From contig NMRA01000058.1 of the NCBI GenBank assembly GCA_002633005.1, forward strand, positions 474,916 to 538,915: DNA of 64,000 bases, given 5' to 3'. The DNA is from Phoronis australis. Lineage: Eukaryota; Animalia; Phoronida. This document shows positions 1 through 64,000 of this stretch, in pieces; position 1 is the first letter of the stretch; every line of letters starts with the position of its first letter. Below the pieces are notes generated by a model, which was not told the DNA's origin, ran no database searches, and saw nothing but the letters and a program-made list of their open reading frames with translations. The position numbers and the translations under genes are program-made.

Positions 1-562
1 GCAACACCACCCACGTCGACACTCAGCGTCCTCTTGCAAGACACCTGACCTTATATTACCGACTTCTCTTATACATGCACAATTTCTGCACGGACTCCTC
101 AAGCTGAGTGCAGTGATGGCTTCGGTAGGGCTTGGCGTACTCAACTTAATTTTTTTGCAGATAGACAAACAGGCTCACGCTCGGAACAGGAGCTAGTTCA
201 CCATTTCACTACCAACTTTCACATGGTCAAAAATAGAATTGTTTTATTTTTGGTCTTGCTACAACACCAATATCAGCTGGTACATCACTCTCGATTGCCC
301 GGTTACGCAATGCTTGTTGACAGGGTTAGATTAGAGCCAGTGTCCTTGTATATAAGCTCCGCCCCACTTGTCAATCACTGAGCTGGTGAGCACTCAAGCC
401 ATATGACTTAATGAGGCTTGGTCAAATATAGCTAAAAAAACAACTTTGGATTTTCAGAATTTTATTTTTCTTCAGTATACTGTGCATCAAGAATTAAAGA
501 TTAGGATGACATAAAAATGTAAAAAACAATCAAAATTAATTTTTTTTGTGTATCCACCTACC
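1..562 (-). mobile_element. Probable 5' end of a Kolobok-like DNA transposon, continuing off the left edge
   Basis: On the minus strand the terminus reads TTAA|GGTAGGTGGATACAC (TTAA at 563-566, purine-purine start typical of Kolobok). A minus-strand open frame SSCSEREPVCLSAKKIKLSTPSP...CRNCAC runs off the edge. The other end is not visible. Confidence 0.4.
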
Positions 563-591
563 TTAAAAACTAAAGTTCACACTCTGTAATA

Positions 592-1763
592 ATGAAAGTG
601 CTCCGAGGAGCGACACCTAGCAAAATTAATTGAAAAAACGACGATAAAGATGACGACTAAGATGATATATAAGGCAATGATTGTGACGATGATGAGCATT
701 ATGATATCATTCATATGACGAACTTAGATGTCATAAACCAGTAAGAAATAGGCTACAGTCTTGAGTGACACTTGGCAAAATTAACTGAAAAGACGATGAC
801 AAATATGATGACGATGGTGATGAGGATGAACAACATTATAACATTCATATGATGAACTTAGATGTCATAAATCAGTAAGAAATAGGCTACAGTCTTGTTC
901 AATAGAAGCTTAACCAACATCAAAGCAGCAAAAACGCTCAACAAAGGAAGAGTGCTATCAGAAAAATACACACAATTCAAAAAGTAGACGTCCTAGCAAA
1001 AAATGGAAAGCATATTCTGAAAGCCCATTCAATTAAACTCTATCTCACTTGATGGTTTCGCAGCATTCGTAAATTTTTTGAAAAAAATTTTGCAGGTTTT
1101 TTTGGAATTCAAAGTGAAAGAACTCAAAAACGGTAAGTCTGAGAAAAAATTATTATAGTTAATTTGAAAGAGTATACCTCAGAGAATCCAAATGCAAAAA
1201 TTCACGTCATTTTCTCTTCCCATTTAAAATGCCATCCCAGCACGACTAAAAATGGGTCAATATGCGCCAGATCCGCCATCTGGGAAACAACTTCCAGTTT
1301 TTTTAACATAGAATAATAACTAGTTGTAAAAAACTATGTGAAAAATTTCGAAAAAATTGGTGCAATAATGTGCCCTCTACTGGAAAAAATGTTTTTTGAA
1401 CAAAATCGAAGTGTGCATGCGCCATGGCCGATATTTGCGTCATTTTTGACCAGAAGTAAATAATTTCCAGCGAATTTGTAACACATGGATACTTCATTAT
1501 TTCTACTGCTTTTCAGCTCTGAAAGTCAAAAATTACGGCTTCTATGAGCAATTGAATCTCAAATTGGAAACAAAATGGCCGCCATATCCTCCATCTTGGA
1601 TCCCATTATGACGAAAAACAATTGCGTTCCTCTACTCAAAGATGTACACCATGGGTGTAAATTTCCTGATGATTGGACAAAAATTGTGACCTGTGTTGTG
1701 CGAAAAAACAAAAAAAAACTTGGTGACAGAGCAACATACTTGGCGAATTTTATTTCGCCAACT
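592..1763 (+). mobile_element. Helentron-associated non-autonomous element (HINE/DINE-1-like), family H1, copy 1
   Basis: Starts gaaagtgctccgaggagcgacac, has GAT/GAC-rich microsatellite-like blocks and ends in the hairpin acttggcgaattttatttcgccaact. Homologous to 8409-10017 and, inverted, to 33617-34343. Confidence 0.65.
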
Positions 1764-1953
1764 AAAAAGAACTGTAGAATATGTTAGCCTAGGCAACACA
1801 GCAAATTATTCAATATCTGAACAAACCCAAAGTTTGGATAAATGACTGGGTTCTGCTATGGTGAAAATGGGCCAAAAAGGCTAACAAAATGTAGTGAACA
1901 TGTGGAATTCAATAACACAAATGGTCATTGGAAATGAAATTATTGCCTTTTAA

Positions 1954-4482
1954 AGTCCTGCTCTCAAACTGCCCATGTGGTTCTAGTATCCGAAAATACT
2001 TACTACATAAATTCTTATTTTCGACACCCTTTCTTTATATTCTTTTCGCCTTTCTTGCCAAAAGCAATTTTTTAACAGTATTCGACTCTTCTCTGTGAGC
2101 GTATAATTACCGGCTGTCATCGGTTATTTCCGTATTCAGTTTCGGATCAGTTCAGGAACGCTGCCATTTTTTCCTTGTAACTGAATGTGCTATGGCTTGC
2201 TCGAAAAGTCTTCATTATTTTCTTTTATTAGTAATATCTCGTGATTCGTTTGCATATATAGTGTACTTATAGTTTGTAGTCAGTGGTCGTTGATTTTTTT
2301 TGGAATGTTACGCGACTTAGTATGTTAAAATAGCATTGGTGTTTAGTTTCTTACGTAGGGCGGTCGAACCTAGAAACCAAAATGGATCGAACCAATTTTT
2401 TTCGGTTTTATTTTTTTTTTCTTCTTTTGAAAAAGTACTCTGCTATCATTGGAAAGGTAGTACATTCTACTCAGTAAAAATCGAAAAAGTATCAAAATCG
2501 GGGCAAGCAGTGTAAAGTTTTGTGGCGAAATTTGGGTCATTTTGTTTGGATCGCGTCGGCCACATTGGAGGACAGCGGGATAAGTTACGAGTTTAAAACT
2601 TTGTGTAAATTGTTTTCGCCAACAAATTATGGTGAAATTTAGTTAGACATATCTTTACTTACTATTCTGCACGATTCAACAGTGTTCACCAAATTTCAGC
2701 CTCGCAGTTGTTACTCATTAAGTGATAAATGTGCTCACAATTCCCGTTGGACTTCGTCTCATTTCTGGCGGCACCGACAACATGGCGACTTTTGCTGAAC
2801 TGAAAGGCATATTCAATCGGCTACTTTGTAATTTGTGAAGATTTAACGTTAATACATTTTGACAAACGTTGCTACAAAAATGAAACTTTGTTCAATTTTC
2901 GTGTTGTTTTTGCAAAAATATAAGATATATTCGAATTATTTTACTGTAAATTTCCCATTCAGGTGATCTTACACTAAGCTAAAAAAATAGTTGAAATAAT
3001 TTTGATATGGTCTTTTGTTTGACTGTCAACTGCTGTTCAAGACTTGATTCGGTGTCACAAAATGATTCATATTTTTTCTAAATTTTAAGTCTCAATTGCT
3101 TTCAAGTCAGGTTTTGTAACTTATTGCTTCTTAATTCAGGTTATCAAGTCAACAATATGAATAATCTTAATTTGAGAAATAAGCTATGTTGGATTGTGAA
3201 GCTTCAAGCCTCTAATTCTTGTTCCTTGCAAGTTCATATTTTTTTAAATGATGCTTGTCAAATTCTGGTGTAAGGAAACACTATTCCGTCACCATGGTAA
3301 TATTTACATGTATGTCCACTTTCATATCATGGAAATTGTTGCTGTTGAATAGTGTTTGTAATGCTAAATGTTGTAAAGTATTGTGCATTTTAAGTTACTT
3401 ATTATGTTAAAAGTTTGAATCATTTTGGGTTAATGAATAAAAAATGATAACATGTTGCATTGGACTTGTCATACTTATGTGCTCGAACGAGCCCCCTTTT
3501 TGGAGAACTGGAAAAAGGTCTGCCTCAGTCACAGAAGCACGAATTCCAGAAAAAGTGGAAAATGAGACAATATTCCACTAGAAGACAGGAAGTACCAAAA
3601 TTTATAGAGTCTGCAATTCACAGCTCTGAACATACCCACTGAATCTTATAGTAAAAGATAGACATTCCCAAAAATTCTTTTAGGCTTGGTGCGCTCATAC
3701 AAAGTCTGGGAAAATCTCTATTGAAAGCCAACAACTTTGCACAGTTCGCCAGAGGTACCCAAGTCCTAAATAAACCTCGTTTGAGCGAGCGCTGTCGCCA
3801 GCGACCAGTTAGGCCTAAGGGTAGCCTTGGCGCAAAGCTGTATAGGCCTACTAACAAGCTGTATTTTGACGATAGTCTTCACTGGTAGCTGGTGACAGGT
3901 TAACTAAGGTCTGCCGCGGCAGTGTGACACAGGACTAACCAGCCCGTAATTTCATGCAAGTGTCTGAAACTACCCTAGAATATATGCAGCATTTATCATT
4001 TGACCATTTTACTTCAACAAAACAGCTTGCAACCGCATGCATTTACCTTCACCAGTGTCTGGTCTCGATCCACACCGGGTCCGATAGGCTGCAGTCCCGA
4101 GTCTGGCAAAATAATTTCTGTCAAAATCTATTCGTCACATTTCTTCAGCAAATTCGATAAAATTGTCCGTAGTTTGATTTTATTAAAGTTAAGGCGCGCT
4201 GTCGATTATTTTATCCACGTTTGCTGGCTGGTAACAGTACAGGCACTGCTCCAGTTGCACTGACGGCGTATTCTCGGCCTGGGTTCCTGAATGAATTGTA
4301 CTTCCGAGTTCGTGGCAAGTTCAAAATGGCGGTAGTTCTTTGGGTGCGAATCGTGAGTGGCGCGTTCATTTAAACTTTTTTCGAGTACGGATCGTGTATT
4401 AGTTATGGGGTAGGTACTTCTTGGATCCTTATAACATCCTCTAACCATGTAATAAGGGTTAACAAGGTGTGAGAGCAGGACT
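1954..4482 (+). mobile_element. Non-autonomous Kolobok-type DNA transposon, family K1, copy 1 (about 2.5 kb)
   Basis: TIR AGTCCTGCTCTCA...TGAGAGCAGGACT with TTAA at 1950-1953 and 4483-4486. AG..CT termini plus a TTAA TSD match Kolobok. Two further copies are in the window. No long ORF. Confidence 0.85.
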
Positions 4483-4569
4483 TTAAATAACAACATGGTG
4501 CTTATTATCACCAAACAAAAATAAATAGCCATACAACATTATGTTACCATGTGATGCAGAAACAGTGAT

Positions 4570-5950
4570 GTAGTGTACGTACCCCCTTTTGTAGTGTAAG
4601 TACCCCCATGTTTACAAATGCCATGGAATTAAAATATCACTTGGTAAGTGAGCAACATTGGTCATAGACAGTTTCCTTCCTTGAAGATGTTAGGTTAAAA
4701 GTGTTTATTGCAAATACATTTGTTTTGAGTGAAATATTAGCGTTTGTGTAGCTTATGTACCTCGTATTTTAATTTTTGCCTATTTTCAAAGTATGGCAAA
4801 TATGCACATGAATGCTCAGGAGATTTTTAGTATTTAGTTACAAACCAGACATATCATTGAAATGTAGTGATCTACATACCCCTGTGTAGTGTACGTACCC
4901 CGATGTGAACAATTACCATGAAACAAAAATATTACATGGTAAATATGCAACAGCTTCCTCCATTAAAATGCTAGGTTAAAAGGGTGTTAATTACAAATGC
5001 ATTTGTTTAGAGTGAAATATTAGCATTTGTGTAGTGTACGTACAACTATATTTTAACATGTGCCTGTTTTCAAAGAATGACAGACAGGTATACACATTTA
5101 TGCTGTACTTTTTGTTTGTTCTCTTTGAAAAGATTTGGTACATGAACAATGCTGACATTTCTAAAATGCATCCAGTCTGACAAAACAAAAAACGATGGAC
5201 ATTATTAATTTTGTGGGAAATAAAATGCCACACAGGTCTTGGCTAGTAACATCCTAGAAGACATGTCATGTGACAACTGATGTTGGAGAGGCAGGTTCTC
5301 TATGTATCAAGACAAGTTAATGCAACAAAACAACTAGGAGAGGCAGCACAAAATCCGAGATCATCACATGTAACTTAGTCAAAATTTGACGTTGACTGAC
5401 TGTTTATAGTGTACGTACCCCCCAACCAGTACCATTTTTTACTGTTTGCAAGTTGAACACTGGGCGCAACATTGCTTTAACTATTTTGACCAACTGGTGA
5501 ATGTGTTGAAAACTAGGCAAATAGCACCAATAAAGTTTTTGAAAAAAGTAGTTACCTGTCCTTTTCTTTTTCTTAAGAATCATATTGCAAGAGAAGATAG
5601 TTCTCATAATACTGTGTTAAGACGAGCAATATATCATCATCTAGAACAACTTGATCAGCACGGTAATAATTTTTCTTACTTTAGTGTGTGATACTTCTTC
5701 AATTTGATCAAGAACTTAATAAACCAACAGCTGCCTTATGAATTTTTGCATGATAGAAGTGGGCTGTGACCACAAGTTGTAGTGTACGTACCCTTTTATG
5801 CAAATGCGATGCATTAGGCCACAAAATTTTATTCGGTGGTTCTTGTGCAAAAATATTTTAGATTACAAACCTGGAATGATGGTACTTTAAAACAACACAG
5901 CTTTTACAGTTATATGACAACCTTCACTTTTGGCCACCGAATATGGACCT
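4570..5950. repeat. Region with dispersed GTAGTGTACGTACCCC motifs, probably a degraded DNA-transposon derivative
   Basis: Motif variants near 4570, 4591, 4864, 4886, 5030, 5407 and 5779. An imperfect duplication of about 300 bp (about 4590-4790 vs 4885-5075). Ends not resolved. Confidence 0.4.
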
Positions 5951-6293
5951 TGATTGTGATTTGCCCGCGTGCATTAGTCAACGCATGTGCACTGTGCATT
6001 AGTCAGTGCATGCGCACTTCTATTTACAAATCTGATTAGACACTTGGCCCATTTCACAACATCTTGTCTATACCTTTTTACAATGCCTGCTGTAAAGAGG
6101 CCTATTTATCTAGGAGGTGGTCTAAAGTACTGTCCACACACAGATTTACCCTATAACAAGTTACTCCTGGAACAAGTAACTTGTCCTAGGGTAACGTGCA
6201 CCACCTTCAATCGCTGTGTGGCTGCAAACCTGCAACAGCAGTTCATTGTAATGCACAGAGCAACAACTTCTGCCTTGTGCTAGTTAGCTGAAT

Positions 6294-6295
<2 letters not shown>

Positions 6296-6352
<57 letters not shown>

Positions 6353-6369
6353 NTGTGTGTGTGTGTGTG
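6296..6369. repeat. (TG)n microsatellite
   Basis: About 36 TG units with one N. Confidence 0.98.
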
Positions 6370-6829
6370 GACACTCCGCTTAAATGGGGCAAACTGCACT
6401 AGTGCAGGTTTTTTTAGGTCTGTGTGTGAACAGGACTTCAATATCCTATTGCGTGGAGTGAAGCACGACAACAATGGTTTCGAAGCAATTAAACACATAC
6501 TGGCTACTGATGAATCGTGGATTGAAATTAGTGACTTGGAGCTGTTTGGATTCTGAAATTGAATTCCTCGAAAAAATTGTGCCAGGATCATTTTTCCTAA
6601 AAGAAATATGATAAAAATTAGCCAAAATAGATGTATTAGATTTGGTTTCTGTGAGTAACTCTTTGGACCAGATTGTTGGCCTGCGAGTCATGTTGATGGA
6701 CAAAGGAGCACAGGAACACTTTACAATGGACTAACTGCAGCAGGATTAAGAAACCATCATCTAGAGTAGAAAATAAGCCTGAGGTAATTCTATTATGAAT
6801 ACAAAAGTGTCATGGCTCCAAACAATTAC

Positions 6830-6919
6830 CTTTGTTCTTGTCCTTCTTTGAAAGATAGCTCCAGTTTCTTTTCAAGGGCTGTCTCGTGTTGCATAAGAAT
6901 TTCAGATGTGTTCTTCAAG
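6830..6919 (-). CDS. SIX6OS1: SIX6OS1/C14orf39-like gene, coding exon 4 (90 nt, phase 2-2): (S)LKNTSEILMQHETALEKKLELSFKEGQEQ
   Basis: Acceptor gttttgtatag| and donor |gtaatt. Only one frame is open and it joins exon 3 in phase. K.T......HE matches the recalled human KPTCDVFRKHE. Confidence 0.8.
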
Positions 6920-7069
6920 CTATACAAAACATCAAAACAAAAAGGTGTTGAGAACAGAAACATATATGTACTTTTTCATTCAAATTATTGGGGCACTAAA
7001 GGTAGGAAACTAATGCGGGTAGTGCCCAAATCAGACACGAGTCGTCCTCCAAATGCTAAAAACACTCCC

Positions 7070-10000
7070 TACCCACTAAACGAGATCTTGTCAAACCCCA
7101 CTGATCAGGAAAAACTGTGGGGTTTGGCTGATTGAACTAGACCATGTTTATCCACCTTGGCTGTGTCGTGCTCAGCTCACAATCAAAGGGATCCCGTCTA
7201 GCTGCGAGTATTCATCGAGTCACGAGCGAAGATAATTGGCTTCGCACATGCGGATATGATCAGCTGATTATAATCTAGCCAAGATGACCGTACTTTTTAC
7301 GGAGAGCGTTTTACATAGCTTTGAGTTTAATATTTGAAAAGAGACAAAAATGTTGATACAACTTTGAATTTTTCAAATCGGTCCAGACTAAGAGATTTAG
7401 CAACACAGCAACACTTGCGATTACTTTCAATCGGCGTGCACGAATACAAAAATATAGGACCCAGGAAGTTATTTAGATTTTGGAACACATGCATTGCAAT
7501 ATTCAAAATACGTTTATTATGACTTTTACACTGCAAAACGACGACGTTTAATTTCATTGTGCTCATTCATTGTCAACCGTCAAATCGGAAATTTCCGAGA
7601 TGTGAACTGCGGCGTGCGCGTATGTATACAAAACACGTGATTGTTATGTTCCTGAAGTATGAACATTAAGAAACTTTAGCATGCCGTTATTATTGACAGG
7701 GACACGATAAATCAAATTTGGATTTTGACGATAGTCTTGATATAGCGAGCTGGCTGACCGCTGCGTCAGTGTCTCCGTTAGACCCAGAAATTTCACACAG
7801 CCTGGGAAGTTCACCTCGTCACCTTGTCTCCAACATGTAGATCGAGCCTAGGACTATTAATGTTTTACTCCACGGTAGAGCTAACGACCTTCGGCCTGTG
7901 CACACAAAATCTGTCAGTTAACCGGCACTCACCTTGCACGTTGTAGCCGTTTAAGTGAAAAACATTCTAATAAACGCTGGATCACGCACAGGGTGAAAAA
8001 CAACAGCAGCGTTTAAATTGAAACTTTATTTTTACATCAGACATCAGTGTAAGTCTAGAAGAAGCTCAAATTGCTTGAACGCTGTGACAGATATTTCAAC
8101 TGAAAAACTGGCAGGTAACTACAACACATCCATCCTCTACAAGAATCAAGTGAAAAAAGGACCGGGTAGCTTTAAATTTCGTCCTGGCTAAGACATGGGT
8201 TATACTAAAACTATAAATGTAGCGTAGCCAAGCTGAAACACAAAATAAATAACAGAGGGCAGAACTAATAAACTTAAAATAATACAAACTCTCGACGAAA
8301 CAAACGCCATTGTTTCGCATAATCCTCCGCCTATTGTAACAAACAAGTTTGTCGTTGATGACCCGCACGCGCTCGCTCACTCACTCTCATACGCAGACGA
8401 ACTTCAAAACGAGAGCGCTCGGAGGAGCGACACTTGGTGAAATTACGCGAAAACAGGACGATGGGGAGGACGACGACGACAATCATGACGACTAGTGAGA
8501 AATGAACAATATCTTATGAAAGCCCGTTTAAAACTCTATCGACCTGTACAGATTTCTGATCGGTCAATATACATGGCAAGAAAATCCCGGCACACAAAAC
8601 TATTTGCAAAAATGCCAAATTTGACAATTTTCTCCCCAAAATAACCACTTCCCTGCAAGTGCTAGAAAAAGTCTGACTACAGATTCAAAATGCTCGTCCT
8701 CACTAAGTTCTAACTATGTGGTCATAGTTAGCCTTTTACTAGCTACTTTTGTGGCAAATTTGATCTGTCTGACAGCCACTTGAAATCACACCCGGTTTCT
8801 CGGACAACAAACGACAGGGGTTGATAGCAAATTACAGCCACCAGTTTGCATCAAAAATAGGTAAAACTTGGCTTTTCTCATTCAAAAACACAAGTAAATA
8901 AGTTTCCTGGCAATTGTTGTCAACAATTTCCTCAAACCACCCGTCAAACCTGACACACGCCCTCAACATAAATTCTAGGGACTAGAAAATGCTCCGTGGC
9001 CGCGGCCTGACTGTCAGTGCTACCTACAGTCTTGAGCGAAAACAGACAAAATTAACGACGATGATTGTGATGATGAAGGTGGCGATGACGAACAACATCA
9101 TAACATTCATACGACAAACTTAGATGTCATAAATTAGTAAGAAATAAGCTACATTCTTGTTCAAATAAACTAAACCAACATCAATGCAGTAAGAGCGCTG
9201 ACGAACAGCGCTATCAGAAAATCTCAAATAATTCAAAAGGTAGACATCCTAGTGAAAAATGGAAAACTTCTTCTGAAAGCCCATTCCAAACTCTACCTAG
9301 ATTCAGTTTCGCAACATTCCCTAACTTTTTTGAAAAAATTGAAATTTTGCGTTTTTTTTGAAATTCAAAGTCAAGTAACTGGAAAACGGTAAGTCTGAGA
9401 AAAACGATATCGTAGAACTTTTGAAAGACAGTACTTTAAGGATTCCACATACAAAAATTCACATCATTGGATCTTTCCGTTAAAAATGCGACACCAGAAC
9501 GATTGAAAACGAGTGAAAATGTGCCACAGCCGCCATCTTGAAGGTGACTTCCGGTTAAACAAAATTTTATAAAAGCTGATAAATAGCAATAAACAAGTGA
9601 CCAGTTTGAAATTGATTGGTTCGCCAATGCGCCCTCTACAGGAGAAAACATTTTTGGCCAGATATCGAGGTGTGCATGCGTCATTGTCAATATTTCCGCC
9701 ATCATTAACTGGAAGTCAAAGTTTTTCGGCACAGTTGTAGCACGTGTTCTATAATAATCGTACCACGTTTCAGCCCTGTATGTTGAAAAATGCGGCCTCT
9801 ATGAGCATTTGACGGTGAAATCGGAAACAAAATGGCCGCTACGTCCGCCATTTTCAACCGATCATAACCAAAAACAATAGGCCTCCAGCACTTTCCGATC
9901 TACACGACGTTTGCAAATTTCGTGAGAATCGGACGAAAATTGCACCTGTAGAGTGCGAACAAAAAAAAATTGACGACAGCAACATACTTGTCGGAATTCG

Positions 10001-10545
10001 AAGAATTTCGCCAAGTAACAAACGTCACGTGACAACAACATGTGTTTTCATCCAGAGATTTTTCTTGTGTTGTGGGGTACGATGTAGTGCAGATTTGGAC
10101 TTAATCGCAATTAGTACTCCAAATGAACTTTAAAAAGTGTAAAAAACAAGGAAGATTTCAGGTTTGTTGAGTCAAAACTATATTTTTATTCAAGAATTCA
10201 ACTTTTCCTATTGACGATCGCGATTCAGCGACGTATTAGTCGGCAAGTTTTCGCCCTGGGATTTCAGCACAATTTTTTGAATAATGATCGTAATTTCACA
10301 ACGGAGTTTGTTTCCAATGCACCACAATTTTGTAGAAAGACTGTCATAGGCTACAAATACGTCATAGAGCGTAAATTTGATGAATCCTAGCTTCCGATTT
10401 TACCCGTTTCGGACACCGGGTTTCAACTGCCTTAGGCTTCAATAAGCATCCCCTCCCCATGAAATGAATTTTTCTAAGTGTTAGAGCCAATCATCTTTCC
10501 ACCAAGGCTAGGTGATGCTATGCCATTATTCTTTGCTGCATTATT
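7070..10545 (+). mobile_element. CATG-terminus non-autonomous element, family A, end-degraded copy interrupted by HINE 8409-10017
   Basis: Colinear with 49177-50873. Contains an extra 330-bp block (7978-8307). The right end stops at the Sola3 TTAA site. Confidence 0.8.
8409..10017 (+). mobile_element. HINE/Helentron-like element, family H1, copy 2, inserted in an A-run (TT on the other strand)
   Basis: The empty site ttcaaaacaaacg is seen at about 50133-50146. Subterminal inverted repeat acttggtgaaatt / aatttcgccaagt, terminal hairpin and GAC/GAT repeats. Confidence 0.75.
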
Positions 10546-10548
10546 TAA

Positions 10549-13330
10549 GAGTGACTCCATATAAATCCAACAGGTAGAGTCTATACCCAAAATCACCGAT
10601 TTTTTTGAAACTTAGTGCATTAGTATGGTTTGTTGAGATGTAGAAAAACCTCACTTTTTAAGAATTTTCAACAAAATTGGGCATCGAAGTAAGCATGTTT
10701 GAATGCATTTTACTAGCATGAGTGATAAGGTCAAAACAAATGAATAATACGAATTGAAAGGGCAGTGGCTGAATAATTTAATGGCATAACTTTTAAAATC
10801 CATTTTTAAATTTGTACGTTTTGAATTTGTGAGGCAAAAACGGCTATTTCACTGATGCCATTTTCGGCCAAATTTGGCACTCTGTAGCAGCCATAATACA
10901 CCGTTCCTGAAATTGACTTTATAATAATTTGTTAAGTCATTCCTAACCTGTTCATAATCTAAAATAAAAAATCTTGCCTCTAATGTAGTTTTTGCGTACA
11001 ATGCATTACACAAACTGCACTTCGTCCTTTTGCATGTTCTCAGTTGCATCTGCTGCCAATAGGGGGCTCTTGGAACATATAATTAGCTTGCGAAACACGA
11101 CATAAAAACCTCGTATTTTGGAGAAAAGGCAGACAGCATTATTAATTACCATTCTCTGAAAACGGCATTGATGATTATTGCTCATTACAAAAAATATGTA
11201 AATACGTAAATTAACTGGCATGCGCGGTTCTAGATGATAGATAGCGCTGCTTTTGTTTACGTGGAGACTAAAGACGCATCTAGAATAAGAGCAGTAACAC
11301 AAAAACCTTGCTATAATTCAAGACTGTGAGATATTGCCCTGCATTATAAATGAGAACACATGGTTTTGGATAAATTTTAGAGAGGTTCTAGTGTGACTGA
11401 ACTCACCCGTGCCTTGTTTCATATCTGCCTTTTTCATGCCACAGGCAAAGGAAGGCACCCAAGGTGAATATGGCGCCCTAGTGTTCAGTGCAAAAAATCC
11501 TTCAACTTGTCAATAGTCTTTGTAACTTTGGGTACATATTGTAATGTCCCTCCTGGTTGCTACAAATTTTAGTCGCCACCAGTCGTCAGAAATCTGGTGT
11601 TCCCGCCCACACACCGGGCACACTAACGCTGAATATTTCTGCCAGTGTGATCATCAGTGGTATAAAAAGGTACACATTGAGTCAATAGAAAATAATTCTC
11701 GAGAGACAAGTTTATTAATGACTCATTCATGACAGACATGAAGTAAACAGAAGTAAAGGTCTCGACTTCATATATCACAAATCTTTGACTGGTATGCTAC
11801 AAAACTAGGATAAACGTTGAGCTCATTTACATGTACCACTTCATTCAGTAAATCTGACGACATAACAGCATCTTCAGCAGAAATAGCATCGTCATAAACA
11901 TTGCTGCAGACAACCTCGAAAAAATCCACCAATCTGCGATTCAATTAATATCACAGGTAAACACTTTCCCAGTGGGTTCTCGTAATCTTTTCTCCATTTT
12001 GGCACTTCCGAGGGTGAACGTTTTTACCTGATTTATCTCCTTCATCGAATATGTTCGTCAGAAAGTTCTTAACCTTTGCTCAAAATGCCAAACCTATTGC
12101 TTCAGTATTCGTCTCATCCAAATAGTACTCTGAGGCTGCCTCAAATGACGCTCCGGTTCTTGCATCTGAAAGCATTTCTAACCACTGTCGTGCGATGTGG
12201 TCATACGTGGTTTCCCTCTGTAAATGTTCAGTGTGGTTACCCACATCCAAATGCTGACCTAGTTCTGCGTCTGTAGCAAAAACTTTCGAGTAACCTAGAT
12301 AGATACAAGGGAACTTTTGTTGAGGCTCTTCACTAGATACAATGCCAACCTTAACTCTTGGTGCTGAAAATCCGCCATGTCTAGAGATGTTATTGTCTTT
12401 TAGGGAAATAGGTATCCCATTTTCTCAGTATTTGTAAGAACTTACCGTCACCTACTTGGAATGATTTCCACACGCGAATTCCTTGGGTGGAATAGTGGGA
12501 ATTTGGTAATGAGTATTTTGGAAAAGACTTTGTTGCATTGACTGAACATGCATACACATAACATCCCTTCACACGGCCACTGGAAAGTAATGCTTCTTTC
12601 AAATCCAGAAAGTTTATGATATTGCTACCTTTGGCTACAAAGTACTTTGCATGTTGTTTGAGTGGAGCGATCTTGTGATCACAGAGATCCTTTCCATTCT
12701 GACTTTCACTAAAGTCATATCTCGAAACAGAAATGTCGATAGAATTTGACAAGGCTGCTACGTTCAGGAGGAGAGGAGTAGAGTGGTAACATCCAGCATT
12801 ACCTGACTCTTCCATGGCTGGTCCTGTTCAGTCCGAAATTCACCGACTCTGGGTAGTACGAGTCCGTACTTTGGCACAGGCCTTGCTTTGTGAGGTAGTT
12901 TCCTGTATCTCAAATGTTCAGTGGTGTCTTTGACATAACTCACTAAAGCACAACGCTTTTGAGATCGGATTTTTTGCAGAATAAACTCTAAAGGAACATG
13001 AAGGCCCATCAACATCGTCCGCCATTTTGTCTTTTTAAAATGCACTTGCTTCTCTCAAAACCAGTCATTACAAATATCAATTCTTACTCGTTTAATCTTA
13101 AAGGCATTTATTTCCGTTTATAAGTTCTACAGAGTGTTTAACTTAAGCTGATAATGTAAAAGAAATGAAAGAATACAAGAGGGTTACACGTACATTTTTT
13201 ATATATCCTCAAGGTTAACCTCAACTGACTCCCTCAGTGGGCAAAGGTCATCCGGCTCATTTTTGATACTAGTCACGTAATAAACCCGGAAAACATCTTG
13301 TTTTCATTTGAAAGAGTTTAGACTTGGTTT
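10549..13330 (-). mobile_element. Degenerate Sola3-like DNA transposon with transposase remnants
   Basis: Left terminus TTAA|GAGTGACTCC (GAG start plus TTAA is the Sola3 pattern). ORF 12390-12815 contains GNAGCYHS...RYDFSESQNGKDLCDHKIAPLK, resembling the Sola3 transposase core. Many stops and frameshifts. Right end not found. Confidence 0.65.
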
Positions 13331-14524
13331 CTATAACTATTTAAAGCAGACTTCTTGCCTAAAAGTTTGTTTGGTGGAAAAACTGAAAACATTTTGATGG
13401 AAGGGGGATTGTATTTTCAACTCATTAGACAGGCATCAATTTTCTGATGGACCTTTTGGATTTTGAAACCATATTCATGATCTGGGAGATATTGAAAGAG
13501 ATATAAGCTTTCAAACTGGACTCACTATGCAGAACAATAAAAGTGAAACCCGAGCCCTCCAGGGCAAAGTGAGTAAATTCTTCCCAGTTAAATAAAATAA
13601 CTATCGTATACTTTGTTTTTCAGAAATATTTTGTTTTCCAAAATTGTTTCACCTCCGGGTATAGATTATAGCTCGACTGATATTTACCCTAGGCAACAAA
13701 CCTTGTCCACATAAACTCTTGTTGCTTCCTTATTTTAGAATTTTCAAATATTATCACAGAAAGGTTTATACAGAAAGTGTCCTGAAATTAGTGAGAACAC
13801 GTGTGTATCTTTGAGATGTTACTTCATGGGACTTTTATGGTACAAGTTTCAGAAACTCCTACTCTTCTTAACTACACAACATGATATAATCTTAATAAGT
13901 GAAATGTTATCATGTTACCAGGATTTCATTAATAAATGCTCTAGAGACCAGGCAAACCCTAATTATACAGAAGTTAAGTTCTGCCGGTATAATTACTGTA
14001 TTCTAAGAGAAATTCAATAACCGAAATCATTTAGGTAAGCTACAATTAATACAGCCCCAGAAATGCAGTAAATCCAGGTTCCCATTCACTCTTTTGCACA
14101 TGAAGGAGTAAGACCATGCTCGGAAGACCAGGAGACACCTTTGTGCAATGCTCGATTGTCAGCCAGTAACGCCAGGATAAGAACCCGGGTCTCCCAAACG
14201 GGAGTCGGGAGCCGCACTGTCTCATGCCAGTTAAAATGCTTATCCATAATATTTCAGGATTCAAATTTAAAGTAGTCAAACCAATCTCCCCGTTAAAAAA
14301 TCATGTTGAATTATGAGGGTGATCCTCTAACTTCCTTTGCTACCACTAATTTAAGTCTATGGCATGAAAAAGAAGTTTTTGTTAACCAATTGAGCATGGG
14401 TCTATACCTCAACTCACAGAAGTTGTACTTGTATCATAATTTTATCAACTAATAATTATACCTGTGTTGTAACTAATAATGAAGCTTACTACTTGCTTAT
14501 ATGTCCGGTCTATAATGTTGGGCG

Positions 14525-16150
14525 TGATGGAGCTACACTGACGTCGGACTTCAGGCATGTCAGTTAAAACATACATCGGCGGATTGAAGTAACGGCTTTA
14601 GACGGCCTCAAGTGGAATAGCGCACACGATACAGTGGCGCCGTGATCCCGAGCGTAATTGGGTATTTACGTACCTTGGTCACTGATGGTCATCTCTTAGA
14701 ACTAAGGTATTTCTACAGGTAGGCGCCAGCGTTCAGTACGGCAAGTAATTCTTGAGAGAAAAGTAAGATCCCCCAAGACTCCGCTAGTTCACCATGTATT
14801 TTTAAGGTAAGCATGTGATTTGCTCCCTGCTATATAATTTGGCAACCAAACATGTGGTAATGACAGGTCTTCCTAATACTTTGAAGGTTTGAACTATGTA
14901 ACATATTATATACATTTTGTTTCTGTATTGAACAGCCAAAGCTGACCTCCCAAAATTTGTTCAAAGCAGTGCTCAACAATCCAACGATACTACTATTAAG
15001 CAAAAGGGGTGGTCGGTTGGCTGGGAAAATAATGAAGCAAAAACACATCATGTAAAAAGTCATCGAGCAAATCAAGAGTTAAAAAAACAAGTTTTTGACC
15101 ACGTGGAATGTTCGACTTGCTCTTAACGACAAGTTGATTTCATGCGCCGTTGCTTTTGGTTGGGCGCTTTCATTTTGGTGTCAGGAGTGAGTCCTTAAAA
15201 ACATTCCGTTAACCAAGACAAGTAGCTAATGTCACCACAATGGCTCATGTCTGCTTATATTCAAAGCAATGTGACAGTTTCTCCTTTTACTCTGCCATGA
15301 ATTCAGTGTTGAATTGAGAGAATTTGAGCCTGACAACGTATACGATTCGTATACGGTTTCCATCTCAAATAATATCGTTGGTCATGCACCAGCGAGTGTG
15401 CTCCTGTTTTTTCTTATTTCATTGCTCAGGGTGGTGATGTTTTGTGTACTGTCACAGGGAATCACAGAAAGGCAGGCCACGGACTTAATTAACCTGTCAG
15501 GCACCACTTTGTTGGTTCTTTAAGGGCAACGAAATAAATTTGACAAGAACTGTCTCAGTGATCAGTACATGCTGACACGAGTTCAACGCCTGAGTGAAAC
15601 AAAACAATTGTCTCCTTCAGTGAAGAGCATGAGAACACGGGCATGCTTTCAGTAACACTAGGACCAGCTACGTTAGGACCTATGCTAGGACCTATGCTAG
15701 GACCTATGCTAGGACCTATGCTAGGACCTATGCTAGGACCTATGCTAGGACCTATGCTAGGACCTATGCTAGGACCTAGCTAAAATCTAGCCAAAGTCGT
15801 GTGTTCTTATTTAAAATACATACCAATATCTCACGTAACCTCCCAACGTCTTGCTGTTTAGCGAGGACCTAGCGTTACTGAACGGGAAGCGGGTATTTTA
15901 CCGCCATCGTAAGGCAAGGTTCCGCTAACACTGATAGATTGTCACTGAAAGGTAAGGGAGTTGAGCATGTTTTGGAATCTTAGTTTTGTGCGACAAGTGT
16001 TCACACAAGCACAGACACTTTTCAGGAGGTCTCATCGTGAAAAATTAGGGGTGGGCGGCAAGCCAAGCATGGAAGCTTAAAAAAGAAAAATTGGAAAATT
16101 TTGGGGGTGGGCAGTAAGCCGAGCATAGGCGGTAACCCGGACAAGTACGG
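14525..16150. mobile_element. Tc1/mariner (pogo-like) non-autonomous element fragment
   Basis: Ends in ggcggtaacccggacaagtacgg|ta. Rearranged, mostly inverted homologous blocks occur at about 40030-41000. Confidence 0.5.
15674..15778. repeat. 12-bp tandem repeat (TAGGACCTATGC)n, about 9 copies
   Basis: Directly visible, near-perfect array. Confidence 0.95.
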
Positions 16151-16428
16151 TACTCCAAACCTTTGTCATCTCATTTTTGAATGTCGTAGTAAGCAACTGA
16201 TTTATTAATTTCTACGCTATGCTGAGCTTTTCTTTGTTTAATATTTTTCAATATGTTAGTTCTTTTATCTCATATGATTTCCTTTTCTTTTGTTTTTTTC
16301 CTTTGTGTTATTAGCCACTATTATATTTTTACTTAAATAATTTATGGCTATGTACATGTAAGGTTACATATAATGATTCATTTTCTGGGAAAATTCCCTG
16401 TACAATTATTGTACTGTGTTATACAAAC

Positions 16429-16555
16429 CTTTCATAATTGTATCTGTTTTGGAGAAACTGCCTGTGCGCAGCCTTTGTATCTTGATCCAAGTTAGAAGTT
16501 GATTCCTGCAGCTGGGTCATTTTCACTTGATTTTCTTCGATGTTTTTCTCTAAAG
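16429..16555 (-). CDS. SIX6OS1: SIX6OS1/C14orf39-like gene, coding exon 3 (127 nt, phase 1-2): (A)LEKNIEENQVKMTQLQESTSNLDQDTKAAHRQFLQNRYNYE
   Basis: Acceptor gttcacag| and donor |gtttgt. The open frame fits both neighbouring exons. I.EN.V...E.....D matches the recalled human IKENKVTICRIHETINATD. Confidence 0.82.
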
Positions 16556-16744
16556 CTGTGAACGAACAGAACCACTTCATAAATCACACAATTCTCTGGA
16601 ACTGTAATACATCAGAAATTCATTTGCAATCTACAAAGTTGACAACATGTCAGTCATATTTTCTTAGCCGTGCCTGTGAAATCCAATGGGAAACTAGGTG
16701 TAAAACATGGGGAAAATCACATAAATTTATACTAAAATATGTTA

Positions 16745-17910
16745 TTTTTGCCATGTTGAGAAACTAGTGCTAAGTATTACCTTTCTACTTCCCAGGGTGA
16801 GAATTTTACACGTTTGACACTCTTGAGCTTGTCAAATGCGTCAAACATGTAAAAAGCGTGTAGTATGTGTCAAAATTGCCACGCTAACGTGTAAAACGTG
16901 TAAAATTTTACACACTAGCATGTCAAATGTGTAATGTGCCACTCTAGCTTGTCAAACGTGTAAAAGTTGACACGCTAGCTAGCGTATCAAATGTGTAAAT
17001 ATGATAGAACTCTTCAATAGAGATACAATTTAAATAGGCTTGGCAGTTCTGAATAGGTCGCTGAGAGGTAATCACCCAATTTGAATGACTAAACATGTTC
17101 CCTTAATAATATAAAAGAATTTGCAACAAAAGTATTTCACTGCCTTTTCAAATGTACAAATACTGACAGAGATACAGTTGGTTTAGCTGTCAGAGAGTGC
17201 AGTTGAGTCAGGAGACCACTTATGAAGCATGGTTTTCGAGTGTGATGCAGCTCTAGATGTTTGGTATGTACGTATTCTAGTTGACAGTGGCTTGTTAAAC
17301 CTTTCTTGCAAATGGTCTTTCTGTTAAACAAGTAAGTTGGACTGTAACAGAAAACAAGAGAGTCAGTAGAAACACACTACATGTGTCAATCATGGAGTAT
17401 TAGAACAAAAATTACACATTTTTGTCACGTTTTTGCCACCTTTGACACGCTACATTTTACACGTTTGACATGTCACGTTTTACACGTTTGACACTAGACA
17501 CGCTGTTCCAATACTCCACTTTCTCAGAGGGTGTAAAACCTGTAAAACTCTAACCCGGGTCATTAGCTTAGATCGACATGAATAGAAAGGGCTTGCTAAA
17601 TAGGCATTATAAAAGTTTTCTGAGGGCAAAGAGAATCTCAGGGTTGACCAGTGTAAGTGAGAAGTTCTCTACATGTACTTTCTTGAGTTAAAATCGATAG
17701 TTCTGCAGATATTTGGCTAAAAACACAGACTTGTATGTAAAGTTATGTAGGACTATCTCTGCAAGTCAGTGTATTTATCCAAATAGACTTGCTATAGATT
17801 TTAACTCAGTAAAAGTACATATTTTCTATTAGGCTGGTAAAATTTGGTTTTTGATCTTTAACCAATATGCCATTAATGGCATCATACGGCAATGCCTGTT
17901 TAGTAAAATT
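16745..17910. mobile_element. Foldback/long-inverted-repeat element, family F, copy 1, hosting a MITE
   Basis: Imperfect palindrome centred near 17747 (atgtactttcttgagttaaaatc / gattttaactcagtaaaagtacat). The arm is homologous to 37060-37200 and, inverted, to 41820-41945. Confidence 0.5.
16792..17559 (+). mobile_element. CCCGGG-terminus MITE (CACTA/EnSpm-like), family M, copy 1
   Basis: TIR CC(A/C)GGGT(G/T)AGA(A/G)TTTTACA, 2-bp TSD TC, and many ACACGTTTGACA subterminal repeats. The empty site gcttcattagc is visible near 37091. Confidence 0.8.
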
Positions 17911-17989
17911 TAGCAAACAAAAAGTTACATTGATAACAACGTGATTCACATCCTTTGTGAATTTTGGCACTTTAAATTATAACTTTGAT

Positions 17990-18540
17990 TTAGAACTCTT
18001 GAAAATTTGGGAAAAGTAACTGTTATAAAATCACTTATTTCCAAAATTAACCATTTATCATTGTTCATTGCCTATTCCATCTTCAACCTTTTTAAATAAA
18101 GTGAACGATTTGTTTTTCTTTAACTTGGAAATACGAATCCGACAAGATTAAGAGAGCTATATTGACAAAAAGCATCAGAGAAGGGGGTGTTAATATGATA
18201 GACCTGAAACATTTTAATGTAAAGCCCTCAAACTTTCATGCATAAGGAGACATTATAACGCTCAATACAAGTAGAGACTGCTTATTGACGCAGAGTTTGG
18301 TATTGCAAATAATGACATTTCAAAACACGGGAGATTTTCCTTGACAGACAAATTGAATGTTAATAACAAACTTTGCCGTGAATGTTTACAACATCTTTAA
18401 TTAGAAAACAGTATGATGATGTGGACAAGCATAAATGCTTGTTTCTGCAAATATTTTAAACAACAGTAAAATTCTAGTAGGCGAGCAACCCTTTTAAGTG
18501 GAATCTTTTTTAAAGAAAAATGGTATTTCACTCAAATATA
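17990..18540 (+). pseudogene. Fragment of Tx1/L1-type LINE ORF2 (post-RT region)
   Basis: Frameshifted peptides GKVTVIKSL..SKINHL and WKYESDKIKRAILTKSIREGGVNMIDLKHF..ALKLSCIRR. Confidence 0.7.
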
Positions 18541-18544
18541 TTTA

Positions 18545-20402
18545 TGTGAGCATATGGACCCGTCTTACTCCTTTACCCCCTTTATTCGGTCTAGTCCATT
18601 AATTCCTTTGTGCAGGACTACTGGTCATTCTCCCAGCCTCATTGGTCAATTGTTATCACGTGCTCAGAGTTTGGTCAGCTCTGGGCTCTCATAGGCTGAT
18701 GATTGTCACGTGTCTTTAGGAATTCACATTTGTTATTGTAACCTCGTTTTTTGTCGACCTCCTTCGTTCAGGCCTCGTTGACATACGACTAAAACTTCTC
18801 AAATGTTTCGTGGCACGCCATTCTCCTAACGATAAGCTCGTTTCCCTATCTTTGTACGATGCCTATTCCCTGTGTTCGTCTCGGTTCTTCATATATTCGT
18901 TGGCTGGGCCAGTTTGCCCAGTCCCGCTCTCCTCAGGTTAACCTGGGGTTTGATTCCCTCATTATGCAGTCACATTTTCTGGGTTTGTCAGGTGCCACCC
19001 TGTCGCCGGGCCCCCGATCCATGTACCAACACGTCCTCCGACTGTCCTGCATTCCCCCCCGTTTCGTTTTCCTTCAGGTCGGAGGGAACGACATCTCGTC
19101 CCCATCCTCCGATCCCATCCGCGTTGCTCGTTCATTTACACTCTTGCCCTACACATCCTTTCCCACTTCCCCTCCATCCAACGCATCATTGTTGGTCAGG
19201 TTTTCCAACACTTTCACGACGACGGTGGGTTCAATCTTCGCTGCCGCTCCCTCAACACTGCCCTCCGTTCCTTACTCCGTCCCCCCTCCTCTGTATCCCT
19301 CTGGACCCACCGCGGCGGTTTCTGGCGAGACCCTTTACTGTGACCGGGTCCACCTTAACCTGGCGGGTCTTCATAAACAAGCCCTCAGTGTTCGTTTTGC
19401 CTTTGGGTTCTATACCAGTTTGCCCCTTCCTCCTAATTCCGTCCCTTACCCGGCCACTAATTCCCGGTCACGAATTTGTATTTCCCTCTTACCCCTATTC
19501 TTATCAAGCCCCTACCCCACTTGTGTCGGTGTCACGCCCGGCATTGTCTGCCTCTGGCTTCCCCGTTCTCGGCACTGTGTGCCGTCACTCCCTTTCTGCT
19601 CTCTGCGTCAGAGGCACCCTTTCTGGCACTGTGTGCCTATTTGTTCCCTTGTACATTCTCATCGATTTTTCAAGCCTTATCCACCTACGCCACTTGCGTG
19701 GCAGTGCCTTTTTGGCATAATCTGTCCCCTGTCCCCAGTGTTTCTCCACGCCCCTCACACCCTTCCTCCCACATATTTTTGGCCCCTCAATGGTGGCTTA
19801 TTCCACCCTCGCTTTTCGGCCGTTCTCCTCCCCAGTGCCTTTTCGGCTTCATATGCCTCCCTGTCTCCAGTTTTCAAAGCTGGTTGTCACCCCTTTCTCC
19901 CCTAAGTCTTTTCGGCCACTCACTGGCGGCCTGTTATGCCCTTGCTTTTCGGTACTTCTCCTCCCCTCTTCTTTCCCTTTCAGATGCCTCGGAAATCGAC
20001 ACGTGCTTCAACCTCACCATACGCTCGCCCATCACCATCTTCAACGGTGACCACTTCCACCGCCTCAGCTCCACCAACTCCAGACATCTCTACCAACGTG
20101 GCGACTGTCATCTCGCAACTCCGGGAGGACCCATCTCTCTTGACACCATCCTCGTCAACCACTTCACTGTCTCCCGTTGCCACTGCACCAGCGCCTCAAC
20201 CGGCTACCGTCTCCACACCCGGGAATCAGCCTCAACCAACTGCTTCGCCACCCAGCCTGCCGCCCATATCTGGTGACGACCCTTAATCTTGATGAGGTTC
20301 ATAACCTTGATTGTTACGGACCAGTTCGTTGATTTTTACCATGTTCTGCCCCCCACTCAATCGTTCTCTGTCCTGTCCATTACTCTCCGGGATGACCAGC
20401 AG
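18545..20402 (+). mobile_element. DIRS/Ngaro-like retrotransposon relic: SGNH-hydrolase-like ORF followed by a gag-like N-terminus (resumes at 29649-29740)
   Basis: ORF 18859 has LGSSYIRWL, LQVGGNDI and DRVHLNLAG (SGNH blocks I, III, V). Then MPRKSTRASTSPYARP... (about 19984) and IVTDQFVDF, and after the Gypsy insert KSLQNSNKWFLTF. Strongly pyrimidine-rich. No RT or tyrosine recombinase seen. Confidence 0.55.
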
Positions 20403-20487
20403 GTCATTGTTCTGAAGTTGTATGGCTTCTTGTTTAGTATTTTGTGTTTTTGAATTAACCTGGCAGATGGTGCTCAACAACTAAACA

Positions 20488-20505
20488 TGGTGGCAGCGGT
20501 GGGAT
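20488..20505 (+). promoter_or_regulatory. Primer-binding site complementary to the tRNA-Leu 3' end
   Basis: TGGTGGCAGCGGTGGGAT immediately follows the 5' LTR and is complementary to ...AUCCCACCGCUGCCACCA. Confidence 0.85.
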
Positions 20506-23500
20506 AAAATTTGCGCCGAAAACTCTGCAAATTGTGCATGTTAAACTGTGGGTGAATACAAGTCACAATGGCAAAAATTAGTCCCCCAGATGCAGCAGCT
20601 TTCCCCTTTGACAAACCCTTGCTGTGGCCTGAGTGGCGTAAACGTTTCATGCAATATTGACTCGCATCCAAACTGAACAAAGACGACGGGGAAGTCCAAG
20701 TAGCGGCCACACTTATTTACAGCATGGGCACCGATGCTGAAAATGTCTTCAAAACGTTTGGCCTGAGTGATCCCGATGCTAAGACATTTGACATTGTCAT
20801 AGAAAAATTTGATGCCCACTTCATCCCAAAAAGAAACATTATACACGAACGAGCCATATTCAACCAGAAAGTCCCGCATGCCGATGAAAATGTTGAGTCA
20901 TTTTTACGAGCGTTGTATGAACAGGCCAACCACTGTGACTTCCAAGACAGAGACGACATGATACGCAACCGGCTTGTCATAGGACGCGATCAAGATGTGT
21001 CAAAAGTTACAACTGAAATCAGGGCTTACACTCCAACAAGCTATCTTGTCTGCTCGACAGGCCGAGCAGGTTAACTCCCAGATCTGGCAGTTGTCACTCG
21101 CAACTGGCCCAGTTAAGGCCATAGGTGCCATCAGAGGTCATAGACGAGGTCAGCATCACGTTCTCCGTGGTAGAGGCAAAAGTAGGCCTAAGCATGACAG
21201 CGACACACCTTTACGCGACAGCGGCACGCAACAGAATTGTGGTCAATGCGGTTACAGTGAACACAAACGCGGTGAAATATGCCCTGCAACTGATCAGCTA
21301 TGCAACAGATGTCATCAAAAAGGACCTTTCAAATCACAGTGCAGGTCAAACAAAATTAAAGATATTCATTGGAAACGGTGAAGAAAGTGAGTCAAACGCA
21401 TACGTCCTTGGTAGTTGTACAGTTGCCGATGACAACGAGGACACGTCTGACAATTGGACAGTGAATCTGACAATCCACGGCAACTTAGTCAAGTTCAAGA
21501 TCGATACCGGAGCCGATATTTCGATCATGCCAGAGTCCGTCTACGAGACACTCAAACCCCGACCCGGTTTAGAGCAGACAAAAACTGTTTTGTTCACGCG
21601 CCTAGCGGTAGACTTAAGGCGTCAGGTTCTTTTCTCGCATCAGTAAAACATGATGAGAGTAAATACATAGTTCCGCGTCTTTGTTGTATCCGGAACAAAG
21701 AGTTGTCTGTTGAGCCGAAATGTTTCCACGAAACTTGGACTTGTTTGACGCGTGGGTGAAAGAGTGTGTTTTTGCTACAACAGGACTACTGACGTGTGAC
21801 CCGATAAGATACATTTGAAAGAAAACGTATAGTTTGAACGCAGCGAGGCGAATACCCATACCACTGATGCCGAAAGTTATAAGGCTGAAATCGAGCGATT
21901 TTGGTTGCAGGTGACATAATCAAACCAGTAACTCAGCCTACTCCGTGGTGTGCGCCGATTGTTAATTCCTGTTGCTAAGATTAAGGATGGAAGTGTCCGT
22001 ATATGCGGAGATTTAAAGAAACTGAACCTCGCAGTGCAACGTGAACGTTTATGTTCTACCTACTTTACTACACCAGATGCTTCTAGTGGGTATTGGGCTG
22101 TTCCACTGCAAGAGGAGAGTTGCCTTCTCACTACGTTTATCACACCGATGGGCCGTTTTTGTTTTAAACATTTACCGTTTGGAATTAGCTGTGCTAGCGA
22201 GATATTCCAGAGAATTATGAACGAGTTACTTGAGGGTACTCAAGCAATCATTTGGCCAGATCACTTTTGATATATGGCAAGACCGTGAGTGAGCACGACG
22301 CAATGCTAGAAACCGTCATGAAGAGAACTGAAGAGTCCGGATTGAAACTAAACCGAGCCATTAGTGTTCGTTTCGTCAGAGTCAGTTGAGATACATCGGG
22401 CATAAATTCAATGCTTCAGGATTAATGAGTCCCGATGAGACAAAAGTACGTGCAATCATGGATCTTGAGCCGCCTACAAACGTGATGGAATTAACTTCGC
22501 AGTTCTAGGCATGGTAAAGTATCTTGGAAGATATTTGCCATCTCGCAACTGTAATGGCACCTATGAACGAACTGCTTTGTAAAGACATTGAGTTCCATTG
22601 GGGAGTTGCCCAAGAAAAATCGTTCAACAAAGAAGTTAAAGAACTCATTTGCAATAGCCCAGTACTGGCATATTATGATGCAACCTTATCCACTGTTGTG
22701 GGTTGTGATGCTAGTAGCTATGGCATCGGCAGTGTTATCATGCAACAGCATGCTATTGCTTTCTGTTCAAGAAAATTAACGCCAGCTGAAAAAAACTATG
22801 CCCAAATTGAAAAAGAGTGTTTGGCAGCCACATGGGTTTGCGAAAAATTCCATCGATATTTATTGGGGACTGGAGTCATTCCGTCTAATAACCGACCATA
22901 AACCGCTTGTCCCTCTGCTGAATACGTGTGACATTGATTGTGTACCGTTACGTTGTCAGAGGCTTATTATAAGACTGTGCCTTTCAGTTTGCAAGCAGAG
23001 CAGTCTTTCCTGGCAAACTCATGGTTGTGGCAGATGCTTTATCCAGAGCACCCATTAGAGAAACCGAGTCTGAGCTACTGAACACGAGGTGGCATTCCAT
23101 GTCAATGCTGTAATCGACGCCAAGTCTATGTTTCACAGGAAACTAGTTGCGATCCAAGTAGTGACTGAGCAAGATGAAGAGCTCCAGCGAAGCCATTGAA
23201 TTGACCATGAATGGTTGGCCAGCCCATAAGAGTTCCGTCATCCGCGCTAGAGTTCTACAATGTGAGACACAGCCTTTCAGTAGCCAACGGTGTACTACTG
23301 ATAGGTTCCTGTATTGTAATACCACAAACTATGCGCAAAGATATTCTAAGTCGCATTCACGATGGACACATGGAAATTAACAAATGCTGCGAAAGAGCCC
23401 CGCATTAACGACGACATACAGATTTATTCGTGAATGTGAGTTTTGTCAAGTGCACCGACCAACACAGAAACACGAGCCACTGATCGTTACACCACAACTT

Positions 23501-24515
23501 AATAGACCATGGCAAAAACTGGCCGTTGAGACTTATGTGAGGTAAACAAAGTGAAATGTCTTGTTATTATGGACTATTATTCCAAGTGGTTGGAGGTAAT
23601 TCGTATGACCGACACAACAGCATCTCGAGTAATTGCAGAAGAAAAAGCAGTGTTCGCGCGCTTTGGAATCCCAGAGGAAATCGTATCGAACAATGGTCCC
23701 CCGTTTGATTCTGAAGCAATGAGGCGTTTTGCTGCATAGTATGGTATTGTTAATTCTTACGACAGTCCTCACAACCCACAGGCTAATGGCCCCCATACAA
23801 AAAGGAAAAGTTGAGCTTCAATTGAGTTTCAATTGAAATTCAATTAAATTTCAATAGAAAATTGAATTTCTATTGAATATGTCTATTGAATGGAAATTCA
23901 ATTGGCACTTCCCTTGAAACTGATTATGCCATCAATTGAATGGCTACTGAACGGCTATTGACTTTCTGCACTTAGAAAATTTTTAGCTGTTCTGTATTGA
24001 ATGGCTATTGAATTCCAGGACTTAGAAAAATTTTGGCAGTTCGGAATTGAATAGTTATAATTGAATTTCAGGATGTCGTGGAATTGAATGGCTATTGAAT
24101 TTTAAGACTTAGGGAATTTCTGGATGCTCTGATTTAACAACAAGTTACCAGCAATATTTATTTTAAACATGTTGTCACGTTTTTCCCCGTGTGTGGGTGG
24201 GCGCAGGTTGTTACAGACTGGTGCTAATAGCTTTCGGTGCGACGATTGACTGAAGACTGGTTCGAGTTAATCCTTTATTAATCCTGACCATATGTTCACA
24301 AGCCTACTCAAACAAAATGTCCGACGTAATGTCTGTTTATGCTCCAGCCAGTGCTGCGAAGCCTTGACTTGTGATGAACTTTTGAGACACGTTCAGCAAC
24401 TATTACACTCGTTGATTCAATAACCTGCTATCTCTATAGCCGGTACTCTATTGACTATCGCTGTAACTGCTGATTCTCTTCACTGCAACTCAAATGCAAT
24501 TCTCCTGATTAACTT

Positions 24516-24808
24516 TCTTGAACTGACTTGATCTTCTCTTGAACTGACTTGATCTTCTCTTGAACTGACTTGATCTTCTCTTGAACTGACTTGATCTTCT
24601 CTTGAACAGGCTTGATCTTCTCTTGAACTGACTTGATCTTCTCTTGAACTGACTTGATCTTCTCTTGAACTGACTTGATCTTCTCTTGAACTGACTTGAT
24701 CTTCTCTTGAACTGACTTGATCTGCTCTTGAACTGACTTGATCTTCTCTTGAACTGACTTGATCTGCTCTTGAACTGACTTGATCTTCTCTTGAACTGAC
24801 TTGATCTT
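24516..24808. repeat. 21-bp tandem repeat (TCTTGAACTGACTTGATCTTC)n, about 14 copies, inside the solo LTR
   Basis: Directly visible. It generates the spurious (RRSSQFK)n ORF. Confidence 0.97.
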
Positions 24809-24831
24809 ACTAACACAAACTCGTGCTTGTG

Positions 24832-25053
24832 TATTTATAGCCTAATGCATTGTTCTGGAACTTTACATCAATTCAAGCACATTCTAGAACTTTCATGAAT
24901 CTACCCAACCATTTTACAAACATGCACTAGTCTCTAGAATATTCCAGACTGCATTAATCACTGTCATGCTAGAGTCTTCTAGGAAGTTCCACACTATACT
25001 GTAGTAAACAAATTAGATCATCACTGTTCTAACCTCAGTCTTCTAGAAAGTTC
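24832..25053 (-). promoter_or_regulatory. TATA box with an upstream cluster of heat-shock-element-like motifs
   Basis: TTCtaGAActTTCatGAA (24882-24899, four units) and TTCtaGAAagTTC (25041-25053), with imperfect units near 24853, 24932 and 24977. TATAAATA on the minus strand at 24832-24839. Confidence 0.6.
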
Positions 25054-25337
25054 CACACTATTTTGTAGTGAACAAATTACATCATCACTGTACTTAACTC
25101 AGGGGTCAGAATAACAAAACAAAACAATACAACTAAAAATACTGTCAGACTATATTCTGACACATGTGTTACCAAATCGTTGTCCAGGTTACATTCCTGG
25201 AAAGTGACCTTTAAGATTTTCAAACCCTTTCAAACGGTTTTGGTCCAGCATACACTCTGCATGGATAGTGAAGAACTGATAGATTAAATGGTGAGTTTTT
25301 GATTTCAACATTGTATTTTTGTCAATTTGATTGTTAA

Positions 25338-26587
25338 AGTCCTGGTCTCACACGTTGTTAACCCTTATTACATGGTTAGATGATGTTAAGGATCCAAGAA
25401 GTACCTACCCCATAACTAATACACGATACGTACTCGAAAAAAATTTATTCACTCACGATTCGCACCCGAAGAACCACCGCCATTTTGAACTTGCCGCGAA
25501 CCCAGAAGTACAATTCATTCAGGAACCCAGGCCGAGAAAACACCATCAGTGCGACTGGAGCAGTGCCTGTACTGTTACCAGCCAGCAAACGGGGATAAAA
25601 TAATCGACAGCACGCCTTAATTTTAATAAAATCAAAATACGGACAATTTTATCGAATTTGCTGAAGAAATGTGGCAAATCAATTTTGACAGAAATTATTT
25701 TGCCAGACTCGGGAACGCAGCCTATCGGACCCGGTGCCGATCGAGACCAGACACTGGCGAACGGTAAACGCATGCGGTTGCAAGCTGTTTTGTCGAAGTA
25801 AAATGGTCAAATCATAAATACTGCTTATATTCAAGGGTAGTTTCAGACACTTGCATGAAATTACAAGCTGGTTAGTCCTGTGTCACACTGCCGCGGCAGA
25901 CCTTAGTTAGCTTCAGTGCCAGCTACCAGTGAAGACCATCGTCAAAATATAGCTTGATAGTAGGCCTATACAGCTTTGCGCCAAGGCTACCCTTAGGTCT
26001 AAGTGGTCGCTGGCCACAGCGCTCGCTCAAACGAGGTTTATTTAGAACTTGGGTACTTCTGGCGAACTGTGCAGAGTTGTTGGCTTTCAATAGAGATTTT
26101 CCCAGACTTTGTATGAGCACACCAAGCCTAAAAGAATGTGGGGAGGCTGGAATTTTTGGGAATGTCTATCTTTTACTATAAGATTCAGTGGGTATACTCA
26201 GAGCTATGAATTGCAGACGCTATATTTTGGTACTTCCCGTCTTGTAGTGGAACATTGTCTCATTTTCTACTTTTTTCGGAATTCGTGCTTCTGTGACTGA
26301 GGCAGACCTTTTTCCAGTAAAATAATGAAGACTTTTCGAGCAAGCGATAGCACATTCAGTTACAAGGAAAAAATGGCGGCGTTCAGGACAAGTTCCTGAA
26401 CTGATGAGCCAGAAATGTGAGTACGGAAATAACCGATTATACGCTCACAGAGAAGGGTCAAATACTGTTAAAATCGCTTTTCGCAAGAAAGGCGAAAAGA
26501 ATATAAAGAAAGGGTGTCGAAAATAAGAATTTATGTAGTAAGTATTTTCGGATACTTGAACCACATGGGCAGTTTGAGAGCAGGACT
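25338..26587 (-). mobile_element. Kolobok family K1, copy 2 (inverted, internal deletion of about 1.3 kb)
   Basis: TTAA at 25334-25337 and 26588-26591 with the same TIRs. The deletion junction near 26318 joins copy-1 positions about 3508 and 2220. Confidence 0.88.
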
Positions 26588-29500
26588 TTAAGTGACATTT
26601 ATGTTTCACTAATGAATGAGTAGCTTTAGTCTTGCAAACAAAACGGAAATTTTTTTAACTGATTCAATTGATTAAGGTTATGGAAATTAAGTAGTAGAGC
26701 ACAGATTTCAAAATGAGTTGGGTGACAGGTCAAAACCTGCATGTGCATGTAGCTGCCAAGACAATTGTCAGTTAATCGTTTTTATTTACTTTAATTACTT
26801 GAGACTTAGAAACACGTTTTTATGATTCTCTGTTAAAATTCTCACATCAGAGCAATTGTTTGATTGAGAGAAGTAAATTTTTATTTTGGCTACATGAACT
26901 GAAACTAAATAATTGAGATATAGGCACTAAGTAAGAGATGTATTGGATATTAGAGGTTTGCCATTGCCACCCGTCATCTACCCGTAGTGTCTCTGCAGTA
27001 TGGTTTAACTGTTCTGCTCATAGGACTAAAAATCAAATTTCAGCTATGAGTTAATGAGATGATAGATATTTGGCTATCACAAACAGTACAAATTGGAAAG
27101 TGAAATAGTACTCACCTTTGCTAAGGAGTTAAGACCCTATTGAGTGACATAAGCTACTTCGTGAAAGCCATTCAAACCGTCACAATACTGCAGAGGTTAT
27201 GAGTTTGAAGCCTTTGATAAATGTATGTTGGTGCTGGACGATATTCCCACGTGCCAAATAATGTAAAAAATTTAAATTGCATTTACAATGAAACACTGTA
27301 TTCATAGATGTAGGTACTATTATGTTATGAGAAAGTCACAATGCTTTGTAATCATTATTTTTCTTCAGTGAATAGACTTCCAACAAGTTTCCTGGTAGTT
27401 TTCGTATTTCTGGAGTTTTCATTAGTGTATCGAATAACACCCTTATTAATGCTCTTAGTCAAAAGCATATTAAATTTTCTAAAGACTATGGCTAATTATC
27501 TAAGAAAGCATTCATGTATTTCGTGAGCAACAAGCTCAATACAAAATTCAAATTTACTTAATTTATTTCATAACTTCTAACTGGATATTTCTCAACTTTT
27601 TTAGTACAGAAGAAGACTTTGAAAACATGCATGATGAAGTGAAAAGACTGTTATAACTCTTGGGAGCTAATGCTCACTGACCCACCAACACTGTGCTGGT
27701 CATCAGTTCCTGTTGTGAACAGAATCAGTGCTCTGAAAAGTGCGGACTCCAGAGTTCTGCAGAGACCATGAAAGGCTGTACAATGCCGACATTTAAAGAT
27801 TTGGTATCACATGTGGACCGTGCTTTTCAGACAACTAATATTTTGCTGCTATAGCTATGTATGCCTGAAATTATTTTTTATCTTATCGCCTACATTTATT
27901 TAGCTAACTGGATATAAAATACTCATTTACCCTTCAACGTATGGATGTGTTCAACCAGTTCATAGTGTCATATGATTATTTCATGTACGAGGCTCAGCAT
28001 ACAAATGTTGAAAAAAACAATCTACAATTAGTCAGCATTAGATTCTTCAAAATGTTTACAAAGGCTGCTACTTTTCAAATGCCTAAGGCTCTGTTTTTGT
28101 TTTTCTTTGATTGATGCTGTATGATAACTGTAATATTTGTGCAAGTTTCGATTTCACGTTTCAAAATGTTCAGTTGTCTATGATTTGATTTTATTCGTGC
28201 ATGCGAGGTTGTTGAATGAAGATTGTGAACTATTCTTATCTCTTGAACAGGTTAACAACAATACATCCTATTTTTGAAAGTTATTTTTTGAAAATACTTA
28301 AAATTCAAATTATTCTGTATAGTTAGAAAAATTGAATGGCCATTGAACGGCTATTGAACGCCTATTGAATGGTTATTGAATATGGGATGATCCTGTACTG
28401 CATGGAGAATTGAATGGCTATTGAACGGCTATTGAATTCTTATTGAATGGCTATTGAATATGCTAATGAATTGAATCAATTCATTTACATGGCAAAAACT
28501 TCAATTAAATTTCAATTGAATCTCAATTGAACCTCAATTGAGTTTCAATTCCTATTCCACCTGAAAGTCCAGTGTACTTTTTCGTATGGGTGCCGGTCAA
28601 GCGGAAAGTGGTGTTGCAATTGCTGAGAAAATATTGCTACAGAACGATCCCGTGATGGCTTTGTTAAGCTATCCACACCAGTTTCAGCGACTGGTTTTAG
28701 TCCGTCCAAGTTGTTAATGGGTCGCGAACTCCGAACTGACATACCGACCATGCCCAATCAACTTCAGCCCCGGTGGCCAGACAAGGAAACTGTATCGAAA
28801 TGAGTTCAACACAGCAAGACTATAAACGTCAGTTCGACCAACGTCATGGTGTTTCACCTCTTCGGAATCTAGAAGTTGGCAGTAAAGTTCGTGTTAAACA
28901 TGACGGCAAAAAACAATGGTCTCAGCCTGCGACTGTCGTTCATGCATGCGCACGGTACGCCGAGATCGTATATTGTACGTACTGAAGATGGTAAAGAATA
29001 CCGCAAGAACAGACGTCATCATCAGAGCATACCGATACAACCATCACGTACGCCTGAGAAAACGCATTTGTCGAATTCAAAAGTATCTCCAGCAGAATCA
29101 TGCAGTCTGCAGCCAGCAGACAGCTACGAATGTGTCATCTGATATATCGTCTACTGTGGAATCTTCGAATCGCCCGACACAATCAGGACGACAGATCAAG
29201 GCGACTGTTTGGTCCAAAGATTATGTTTAGATTTAGGTACTAGTAGTTTATGTGCGAGGCAGTGTTGGGTTAAGAATGATACCCGCCTTGACACGACATT
29301 CCTTAAGGTAGTCCACCCCGGGTTTATAATATAGGCTTAGGCTTATAGAGTAATTGTTTAGTCGGTATTTTATAGCTACTTGTTTTATTTAGATACACTT
29401 TCATACGACTTGTTTGCTTGCGAAGTAACGTATCGGTATTAGACTGGATATTTGGACAATGACAGTTTATGCCATAGTGTCATGACATTGAGTACATGAG

Positions 29501-30435
29501 TACTTAGTTCAGACACTTGGACAATGGTTGCTTGTTTAACATTGTTAAATCTCGGAGGGGAGATGTTCCATAGTTGTATGGCTTCTTGTTTAGTATTTTG
29601 TGTTTTTGAGTTAACCTGGCAGACGGCGCTCAACAACTAAACAGTCATCACCTAGCTCCACCCCCAAATCGAAATCCCTTCAAAACTCCAACAAATGGTT
29701 TCTGACCTTCATAAATTTACATGCATTTACACCATTGTCAGACGATTGACTGTGGGTTTGTTTAAAAGGTAGCTATGCTTTGAGATTGTGCATAGATGGA
29801 CACTGAATAATCAAATCCAGTGATTAATTTATTATATGACAACCCCTAATTAGACAAGTGAAACCTGTTGTTAATTATAAGTATTTAATCAACTACAAAG
29901 AAGAGTAATTACGCTAGCACCCTCTTGAAAGATTACCTCAGTCATGCAACCAAAATAATCAAATGTCTCATCTGCTATCCAAGCTATAGGACTCTCCACT
30001 TGTTGGATGACTGTCCTGTTGGTGAATCTTAGAACTACACACACTGTATAGCGACAGTGTACTTGCTGGTCACCGTCTCTGGTGATGCAACTCTTGCAGG
30101 CAATTTCTTCAACCCGCGATTCTTCTTGCTGGTCGCAAGTCTCTGGCTCAGTGACGCAACACTTCAGGTAGTTTCTTAATTATGCAAGTGATAAGCTCTT
30201 AGTTAACTTCCTGTTCGTTAACCCTTGCCCTTGCCAAGATCCTTTCTAGAATCTTTCACGAGATGGCTCTGTCGTACAATTAATTTTCCTCTGTACACTA
30301 TAGCAAATATACTTCAACTACTATAGCTCATCTGACTGATGACTTAAGCTCATATTATAATCTTCTACTTATTTAGTGATTGGTTAATAAAAACCTCATG
30401 ATCATATCCAATCATATCATTGGCTGTTACAGTTT

Positions 30436-30870
30436 CCCATACGAAAAGGAAAAGTTTAGTTTCAATTGAGATTCAATTCAAATTGAAGTTCTATTGACTA
30501 TGTCTATTGAATGAAAATTCAATTGGCACTTCCCTTGCCGTCAATTGAATGGCTATTGAACGGCTATTGAACGGCTATTGAATTTCTGCACTTAGAAAAT
30601 TTTTAGCTGTTCTGTATTGAATGGCTATTGAATTCCAGGACTTAGAAAAATTTTGGCCGTTCGAAATTGAATAGTTATTGAATTTGAGGACTTAGAAAAT
30701 TTCAGGATGTCGTGGAATTGAATGGCTATTGAATTTCAAGACTTAGGGAATTTCTGGATGGTTTGATTTAACAAGTTACCAGCAATGTTTATTTTAAACA
30801 TGTGTTGCCAATTGGTTGTCAAGGTTACATCCCTGGAAAGTGACCTTTAAGATTTTCAAACCCTCTCAAA
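30436..30870. mobile_element. Family C element, second copy (left part only)
   Basis: Begins CCCATACGAAAAGG and is colinear with 23792-24172 plus 25168-25235, without the solo LTR. Confidence 0.8.
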
Positions 30871-32804
30871 ACTTTCCTGATAAAGCTCTGAACAACTGTT
30901 GAAGTATTGTCTGAGACAAAATCAGAGTAATATTGGGTGTTTCACCATGATTCATGCTTCATTGTCACCAATTTGTCTCTTTATTGTAATTATTCAGTGT
31001 CAGGTAAGGGACTGTCGTAAAAGACATTTAATGAATTTTACCCTTTTTGAAAAATAATCTTGCATCAACGGCGCACAATACCGGGGCTGTGGACTATAGC
31101 CCCCACTTATTTTGTTGCTGCACAGCCTATGTCTTGATGTTAGAAATTCGAATTTTGTTGCACGAGACATTGCTACAGTGGACGAACATATTAGTGTACC
31201 CTCTGGCACCGTCAGCAGATCTCGGGCAGACACAGCATGTGGAAGCTCGTGTGCCAACTTTCCCGGTCAGCTGTAGTTATGCTCTGATCGGCCAAACTGA
31301 AAAATAATTTGTGATTCTAATGTTCGATCGTCTGCATTCCTGTCCTGCTATGGGACAAAATGACCATTGCCTTTCTTTGGTGCTTCGGAGGTCCATCTGA
31401 GGTCCATCTTTCAGAAAACGAGTGTTGCTCCTGACTCGATTATATAACGTATTCGCCGTAATAACCGCTCATGCCCCATATAAGCGCCCCCCACGTGTTT
31501 TCAGACTGTGCAGAAATAAGCGCCCAGTCCATGAACGTGTACATGCGAACAATGACATACCTGCTGTTATAAAACTCGGCTACAGTAACGTCTTCAATTT
31601 ATCAAAAAAAGTTTTGCACGGGTCTTCTAGACCACCAGCGGCACTGCTACGTTTGTATTTAGCCGTGACTATACACTTCAAAGTAACGCAGTGCTTCAAA
31701 GAGAACGCAACAACGCAACAACCGTGTCCAACTATGGTCTGACCTTTCAGTAGACTCATCGACTGACTCATGAATAAAAATAACTCGGTGTTAAACGCAC
31801 GTGGCCAGGAAGCGCGCGCTACATATATGAACCTGTCATCAAAGACAATAATCGGGAACTATCCATTCATGAAACGGGTAGCATAGCATCGGTAAGAAAT
31901 GAATATTGGCACTAATTTCCGACAATTTCTCATACTATAAAACATGTTTGCGTTATTTTTGAGATGGATTGTTTGATTAACCATAACTGGTATTTTTAAA
32001 CCGAATATCCGATAAAATGACAACTGACAGTGAATGCTTACACACCCTTACACCGAAAATAACTGTCAGATAGTTATGTACGCATCCAGCTACACGGCGG
32101 CTAATATGGGCCTTGCCAAGACAAATGTCGAACGTTTTTAGCACATTAGACCGGCAAGTGCTGAATGAAACATGCTCAGGTTTAGGATGTGGGGGTCATG
32201 GGAGTCAAGGGGTTGTGGGTCGACGGGGTCATGGTTCGAGGGGACCAACGGATGTGGGGGTCGGGAAAGTCGAGGGGGTTTTAGAACAATCCTTCTCTGA
32301 AGCTTTACTGCTCATAGTTGAAATAGATTTTACCGCTGAGAGGCATATTCTAAAACAAAAAAATCAAAATGAACTACAGGAATTCTGGAAACCATGGGAA
32401 CCCATCTTTGTTGACTACGTTATCCATTGACCGATATTGTGCATATATTACACACCTAAAAGAGGTCTGAACTACATGTTTCAGCATTTTAATATGAATT
32501 TTGAATGTATAAAGGTTGGTTACTGGCATCCCCATATTCCTAAATAGTGCACAGTATTTTTCTTTAATTTTTACTTTGAAAAATAAAAACTTATTAGTTT
32601 CGTAAAGCCCCACTGCAAGCGCTGTTTTTCGTGACATCACTGAGGCTGTACAGCACAAAGAGATATTAGTCATTAGCCGTGCAAGTACGTAGTCCAATCG
32701 ACAGATCAAAATGTGCATACTCACAACATTTTTCGTTTTTCTTTCCTGTCCCTTACAAAAATGAACTTAAGTTTTCATCGAAAAACTTAAGTTTTTGGTC
32801 TGAA

Positions 32805-33563
32805 ATGAACTACCCGGGCTGTGTGAAATTTCTGGGTCTAACGGAGACACTGACGCAATGGTCAGCCAGCTCGCTGTATCACGACTATAGTCAAAATCCA
32901 AATTCGTTTTATCGTGTCCCTCAATAATAACGGCATGCTAAAGTTTCGTAATTTTCGTACTTCAGGAACATTACAATCACGTGTTTTGTACACATACACG
33001 CACGCCGCAGATCACATCTCGGAAATTGCCGATTTGATGGATGACAATGAATGAGCACAATGACATTAAACAACATCGTTTTACAGCTTGTAAGATTCAT
33101 AATAAACGTATTTTGAATATTGCAATGCATGTGTTCCAAAATCTAAATAACTTGGATCCTATATTTTTGTATTCGTGCGTGCCGATTGAAAGTAATCGTG
33201 AGTGATGCTGTGTTGCAAAATCTCTTATCCTGGGCCGATTTGAAAAATTCAAAGTTGTACTCATATTTGTTTTCCCTCCTCTTTTCAAATATTACAGTAA
33301 AAACTACTTAAAACTTTCTCCATAAGAAGTACAGTCTGCTAGGTAGATTGTAATCAGCTGATCATATCCGCATGAGCGAAGCCAATTATCCTCGCTCGTG
33401 ACTCGATGAATAGAGCAGCTTGGCGGCATCCCTTTGATCGTGAGCCGAGCACGACTCAGCCAAGGTGGATAAATACGATCTAGTTCAATTTTCCAAACCC
33501 CACCGTTTACCTTGACAAGCGGGGTTTGGACCAATCTTATTTAGTGGGACTGTTTATAGCATG
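32805..33563 (-). mobile_element. Family A element, partial inverted copy
   Basis: Reverse complement of about 49177-49890. Retains the CATGCTATAAACA terminus at 33563. Confidence 0.85.
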
Positions 33564-33616
33564 GTAACAAAAAATTCAAGGACGAGTAAGAAGCCAAAAA
33601 ATCATGGAATGTAAGA

Positions 33617-34343
33617 TACTTGCAGAAAATTCCTTTCATTAAGTAAAAAAATCTGAACGTGTAAGATACCTGGTTTTCACCAAGTTATAAAGACCAACTT
33701 TTTAGAATGTGTGGAGTTTCATAGGGTATTCATCTATTCTAATTTTTTCATAAATAAGTGGGCATGTGGTCCAGTGGTGGAGGTACATTCTTCATTAAAA
33801 ATTCAGATTTCAAGGATGTTTACAAAAAGCGTGTCAAACTCATAATGATCCAACTGCCAAGTGAAACTTGCAGGTACAAAGGGTTTTCTGAAGAAGGCTT
33901 GTGGCGGCAATTTCTCAATTTTTCTCTTTGCGGATCCAATAGCTCCACTATCATTCAAGAAATTTGGTATGTGGATAAATCTCACAAAGTGTTGGTGGAT
34001 AGGGCTTACAGGTCTTGAGATATTCAACATTTTTTGAAAACTACTCTGTCGAATGATTCATCACTGCAATTTTTTGGTTTACCACCTATTGTACAGTTAT
34101 GTTCTTTTAACATCGTTGATAACTCAATCATTTTCATCATTTATGTCATATTCATTATCAATATCATCTTTATCATTAATGGCATGTTCATAACACTTAG
34201 TCATCGTACACTTTGCATCCAATTTCACCAAGTGTTGTGCAAAGCTGTGTTAATTATAACTTTTGTCTTAGCCGTTCTTAATTGTTATTGCATTGTTTAT
34301 CATTCAATTTTGCCAGGTGTTGTTCCCTTCAAGCACATTCATT
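33617..34343 (-). mobile_element. HINE family H1, diverged inverted copy 3
   Basis: 34305-34343 resembles the reverse complement of the H1 start. ATC-rich tract at about 34120-34190. Confidence 0.5.
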
Positions 34344-34446
34344 TTATTAGTTATTCTTGTTTAGAGAAATACCTAATAAATGGAAAATTTGAATGTAAAA
34401 AAGAAAACGCCACACAAATTAAAAGATTAATAATGTCGGACTATAC

Positions 34447-34503
34447 CTGAAATCTGTTGCCTTTCCTTTTCTATTAACTTGACAAACTGCTGATTCTCAA
34501 ACT
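34447..34503 (-). CDS. SIX6OS1: SIX6OS1/C14orf39-like gene, coding exon 2 (57 nt, phase 1-1): (E)FENQQFVKLIEKERQQIS
   Basis: Acceptor ttgtcattgcag| and donor |gtatag. Open frame, in phase with exons 1 and 3. Confidence 0.8.
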
Positions 34504-36346
34504 CTGCAATGACAAAACAATCATGGCATGGTGCATTCAATAAACAATGGGGCACCTGAAGGAATTTCACTCACACAAGGACGTTGCGCCCAAGTCAGAT
34601 GACAATTGTCAGTTTGGTCAGCAGCCATGGATGGTAAAAATAGAATCTGTTATGAATTACTCGAATCATGCTGTAAACATGGCAAAATCCAACTGCTGCC
34701 TTAGGCGGCCGTATGGTAACTGGCCCAATATAAGTTGCACATCCAGCAGAATTAATGAGGAACACTTTATTGCAACATTAAACAAATCTTTTAGGTTGTA
34801 AAAGTTGCATTTCTTGTCGAATTTTCAAAATTTAAATACCTCACCACATAAACATTTCATGAACTATTCAAATATGCAATTTTAAAAATGTTCAAATTAA
34901 AAATTTAAAAACACTTCTGTCGCACCTGAGTGTTTATGATGCACCTGATTATCTAGAGAACAATAATATCAGTATACCGAGGTGATTTAATTAACCACAA
35001 AAACATGTTGTCTTTGACCTAAACCAGCAGATTCTGAGGTACGTAAACCGGTCAAGTTGCCCAATATTGACCAGTCATGATGTCAACGTAGGATTCTTTT
35101 CATGCAATTAATTACTGATTAACTAAAAATTACAAACATTGGTTTGGTATTGAAGATAAACAACATGTTGCTAGGATTTACAAAAGATGATCATAATTTA
35201 CAATATGACATGGTTCATTCTTTTAGAAATGAACTAAACTATGTTACGGCAAAAACACACGGTTACCAAATTAGATGTCAATAGATTTTAAGACACCGTT
35301 TATCACCCGGTTGTGTCGAATTCAGGGTGTAGCACACTAACGGGAAAAGTGTGGTAATCTGCTTGTGACGAAACACTTGTCGTGAAGACCAACTATGCCT
35401 AGTTTCAAAGTTAATAAGATAATCCAAGCAATAGATGAGAACTGGGTCGATGAGCGAAGGCTGACTTCCAAGTTCCGTTGACAATCAAAATCTGCCAGTC
35501 CATCAGCGTTCTGTCGTTCAGTAACTTTTCCAGACGAGAGGGGTGCTGAACATGCGATAACATCTGGCTCTTTTGTTAACTCCCCAGCTCAGTCTTTTGT
35601 CCCGTATGATAACAAGCAGGCCAATTATCTCCCAGGCTTCAAAGGAAACGTATGGAGGTTGCACGCTATTACCGAACGTGTATGAACACAGTCAAACCCA
35701 GTGCGGCGTTGGTAATCCGTTTGGACAGAACAGGTTGTCTTAACGTCCGTCGTTGTTGGGCGATTTTGACGATTCAAAAACGGAACATGATCAGCATTTG
35801 ACGAGGAATTCATAAATGCTATTGGTTTAAGCTCAAATATGTTGTAACTTAACTTTCATTTTTATCAGCCCAGCCCAGTCAGGCTAGATACGATCTGGTC
35901 AGAGATTAGAGAAATTATCAAACAAAAGAGCGCAAGCCCTCCAACCATGAATGCCAGCATGGAGTTAATCAGTCCTGTAAGATATTGGCTAAGGGGGTAA
36001 ACTTCCTAACTTGTTGTTGGGCTATAGAATCAAACAAGTTAGGAGCAACGGGATGTCGCTATCATGGACTTGGCACTTCAGGCTTAAAAATGAAATCAAA
36101 ACATAGCAACCCAGCAGGAAACAAAACATTTAGTAGACTGGAGTATTAACGATATAACGACAAAACAGTTATGGAATATATTTTTAAAACCAATGATTGT
36201 TTGGAAATGACCCTTTGTCAAGATCAATACAAATTGCCTTTTTTAGTTAAATGTACCATATCAAAACTGTATTTTCCACATATTAGCCTGCAATTCTGTG
36301 AAAATGTCAGAGAAAATTGATTTCGGTGTAATAACCACCACCACTG

Positions 36347-37057
36347 GCCGGGTGAGAATTTGACACGTTTGACACATTCTAAAACGTGGAGTATTGGAAC
36401 GCCCTAAAAGCGTGTCAAACGTGTAAAACGTGGCGTGTTAAACGTGTAAAAGTGGCTTGTCGAACGGGTAAAATGTAGCGTGTCAAACGTGTCAAAATTT
36501 TTGTTCTAATACTCTACGTTTGACATTCTAAGCGTGTCAAATGTGGCGATAAGCGTGTAAAATGTGGCGATAGCGTGTCGAACGTGGCGTGCCAAAACGT
36601 GGCAAAAACGTGTCATGTTTGTTCCAATACTCCACGTTTGACATGCTCAGCGTGTCAAACGTATAAATTAGACCAAACGTGGCACTTTTGAAAAGCTAGC
36701 CAAACCAACTTTAACTCTGTCAGTATTTGGATATATGAAAGGGCAGGGAAATCTTTTGTTGCAAAATCTTTGATGTTATTAAGTGAACATGTTTAGTCAT
36801 TCAAATTGGGTGACTACCTCCCAGTGGTCTTTTCAGAACTGCCAAGCCTATTTAAATTGTATCTTTATTGAAGAGTTCTATCATATTTTACATGTTTGAT
36901 ATGCTAGCGTGTCAAATTTTACACGTTTGACACGCTAGCGTATAAAATTTTACATGTTTGACATGCTAACGTGTCATGTTTTTACACGTTTTACATGTTA
37001 GCCTGGCAATTTTGACACTATTACACGTTTTTTACATGTGTAAAATTCTCACCCGAG
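36347..37057 (-). mobile_element. MITE family M, copy 2 (inverted relative to copy 1)
   Basis: Termini gccgggtgagaattt / aaattctcacccgag and 2-bp TSD TG. The core is the reverse complement of about 17000-17170. Confidence 0.8.
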
Positions 37058-37268
37058 TGTACAGAAAGTAGTGCTAGCCATTACCATTTTGCTTCATTAG
37101 CTTGAATACAAAGAGCATGCTAAATAGGCATTATAAAAGTTGTCGGAGGGCAAACGGAATCTTAAGAAGACCCGTGTAAGCAAGAAATTCTCTATATGTA
37201 GTACACTGCGCAATTTGTTGTGAATGACTAATTTTTTGGGTTTATAATGTACACTCTGTAAAACACAT

Positions 37269-40200
37269 CAGGGCTCGACAATAAAGTCCTGGTCTCAAAC
37301 TGCCCATGTGGTTCCAGCATCCGAAAATACTTACTACAAAAAATCTTATTTTCGACACCCTTTCTTTATATTCTTTTTGCCTTTCTTGCCAAAAGCGATT
37401 TTTTAACAGTACTTGACCCTTCCCTGTGAGCGTATAATTACTGGCTGTCATCGATTATTTCCGTACCCACATTTCCAGCTCATCAGTTCAGGAACTTGTC
37501 CTGAACGCCGCCATTTTCCTTGTAACTGAATGTGCTATTGCTTGCTCGAATAGTCTTCATTATTTTGTTCTATTAGTAATGTCTCGTGATTCGTTTGTGT
37601 GTGTAGTGTATTTATAGTTTGTAGTTAGTGGTCGTTGAATTCTTTTGGAATGTTACGCGTACTTTTTATGTTGATATAACATTGGTGTTTAGTTCCTTAC
37701 GTAGGGCGGTCGAACCTAAGGAACCAATATGACCGAGTCGAACCAATTTTTTCCGTTTTGATTTTTTTCTCAGGGAAAGCAGTGTAAAGTTATTGCAATT
37801 CTTGTGGCGAAACTTGGGTCACTTTGTTTGGATCGCGTCCGCCATATTGGAGGACAGCGGTAAAAGTTACGAGTTTTAAAGTTGGTGTAAATTGTTTTCG
37901 CCAACAATTTACAGTGAAATTTAGTGAGACATATCTCTACTTACTATTCTGCACGATTCAACAGTGTTCACCAAATTTCAGCCTAGAAGTTGTTACTCAT
38001 TAAGTAATAAATGTGCTCACAATTCGCATTGGACTTCGTCTCATTTCTGGCGGCACTGACAACATGGTGACTTTTGCTGAACTGGAAGGCATGTTCAACC
38101 TGTTACTTTGTAATTTGTGAAGATTAAACGTTGATACATTTTGACAAACGTTGCTACAAAAAAGAAACTTTGTTCAATTTTCGTGTTTTTTGTTCAGAAT
38201 ATAATTCGAATTATTTTACTGTGAATTTCCCATTCACGTGATCTTACACTAAGCTAAAAAATACTTGAAATAATTTTGAAATGGGTTTTTGTTTGACTAT
38301 CAACTGCTGTTCAAGGCTTGATTAGGTGTCACAAAATGATTCATATTTTTCTAAATTTTAAGTCTCAATTGCTTTCAAGTCATGTTTTGCAACTCCTTCT
38401 TAATTCAGGTTATCAAGTCAACAATACGAATAATCTTAATTTGAGAAATAAGCTATGTTTGATTGTGAAGCTTCAAGCCTCTAATTCTTGTTCCTTGCAA
38501 CTTCATATTTTTTTAATCATGCTTGTCAAATTCTGGTCTAAGGAATCACTATTCCGTCACCATCGTAATAGTTACATATGTGTCCACTTTCATATCCTGG
38601 AAACTTTTGCTGTTGAATAGTGTTTGTAATGCTACATGTTGGAAAGTATTGTGCACTTTAAGTTACTTATTATGTTAAAAGGTTGAATCATTTTGGCTTA
38701 ATGAATAAAAAATGATAACATTTTGTGCTGGACTTGTCATGCTTATATGCTCGAACGAGCCCCCTATTTGGAGAAATGGAAAAAGGTCTGCCTCAGTCAG
38801 AGAAGCACGAACTCCAAAAAAAGTAGAAAACGAGACGATATTCCAGTAGAAGACACGAAGTACCAAAATTTAGCGTCTGCAATTCATAACTTTGAACATA
38901 CCCAGTGAATCTTATAGTAAAAGATGAGACATTCCCAAAAATTCCAGCTCCCCCCATTTTTTTAAGCTTGGTGTGCACATACAAAGTCTGGGAAAATCTC
39001 TGTTGAAAGCCAACAATTTTGCACAGTTCGCCAGAAGTACCCAAGTTCTAAATAAACCTCTTTTGAGCGAGCGCTGTGGCCAGCGACCAGGTAAGCCTAA
39101 GGGTAGCCTTGGCACAAAGCTGTATGAGCCTACTAACAAGCCAGCTGTATTTTGACGGTAGTCTCGGCATACTGGTAGCTGGCACTGAAGCCAGCTAAAG
39201 GCTGCCGCGGCAGTGTGACACAGGATTAACCAGCCCGCAATTTTATGCAAGTGTCTGAAACTACCTTTGAATATATACGGCATTTATGATTTGAACATTT
39301 TACTTCGACAAAACAGCTTGCAACCGCATGCCTTTACCGTTCGCCAGTGTCTTGTCTCGATCCGTACCGGGTCCAATTGGCTGCGGTCCCGAGTCCGGAA
39401 AAATAATTTCTGTCAAAATTTCTTCGCCAAATTTCTTCAAAAAATTTGATAAAATTGTCCGTATTTTGATTTCATTAAAATTAAGGTGCGCTGTCCATTA
39501 TTTTATCCCCGCTTGCAGGCTAGTAACAGGCACTCGTCCATTCTGCAGACGGTGTTTTCGTAGCTTGGGTTCCTGAATGAATTGTACTTCTGGGTTCGCA
39601 GCAAGTTCAAAATGGCGGTGGTTCTTCGGGTGCGAATTGTGATTGGCGCGTTCATTTAAACTTTTTCTGAGTACGGATCGTGTATTAATTATGGGGTAGG
39701 TACTTCTTGGATCCTTATAACATGCTCTAACCATGTAATAAGGGTTAACAACGTGTGAGACCAGGACTTTAACGGTAGTCCGAGCTGCTCGGGACAAACA
39801 ATTTTTTGGTCCAGACAAGCTCACGGCCGAGCAACTTGTCCGACAGGACAAGTTAATGAATTTTTGGAAACTATAGTAAATCTGAATGATCAGAACTTTG
39901 TAGCAGTTATAACTCACTTGTTTAGTCATCAGTGTCGATAAGATGTGGCATAAATCGGCAAGGTGTTATTTAAATTATGCAGGAGCTCATGATTGGATGC
40001 GATCCGAGGCAGTGTCTTACATTCGAATAGTTCTAGCCAAAGTGACGTGTTCTCATTTAAATACATGACAGTATATCTCACGTAATCTGGGAAAGTTTTG
40101 ATTTTAGTTAGGTCCTAGCGTAGTTCCAAGCGTTTTTAATGCACGCCAGGTTCCTGACGATTCGTCTCATTTGTCTTGGTTCAACGCATATTTTTACTGG

Positions 40201-41695
40201 TTTCACTTATGACACCAAAATGGAAGCGCCAACCAAAGGCAAGAGCGCAAAAATCAACTTGTAGTTAGCACAAGTCGAACATTTTGTTCACGCTCCACGA
40301 CAAAAAAAACTTATTATTTTGAACATTTGATTCGCCTAATGACTTTTTACAAGATGTTTATTTGCTTCATTATTTTAGCAGCTGACCGAGTACCCCTACT
40401 GCCTAATAGTAGTATCTCCCGATTGTTGAGCACGTGCTTTGAACAACAGCGGTGTTGCCTTTGAACTAAAAAAGAAATATACAATGTATATAAATTGTTA
40501 CACTGTCAATCATTAGCATGTGTTTGGTTGCCTAACTAAGTTCAAAGTATTCAGTAAGAAGACCTGTCAATCATTAGCAAGTGATTGGTTGCCTAAGTGT
40601 CCAGTGGGAAGCAAATCTTTACACAATCGAGTGCTTCCCTTAAAACTACAGCGAATTAGGGGAGCCTTGTTTAATCTGTCTTTATTCTCAAGAAATTTGC
40701 CCAACTGAATGCACGACTACCTGTAGGAATACTTTAGGTACGTAAACACCCAATCAAACTCAGGATCACGACGCCACTGTATCGTGTGCACAGGTGGTCG
40801 AAGACCGGTACTTCAATACACTTTAACTGATGTGCTTGAAGTCCAACGTCAGTGTAGCTCCGTCAGGGTAAAATCGGTCCTCTGTGCAGTAAGCAAAAAC
40901 TCTTTGCAAAATTTTTGACTTTAACCGTCTATGCTCGGCTTACTGCACACTCACTGCTTTTTAGATTCCCAATTTAAGTGCCCTGGGGCGGTAACAATCA
41001 TTTGCTCGTCAAAACATTTTGACATTTAATCGTTACAATTTTTTATTTACGTATAAGACTCACGTGTAGTAGCGATACTCGGTAGCACGTGTTAATAAAA
41101 CTTTACTACATTCGACTGTCTTACGACATGTGTGGAAACTGTCGTTTGCGCCGGCCGGGTGTCTGCAGTTGTAATGTCAAAATGGATACTTAGTTTGCAT
41201 ATGGTTTCAAGTAAAGGAGCTCTAATCTTGCAACTGGTAACCAAACCAAAGGGCGTGAAACCACCAAGCATCAGTATGAAACCAATAAACGAAAACTGGA
41301 ATTCCTTCCAAAATGGAAGGAAGATTTTGACTGGTTACGGTATGATAGCGACCAGAAATAAAATGTGTTGTGTCCCGTGTAAAAAATATGCCGACACAAA
41401 CAGTTTATCTCTTGAGTCTGGGTCAGATGTGTTTAGGATCGAAAAGTCACAAACGGTCGACGGCTCACTCAGCAGCTTACGAAATACATATAACTGAATT
41501 GAAAAGCCAGGGTAAACTTGTTGAAATCCAAACACTACACGTTTATTGAGCTTGTGCAGACAGGTATTAGTATGACATTCATATATGTTTGAAAAGTATT
41601 ATTCGAGTTTGATTACCTTTGGACAAGTGTCTTATAGGTCAGGACAAGTAAATTTCATTTCAGCTTGTCCGACTGGACAAGAATGTCGAGCCCTG
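37269..41695 (+). mobile_element. hAT-like element with 5-bp TSD (hAT5-type), deleted derivative
   Basis: TIR CAGGGCTCGACA / TGTCGAGCCCTG, TSD CACAT and GGACAAG subterminal repeats. A TTF-type zinc-finger remnant (W.EDFDWLRYD...MCCVPCKKY...SGSDVFRIE) lies at about 41300-41445. Confidence 0.8.
37285..39768 (+). mobile_element. Kolobok family K1, copy 3, inserted 16 bp inside the hAT left end
   Basis: TIRs AGTCCTGGTCTCA / TGAGACCAGGACT, flanked by ATAA (37281-37284) and TTAA (39769-39772). Colinear with copy 1. Confidence 0.88.
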
Positions 41696-43330
41696 CACAT
41701 CCTAGTGGAGCTGCCAAGACCTGGTTTTTCAAATCCAAAAAACAGCAAAATTGTTAAAAAGGATACTAAAGCCAGTTGATTTTACCCAATTCTCCTTTTC
41801 CCACCTAATAATAGATCATTTCTCACTAAGTTCCAATGGTCACACCTGAGATTCCTTTTGCCCACAGACATCTTTTGTAATGCCTTTTAGCATGTCCTTT
41901 TCACTCAAGCTAATGAAGCAGAAAGGTATTGCTTGCATTACTTTCTCAGGAGATGTGGTTGCCTCACTGAAATAATTGGTCTTCTCTGACATTAGTACAC
42001 AGAGTTACAGCCTGAAACATCAAAAGTATGAGTTTGATGACAATTAGATATTACAAAATGACAAAAAACGATAACTTGGGTTCACCAGGACAAGGGCTAT
42101 TTCCCAAGCAATTGTTGGTTTTAAATGATTCTTTTTTTTGTTATTTTATTTTAAATGCTCCAGTCTACTTTAATTGTTGTTTTATGCTGGGTTGCTATTT
42201 TTGGATTTTATGTTTAAACTTTAAGTGCCGAAACAAAGGCAGATTTTGATCATCAGTGAAACTTAGATTAGTCAGCTCTTGCCCAATGAACCACCTTATC
42301 TATTGCTTGGATTTTCTAATAGACTTTGAAGCTAGCCATAATCTTCACGACACGTTTCATTGATTACCAACATCAGTTTTCTGGTCAGCGTGCTACACCT
42401 CGAATAAAGTAATTTGACACGACTGGGTGATGAGCAGTCTTAAAAACTATTTACATCTAATTTGGTCACCATGTGTTGTTTCTATCAATACGCACGGTTA
42501 TTATCTTCAGTCAGTTACCGATGTTTGCAGTTTTCAGCATTACTTCATCAATATTTTAAAATAAAAAAAACATACTAAGTCACTTTTTCTAGCTGAATAC
42601 TGCCGTAAAGTTTATCTTTAATGAAAATTATAGGTCTATGCATTTTGAAAATTCACCAGTATGTACAGGCACGATTTTTTTATTACTGGCCAGGTAATTA
42701 CTCTTAGTTGGGTCTTGATTGCACTGGACCATGCGGTCATAAACACGGTCTCTAACTCAGGCGGCACGCTCTCTTTGATCCAGGTGAAAGCCACTTGGAA
42801 GGTCGATTGAGCAGTGGTGAAAATTCCCACATATCTTTAGAAATGCGTGTTTTCCGAATATTCATGGCTTATTGCCATACTGAGTGACTGAGGATTCAAC
42901 TAAAAACTCAGTTAGGATGTTGTGGTACTTGGTGGGTGGTCTTTCCCTACACTACACTCTACAGTTTCTGTGCAGTGCTGTAGTGGTAAAATTAGAGATA
43001 AGTAGGCGCCAAAAGCCTACCGTTATCGCCTTGAGCACTGAATGTAACTTAAGGTGCGTAGGCGCTACAATCAAATGCCAAAAGGTGGTTGGCTGCGCCT
43101 ACGTGCATCTACGTCCCACTACACCGTTTCTGTGTAACTCACCAAAAGCATGTCACGCTTGCCATTTAGGAGACCTTCTAATGGATTTTCAAATTTGCTA
43201 GAAATATTTGAGGGTAGTGGAGTGTTAGAAAGCATTTTTTTCGTTTCAGTGGACCAGGTGATAGACACCGGTGACCTAAAGTCGTGAATATAAGCATAAA
43301 AAGCAGCTGATTGTCATGCTCACCCAATGT

Positions 43331-45087
43331 CATGTCATGAACACATCCATTACCACAAAAAACTGTAGGAACACAGCATTTATCCACCTTCACTCTTATC
43401 AGGCTTCTATTGTGAGTCAGCATGACTGATAACCCACATATGGAACTACTTTTGGCTGAATGGATGTCCAGGCCATAAAATGATAATTAGCCAAGACCAG
43501 TTAACTAATGCAACAAAGAATAATGTCCCAGCATCATCTAGCCTTGGTGGAAAGCTGTATACTGTATTGGCTCTAATAAACGCTTAGAAAAATTCATTTC
43601 ACGGGGAGGGGACGCTTATTATAGCCTAAAGCAGTTGAAACCCGCCGGGTTTCCGAAACGGGTAAAATCGGAAGCTACGATTCATCAAATTTACACTTTG
43701 TGACGTATTTGTAGCCTATGAGTCTTTCTACAAAATTGTGGTGCATTGCTATCAAACTCCGTTGTTAAATTACGATCATTTTCAAAAAATTGTGCTGAAA
43801 TCCCACGGCGAAAACTTGCTGACTGATACGTCGCGGAATCGCGACCGTCAATAGGGAAAATTGAATTCTTGAATAAAAATGTAGTTTCGACTTAACGAAC
43901 TACCTGAAATCTTCCTTAGCCTATGTTTTACAATTTTTAAAGTTCACGTGGAGTCCAGATTAATTGCGATTAAGTCCAAATCTGCGCTACATCGTACCCC
44001 ACAACACGAGAAAAATCTCTGGATGAACACACGTTGTTGTCACGTGGCGTTTGTTTTGAAGTTCGTCTGCTTATGAGAGTAAGTGCGTGTGCGGGTCATC
44101 GACGACAGACTTTTTGTTACATAAGGCAGAGGATTACGCAAGAAAACGGCGTTTACTAGATTTAATTGTTTTTCACTTAAACGGCTGCAACGTGCAAGGT
44201 GAGTGCAGCTGGTTAACTCACAGATTTTGTGTGTACAGGCCGACGGTCGTTAGCTCTACCGTGGCGTAAAACATTTGTAGTCCTAGGCTCGATCTACATG
44301 TTGGGGACGAGGTGACGAGGTGAACTACCCGGGCAGTGTGAAATTTCGATCTGGGTCTAACAGAGACACTGACGCAGTGGTCAGCCAGCTTGCTTTATCA
44401 AGTGTAATTATAGTCAAAATCCAAATTCGTTTTATCGTATCCCTGTCAATAATAACGGCATGCTAAAGTTTCTTAATGTTTGTACTTCAGGAACATAACA
44501 TCACGTGTTTTGTACACATAAGCGCACGCCGCAGATCACATCTCGGAAATTTCCGATTTGACGGATGACAATGAATGAGCACAATGAAATTAAACAGCGT
44601 CGTTTTACAGCTTCTAAGATTCATAAGAAACGTATTTTGAATATTGCAATGCATGTGTTCCAAAATCTAAATAACTCGAGTCCTATATTTTTGTATTCGT
44701 GCGTGCCGAATGAAAGTAATTGTGAGTGTTGCTGTGTTGCAAAATCTCTTATCGTGGGTCGATTTGAAAAATTCAAAAGTTTTACTCATGTTTGTTTTCG
44801 CCCCTTTTTTCAAATATTACAGTAAAAACTACGTAAAACTCTCCACAAAAAGTACAGTCTGCTAAGCAAGATTGAAATCAGCTGATCATATCCGCATGAG
44901 CGAAGCCAAATATCCTCGCTCGTGACTCGATGAATAGAGCAGCTAAGCGGGATCCCTTTGATCATGAGCCGAGCGTGACTCAGCCAAGGTGGATAAATTC
45001 GATCTAGTTCAATCTGCCAAACCCCACTGTTTACCCTGATAGGTGGGGTTTGAGCCAATCTTATTTATTGGCAATGTTTATAGTATG
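43331..45087 (-). mobile_element. Family A element, full-length inverted copy
   Basis: Termini CATGTCATGAACA / TGTTTATAGTATG with 2-bp TSD GT. Confidence 0.87.
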
Positions 45088-45932
45088 GTCCATTGGCAAC
45101 TGCTCATGTGATGTCATGGGCATATATCAGCCTTCACAAATATATGTATTTTGCCAATCTTAACCGTTGTTTGTAAGCAGAGTTTCGAAACGGTCGCCGA
45201 TTTCGGCAGCCATTTTGAATGAGGCCCTAAAGTTGTGACCGTTCCGTTTAGACAGAAATGCACGAAGTAAGACCACACAAATCAACAACAGTGCTTACGG
45301 TTACTCTAGACAACATAAAAACACATTGCAGTGTTTATCAATTCAGTTTAAATTAGTATGTGTTTTGCACCCAACTCCGATGTGCACAGACGTTTTCAAT
45401 GAGGATGCTTACGTCAAACGCGAAGAACCCAGAATCAAATTATCTCTCTGTATTTTATTGCTTTAGCTTTAGGGGTAGTTCGGGAAAACTCGGACGGCAG
45501 TAAAATTCAGACAAATCTAAATAAACGTCAAATATATTAACAATCGAGATGCCTTACCACTAAATGAACAATAGTAGGAATTTATTTATCACCTCACTTG
45601 AATTGCAACAAAGTTTCAACAGATATGAGGCATGTTCAGCACCTTATGTCGCTCTGCCGTCTGCATCGTGTGGTGATTTCGAAAGTCTGAGGTAGGTACA
45701 CTGTCTTTTCCAAGTTTTATTTAGGTCACTTGGTCACTTGTCGTGTAAATGAACTTGAATTTGCTTGATGCATAATTCATCACTATGCAGTTTTATGTGT
45801 TAATTCCAATAGAAAAACTTACAAAAAAGCATGTCGATTTAATAAAAAAATGGTGTCAGTCCGAATTTGGAAGGGCACTCCAACTTTTTGTATGCTGCGG
45901 GGAAATTCAGACACCCGTGTTTTTAGGCTACT

Positions 45933-47270
45933 CAGGGCTCGACGCTATTAAAATCGCCAGGTCGCATTTTGCGACCTAGCCAAAATCCCAGGTCGCATTT
46001 TCAAAATCCCGCTCGCATTCGTAAATGCCAGGTCGCAAAATTTTCCCGCCATTTTAACGCGCCAAAATAGATTTTTTTAGATCATCGAGAAAATGTTTAG
46101 ATTATGCTCTTACCTGCAGCGTTAAATGCTCACAAATTTCGGATCTCAAAATTGACTTCATTCATGCAGGTACGGCCTTACTGTTCTTCACGACTGCCAT
46201 TGAAAGTCTAGAGCGCAAGCCAAGTTGCCGGCGTGAAAGTTGAATCAGTGCTCTCTAACTGACTTGTGCATTCGAGTAGCTAAATTTGCGAAGTGAAAAG
46301 GGAGAAAATGCCCGTTGAAAAAAGTATCTGGGATTTTTTTAGATCTGGTCTGCTACTGGCCGTCATCAAAGTCGTTAACGATTCAAACNNNNNNNNNNNN
46401 NNNNNNNNNNNNNNNNNNNNNNNNNNNNNNNNNNNNNNNNNNNNNNNNNNNNNNNNNNNNNNNNNNNNNNNNNNNNNNNNNNNNNNNNNNNNNNNNNNNN
46501 NNNNNNNNNNNNNNNNNNNNNNNNNNNNNNNNNNNNNNNNNNNNNNNNNNNNNNNNNNNNNNNNNNNNNNNNNNNNNNNNNNNNNNNNNNNNNNNNNNNN
46601 NNNNNNNNNNNNNNNNNNNNNNNNNNNNNNNNNNNNNNNNNNNNNNNNNNNNNNNNNNNNNNNNNNNNNNNNNNNNNNNNNNNNNNNNNNNNNNNNNNNN
46701 NNNNNNNNNNNNNNNNNNNNNNNNNNNNNNNNNNNNNNNNNNNNNNNNNNNNNNNNNNNNNNNNNNNNNNNNNNNNNNNNNNNNNNNNNNNNNNNNNNNN
46801 NNNNNNNNNNNNNNNNNNNNNNNNNNNNNNNNNNNNNNNNNNNNNNNNNNNNNNNNNNNNNNNNNNNNNNNNNNNNNNNNNNNNNNNNNNNNNNNNNNNN
46901 NNNNNNNNNNNNNNNNNNNNNNNNNNNNNNNNNNNNNNNNNNNNNNNNNNNNNNNNNNNNNNNNNNNNNNNNNNNNNNNNNNNNNNNNNNNNNNNNNNNN
47001 NNNNNNNNNNNNNNNNNNNNNNNNNNNNNNNNNNNNNNNNGGTTAGTGTTCTTTTGAACTTGTATTTGGCAACAACCAAATAACGGTCGGATTAACAAGA
47101 GCTGCTTTGTATTTGCCAGGTATCTGTTGAGAAGTGTAAAAACTCAGCTCGCATTCGTTGGAAATTCCAGGTCGCATTTTGCGACTTTATACGAGCTGAC
47201 AAAAATCTCAGCTCGCATTTCCAAATTTCAGGTCGCAAATGCGACCTGCAGCTCGTTATGTCGAGCCCTG
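45933..47270 (+). mobile_element. hAT5-type non-autonomous element, family h2, copy 1 (spans the gap)
   Basis: TIR CAGGGCTCGAC / GTCGAGCCCTG, TSD CTACT on both sides, and GGTCGCA subterminal repeats. Confidence 0.88.
46389..47040. other. Assembly gap (652 N)
   Basis: Run of N. Confidence 0.99.
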
Positions 47271-47978
47271 CTACTTGACACTTTTCTTGACGTTTTCTTG
47301 TGAGATTTTCGTAATCACGTGATGACCTACTGTTTTAAGAGGTCAATACAAAACTTAATTTGTCAACAACAATGGCGCTGTTTACCATGTGGGCTGCACA
47401 CAAATTGGTAAGGAGGGCGGACGTACTTTTATGCTGTTTATGTGGCTAGGACATGATGACTTCTTAAATTTTATTATTTGTCTAAATTCATTTTTGAAAT
47501 CATAAAGTACTGTTATTTTGTCAGAGTTTTACCTATTCAAAATTTGCTGGTCCGAATTTCCCCCGACACTCTGTCCGACTTTCCCACCTGCGTCCGAATT
47601 TCCCCGATTTTGACCATTATTATTATTCTTAAAATTCGAAGGCATTGGAAGTGAACTAGTAACAAAGAATCTCATTGGTTGGTTTTTCAAATGACTTGCG
47701 GAGATCCCATTACTACTCTAATGTTATTAGCTTACACATAGACCTTCAGTACGGTAGTAGGCAAGCAAGTCAAGCCTAGGTTTTGTCCGAATTTACTCGA
47801 ACTTCCCCTACAAAACTTGACCGACCCAGGGACATTTTGATACACTGTTCAAACTACCCCTGGAGCGCATGTTTGAGCAAATCTGAACAGTGTATATTTT
47901 CAAAAATATTTTCTGAAAATGCACAAAACCTGGATTGGTGAAATATGCTGATTTAAGATACATTTGAAAAAAAGAAGC

Positions 47979-50900
47979 TACTGACGGCATTTTTTCTTTC
48001 ACGGTGCAAATTTAGATTTTTTTATGTTATGCAATCATATTGACAAAATTCCTTCACCTTTGGCAGATATTGTATGATGATCTTGTTTTAGCACTGGTAC
48101 TTATGACATTTACGCATTGTAAAGTATGAAAAAATGTTAATTATGGCCAGAGTAATCATTGATATAGCTGAAAATAGCCAGAAATCCACCATTATATTGT
48201 TTCACTGAAACATTGCAGGTTTTTAATACACATGGCATTTAATTAAATCGCACATGTAATTGAAATTTAATGTTTTTTATAATCCTAACATGTATTTCTT
48301 GTTTTTCTTCAGGAAATTGCAGGGATCTGAAAAGTCAAACACAATTTTCAGGCACAATTGAAAAATGATGTCAATGTTATGCAAAACACATAAATTTGCA
48401 TATGCTCCTCTTACAGCCATGTCTGAAGAAGAAAAGCATTACTACTGTTTTGAACTGTGTTTTTTAATGGTTTATGGTATATAGAATTTGATTTAGAAAC
48501 CACATATTTGTACTAGATGTCCTAGTGATTGGATTCCTCGACCAAATAATATCACAGTCACCTAAGAAAAACTGTATTCTCCGTAACCCTGCCTGAATTC
48601 CATTAAATTCTTCCATAAATAAAAGATATTTGATACTGCACATTGAGAATCTTGAAGCTATTTTTGGCCCACAAAAAATATTAGACCAAGACCTGGATTT
48701 GAATTGGTCATGAGCAAAAATGTCTTTCGTATTCTCCGTAGCCCCTGTATTCTCCGTAGCCCCCAACTTTGAATTGTTAGTACATGGTTTGAAAAAACTT
48801 GTATCTAGGAGCATGTACTGAAGAAATAGAAACAAATAAACACTCCAAGACAAGAAAAATTAAAAGAAAAATTACTTATGGGCGGGATTTGAGGCAACTT
48901 TAGCTAAAATTACTTTTTCAATTTAAACTCGTTATTAATAAAACATGAATGTTCTTTGGTCATTCAGAAGTGTTGGTATTAACAAGTAAATGAATTATAT
49001 TGCATTGCTCAAGTGTTCATCCACTTATGAACAGGTATCTGCATATTTCGTATTCTCCGTAGCCCCCCTCCATGACCTCTGTGTTATGTGAGATTTATGC
49101 ATTCAATGTTTCCTGGTGATGAAAAGTGCTTTCCTGTATTTCTTTGAGGGTAGTTGATGGAAATAGGCACCCCATTCATGCTATGAACAGTCCCACTAAA
49201 TACGATTGGTTCTAACCCCAGTGGTTAAGGTAAACGGTGGGGTATGGAAAATTGAACTAGACCGTATTTATCCACCTTGGCTGAGTCGTGCTCGGCTCAC
49301 GATCAAAGGGATGCCGCCAAGCTGCTCTAGTCATCGAGTCACGAGCGAGGATAATTGGCTTCGCTCATGCGGACATGATCAGCTGATTACAATCTAGCTA
49401 GCAGACTGCACGGAGCGAAAACAAATATCAGTACAACTTTGAATTTTTCAAATCGGCCCAGGATAAGAGATTTTGAAACACAGCAACACTCACGATTACT
49501 TTCATTCGGCGCGCACTAATGCAAAAATTTAGGACCCAAGTTATTTAGATTTTGGAACACATGCATTGCAATATTCAAAATACGTTTATTATGAATCTTA
49601 CAAGCTGTAAAACAATGTTGTTAATTTTATTGTGTTCATTCATTGTCATCCGTCAAATCGGCAATTTCCGAGATGTGATCTGCGGCGTGCGCGTATGTGT
49701 ACAAAACACGTGATTGTTATGTTCCTGAAGTACGAAAATTAAGAAGGCTTTAACATGCCGTTATAATTGACAGGGACACGATAAAACGAATTTGGATTTT
49801 GACTATAGTCTTGATACAGCGATCTGACTGACCACTGCGTCAGTGTCTCCGTTAGACCCAGAAATTTCACACAGCCCGGGTAGTTCATTTCGTACCCAAC
49901 ATGTAGATCGAGCCTTGGACTATTAATACTCCACGGCAGAGCTAACGACAGTCGGCCTGTGCACACAAAATCTGTGAGTTAACTAGCACTCACCTTGCAC
50001 GTTACAGCCGTTTAAGTGAAAAACAATCTAGTAAACGCCATTTTCTTGCATAATCCTCCGCCTTTTGTAACAAAAAAGTCTATCGTCGATGACCCGCACA
50101 CGCACGCTCACTCACTCTCATACACAGACGACCTTCAAAACAAACGTCACGTGACAACAACATGTGTGTTCATCCAGAGATTTTTCTCTTGTTGTGGAGT
50201 ACGATGTAGCGCACATTTGGACTTAATCGCAATTAATCTGGACTCCACATGAACTTTAAAAATTGTAAAACATCAGGAAGATTTCAGGTAATTTGTTGAG
50301 TCGAAACTATATTTTTATTCAAGAGTACAAGTTTTCCTATTGACGATGGCGATTCAGCGGCGACGCATCAGTCGGCAAGTTTTCGCCCTGTGATGAGCAC
50401 AATTTTTTGAAAAATTATCGTAATTTAACAACGGAAGTTCATAGCAATGCACCACAATTTTGTAGAAAGACTGTCATAGGCTAAAAATTCGTCACAAAGC
50501 GTAAATTTTATGAATCCTAGCTTCCGATTTTACCCGTTTGGGAAACCGGCTTTCAACTGCCGTAGGCTACAATAAGAATCCCCTCCCCGTGAAATGATTT
50601 TTTCTAAGCGTTTATTAGAGCCAATACAGTATACAGCTTTCCACCAAGGCTAGGTGATACTACGACATTATTCTTTGTTGCATTAGTAACTGGTCTTGGC
50701 TAATATTATCATTTTATGGCCTGGTCATCCATTCAGCCAAAAGTAGTTCCAGAGGTGGCTTATCAGCCAATTATTCACGCATGCTGACTCACAATAGAAG
50801 CCTGATAAGAGTGAAGGTGGATAAATGCGGTGTTCCTACAGTTTCTTGTTTTAGTGGATGTGTTCACGACATGTTGATGGTGAGGTGACTCTGATGACAG

Positions 50901-52383
50901 TTAAGAGCTGAGTATGTCCTAGGATAAAATTTTATTTTCTATTATGTTATATTTTTGTATTTGCACAAGTGTGAAGAAAATTGAGACAGTATTATCTCCC
51001 TTTTTCTAAACACAACTGTTTTTCGTAATTCAGAAGTAGTAGTATTGACAAGTAAATGAATTCTTTTGCATTGCTCCAGTATTTTTCTTCCCACGAATAG
51101 TTACCTTCGCATTTTGTATTCTCCGTAGCCCCCCACTGACCTCTGTGACATGTGAGATTTATTTGTGCAAACAATGTTCACTGATAATGAAAAGTGTTTT
51201 CTTGTACTTCTTTGATGGTAGTTTATGAAATTAGGCATTCCTTTTGACCGTAATGTGACTCTGATGATAGTTAAGTGCCAAGTATGTCTAAGGATTAAGT
51301 ACAATTGCTATGTTTTATTTGTATACTCACACCTTGTGAAGCATACACAGGTGTGAACCTAGTTTTTTTATATTGATGTTCAGTTATCAAGTACATGAGT
51401 TACCAGAGTAACAAACTTTCATGTTCCTAAGCCAGATTTAAGCCTTTTCCAACATGGATGTAACGATACCAATGATGAATTCTCCGTAGCCCACATTTTT
51501 TATTTTTCTTATATCAACAGGCCAAATCTTAAAAACTAAATCAGGATACTTCACTAAAATTTAACCCGATATTCCCTGTGTCATGTTGAATCCAAAGCTG
51601 AAATTAAAACTTAATAAAATGCCATTTCTGAAACAAAAGTGGGTATGAATTTAATCCCTACCATGTTTCCTCCGTATTTTATCATCGAATTTCGGTTCGC
51701 ACTATTTCCCGGTTGACACCGCCATGTTAGCTCAACTTATGATTACAGCGACACCTGTTGTTAATGAATGTAACGGCTTCATTGATTTTGAATGGTGTTT
51801 GCCTGCACGAGATTCCCACTAAAGTTTTCCTGACATGATATGAAGGAACAAGTAGCAGCATTTCACCTGTTCCAATTTTTTATAATTGTGACCATTTGAC
51901 CATTTTTCCACGAAATTGTTTGAAGTGCATACCATTTTCACAAATATGGACCTCCAAAACAACTTCCGCTTTTTTCGCGGTTTCGTGCTAAAAGATGCGT
52001 ACCAGGGTCACTGTAGGATCAAATTCAAACCCTTGGCACCATAACTCGGGCGGGGGATAAACGAGTCTCGGTCAATTTGACCAGATGAAAAGTGACGATC
52101 TATAGAAGTCGGTAGATTAGTTAAGTTTTTGAGTTTTGAGTACCAGGTAACTCCTTCCATTCAACATGGCAGTATTACTAATGCGCACCGGGAAATAGTG
52201 CGAGCAGAAATTTCCCGATAAAATATTAAAAGAATGGGGTAGGAAAAATTGCTAAGTATTTTTGGAAATATAACTTTGCAAGGAATCAAACGATACCAAA
52301 ATCATATGTGTAAGTCAATATCGTCATATTGTAAACAATTACCCACAAAAGTGTGCACCCTCAGGGAAAAAATGCCGTCACTG
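47979..52383. mobile_element. TIR element with repeated TATTCTCCGTAGCCCC motifs (possibly Tc1/mariner-like)
   Basis: Imperfect TIR tactgacggcatttttt..ggtgca / tgcacc..aaaaaatgccgtcactg. Motif near 48730, 48748, 49050, 51117 and 51480. One copy of an internal duplication is split by family A. Confidence 0.55.
49177..50873 (+). mobile_element. Family A element, full-length copy (about 1.7 kb)
   Basis: TIR CATGCTATGAACA / TGTTCACGACATG and 2-bp TSD TT. A paralogous empty site is seen at about 51230-51300. Confidence 0.88.
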
Positions 52384-54570
52384 CAGGGCTCGACATAACG
52401 AGCTGCAGGTCGCATTTGCGACCTGAAATTTGGAAATGCAAGCTGAGATTTTTGTCAGCTCGTATAAAGTCGCAAAATGCGACCTGGAATTTCCAACGAA
52501 TGCGAGCTGAGTTTTTACACTTCTCAACAGATACCTGGCAAATACAAAGCAGCTCTTGTTAATCCAACCGTTATTTGGTTGTTGCCAAATACAAGTTCAA
52601 AAGAACACTAACCGAGAATAGGCCTCCCGATGACTTGTAAGCAAGTCGCGTGAACATGGGATATGCAGAATCGATTTTTGACGCGTTTCATTGGCTAACA
52701 CTTTCAGCCACTTTTGTAAATTCCCGGATTCGCCAAAGAAAGTTTTGGGCCACTGCTTACACGTGATAAAACTTCACAAAACAACGGTGTTTCTATTAAT
52801 TCTTAAGCGATCAACTTACCAAACTTTGTGGTGGACAAAAATGCTTATTTTTCACATAAGATGTCCTTATTACATGTACCAAATATCCATGACAATATCC
52901 CTGATATTGCACTGCGCCGCCGTTAGCGCGCAAGCGGTCCCGGCAGACAATCGTGACTTAGACGGAGATGTGCTTCTCCTTTTTATCGTATTAAGACAGC
53001 CAAAATAAAAATGACAACCTTATTAATTGCCAAACGACGGTCACGTCTTTACTTTCAGTTGCCAAGAAATTCTCAAACCCTTTACTTGTTTCTGGGGCTA
53101 CGTGCGCGAAATATGATTTGTCTTTCACACGTTGTTGCCAACGTAAAGTGTAGGCCTACTCCAGCGATTCAAGTGCGTGAACTCGCGTGCGCACCACTTC
53201 AAAGAACAGCGACAGTCCTTGATGAAAGAGTATACCGGCTTGGCTCTGGTTTATTTGAAAATGAACTCAGTTTCCCAGCGGTTATAAAAGACCCGATGTC
53301 CCGGGACCAATATAACCCAGAACTAACGTTATCCTGTTCCGATGTTTCCCCGAGGTCGATGTTCTGTAAGCCCTGTAGGCCTATTCTATGCCCGTAGCCA
53401 GCTATTGCAACTAAACTGGCACTAGATGCGAAATTGTGGTTCAAGTTAGCGAACTTTTCATTCTTCGCTTGATACACCCCCCAACTTTTCGCTCCCAGAA
53501 CCACCGTCACCGTAAAATGTTCAGACTCCTATAGAAACAACCTTGTTCCGGCTGAAGCGGGCAGTTAAAAAAAATCATTCCGGGAGGCTAAAAAGGGTAC
53601 AATGTAGTTGGTAACGATATCCAGAAAGTCACCCCTACCAGATGGAGTTTGCATCGCAAAATCGTATTATTATAACGTTTTTTACCATTGCAGCGTTTTA
53701 ATATCTTATTACCGCAAACACTGAGGTTAACGACTATGCTCGCGCACAAGCCTACTCCCTACCTTTAAAGTGTTTCATAATAAGCGCTCACTGATCTATT
53801 AAAAGTCCCCCCTGAAATTTTGAGAATTTCCAATTAAGCACCCACAGTTCAAGCTAGCGCCCATCATTGCGCACTACAAACGACCGCGTGTGGTTTAAAT
53901 ATGACACGCACCTTATATGGTGTGTATCACTTTCATTTTACACAACTTCAGTTTTCAAACACGTCTTTTTACAATATGTAAAAACCAAATCCCGGCTTTG
54001 TTTTATACCTCGGAAAGAAAGTTAACACTAGTGACGTGCGTGTCGTTTTGCGACTGACCTATTTTTTCCGTACTTGGAAGGTATTGAAGAGCAAACTTGC
54101 GATTACCCGAGTTAGTTTGAATCGTTAACGACTTTGATGACGGCCAGTAGCAGACCAGATCTAACAAAATCCCGGATACTTCTTCAACGGGCATTTTCTC
54201 CCTTTTCACATCGCAAATTTAGCTACTCGAATGCACAAGTCAGTTAGAGAGCACTGATTCAACTTTCACGCCGGCAACTTGCCTTGCGCTCTATAGACTT
54301 TCAATGGCGGTCGTGAAGAACAGTAAGGCCGTACCTGCATGAATGAAGTCAATTTTGAGATCCGAAACTTGTGGGTATTTAACGCTGAAGGTAAGAACAT
54401 AATCTAAACATTTTCTCGATGATCTAAAAAATCTATTTTGGCGCGTAAAAATGGCGGGAAAATTTTGCGACCTGGCATTTACGAATGCGAGCTTGATTTT
54501 GAAAATGCGACCTGGGATTTTGGCTAGGTCGCAAAATGCGACCTGGCGATTTTAATAGCGTCGAGCCCTG
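52384..54570 (-). mobile_element. hAT5-type family h2, copy 2 (2.2 kb, inverted, no matching TSD)
   Basis: Both TIRs are intact. The ends are near-identical reverse complements of 45933-46388 and 47041-47270. Flanks are CACTG and GAAAT. Confidence 0.88.
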
Positions 54571-54988
54571 GAAATGGTTTTTTTGGCAAATTATTCATCA
54601 TAAAAAGTTCTTTAAAATGATGTATTACATGTCTATTTACACGTTTCTTAGTTTTGAAATAATAATTATTTTGAACTAGCAGATTCGATTTGACAGAATT
54701 TTTACCAAAAATTTTGACACGAAAATGACATTTTCTCCGGAACCATAAGTCCAATTTAAAAAAATTTACGATCGTTATTTTAGTCTCGAAAAGAGCTTTC
54801 TAATGATGTATATTACATGCACATTTTCTAACATTTTTGAAAAATGCTGTTCTCCCTACCTGTGGTCCCAAGCTGTCAAGGCTAACAGCAAACTGGCTGG
54901 CTACCATCGACCTATCACTATGCCAACTGTAGTTATTAGGGATTGAAACAGATAATATTTGCTAAGACTAAATACCCAAAATACTTGC

Positions 54989-55037
54989 CCAAATTACAGA
55001 GGAGTTTATCAAGATTTCCATTTTCAGAAGACTGCAT
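54989..55037 (-). CDS. SIX6OS1: SIX6OS1/C14orf39-like gene, first coding exon (49 nt): MQSSENGNLDKLLCNL, GC donor
   Basis: ATG in the context gcgaacATG. The donor G|GCAAGT gives phase 1, matching exon 2. LDKLL falls at positions 9-13, like the recalled human LDRLL. Confidence 0.72.
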
Positions 55038-55200
55038 GTTCGCTCGCTGAAGGTCGTCTGCTATCGGAAGTAAAAAACGAATCAATCTGGCGACTTGTCA
55101 AAAGTGGTTGTTACTTAGAACAAGAAATTGAAATAAACAGAAATACACGACGCAGAGTCCAGCACTGACAAAAAATTTTTGCGTCAGGTCTGGCCACAAT
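55038..55200 (-). promoter_or_regulatory. Candidate 5' UTR/promoter of the SIX6OS1-like gene
   Basis: CpG-containing unique patch just upstream of the ATG, with an ETS-type CGGAAGT at 55065-55071. Inference only. Confidence 0.3.
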
Positions 55201-57029
55201 TTACCGTAGGCTTAGCCCACACTAGTAACAATGATCATGCAGAACAGCTACACAATTTCGGCCTGCAACTAAGTTCATTGAAGCATCGCCATTTCTTACA
55301 AGATTAGTTTCTAATTGTCAAAAAAACAATCATTTCTCAATCAGTCCGTTTTCATAGATAAATAAACATGTAAATCAGAAACCAACAATCAAATCCTTCA
55401 GAGCAACGCGTTTACCTTCATTTAAGTACTTAATTCCTTTTTGATCCTCTGTTAGTGAGTTTAAACAGAAAATCTTGTATCGAAGTCAAAAGCAATGCAT
55501 TTATTGTCATTTGAATTGTGAGTAAATTTTTTGGGAAGTGTCTAAATTCCATCAATGTCTTTGAGAGTTGTTCTAGATAAGCAAAAATAATCCAAGTGCA
55601 CTTTCCTACTTGGGGATCGGATTATAGAATTTTTCCGTATTCAGGCTTCAACTGGTCCTGATTCCTAATCATTGCTTAAAATATTAGCTTGAAATTGCCA
55701 AAAATCATTCTATCAAACTGTCAGTTTTCATAAATACATAAACATGTAAATAAGAAACCAGCGAATTTGTTGATCAAAACGGAATGTTATATTTTCCGCA
55801 GGCATACTCGCAGATTTTTGACGGGTAACGGGGGGGCAATGGGAGATTGAGATTGGGCATTTTTGCTCATTTCCGAGGTACCTAACGGTTCACAAGTTGA
55901 ACTTGACCCCAAAAAATCTGAAATATTTGTTTATTATTTCCAGTATTTGGGCACTCAATCGACATGTACACGCCGGTCACCCCAATGGTAGCCTCGACAG
56001 CAGTGTTTTACACGTGTGGGAATTCCTTACAAACAACTCACAGCAACCATTTTCAAAAGAGATACTATTCTTGCGATACTATGGGAAACAGTAACAATAT
56101 TCTACAACTAACCATAGTAAATGGTCCTTTTGTGTAATTAGCAGATAGAGGTATTCACGTTCTTCAAAATTCCACCCTTTTGTTAACTCGATTAAAAGTG
56201 TGTGTTGTGTTTATGTTTACGTTAGAATCGGGCATGGGACTACAGCTGATGGGATGAGTGCAGTGTGTGGGTTGATGACTCTAGGAAACATGGCTTATTA
56301 TGTAATAGTGTTACTCATATAGTTCCGTTCAGCAGTTGTGGTGAGTTCTATGTATAATTGGATATATTCCAAGAAATAACCTTTAAATATGGCCATGTTC
56401 GTAGTACAGCTATTCACTGACAAGAGAATTCGGTGACAAATTTGGTAGGGGCAATGAGCTATACCAGGATAGCTCATTGGTAGGGGCAAGTAAATTCATG
56501 AAAAGTGACTAGATTAGTCATAGGGTTAGAATCATATAAATTCTGAATGAGAAGGCATTTTACAGCAGTTCAGAACGGAGATGTAAACGGGTTAAGACGT
56601 AGTGAAGCAGTTTATGAAATTAAAACCGATGTAGCAGCACTTTGATTCCTCCACACAAGTAAGTAGTTATTTACTATTATTAGTATTGTAATTTTTAAGT
56701 AAAATAAGGTTTATTTAGAATTATTGTCAAATAGAAAGCTCAGAAATAAGTTTCACTATTATGAAAAATATCGTGAATAAGCTAGGAATCTTATTACGGT
56801 AATTAACGTTTATATCGGAATTATAAACAGTGTTTGACAAGTAATTGTTATTTAGATTAATTAGTTTCTAATGTTTTGTAATTTGTTGTTTGCAGATCGA
56901 ATAAACATACTATCATTTATATGATATAAAGAGGAATCCTAGTTCTCATTGGTTTCGGCCTTGAGCCTGTCAGCGGTACACAGCGGTTAATGCTAGTAAT
57001 CACAGATGTTTTACTTTAAGCACTTCAGA

Positions 57030-58404
57030 ATATGAGATGAATGAAGTGGTCAAATTTTCAGAAGAAAAATGTACCAAATGACCTGAAAATTTAGAATTCA
57101 AACTCAATCGCACTTATAATAAACAGATATATAATTCTGATGTCTCTAGCTCAGAATTTTAGTTTGCACTCAATGACCTTTGACCTATTTTTTCTGATTG
57201 GTTAGGCCTATTGTGAAGTAAAGTAGGGTATTCAATTGGCATGTTGACTTACACCAGTGTGCTGAAATTGAAAAGAATTCCTTGAAAAACGTAAGAGATA
57301 TAACTTTTTGAACGTGACATGACCTTTGCATTAATTGACCCTATCCGGTGCATTATAAGCGTCTTTAGGAAAAGTGTTGCAAAGCCCATGAAAAATGTGT
57401 TTAATGCTGAGAATCACAGTTGTCTAACGGTTGACACATCAGAATACTTGCTGATTGAAAAGGTCAAATTTTCAGAAGAAAAATGCACCTAATGACACCA
57501 TGGTTGCACTAAATGACCTGAAACTTTGTACTTCGAATTAAATTAGACGTACCAATCAGACTTGTGAATTTAAAGTGTCTAGCTCAAAATTTTAGTTTGC
57601 ACTCAATGACCTTTGACCTACTTTTTCTATTGCGTAGTAAAGTAGGGTGTTCAATTGGCATATTGACTTACACCAGTGTGCTGAAATTGAAAAGAATTCC
57701 TTGAAAAACGTGAGATATAACATTTTGATCGTTACATGACCTTTGCACCAATTGACCCTATCCGGTGCATTATAAGCGTCTTTAGGAGCATTTTTGAAAA
57801 GCCCATGAAAAATGTGTTTATACTGAGAATGACAGTTGTCTAACGGTTGATACATCAGAATACTTGCTGATTGAAAAGGTCAAATATTCAGAAAAAATGT
57901 ACCTAATGACCCATGTTTGCACTAAATGACCTGAAACTTTGCATTCCGAATTGAATTACCTGTGCCAATCAGACCTGTGAATTTGAAGTGTCTAGCTCAA
58001 AATTTTAGTTTGCACCTAATAACCTTTGACCTATTTCACCTGATTGGATGACCCGATTACTTAGAATTAGAAAAGTAGTTTTTTAAATTGTCATGTTGAC
58101 TTATACCTGTGCACCGAATTTGAAAAAGATAGCTTTAAAACTGAAGGAGGAGCAGCATTTTGAAAATTATATGACCTTTTCACCAAAGGACCTCTTCCGG
58201 TGCAATATGGAATATGATTACATAACCAATCAAAATTTATATACTGTCAAAAGTCATGTGCTGAATTTAAAGACCGTACCTGCACCCAATTTGGAGTTAT
58301 TAATCCTCAAAGTTGGTCAGAAGAAGAATAAGAATAAGAAGAATAAGAATAAAATTGAAGAAAACCCAGGAACAACAGTACTCTGCGCTTACACGCGCAG
58401 AGTA
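57030..58404 (+). mobile_element. HINE/Helentron-like element, family H2, with tandem units of about 415 bp
   Basis: Units start near 57048, 57462 and 57878 and carry TGACCTTTGACC motifs. AAG/AAT microsatellite at about 58320-58352. Terminal hairpin tactctgcgc-ttacac-gcgcagagta (58379-58404). The start may lie near 55770. Confidence 0.7.
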
Positions 58405-58414
58405 ATAAAAACAG

Positions 58415-61115
58415 TTTCAGTCTATATTCTGACATGCTCCATAGTTGCCCAGTCTTGGCCATTAGCTTATTGCAAACATTCCTGTGGCTTCTGTGTGCAA
58501 CGGAGTCAGGGATGTTAGTTTTCACCCACTGATCTGAGAAGAAGTGCAGCACATGCAGCTTCACCCTCATGGTATATGTACAATGGTGATAGACCGATTA
58601 GCATTTCTAGGGCTGCAGAAGGTGGTCCTGAAAAAGCAGAGGTTATGCACAGCCAAGCTAGACGTTGCAGCTGCCTAAGTTTGTTGATAATTGTAATCTG
58701 TTTTAATGCTGTTACCCATATCGACGCAGCATAGGACATTATAGGTCGGATAAAAGCAGTATAAATCCAGAACATATTCTTGGGAGACATTCCCCACGTT
58801 TTACCCACCGCACGACTGCATCTCACCAATGCAGATTTGGCTTTTGAGATTTTTCTGAAACATGTGGGGTCCAGGAAAGACAATGGTGTAAAATGACACC
58901 TTGTAGGTAAGTCGCCTTGTCTACAAGATCAAGATGTTTACCATTCAGCGTTAAAGGCCGCATTGACTATTTAAGCTTCCAAGTAAACATAATCACCTTT
59001 GTTTTGCTACCACTAATTTCTAAGCAAACTGACTTAGCCCATGTGGCTGTTGTATTCAGTGCTCTTTGAGTAAGATAGCGACATCTGTCAGGATCGATGT
59101 TAGACACACTGAGAACAATATCATCTGCATAGGCTTGAACATACAAGCTTGGACCAATGTCAGTAGATAATTGTCGAAGCAAACCATCTATAACCATAAC
59201 CAGGGTGGGTGAGGCAGCGCCACCCTGAGGTGTTCCTCTGGTGATGCGAACCGCCACTCTCACATCGTCCAGACAAGCAGTCACAGATTGACTTCCAAGC
59301 ATGTTAATGATACACCTGGTAAGACACCTATTCACTTTAAAGTGGTTGAATGCAATTCGGATCGTATCATGCTTAATATTGCTGAAAGCACCAACAAGAT
59401 CAATGTAGGCACAGAGGGCAAATTGTTTATTAAAAACACCCCTTTCCAGTCTATCAACCAGATGATGTAGAGCGGTCTCCGTAGAGAAGCCAGGCCTATA
59501 AGCATATTGATGTTCTGAAATTTGTTCTGTATTCCTTGTTTATCAAGATGCCACAGAATAAGCCTTTCCAGTCCTTTGAGAAGTAAGGATGTTAAGGTTA
59601 TAGGCCTAAATGATTCAGCCAAAAGGTATGAGTTCTTCCCTGGTTTATGAATGAAAACTACCCTAGTTTCAATCCAAGTCTTGGGGATGTAACCTAGTCT
59701 AAGACTAGCTTTGTAGGTCGCCGTGAGTATTTGGAATACTGGTATCCCAACCTCTTGCACCATTATAGGATATATCCTGTCTAGTCCTGGGGACTTCCAT
59801 GGTTTAAAAGACTTTAGAGCTATCTCCACGAGATGTAGTGTGGCTATGTTTTCAACATCAGCATAAGCTAATGGTTCACATTCCTCGGAATCCGTCACTT
59901 CTGAACATAGGTTCGATAGGTTTACACTATCAGGATAGTGCTTACCCATCATGACTTCGAGTGTTTTCTCGGCGGAGCGTGTGTATGAGCCATCCTCTTT
60001 TTGAATGACCTCGAGTCTGGAGGAGTGATTCTTCTTAAGCAATTGCACCAGCCCTGCAGATGCAGAGAGTCTGTTAGTTTGCTGACAGAAATTCCTGTGG
60101 GAATTGCGCTTTGCTTTGCGTGTAGCAGACTTAAACTTACGACAGGCAAGATGATATGCATCCCAGCACTCGTCAGTGTCAGTCCGAATTGCCGCTCTGT
60201 GAGGTTTACGTGCCTTAACCCGAAGTGCTGCCAGTTCTTTGATCCACCAAATCTGTTGTTTTGGTTCCCCAGTGACCTTAATACAGCGTTCGGGGTAGGA
60301 AATATCTAGTGACTTGGTCAGGGCATTGTTAATGTCATCTGCCAATTTGTTAACATCAAAACGAGTCCTGATATTTGTTGTTTCTAGAGTAGAAAGGAGT
60401 TTGGGAACCTTTGAACGATAGAGTTCCCAGTTCACCTTATTGGTATTCCTATACTCAGTAAATAGTCGCCACTTCAAACCTGATGTATCTGTGGTCTAAT
60501 TAGTTACCATATCAACAGCAGGCAAATTAACCAGAGTAAGGTCTATAACCTCCTGTCGGTTTCTGACAACAAATGTGGACTCGTGCCCCTTGTTGCATAT
60601 TAAAAGTTGTAAGCTGACAGTGAACTCTCGAAGTGCCTCACCTGTTGGGTTGTTTCAGTGCTGTGCCACACCTCGTGACGTGAATTGGCATCATAACAGA
60701 TAACTAAAGGAATTTTTTTGGCTCTGCAGTGATTAGTGATTTGTTGCAGTTTAGATGGGGGTGGGTTCTCGGCGGAGTCCCCTTGCATCTAGGCTGAGAC
60801 CCACCATAATGTGCATATTAGACCATTTGGTCTTAGTGTATCACAGGACAATGCCACAGTGTCCCTGTCACAAAACTAAGGAAGGATTCTTGAGGTTATG
60901 TCCTTGGATATAAGAATCGCAGTCTTGGGCTTGATGTTGTTACTCAGTGAAGCAACATAAGATTTGGCATCCCTAGGAGTGTTCATCATTGCGCTTCCCC
61001 GACAGAACGGCTCTTGTACGAAGGCCATGAATAGGGTATTGCACACAAGCGTCTGTTGCAGAAGCACTGGTGGGTTGTTGTCCCGGTGCAGATTTATCTG
61101 CCAGATTTTAATCTC
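58415..61115 (-). pseudogene. LINE ORF2 (APE endonuclease plus reverse transcriptase), frameshifted
   Basis: IWQINLH, FVQEP, YDANSRHEVW, QEVIDLT, KSPGLDRI, FRPITLTSLLLKGLERL, RGTPQG, QAYADD and ITSAFSGPPSAALEMLIGLSPL. Confidence 0.9.
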
Positions 61116-61344
61116 TTAATTCATTTCATCATGTTAATAATATACCAGTTACTGTCTATCCAGACTCCACACCCCTCGTGAGTGGGGAAGGAGCCAGAGA
61201 AGATCTGTCATTGGATGGTACAGGTTCAGAAGCCTCAGCAACATTCCCTACCTCAGTCGTTTCATCACCCGCGTCCATTTCCACTGATTTTGTGGTGGGC
61301 GCACAGTCAGCTTCCATGTCCCAGGTTGACATCCTTTGTGAGGC

Positions 61345-62304
61345 CTAGACAGAAGCTTTGGCCCCCTTTCTGCTTTTTCCCCTAGCTCCAAAAAGCACAC
61401 GCCCAGCAAAGCCGCACCAGGGACGAAAATCCATCACCCGGAGAACCTGCCAAGCGGACTCTTCGAAGGCTAGGACAATGGTAAATCCCTTAGAGGGATC
61501 TTTGTACGTTGGTTTGATGGCAGTCATTGACACCAGATGAACCTTTGTCATATCTAGGTCATCGTTGCACTCCTTAAGGACCAACAAGAACTCATCCTTA
61601 TCATAGGCAACTTCCTCCGACACATGACAGAAGGCCTTGAACACAGGAGGTTGATCGCCTGGACCCATCACATGGTACCCTGACCTGTGAGAGTCAGGAC
61701 CATCAGGAGTAAGTTCCTTACACTCAAGTTTGACCCAGTCAAGGGTAGCTGAGTTGTCACAGGCAATCGCCAGTTTGCCCTTTTCAAGTCTCACTGACTT
61801 AATATGAAACGGGACAAGGGGACTCTGAGGCTTCACAAATGCTATCTGTAGTTGGCGCTTCAGACGCTTTGCTTCGTCCTCACTTAGTGGTGGCTCACCA
61901 ACCTTTTCAGCCACAGAGACACTAAGATCTTTCTTAGCCACACTAGCATAAGGTAGTTTATCCACTTTAGCCAATTTGGTGGGCGGTTTTGAGGATGTCC
62001 CAGGAATCGAGCTGTCATACTTAGGGCGCTTAACATCCTGCTGAACATCGACTTTTAGGTTTTCAAGCTTCTTCTCAGTCGTCTGGCGAGCCAGCTTTGT
62101 CTTCCGCCTAGCAACAGTAGAGAGACGGTGGGAGCTGCCATCAGGCCCAGTTGAAGTCTTTCCGCCACCATTCGCTCCGTGAGGAGTGTCCGGGGCAGGT
62201 TTGGGGTTCGCGTCAGCAGCCGCCTTAGCCGCTTTCACAAGCTTGGCAATCTCACTTTCCACTCTCATAGAAAAGTCCAGGGATTTCCCAGAGCAAGCGT
62301 CCAC
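61345..62304 (-). CDS. LINE ORF1 (gag-like, DUF4780-like domain), 319 aa open frame
   Basis: Basic low-complexity N-part, then YASVAK and GKLAIACDNSATLDWVK, typical of LOA/R1-type ORF1. Lies directly upstream of ORF2. Confidence 0.7.
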   Translation of the reverse strand: MDACSGKSLDFSMRVESEIAKLVKAAKAAADANPKPAPDTPHGANGGGKTSTGPDGSSHRLSTVARRKTKLARQTTEKKLENLKVDVQQDVKRPKYDSSIPGTSSKPPTKLAKVDKLPYASVAKKDLSVSVAEKVGEPPLSEDEAKRLKRQLQIAFVKPQSPLVPFHIKSVRLEKGKLAIACDNSATLDWVKLECKELTPDGPDSHRSGYHVMGPGDQPPVFKAFCHVSEEVAYDKDEFLLVLKECNDDLDMTKVHLVSMTAIKPTYKDPSKGFTIVLAFEESAWQVLRVMDFRPWCGFAGRVLFGARGKSRKGAKASV

Positions 62305-63245
62305 AATAGAAGGTGCTTCAACTTGCCTTATAGTAACCCCTAGAGAGGAGTCTTTGAGGCGGACGTCCGTGGCCGCAAGACCACATTCGACTGCCCTGTG
62401 CGCTGGTCACTTAAACCCTGACGAGAGTGGGTTATTGGTTTTTGCTGTGGATCCATGTAGCAAGTATAGGTTATAATTCAGGTCTGCATCCGCATTCACC
62501 CTATCCATAGGGTGGCAAAAAGGCCCAGCCAAAGGCTTTCCTGCATCCGCAAACCTAAAGGACCTGACACTGGTTTCAACAGCTCCCTCCCCTGGTTCCT
62601 CCAAGCGAGCATATGACCCCCAGCGAAAGGGCTTTTGCTGCAAATGGACTACCCAGGTTCGGTATGTCTACCTCCAAGTGCCAGAACCTCGTAACCTCCC
62701 AGGGCTAACCGTGCGGAGGCTTGTCCCCTAGTGCAGCAGGCGCTACTCCGTGCACCGCGGTTTACCCAAGATTACTTGATGCGCAAAGTTCTGTGTTGTT
62801 TACCACCAGCCGCAACTGGCTTGAGACACAGCAACCAGGGTATTAGTTCTCAAGGGTTCCCGTGTCACCTGACCGCAGGGATATCAATCAGACCCGAAGA
62901 GGTCAAAGTCAAGATACTCCTGACCAGGCGCCCCAAAGGGGGATGATTGGGCTAGAGAGGCCTCCCACCCTAGAGCCACTGTCTTACACACGTGCACACA
63001 TTAAAGTACATGCTCTCGATTAGCCGCAACATAATAAATATCCAAATTTTTGTCAGTGTCATTTTAGTGTTTATTTTTGTGGCCAAAGTGGGGCAGGACC
63101 CCTGTCTGGCAACATTAAATAGGGGACCAATGGAGGTGGACCTCAGAAGAATCAGAAGATGCCGTCTTCAGTCAACCCGTGGCGCTGAACCAGTCGTATT
63201 CTGAGGAATCCGAAGGACACACTGCAACACGTTCTGGTCTATGCA

Positions 63246-63382
63246 TACTGGCGGATCCAGGGGATCTGGACCCCTTTTCCCTTGATTTTAGTGATATCAA
63301 ATCTATAATTTTCAAATTTTTGACTTGGTCCCCCTTTTAAAAACTCCTTGATTTCGCCCAAAAAATCCTGGACCCAACCCTG
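63246..63382. mobile_element. Small degenerate MITE (GGCGGATCCAGG / CCTGGA..CCCTG type)
   Basis: Imperfect terminal inverted repeats about 135 bp apart. TSD not confirmed. Confidence 0.4.
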
Positions 63383-63798
63383 CTACGTTTGATCTTGTGT
63401 CGTCAAACTGAAAATTGAAAATACGGAATCCATTCTCGCTCTAAAACTAAGCTGTAACTGCACACCGCGGCATCATTCACCTACAACATGTGTAACGGGA
63501 ATCGGTGGAGCGACAAGCACCGATCTACTTAGTAGGATCCAAAATCTCTTCTATTCATAGCCGATAAAAATATCTGAAACGTTATGTACTTTTTCACTCG
63601 TTCGAATCACATACGAGAGAACCATGGTGACAACTAATAGAGAGAGAAACAAGAGAGAAGAAGATAAATATACTGAATTTATTATGCACTAAATATGAAT
63701 TTTTACAAATTTACAAACTTACAACTCATCACTAACTTTTGTCGACATCCCAGCTTTGACTTATCACCCTGGGAATTTGTCAGCAAGAGAAATACGCC

Positions 63799-64000
63799 GA
63801 GGCCAGTGGAGGCCAGTGGAGGTCAGTGGAGGCAAGAGGAGGCCAGTGGAGGCCAGTAGGGGACAGCGGAGGCCAAAGGAGGATATTGGAGGGCAGTGGA
63901 AGCTAGTAGAGGCCAGTGGAGGCCAGTAGAGGCCAGTGGAAGCCAGTGGAGACTATTGGAAGCCAGTGGTGGCCAGTGGAGGCCAATTGAGGCCAGTGGA
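63799..64000. repeat. 10-bp tandem repeat (GAGGCCAGTG)n running off the window
   Basis: About 20 diverged units. Confidence 0.95.

What the first reader, a model, noticed from the sequence alone, without database searches (positions are those of the whole stretch)
6830..55037. Hidden SIX6OS1/C14orf39-like synaptonemal-complex gene in an apparently invertebrate genome
Seen: four minus-strand exons (49+57+127+90 nt) with compatible phases splice to MQSSENGNLDKLLCNLEFENQQFVKLIEKERQQISALEKNIEENQVKMTQLQESTSNLDQDTKAAHRQFLQNRYNYESLKNTSEILMQHETALEKKLELSFKEGQEQ. None is in the ORF track. Recalled knowledge: human SIX6OS1 begins MNDSLFVSLDRLLLEFVFQYEQ...QRINKCCEDIKENKV...KPTCDVFRKHE, and the two align without gaps from Met1 (LD.LL 9-13, F18, Q22, E28, Q32, I34, I41, EN.V 43-46, K.T...HE). 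This N-terminal coiled coil is the SYCE1-binding region. As I recall, the gene was first described as vertebrate-restricted. Inference: the TE landscape (Kolobok, Sola3, HINE, LOA) suggests an invertebrate, which would imply an older origin of this central-element component. Coiled coils can give spurious matches, so this needs confirmation.
Basis: partly seen in the sequence, partly recalled or inferred. Interest (0 to 1): 0.82.

Follow-up and report, generated by a model that had tools for sequence, protein, structure and literature searches.

The report
Invertebrate SIX6OS1 gene, spliced and expressed
Four small exons spread over 48 kb are spliced in RNA into the start of a gene that is likely this invertebrate's copy of SIX6OS1, a protein that zips paired chromosomes together in meiosis, but invertebrate copies are already in print, so it adds a member rather than a new idea.

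Summary
The gene is real. Intron 1 is GC-AG. Against a published alignment of 8 vertebrate SIX6OS1 proteins (compared by eye) the peptide aligns without gaps from Met1 and matches 14 of 36 conserved columns (3.1 expected, P about 4e-7; best shifted register 8). Its second intron sits at coding base 106, phase 1, as in mouse. No profile search confirmed the family, but only single exons could be searched. CpG o/e 0.78 argues against a vertebrate. The novelty claim fails: SIX6OS1 is already reported in Nematostella, binding SYCE1 (PMC13693662), and in Bombyx (PMC12956816). What is added: intron-position support for orthology, an unnamed relative of exon 3 (56% identical), and frequent frame-shifting skipping of exon 3. 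The scan's notes held no earlier SIX6OS1 finding. New member of a known kind; interest 0.3.

The parts
54989..55037 (-). coding exon 1 (ATG to codon 17 base 1; 49 coding nt), GC donor
   Evidence: its 3' end is the loose end of 18 (X1) and 12 (X2) exon-2 reads
54860..54988 (-). 129-nt extension of exon 1 to a downstream GT donor; minor form with a stop after 33 codons
   Evidence: 4 of 22 exon-2 reads with a 5' loose end in X1, none listed in X2
34504..54988 (-). intron 1, 20,485 nt, GC-AG, phase 1 (after coding base 49)
34447..34503 (-). coding exon 2 (57 nt, codons 17-36)
   Evidence: RNA depth 24 and 17 confined to the exon in X1 and X2
16556..34446 (-). intron 2, 17,891 nt, GT-AG, phase 1 (after coding base 106, same place as in mouse Six6os1)
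   Evidence: mouse position read from the repair oligo printed in PMC7467691
16429..16555 (-). coding exon 3 (127 nt, codons 36-78), often skipped; skipping shifts the frame
   Evidence: unnamed relative P0001 56% identical over the same span
6920..16428 (-). intron 3, 9,509 nt, GT-AG, phase 2 (after coding base 233)
   Evidence: joint in 32 and 24 reads
6830..6919 (-). coding exon 4 (90 nt, codons 78-108), ends at a GT donor; the gene goes on, probably left of the window
   Evidence: no convincing exon 5 among 11 candidates in 1-6790
55038..55060 (-). probable 5' untranslated part of exon 1 behind a pyrimidine-rich acceptor; implies an upstream non-coding exon as in mouse
   Evidence: sequence only, not tested with RNA

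Best explanation
[quoted passage not shown] Shown: exons, junctions, strand, sample-restricted expression, ungapped match to vertebrate SIX6OS1 from Met1, one exactly shared intron. Inferred from mouse, human and Nematostella work: residues 1-67 form a helix that converts the SYCE1 dimer into a 1:1 complex, the following helical region makes a second contact, and the complex is needed to recruit SYCE2-TEX12 and extend synapsis. Inferred from the reads: a sizeable share of transcripts is unproductive (exon 3 skipped, stop after 36 codons; or a downstream donor, stop after 33), so only the four-exon form can give the whole helical region.
For: (1) Junction reads in X1 and X2. (2) By eye against the 8-vertebrate alignment in PMC5095591 Suppl. 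Fig. 1: no gap from Met1 to 107; identity 22 of 107 to human, 29 of 107 to chicken and to coelacanth; 14 of 36 columns kept in at least 7 of 8 vertebrates match (Met1 left out), 3.1 expected from composition, P 3.9e-7; ten shifted registers give 0-8 matches, mean 3.9. Matches fall in all four exons (3 of 7, 5 of 9, 2 of 10, 4 of 10). (3) Mouse genomic oligo printed in PMC7467691 leaves the protein sequence after codon 35 plus one base at a GTAAGT donor: intron at coding base 106, phase 1, as here. The two mouse guides in exons 2 and 3 bracket the first coding intron between about bases 30 and 57; here it is at 49. The 4-residue insertion of the turtle model lies at codon 77/78, the place of intron 3 here (indirect). 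(4) The only hit among 1.84 billion representatives for exon 3, P0001 (E 2e-4, 56%), matches over the exon's span, so the exon is conserved in another genome; at 8 of the 18 positions where it differs from the window it carries a residue seen in the vertebrate column. (5) No proline, heptad-type hydrophobic period (p 0.03). (6) Expression in 2 of 3 raw runs only fits, but does not show, a germ-line gene. (7) Invertebrate orthologues exist, so the prior is not low.
Against: No Pfam family matched any single exon, bare or extended, at E up to 10; word-index searches found no full-length relative; ESM Atlas gave no usable or no relevant hit; PDB gave only a weak kinetochore OKP1 match (E 0.045). 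The spliced peptide itself was never searched against a library. 15 of 23 invariant vertebrate columns differ, among them W79 and P81 of the vertebrate W-K-P-T motif, K27, C76, I55, N56. A shift by one heptad still gives 8 matches, so the composition P value overstates the case. The alignment and shifts were counted by eye. Only one of four intron positions is exactly checked. The downstream parts (rest of the helical region to about residue 260, FxF tail) are outside the window. Tissue of the runs, SYCE1 partner and synteny are unknown.
Confidence: 0.85

Rival explanations
1. An unrelated coiled-coil gene whose N-terminus resembles SIX6OS1 by composition and heptad pattern.
For: All library searches with single exons were blank for SIX6OS1; identity only 21-27%; the +7 register scores 8 of the conserved columns; W79 and P81 missing; two earlier scan notes on SYCP1 look-alikes failed such tests (unchecked).
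Against: The best register is the one that needs no gap, starts at Met1 and puts an intron at the mouse position and phase; non-heptad residues F18, T82, H89-E90 match; P0001 adds independent vertebrate-type residues.
Confidence: 0.09
2. A true SIX6OS1 homologue that is decaying or no longer works in the synaptonemal complex (weak GC donor, heavy exon skipping).
For: Roughly 15 of 20 (X1) and about half of 13 (X2) reads leaving exon 2 skip exon 3; 4 of 22 reads in X1 use a stop-bearing donor. Nematostella mutants show that conserved SC proteins can differ in role (PMC13693662 abstract).
Against: Open frame through four exons; exon 3 conserved at 56% protein identity in another genome; junction 3-4 is the best-supported joint (32 and 24 reads); mouse Six6os1 is also alternatively spliced.
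Confidence: 0.04
3. A different central-element coiled-coil protein (for example SYCE1-like) that shares remote ancestry with SIX6OS1.
For: SC central proteins are short helical proteins with rapid divergence; no SYCE1 sequence was compared here.
Against: Register from Met1 and the intron at base 106 are those of SIX6OS1; PMC5095591 describes it as a gene without paralogues.
Confidence: 0.02

Closest known systems
Vertebrate SIX6OS1 / C14orf39 (human Q8N1H7, mouse NP_083381; PMC5095591, PMC7467691)
   Same: Ungapped N-terminal alignment from Met1 over 107 residues; 15 of 37 conserved columns; intron at coding base 106 phase 1; ATG a few bases inside an exon that follows an acceptor (shown in mouse, sequence-only here); helical, proline-free N-terminus.
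   Different: 21-27% identity; W79, P81, C76, K27 not kept; introns of 9-20 kb where the mouse first coding intron is about 90 nt (inferred from the 124-bp deletion); GC donor at intron 1; no Six homeobox motif in the window, synteny untested.
Nematostella vectensis SIX6OS1 (Williams et al., Sci Adv 2026, PMC13693662)
   Same: Invertebrate orthologue identified by its N-terminal region; binds SYCE1 in 4 of 4 two-hybrid assays there.
   Different: Its sequence (fig. S4, a picture) was not seen, so no direct comparison; the paper's main text has no occurrence of 'exon' or 'intron'.
Bombyx mori LOC101738502, labelled SIX6OS1/corona by jackhmmer (PMC12956816, Dataset S2)
   Same: By eye, with a 4-residue offset, 7 of 29 identities over window residues 58-86; it also lacks the vertebrate W and P at the K80 motif.
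   Different: Far more diverged, not in register from Met1; orthology there rests on jackhmmer as stated in the table.
P0001, unnamed 65-residue gene call on a 3.7-Mb ENA contig
   Same: 56% identity over 41 residues, matching the span of exon 3.
   Different: A single-exon fragment with a spurious N-terminus; no name, no context available.

Membership tests
SIX6OS1 / C14orf39 | Conserved N-terminal helical region alignable from Met1 | tested here: met
   14 of 36 conserved columns, no gaps, P 3.9e-7 by composition, best shifted register 8 (counted by eye)
SIX6OS1 / C14orf39 | Hit to the Pfam S6OS1 profile / reciprocal best hit | tested here: inconclusive
   Single exons of 23-54 residues gave no family; the spliced peptide was not searched; no reciprocal search
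SIX6OS1 / C14orf39 | Shared intron positions and phases | tested here: inconclusive
   1 of 4 exact (base 106, phase 1); intron 1 inside the bracket set by the mouse guides; intron 3 at a turtle-model insertion; intron 4 untested; two paper searches found no human splice-variant positions
SIX6OS1 / C14orf39 | Vertebrate W-K-P-T ... H-E motif at residues 79-90 | tested here: inconclusive
   K80, T82, H89, E90 kept; W79 and P81 not kept; the Bombyx protein also lacks W and P, so these may be vertebrate-specific
SIX6OS1 / C14orf39 | Helical region to about residue 260 and disordered C-terminus with FxF repeats | not testable with these tools
   Downstream exons not found in the window; no genome held
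SIX6OS1 / C14orf39 | Binding to SYCE1 (residues 1-67, 10-21 needed) | not testable with these tools
   No SYCE1 sequence of this organism available; L9, D10, L13, F18 of the interface region are kept
SIX6OS1 / C14orf39 | Germ-line (meiotic) expression and central-element localisation | tested here: inconclusive
   Expressed in X1 and X2, absent from X3; tissues not given
SIX6OS1 / C14orf39 | Neighbourhood of SIX6 (vertebrates) | tested here: inconclusive
   No homeodomain motif in six frames of the window; only 9 kb upstream of the ATG are visible

The most novel reading that the evidence does not exclude
SIX6OS1 keeps the same exon skeleton (introns at coding bases 49, 106, 233, 323) from this protostome-type invertebrate to mammals, and its dose is set by regulated unproductive splicing: a weak GC donor and frame-shifting skipping of exon 3 cut the protein at 33-36 residues, before the SYCE1-binding helix is complete, acting as a splice switch for synapsis comparable to the SRSF1/BCAS2 control of mouse Six6os1.
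Probability: 0.15. Interest if true: 0.55.

Novelty: new member of a known kind. Interest (0 to 1): 0.3.

Why it matters
It adds a transcribed, apparently unannotated bilaterian invertebrate member to a fast-evolving meiotic family once thought to start in cartilaginous fish, and shows that intron position can serve as evidence of orthology where profile searches on fragments fail. That helps fill the gap between Nematostella and vertebrates and offers a bridge for testing proposed links to Corona, SYP-4 and SCEP3. The headline, a pre-vertebrate origin, is already published, so the gain is incremental.

Tried and rejected
No genome held, so no downstream exons, SYCE1 or synteny. Pfam on 4 bare exons and on 4 extended exons plus P0001: no S6OS1 (P0001 gave two weak unrelated families below cutoff). 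Word-index protein searches: exon 3, longer proteins, 0 of 2 candidates; two-sequence profile, longer, 0 of 29; near length, only P0001. ESM Atlas: no usable hit for exon 3, only sub-0.9 unrelated clusters for P0001. PDB sequence search: OKP1 at E 0.045, 12 residues, rejected as chance. No RNA holder listed by the run search; the runs came by species label. Exon 5 search in 1-6790: 11 candidates, none convincing. No second copy of any exon in the window. Rfam 0, tRNA 0. Pfam on 70 other open frames: only retroelement domains and one weak GDSL match. The mouse SRSF1-dependent event in Six6os1 involves exons of 139 and 58 nt by my subtraction from form lengths 288 and 207, so it is not the 127-nt exon skipped here; the idea of the same conserved event was dropped. 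Papers PMC9128100, PMC10767963, PMC7895996, PMC11833701 gave no exon positions or invertebrate survey. One paper search with loose terms returned nothing on SIX6OS1 among 30 listed. No fold or complex job was sent: a single 41-residue exon is uninformative and no SYCE1 partner was on hand.
Full report
Observation. With boundaries 55037-54989, 34503-34447, 16555-16429 and 6919-6830 the exons are 49, 57, 127 and 90 nt, join to 323 nt and read 107 codons without a stop. No whole genome is held.

RNA. The run search listed three raw RNA runs and one contig set, all by species label; 18-19 in 100 of each raw run was read. On 6400-16800 the joint 6919/16429 (9,509 nt skipped, GT-AG on the minus strand) stands in 32 reads with 24 starts in X1 and 24 reads with 20 starts in X2, in 0 reads of X3 and 0 contigs of X4. 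X3 laid 4,115 reads on intronic repeats, so its blank on the exons is not for want of the organism's kind of RNA, though tissue is not given. On 34300-34650, 24 (X1) and 17 (X2) reads cover exon 2 and nothing else; 37 of 41 are 99% or more alike. Their 5' loose ends are the end of exon 1 (18 and 12 reads), which fixes a GC-AG intron; 4 further reads in X1 come from a GT donor 129 nt downstream, a form that stops after 33 codons. Their 3' loose ends are mixed: in X1 (20 reads, agreement 0.82) the consensus is the start of exon 4; in X2 (13 reads, 0.64) the letters next to the junction are exon 3 and the farther ones exon 4. From the agreement values about 73 in 100 (X1) and about half (X2) skip exon 3 (rough). 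Seen from exon 4 the skipped share is about a third in X1 and a fifth in X2. Skipping shifts the frame and stops after 36 codons. The counts do not balance (32 reads at junction 3-4, about 5 at junction 2-3 in X1); loss of coverage near the 5' end or another upstream partner of exon 3 could explain it, and I could not test which.

Identity. Library searches were limited to single exons and found no family: Pfam, word index, Atlas, PDB. phmmer over 1.84 billion representatives gave 1 hit, P0001 (E 2.1e-4), an unnamed 65-residue gene call on a 3.7-Mb ENA contig that is identical at 23 of 41 positions over the span of exon 3. The positive evidence comes from papers. Supplementary Figure 1 of PMC5095591 (file 1, part 1 of 2 read) prints eight vertebrate SIX6OS1 sequences. 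Compared by eye, without gaps from Met1, the peptide is identical at 22 of 107 positions to human and 29 of 107 to chicken and to coelacanth. Of 37 columns kept in at least 7 of 8 vertebrates it matches 15; without Met1, 14 of 36, where composition predicts 3.1 (P 3.9e-7). Ten shifted registers (1, 2, 3, 4, 7 either way) gave 0 to 8 matches, mean 3.9, the highest at one heptad, so coiled-coil periodicity inflates chance but does not reach 14. Of 23 invariant columns 8 match (L9, L13, F18, Q32, E43, T82, H89, E90) and 15 do not, including W79 and P81. At the 18 positions where P0001 and the window differ, P0001 has a vertebrate-column residue at 8 and the window at 7.

Intron positions. The methods of PMC7467691 (passages read) print the mouse repair oligo for the 10-21 deletion. 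It shows an acceptor 8 nt before the ATG, codons 1-9, codons 22-35 plus one base, then a GTAAGT donor where the sequence leaves the protein. That is an intron at coding base 106, phase 1, the place of intron 2 here. The two guides are stated to target exons 2 and 3, which brackets the first coding intron between about bases 30 and 57; here it is at 49. The turtle model's 4-residue insertion falls between residues 77 and 78, the place of intron 3 here; this is indirect. Intron 4 is untested; two searches for human splice variants gave nothing usable.

Source. GC is 39%, CpG o/e 0.78, well above the 0.2-0.4 that I recall for vertebrates. Earlier scan notes on this genome call it a marine, likely lophotrochozoan invertebrate (unchecked). 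The rest of the window is repeats: a LINE with DUF4780 and RT at about 58.5-62.4 kb and a decayed Gypsy-type element at 20.6-23.1 kb; 53 more open frames had no Pfam match; no homeodomain motif, no second exon copy, no Rfam or tRNA hit.

Mechanism. In human and mouse, SIX6OS1 residues 1-67 turn the SYCE1 core dimer into a 1:1 complex, residues 10-21 are needed, a second contact lies further along residues 1-262, and loss of either blocks central-element assembly (PMC7467691 passages). In Nematostella SYCE1 and SIX6OS1 interact in 4 of 4 two-hybrid assays. I infer the same role here (0.85); binding, localisation and germ-line expression are untested. The skipped and extended forms end at 36 and 33 residues; human 1-22 alone does not bind SYCE1, so they are probably unproductive. 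Mouse Six6os1 is alternatively spliced under SRSF1 and BCAS2 (passages), but the listed event involves exons of 139 and 58 nt by my subtraction (supplement file 3 read whole), not this exon.

Novelty. Since then Williams et al. (bioRxiv abstract and passages; Sci Adv 2026 passages and supplement text) report Nematostella SIX6OS1 and an alignment of N-termini 'from various metazoan species'; figs. S4 and S5 are pictures that I could not see, so whether this lineage is already included is open, and their SYCE1 alignment does include lophotrochozoans. A Bombyx orthologue is named in PMC12956816 (passage and supplement row), and structural likeness to SYP-4 and SCEP3 is proposed in PMC12711579 (passages). 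The Sci Adv main text has no occurrence of 'exon' or 'intron', so the intron evidence and the exon skipping were not met in what I read. The scan's own notes held no SIX6OS1 finding.

Verdict. Observation confirmed; identification likely; significance already known in outline. New member of a known kind, interest 0.3.

Noticed in passing
window 16429-16555 (-): Exon 3 is skipped in a large share of reads (exon 2 joined to exon 4), giving a stop after 36 codons; junction counts suggest exon 3 may also have another upstream partner (skipping exon 2 would be in frame, 88 codons).
   Followed up: partly
window 54988-54859 (-): Intron 1 has a GC donor; a GT donor 129 nt downstream is used by 4 of 22 reads in X1 and brings stops.
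   Followed up: partly
window 10564-13339: Intronic repeat with strong one-directional RNA depth (about 50-120, opposite direction to the gene) in X3, the run that lacks the gene's exons; reads are mostly 90-95% alike, so probably from other copies. Open frames at 12080-12827 have no Pfam match.
   Followed up: no
window 58515-62406 (-): Broken LINE with DUF4780 and reverse transcriptase, 3.5 kb upstream of the start codon.
   Followed up: partly
window 20661-23058 (+): Decayed Gypsy-type LTR element (protease, RT, RNase H pieces) in intron 2.
   Followed up: partly
window 18793-19902 (+): 370-codon open frame with a weak GDSL/SGNH match (E 0.0012, below cutoff), possibly the esterase of a LINE ORF1.
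   Followed up: no
window 24516-24808; 57208-58033; 46389-47040: 14 copies of a 21-mer; a 413-nt tandem duplication; a 652-base assembly gap inside intron 1.
   Followed up: no
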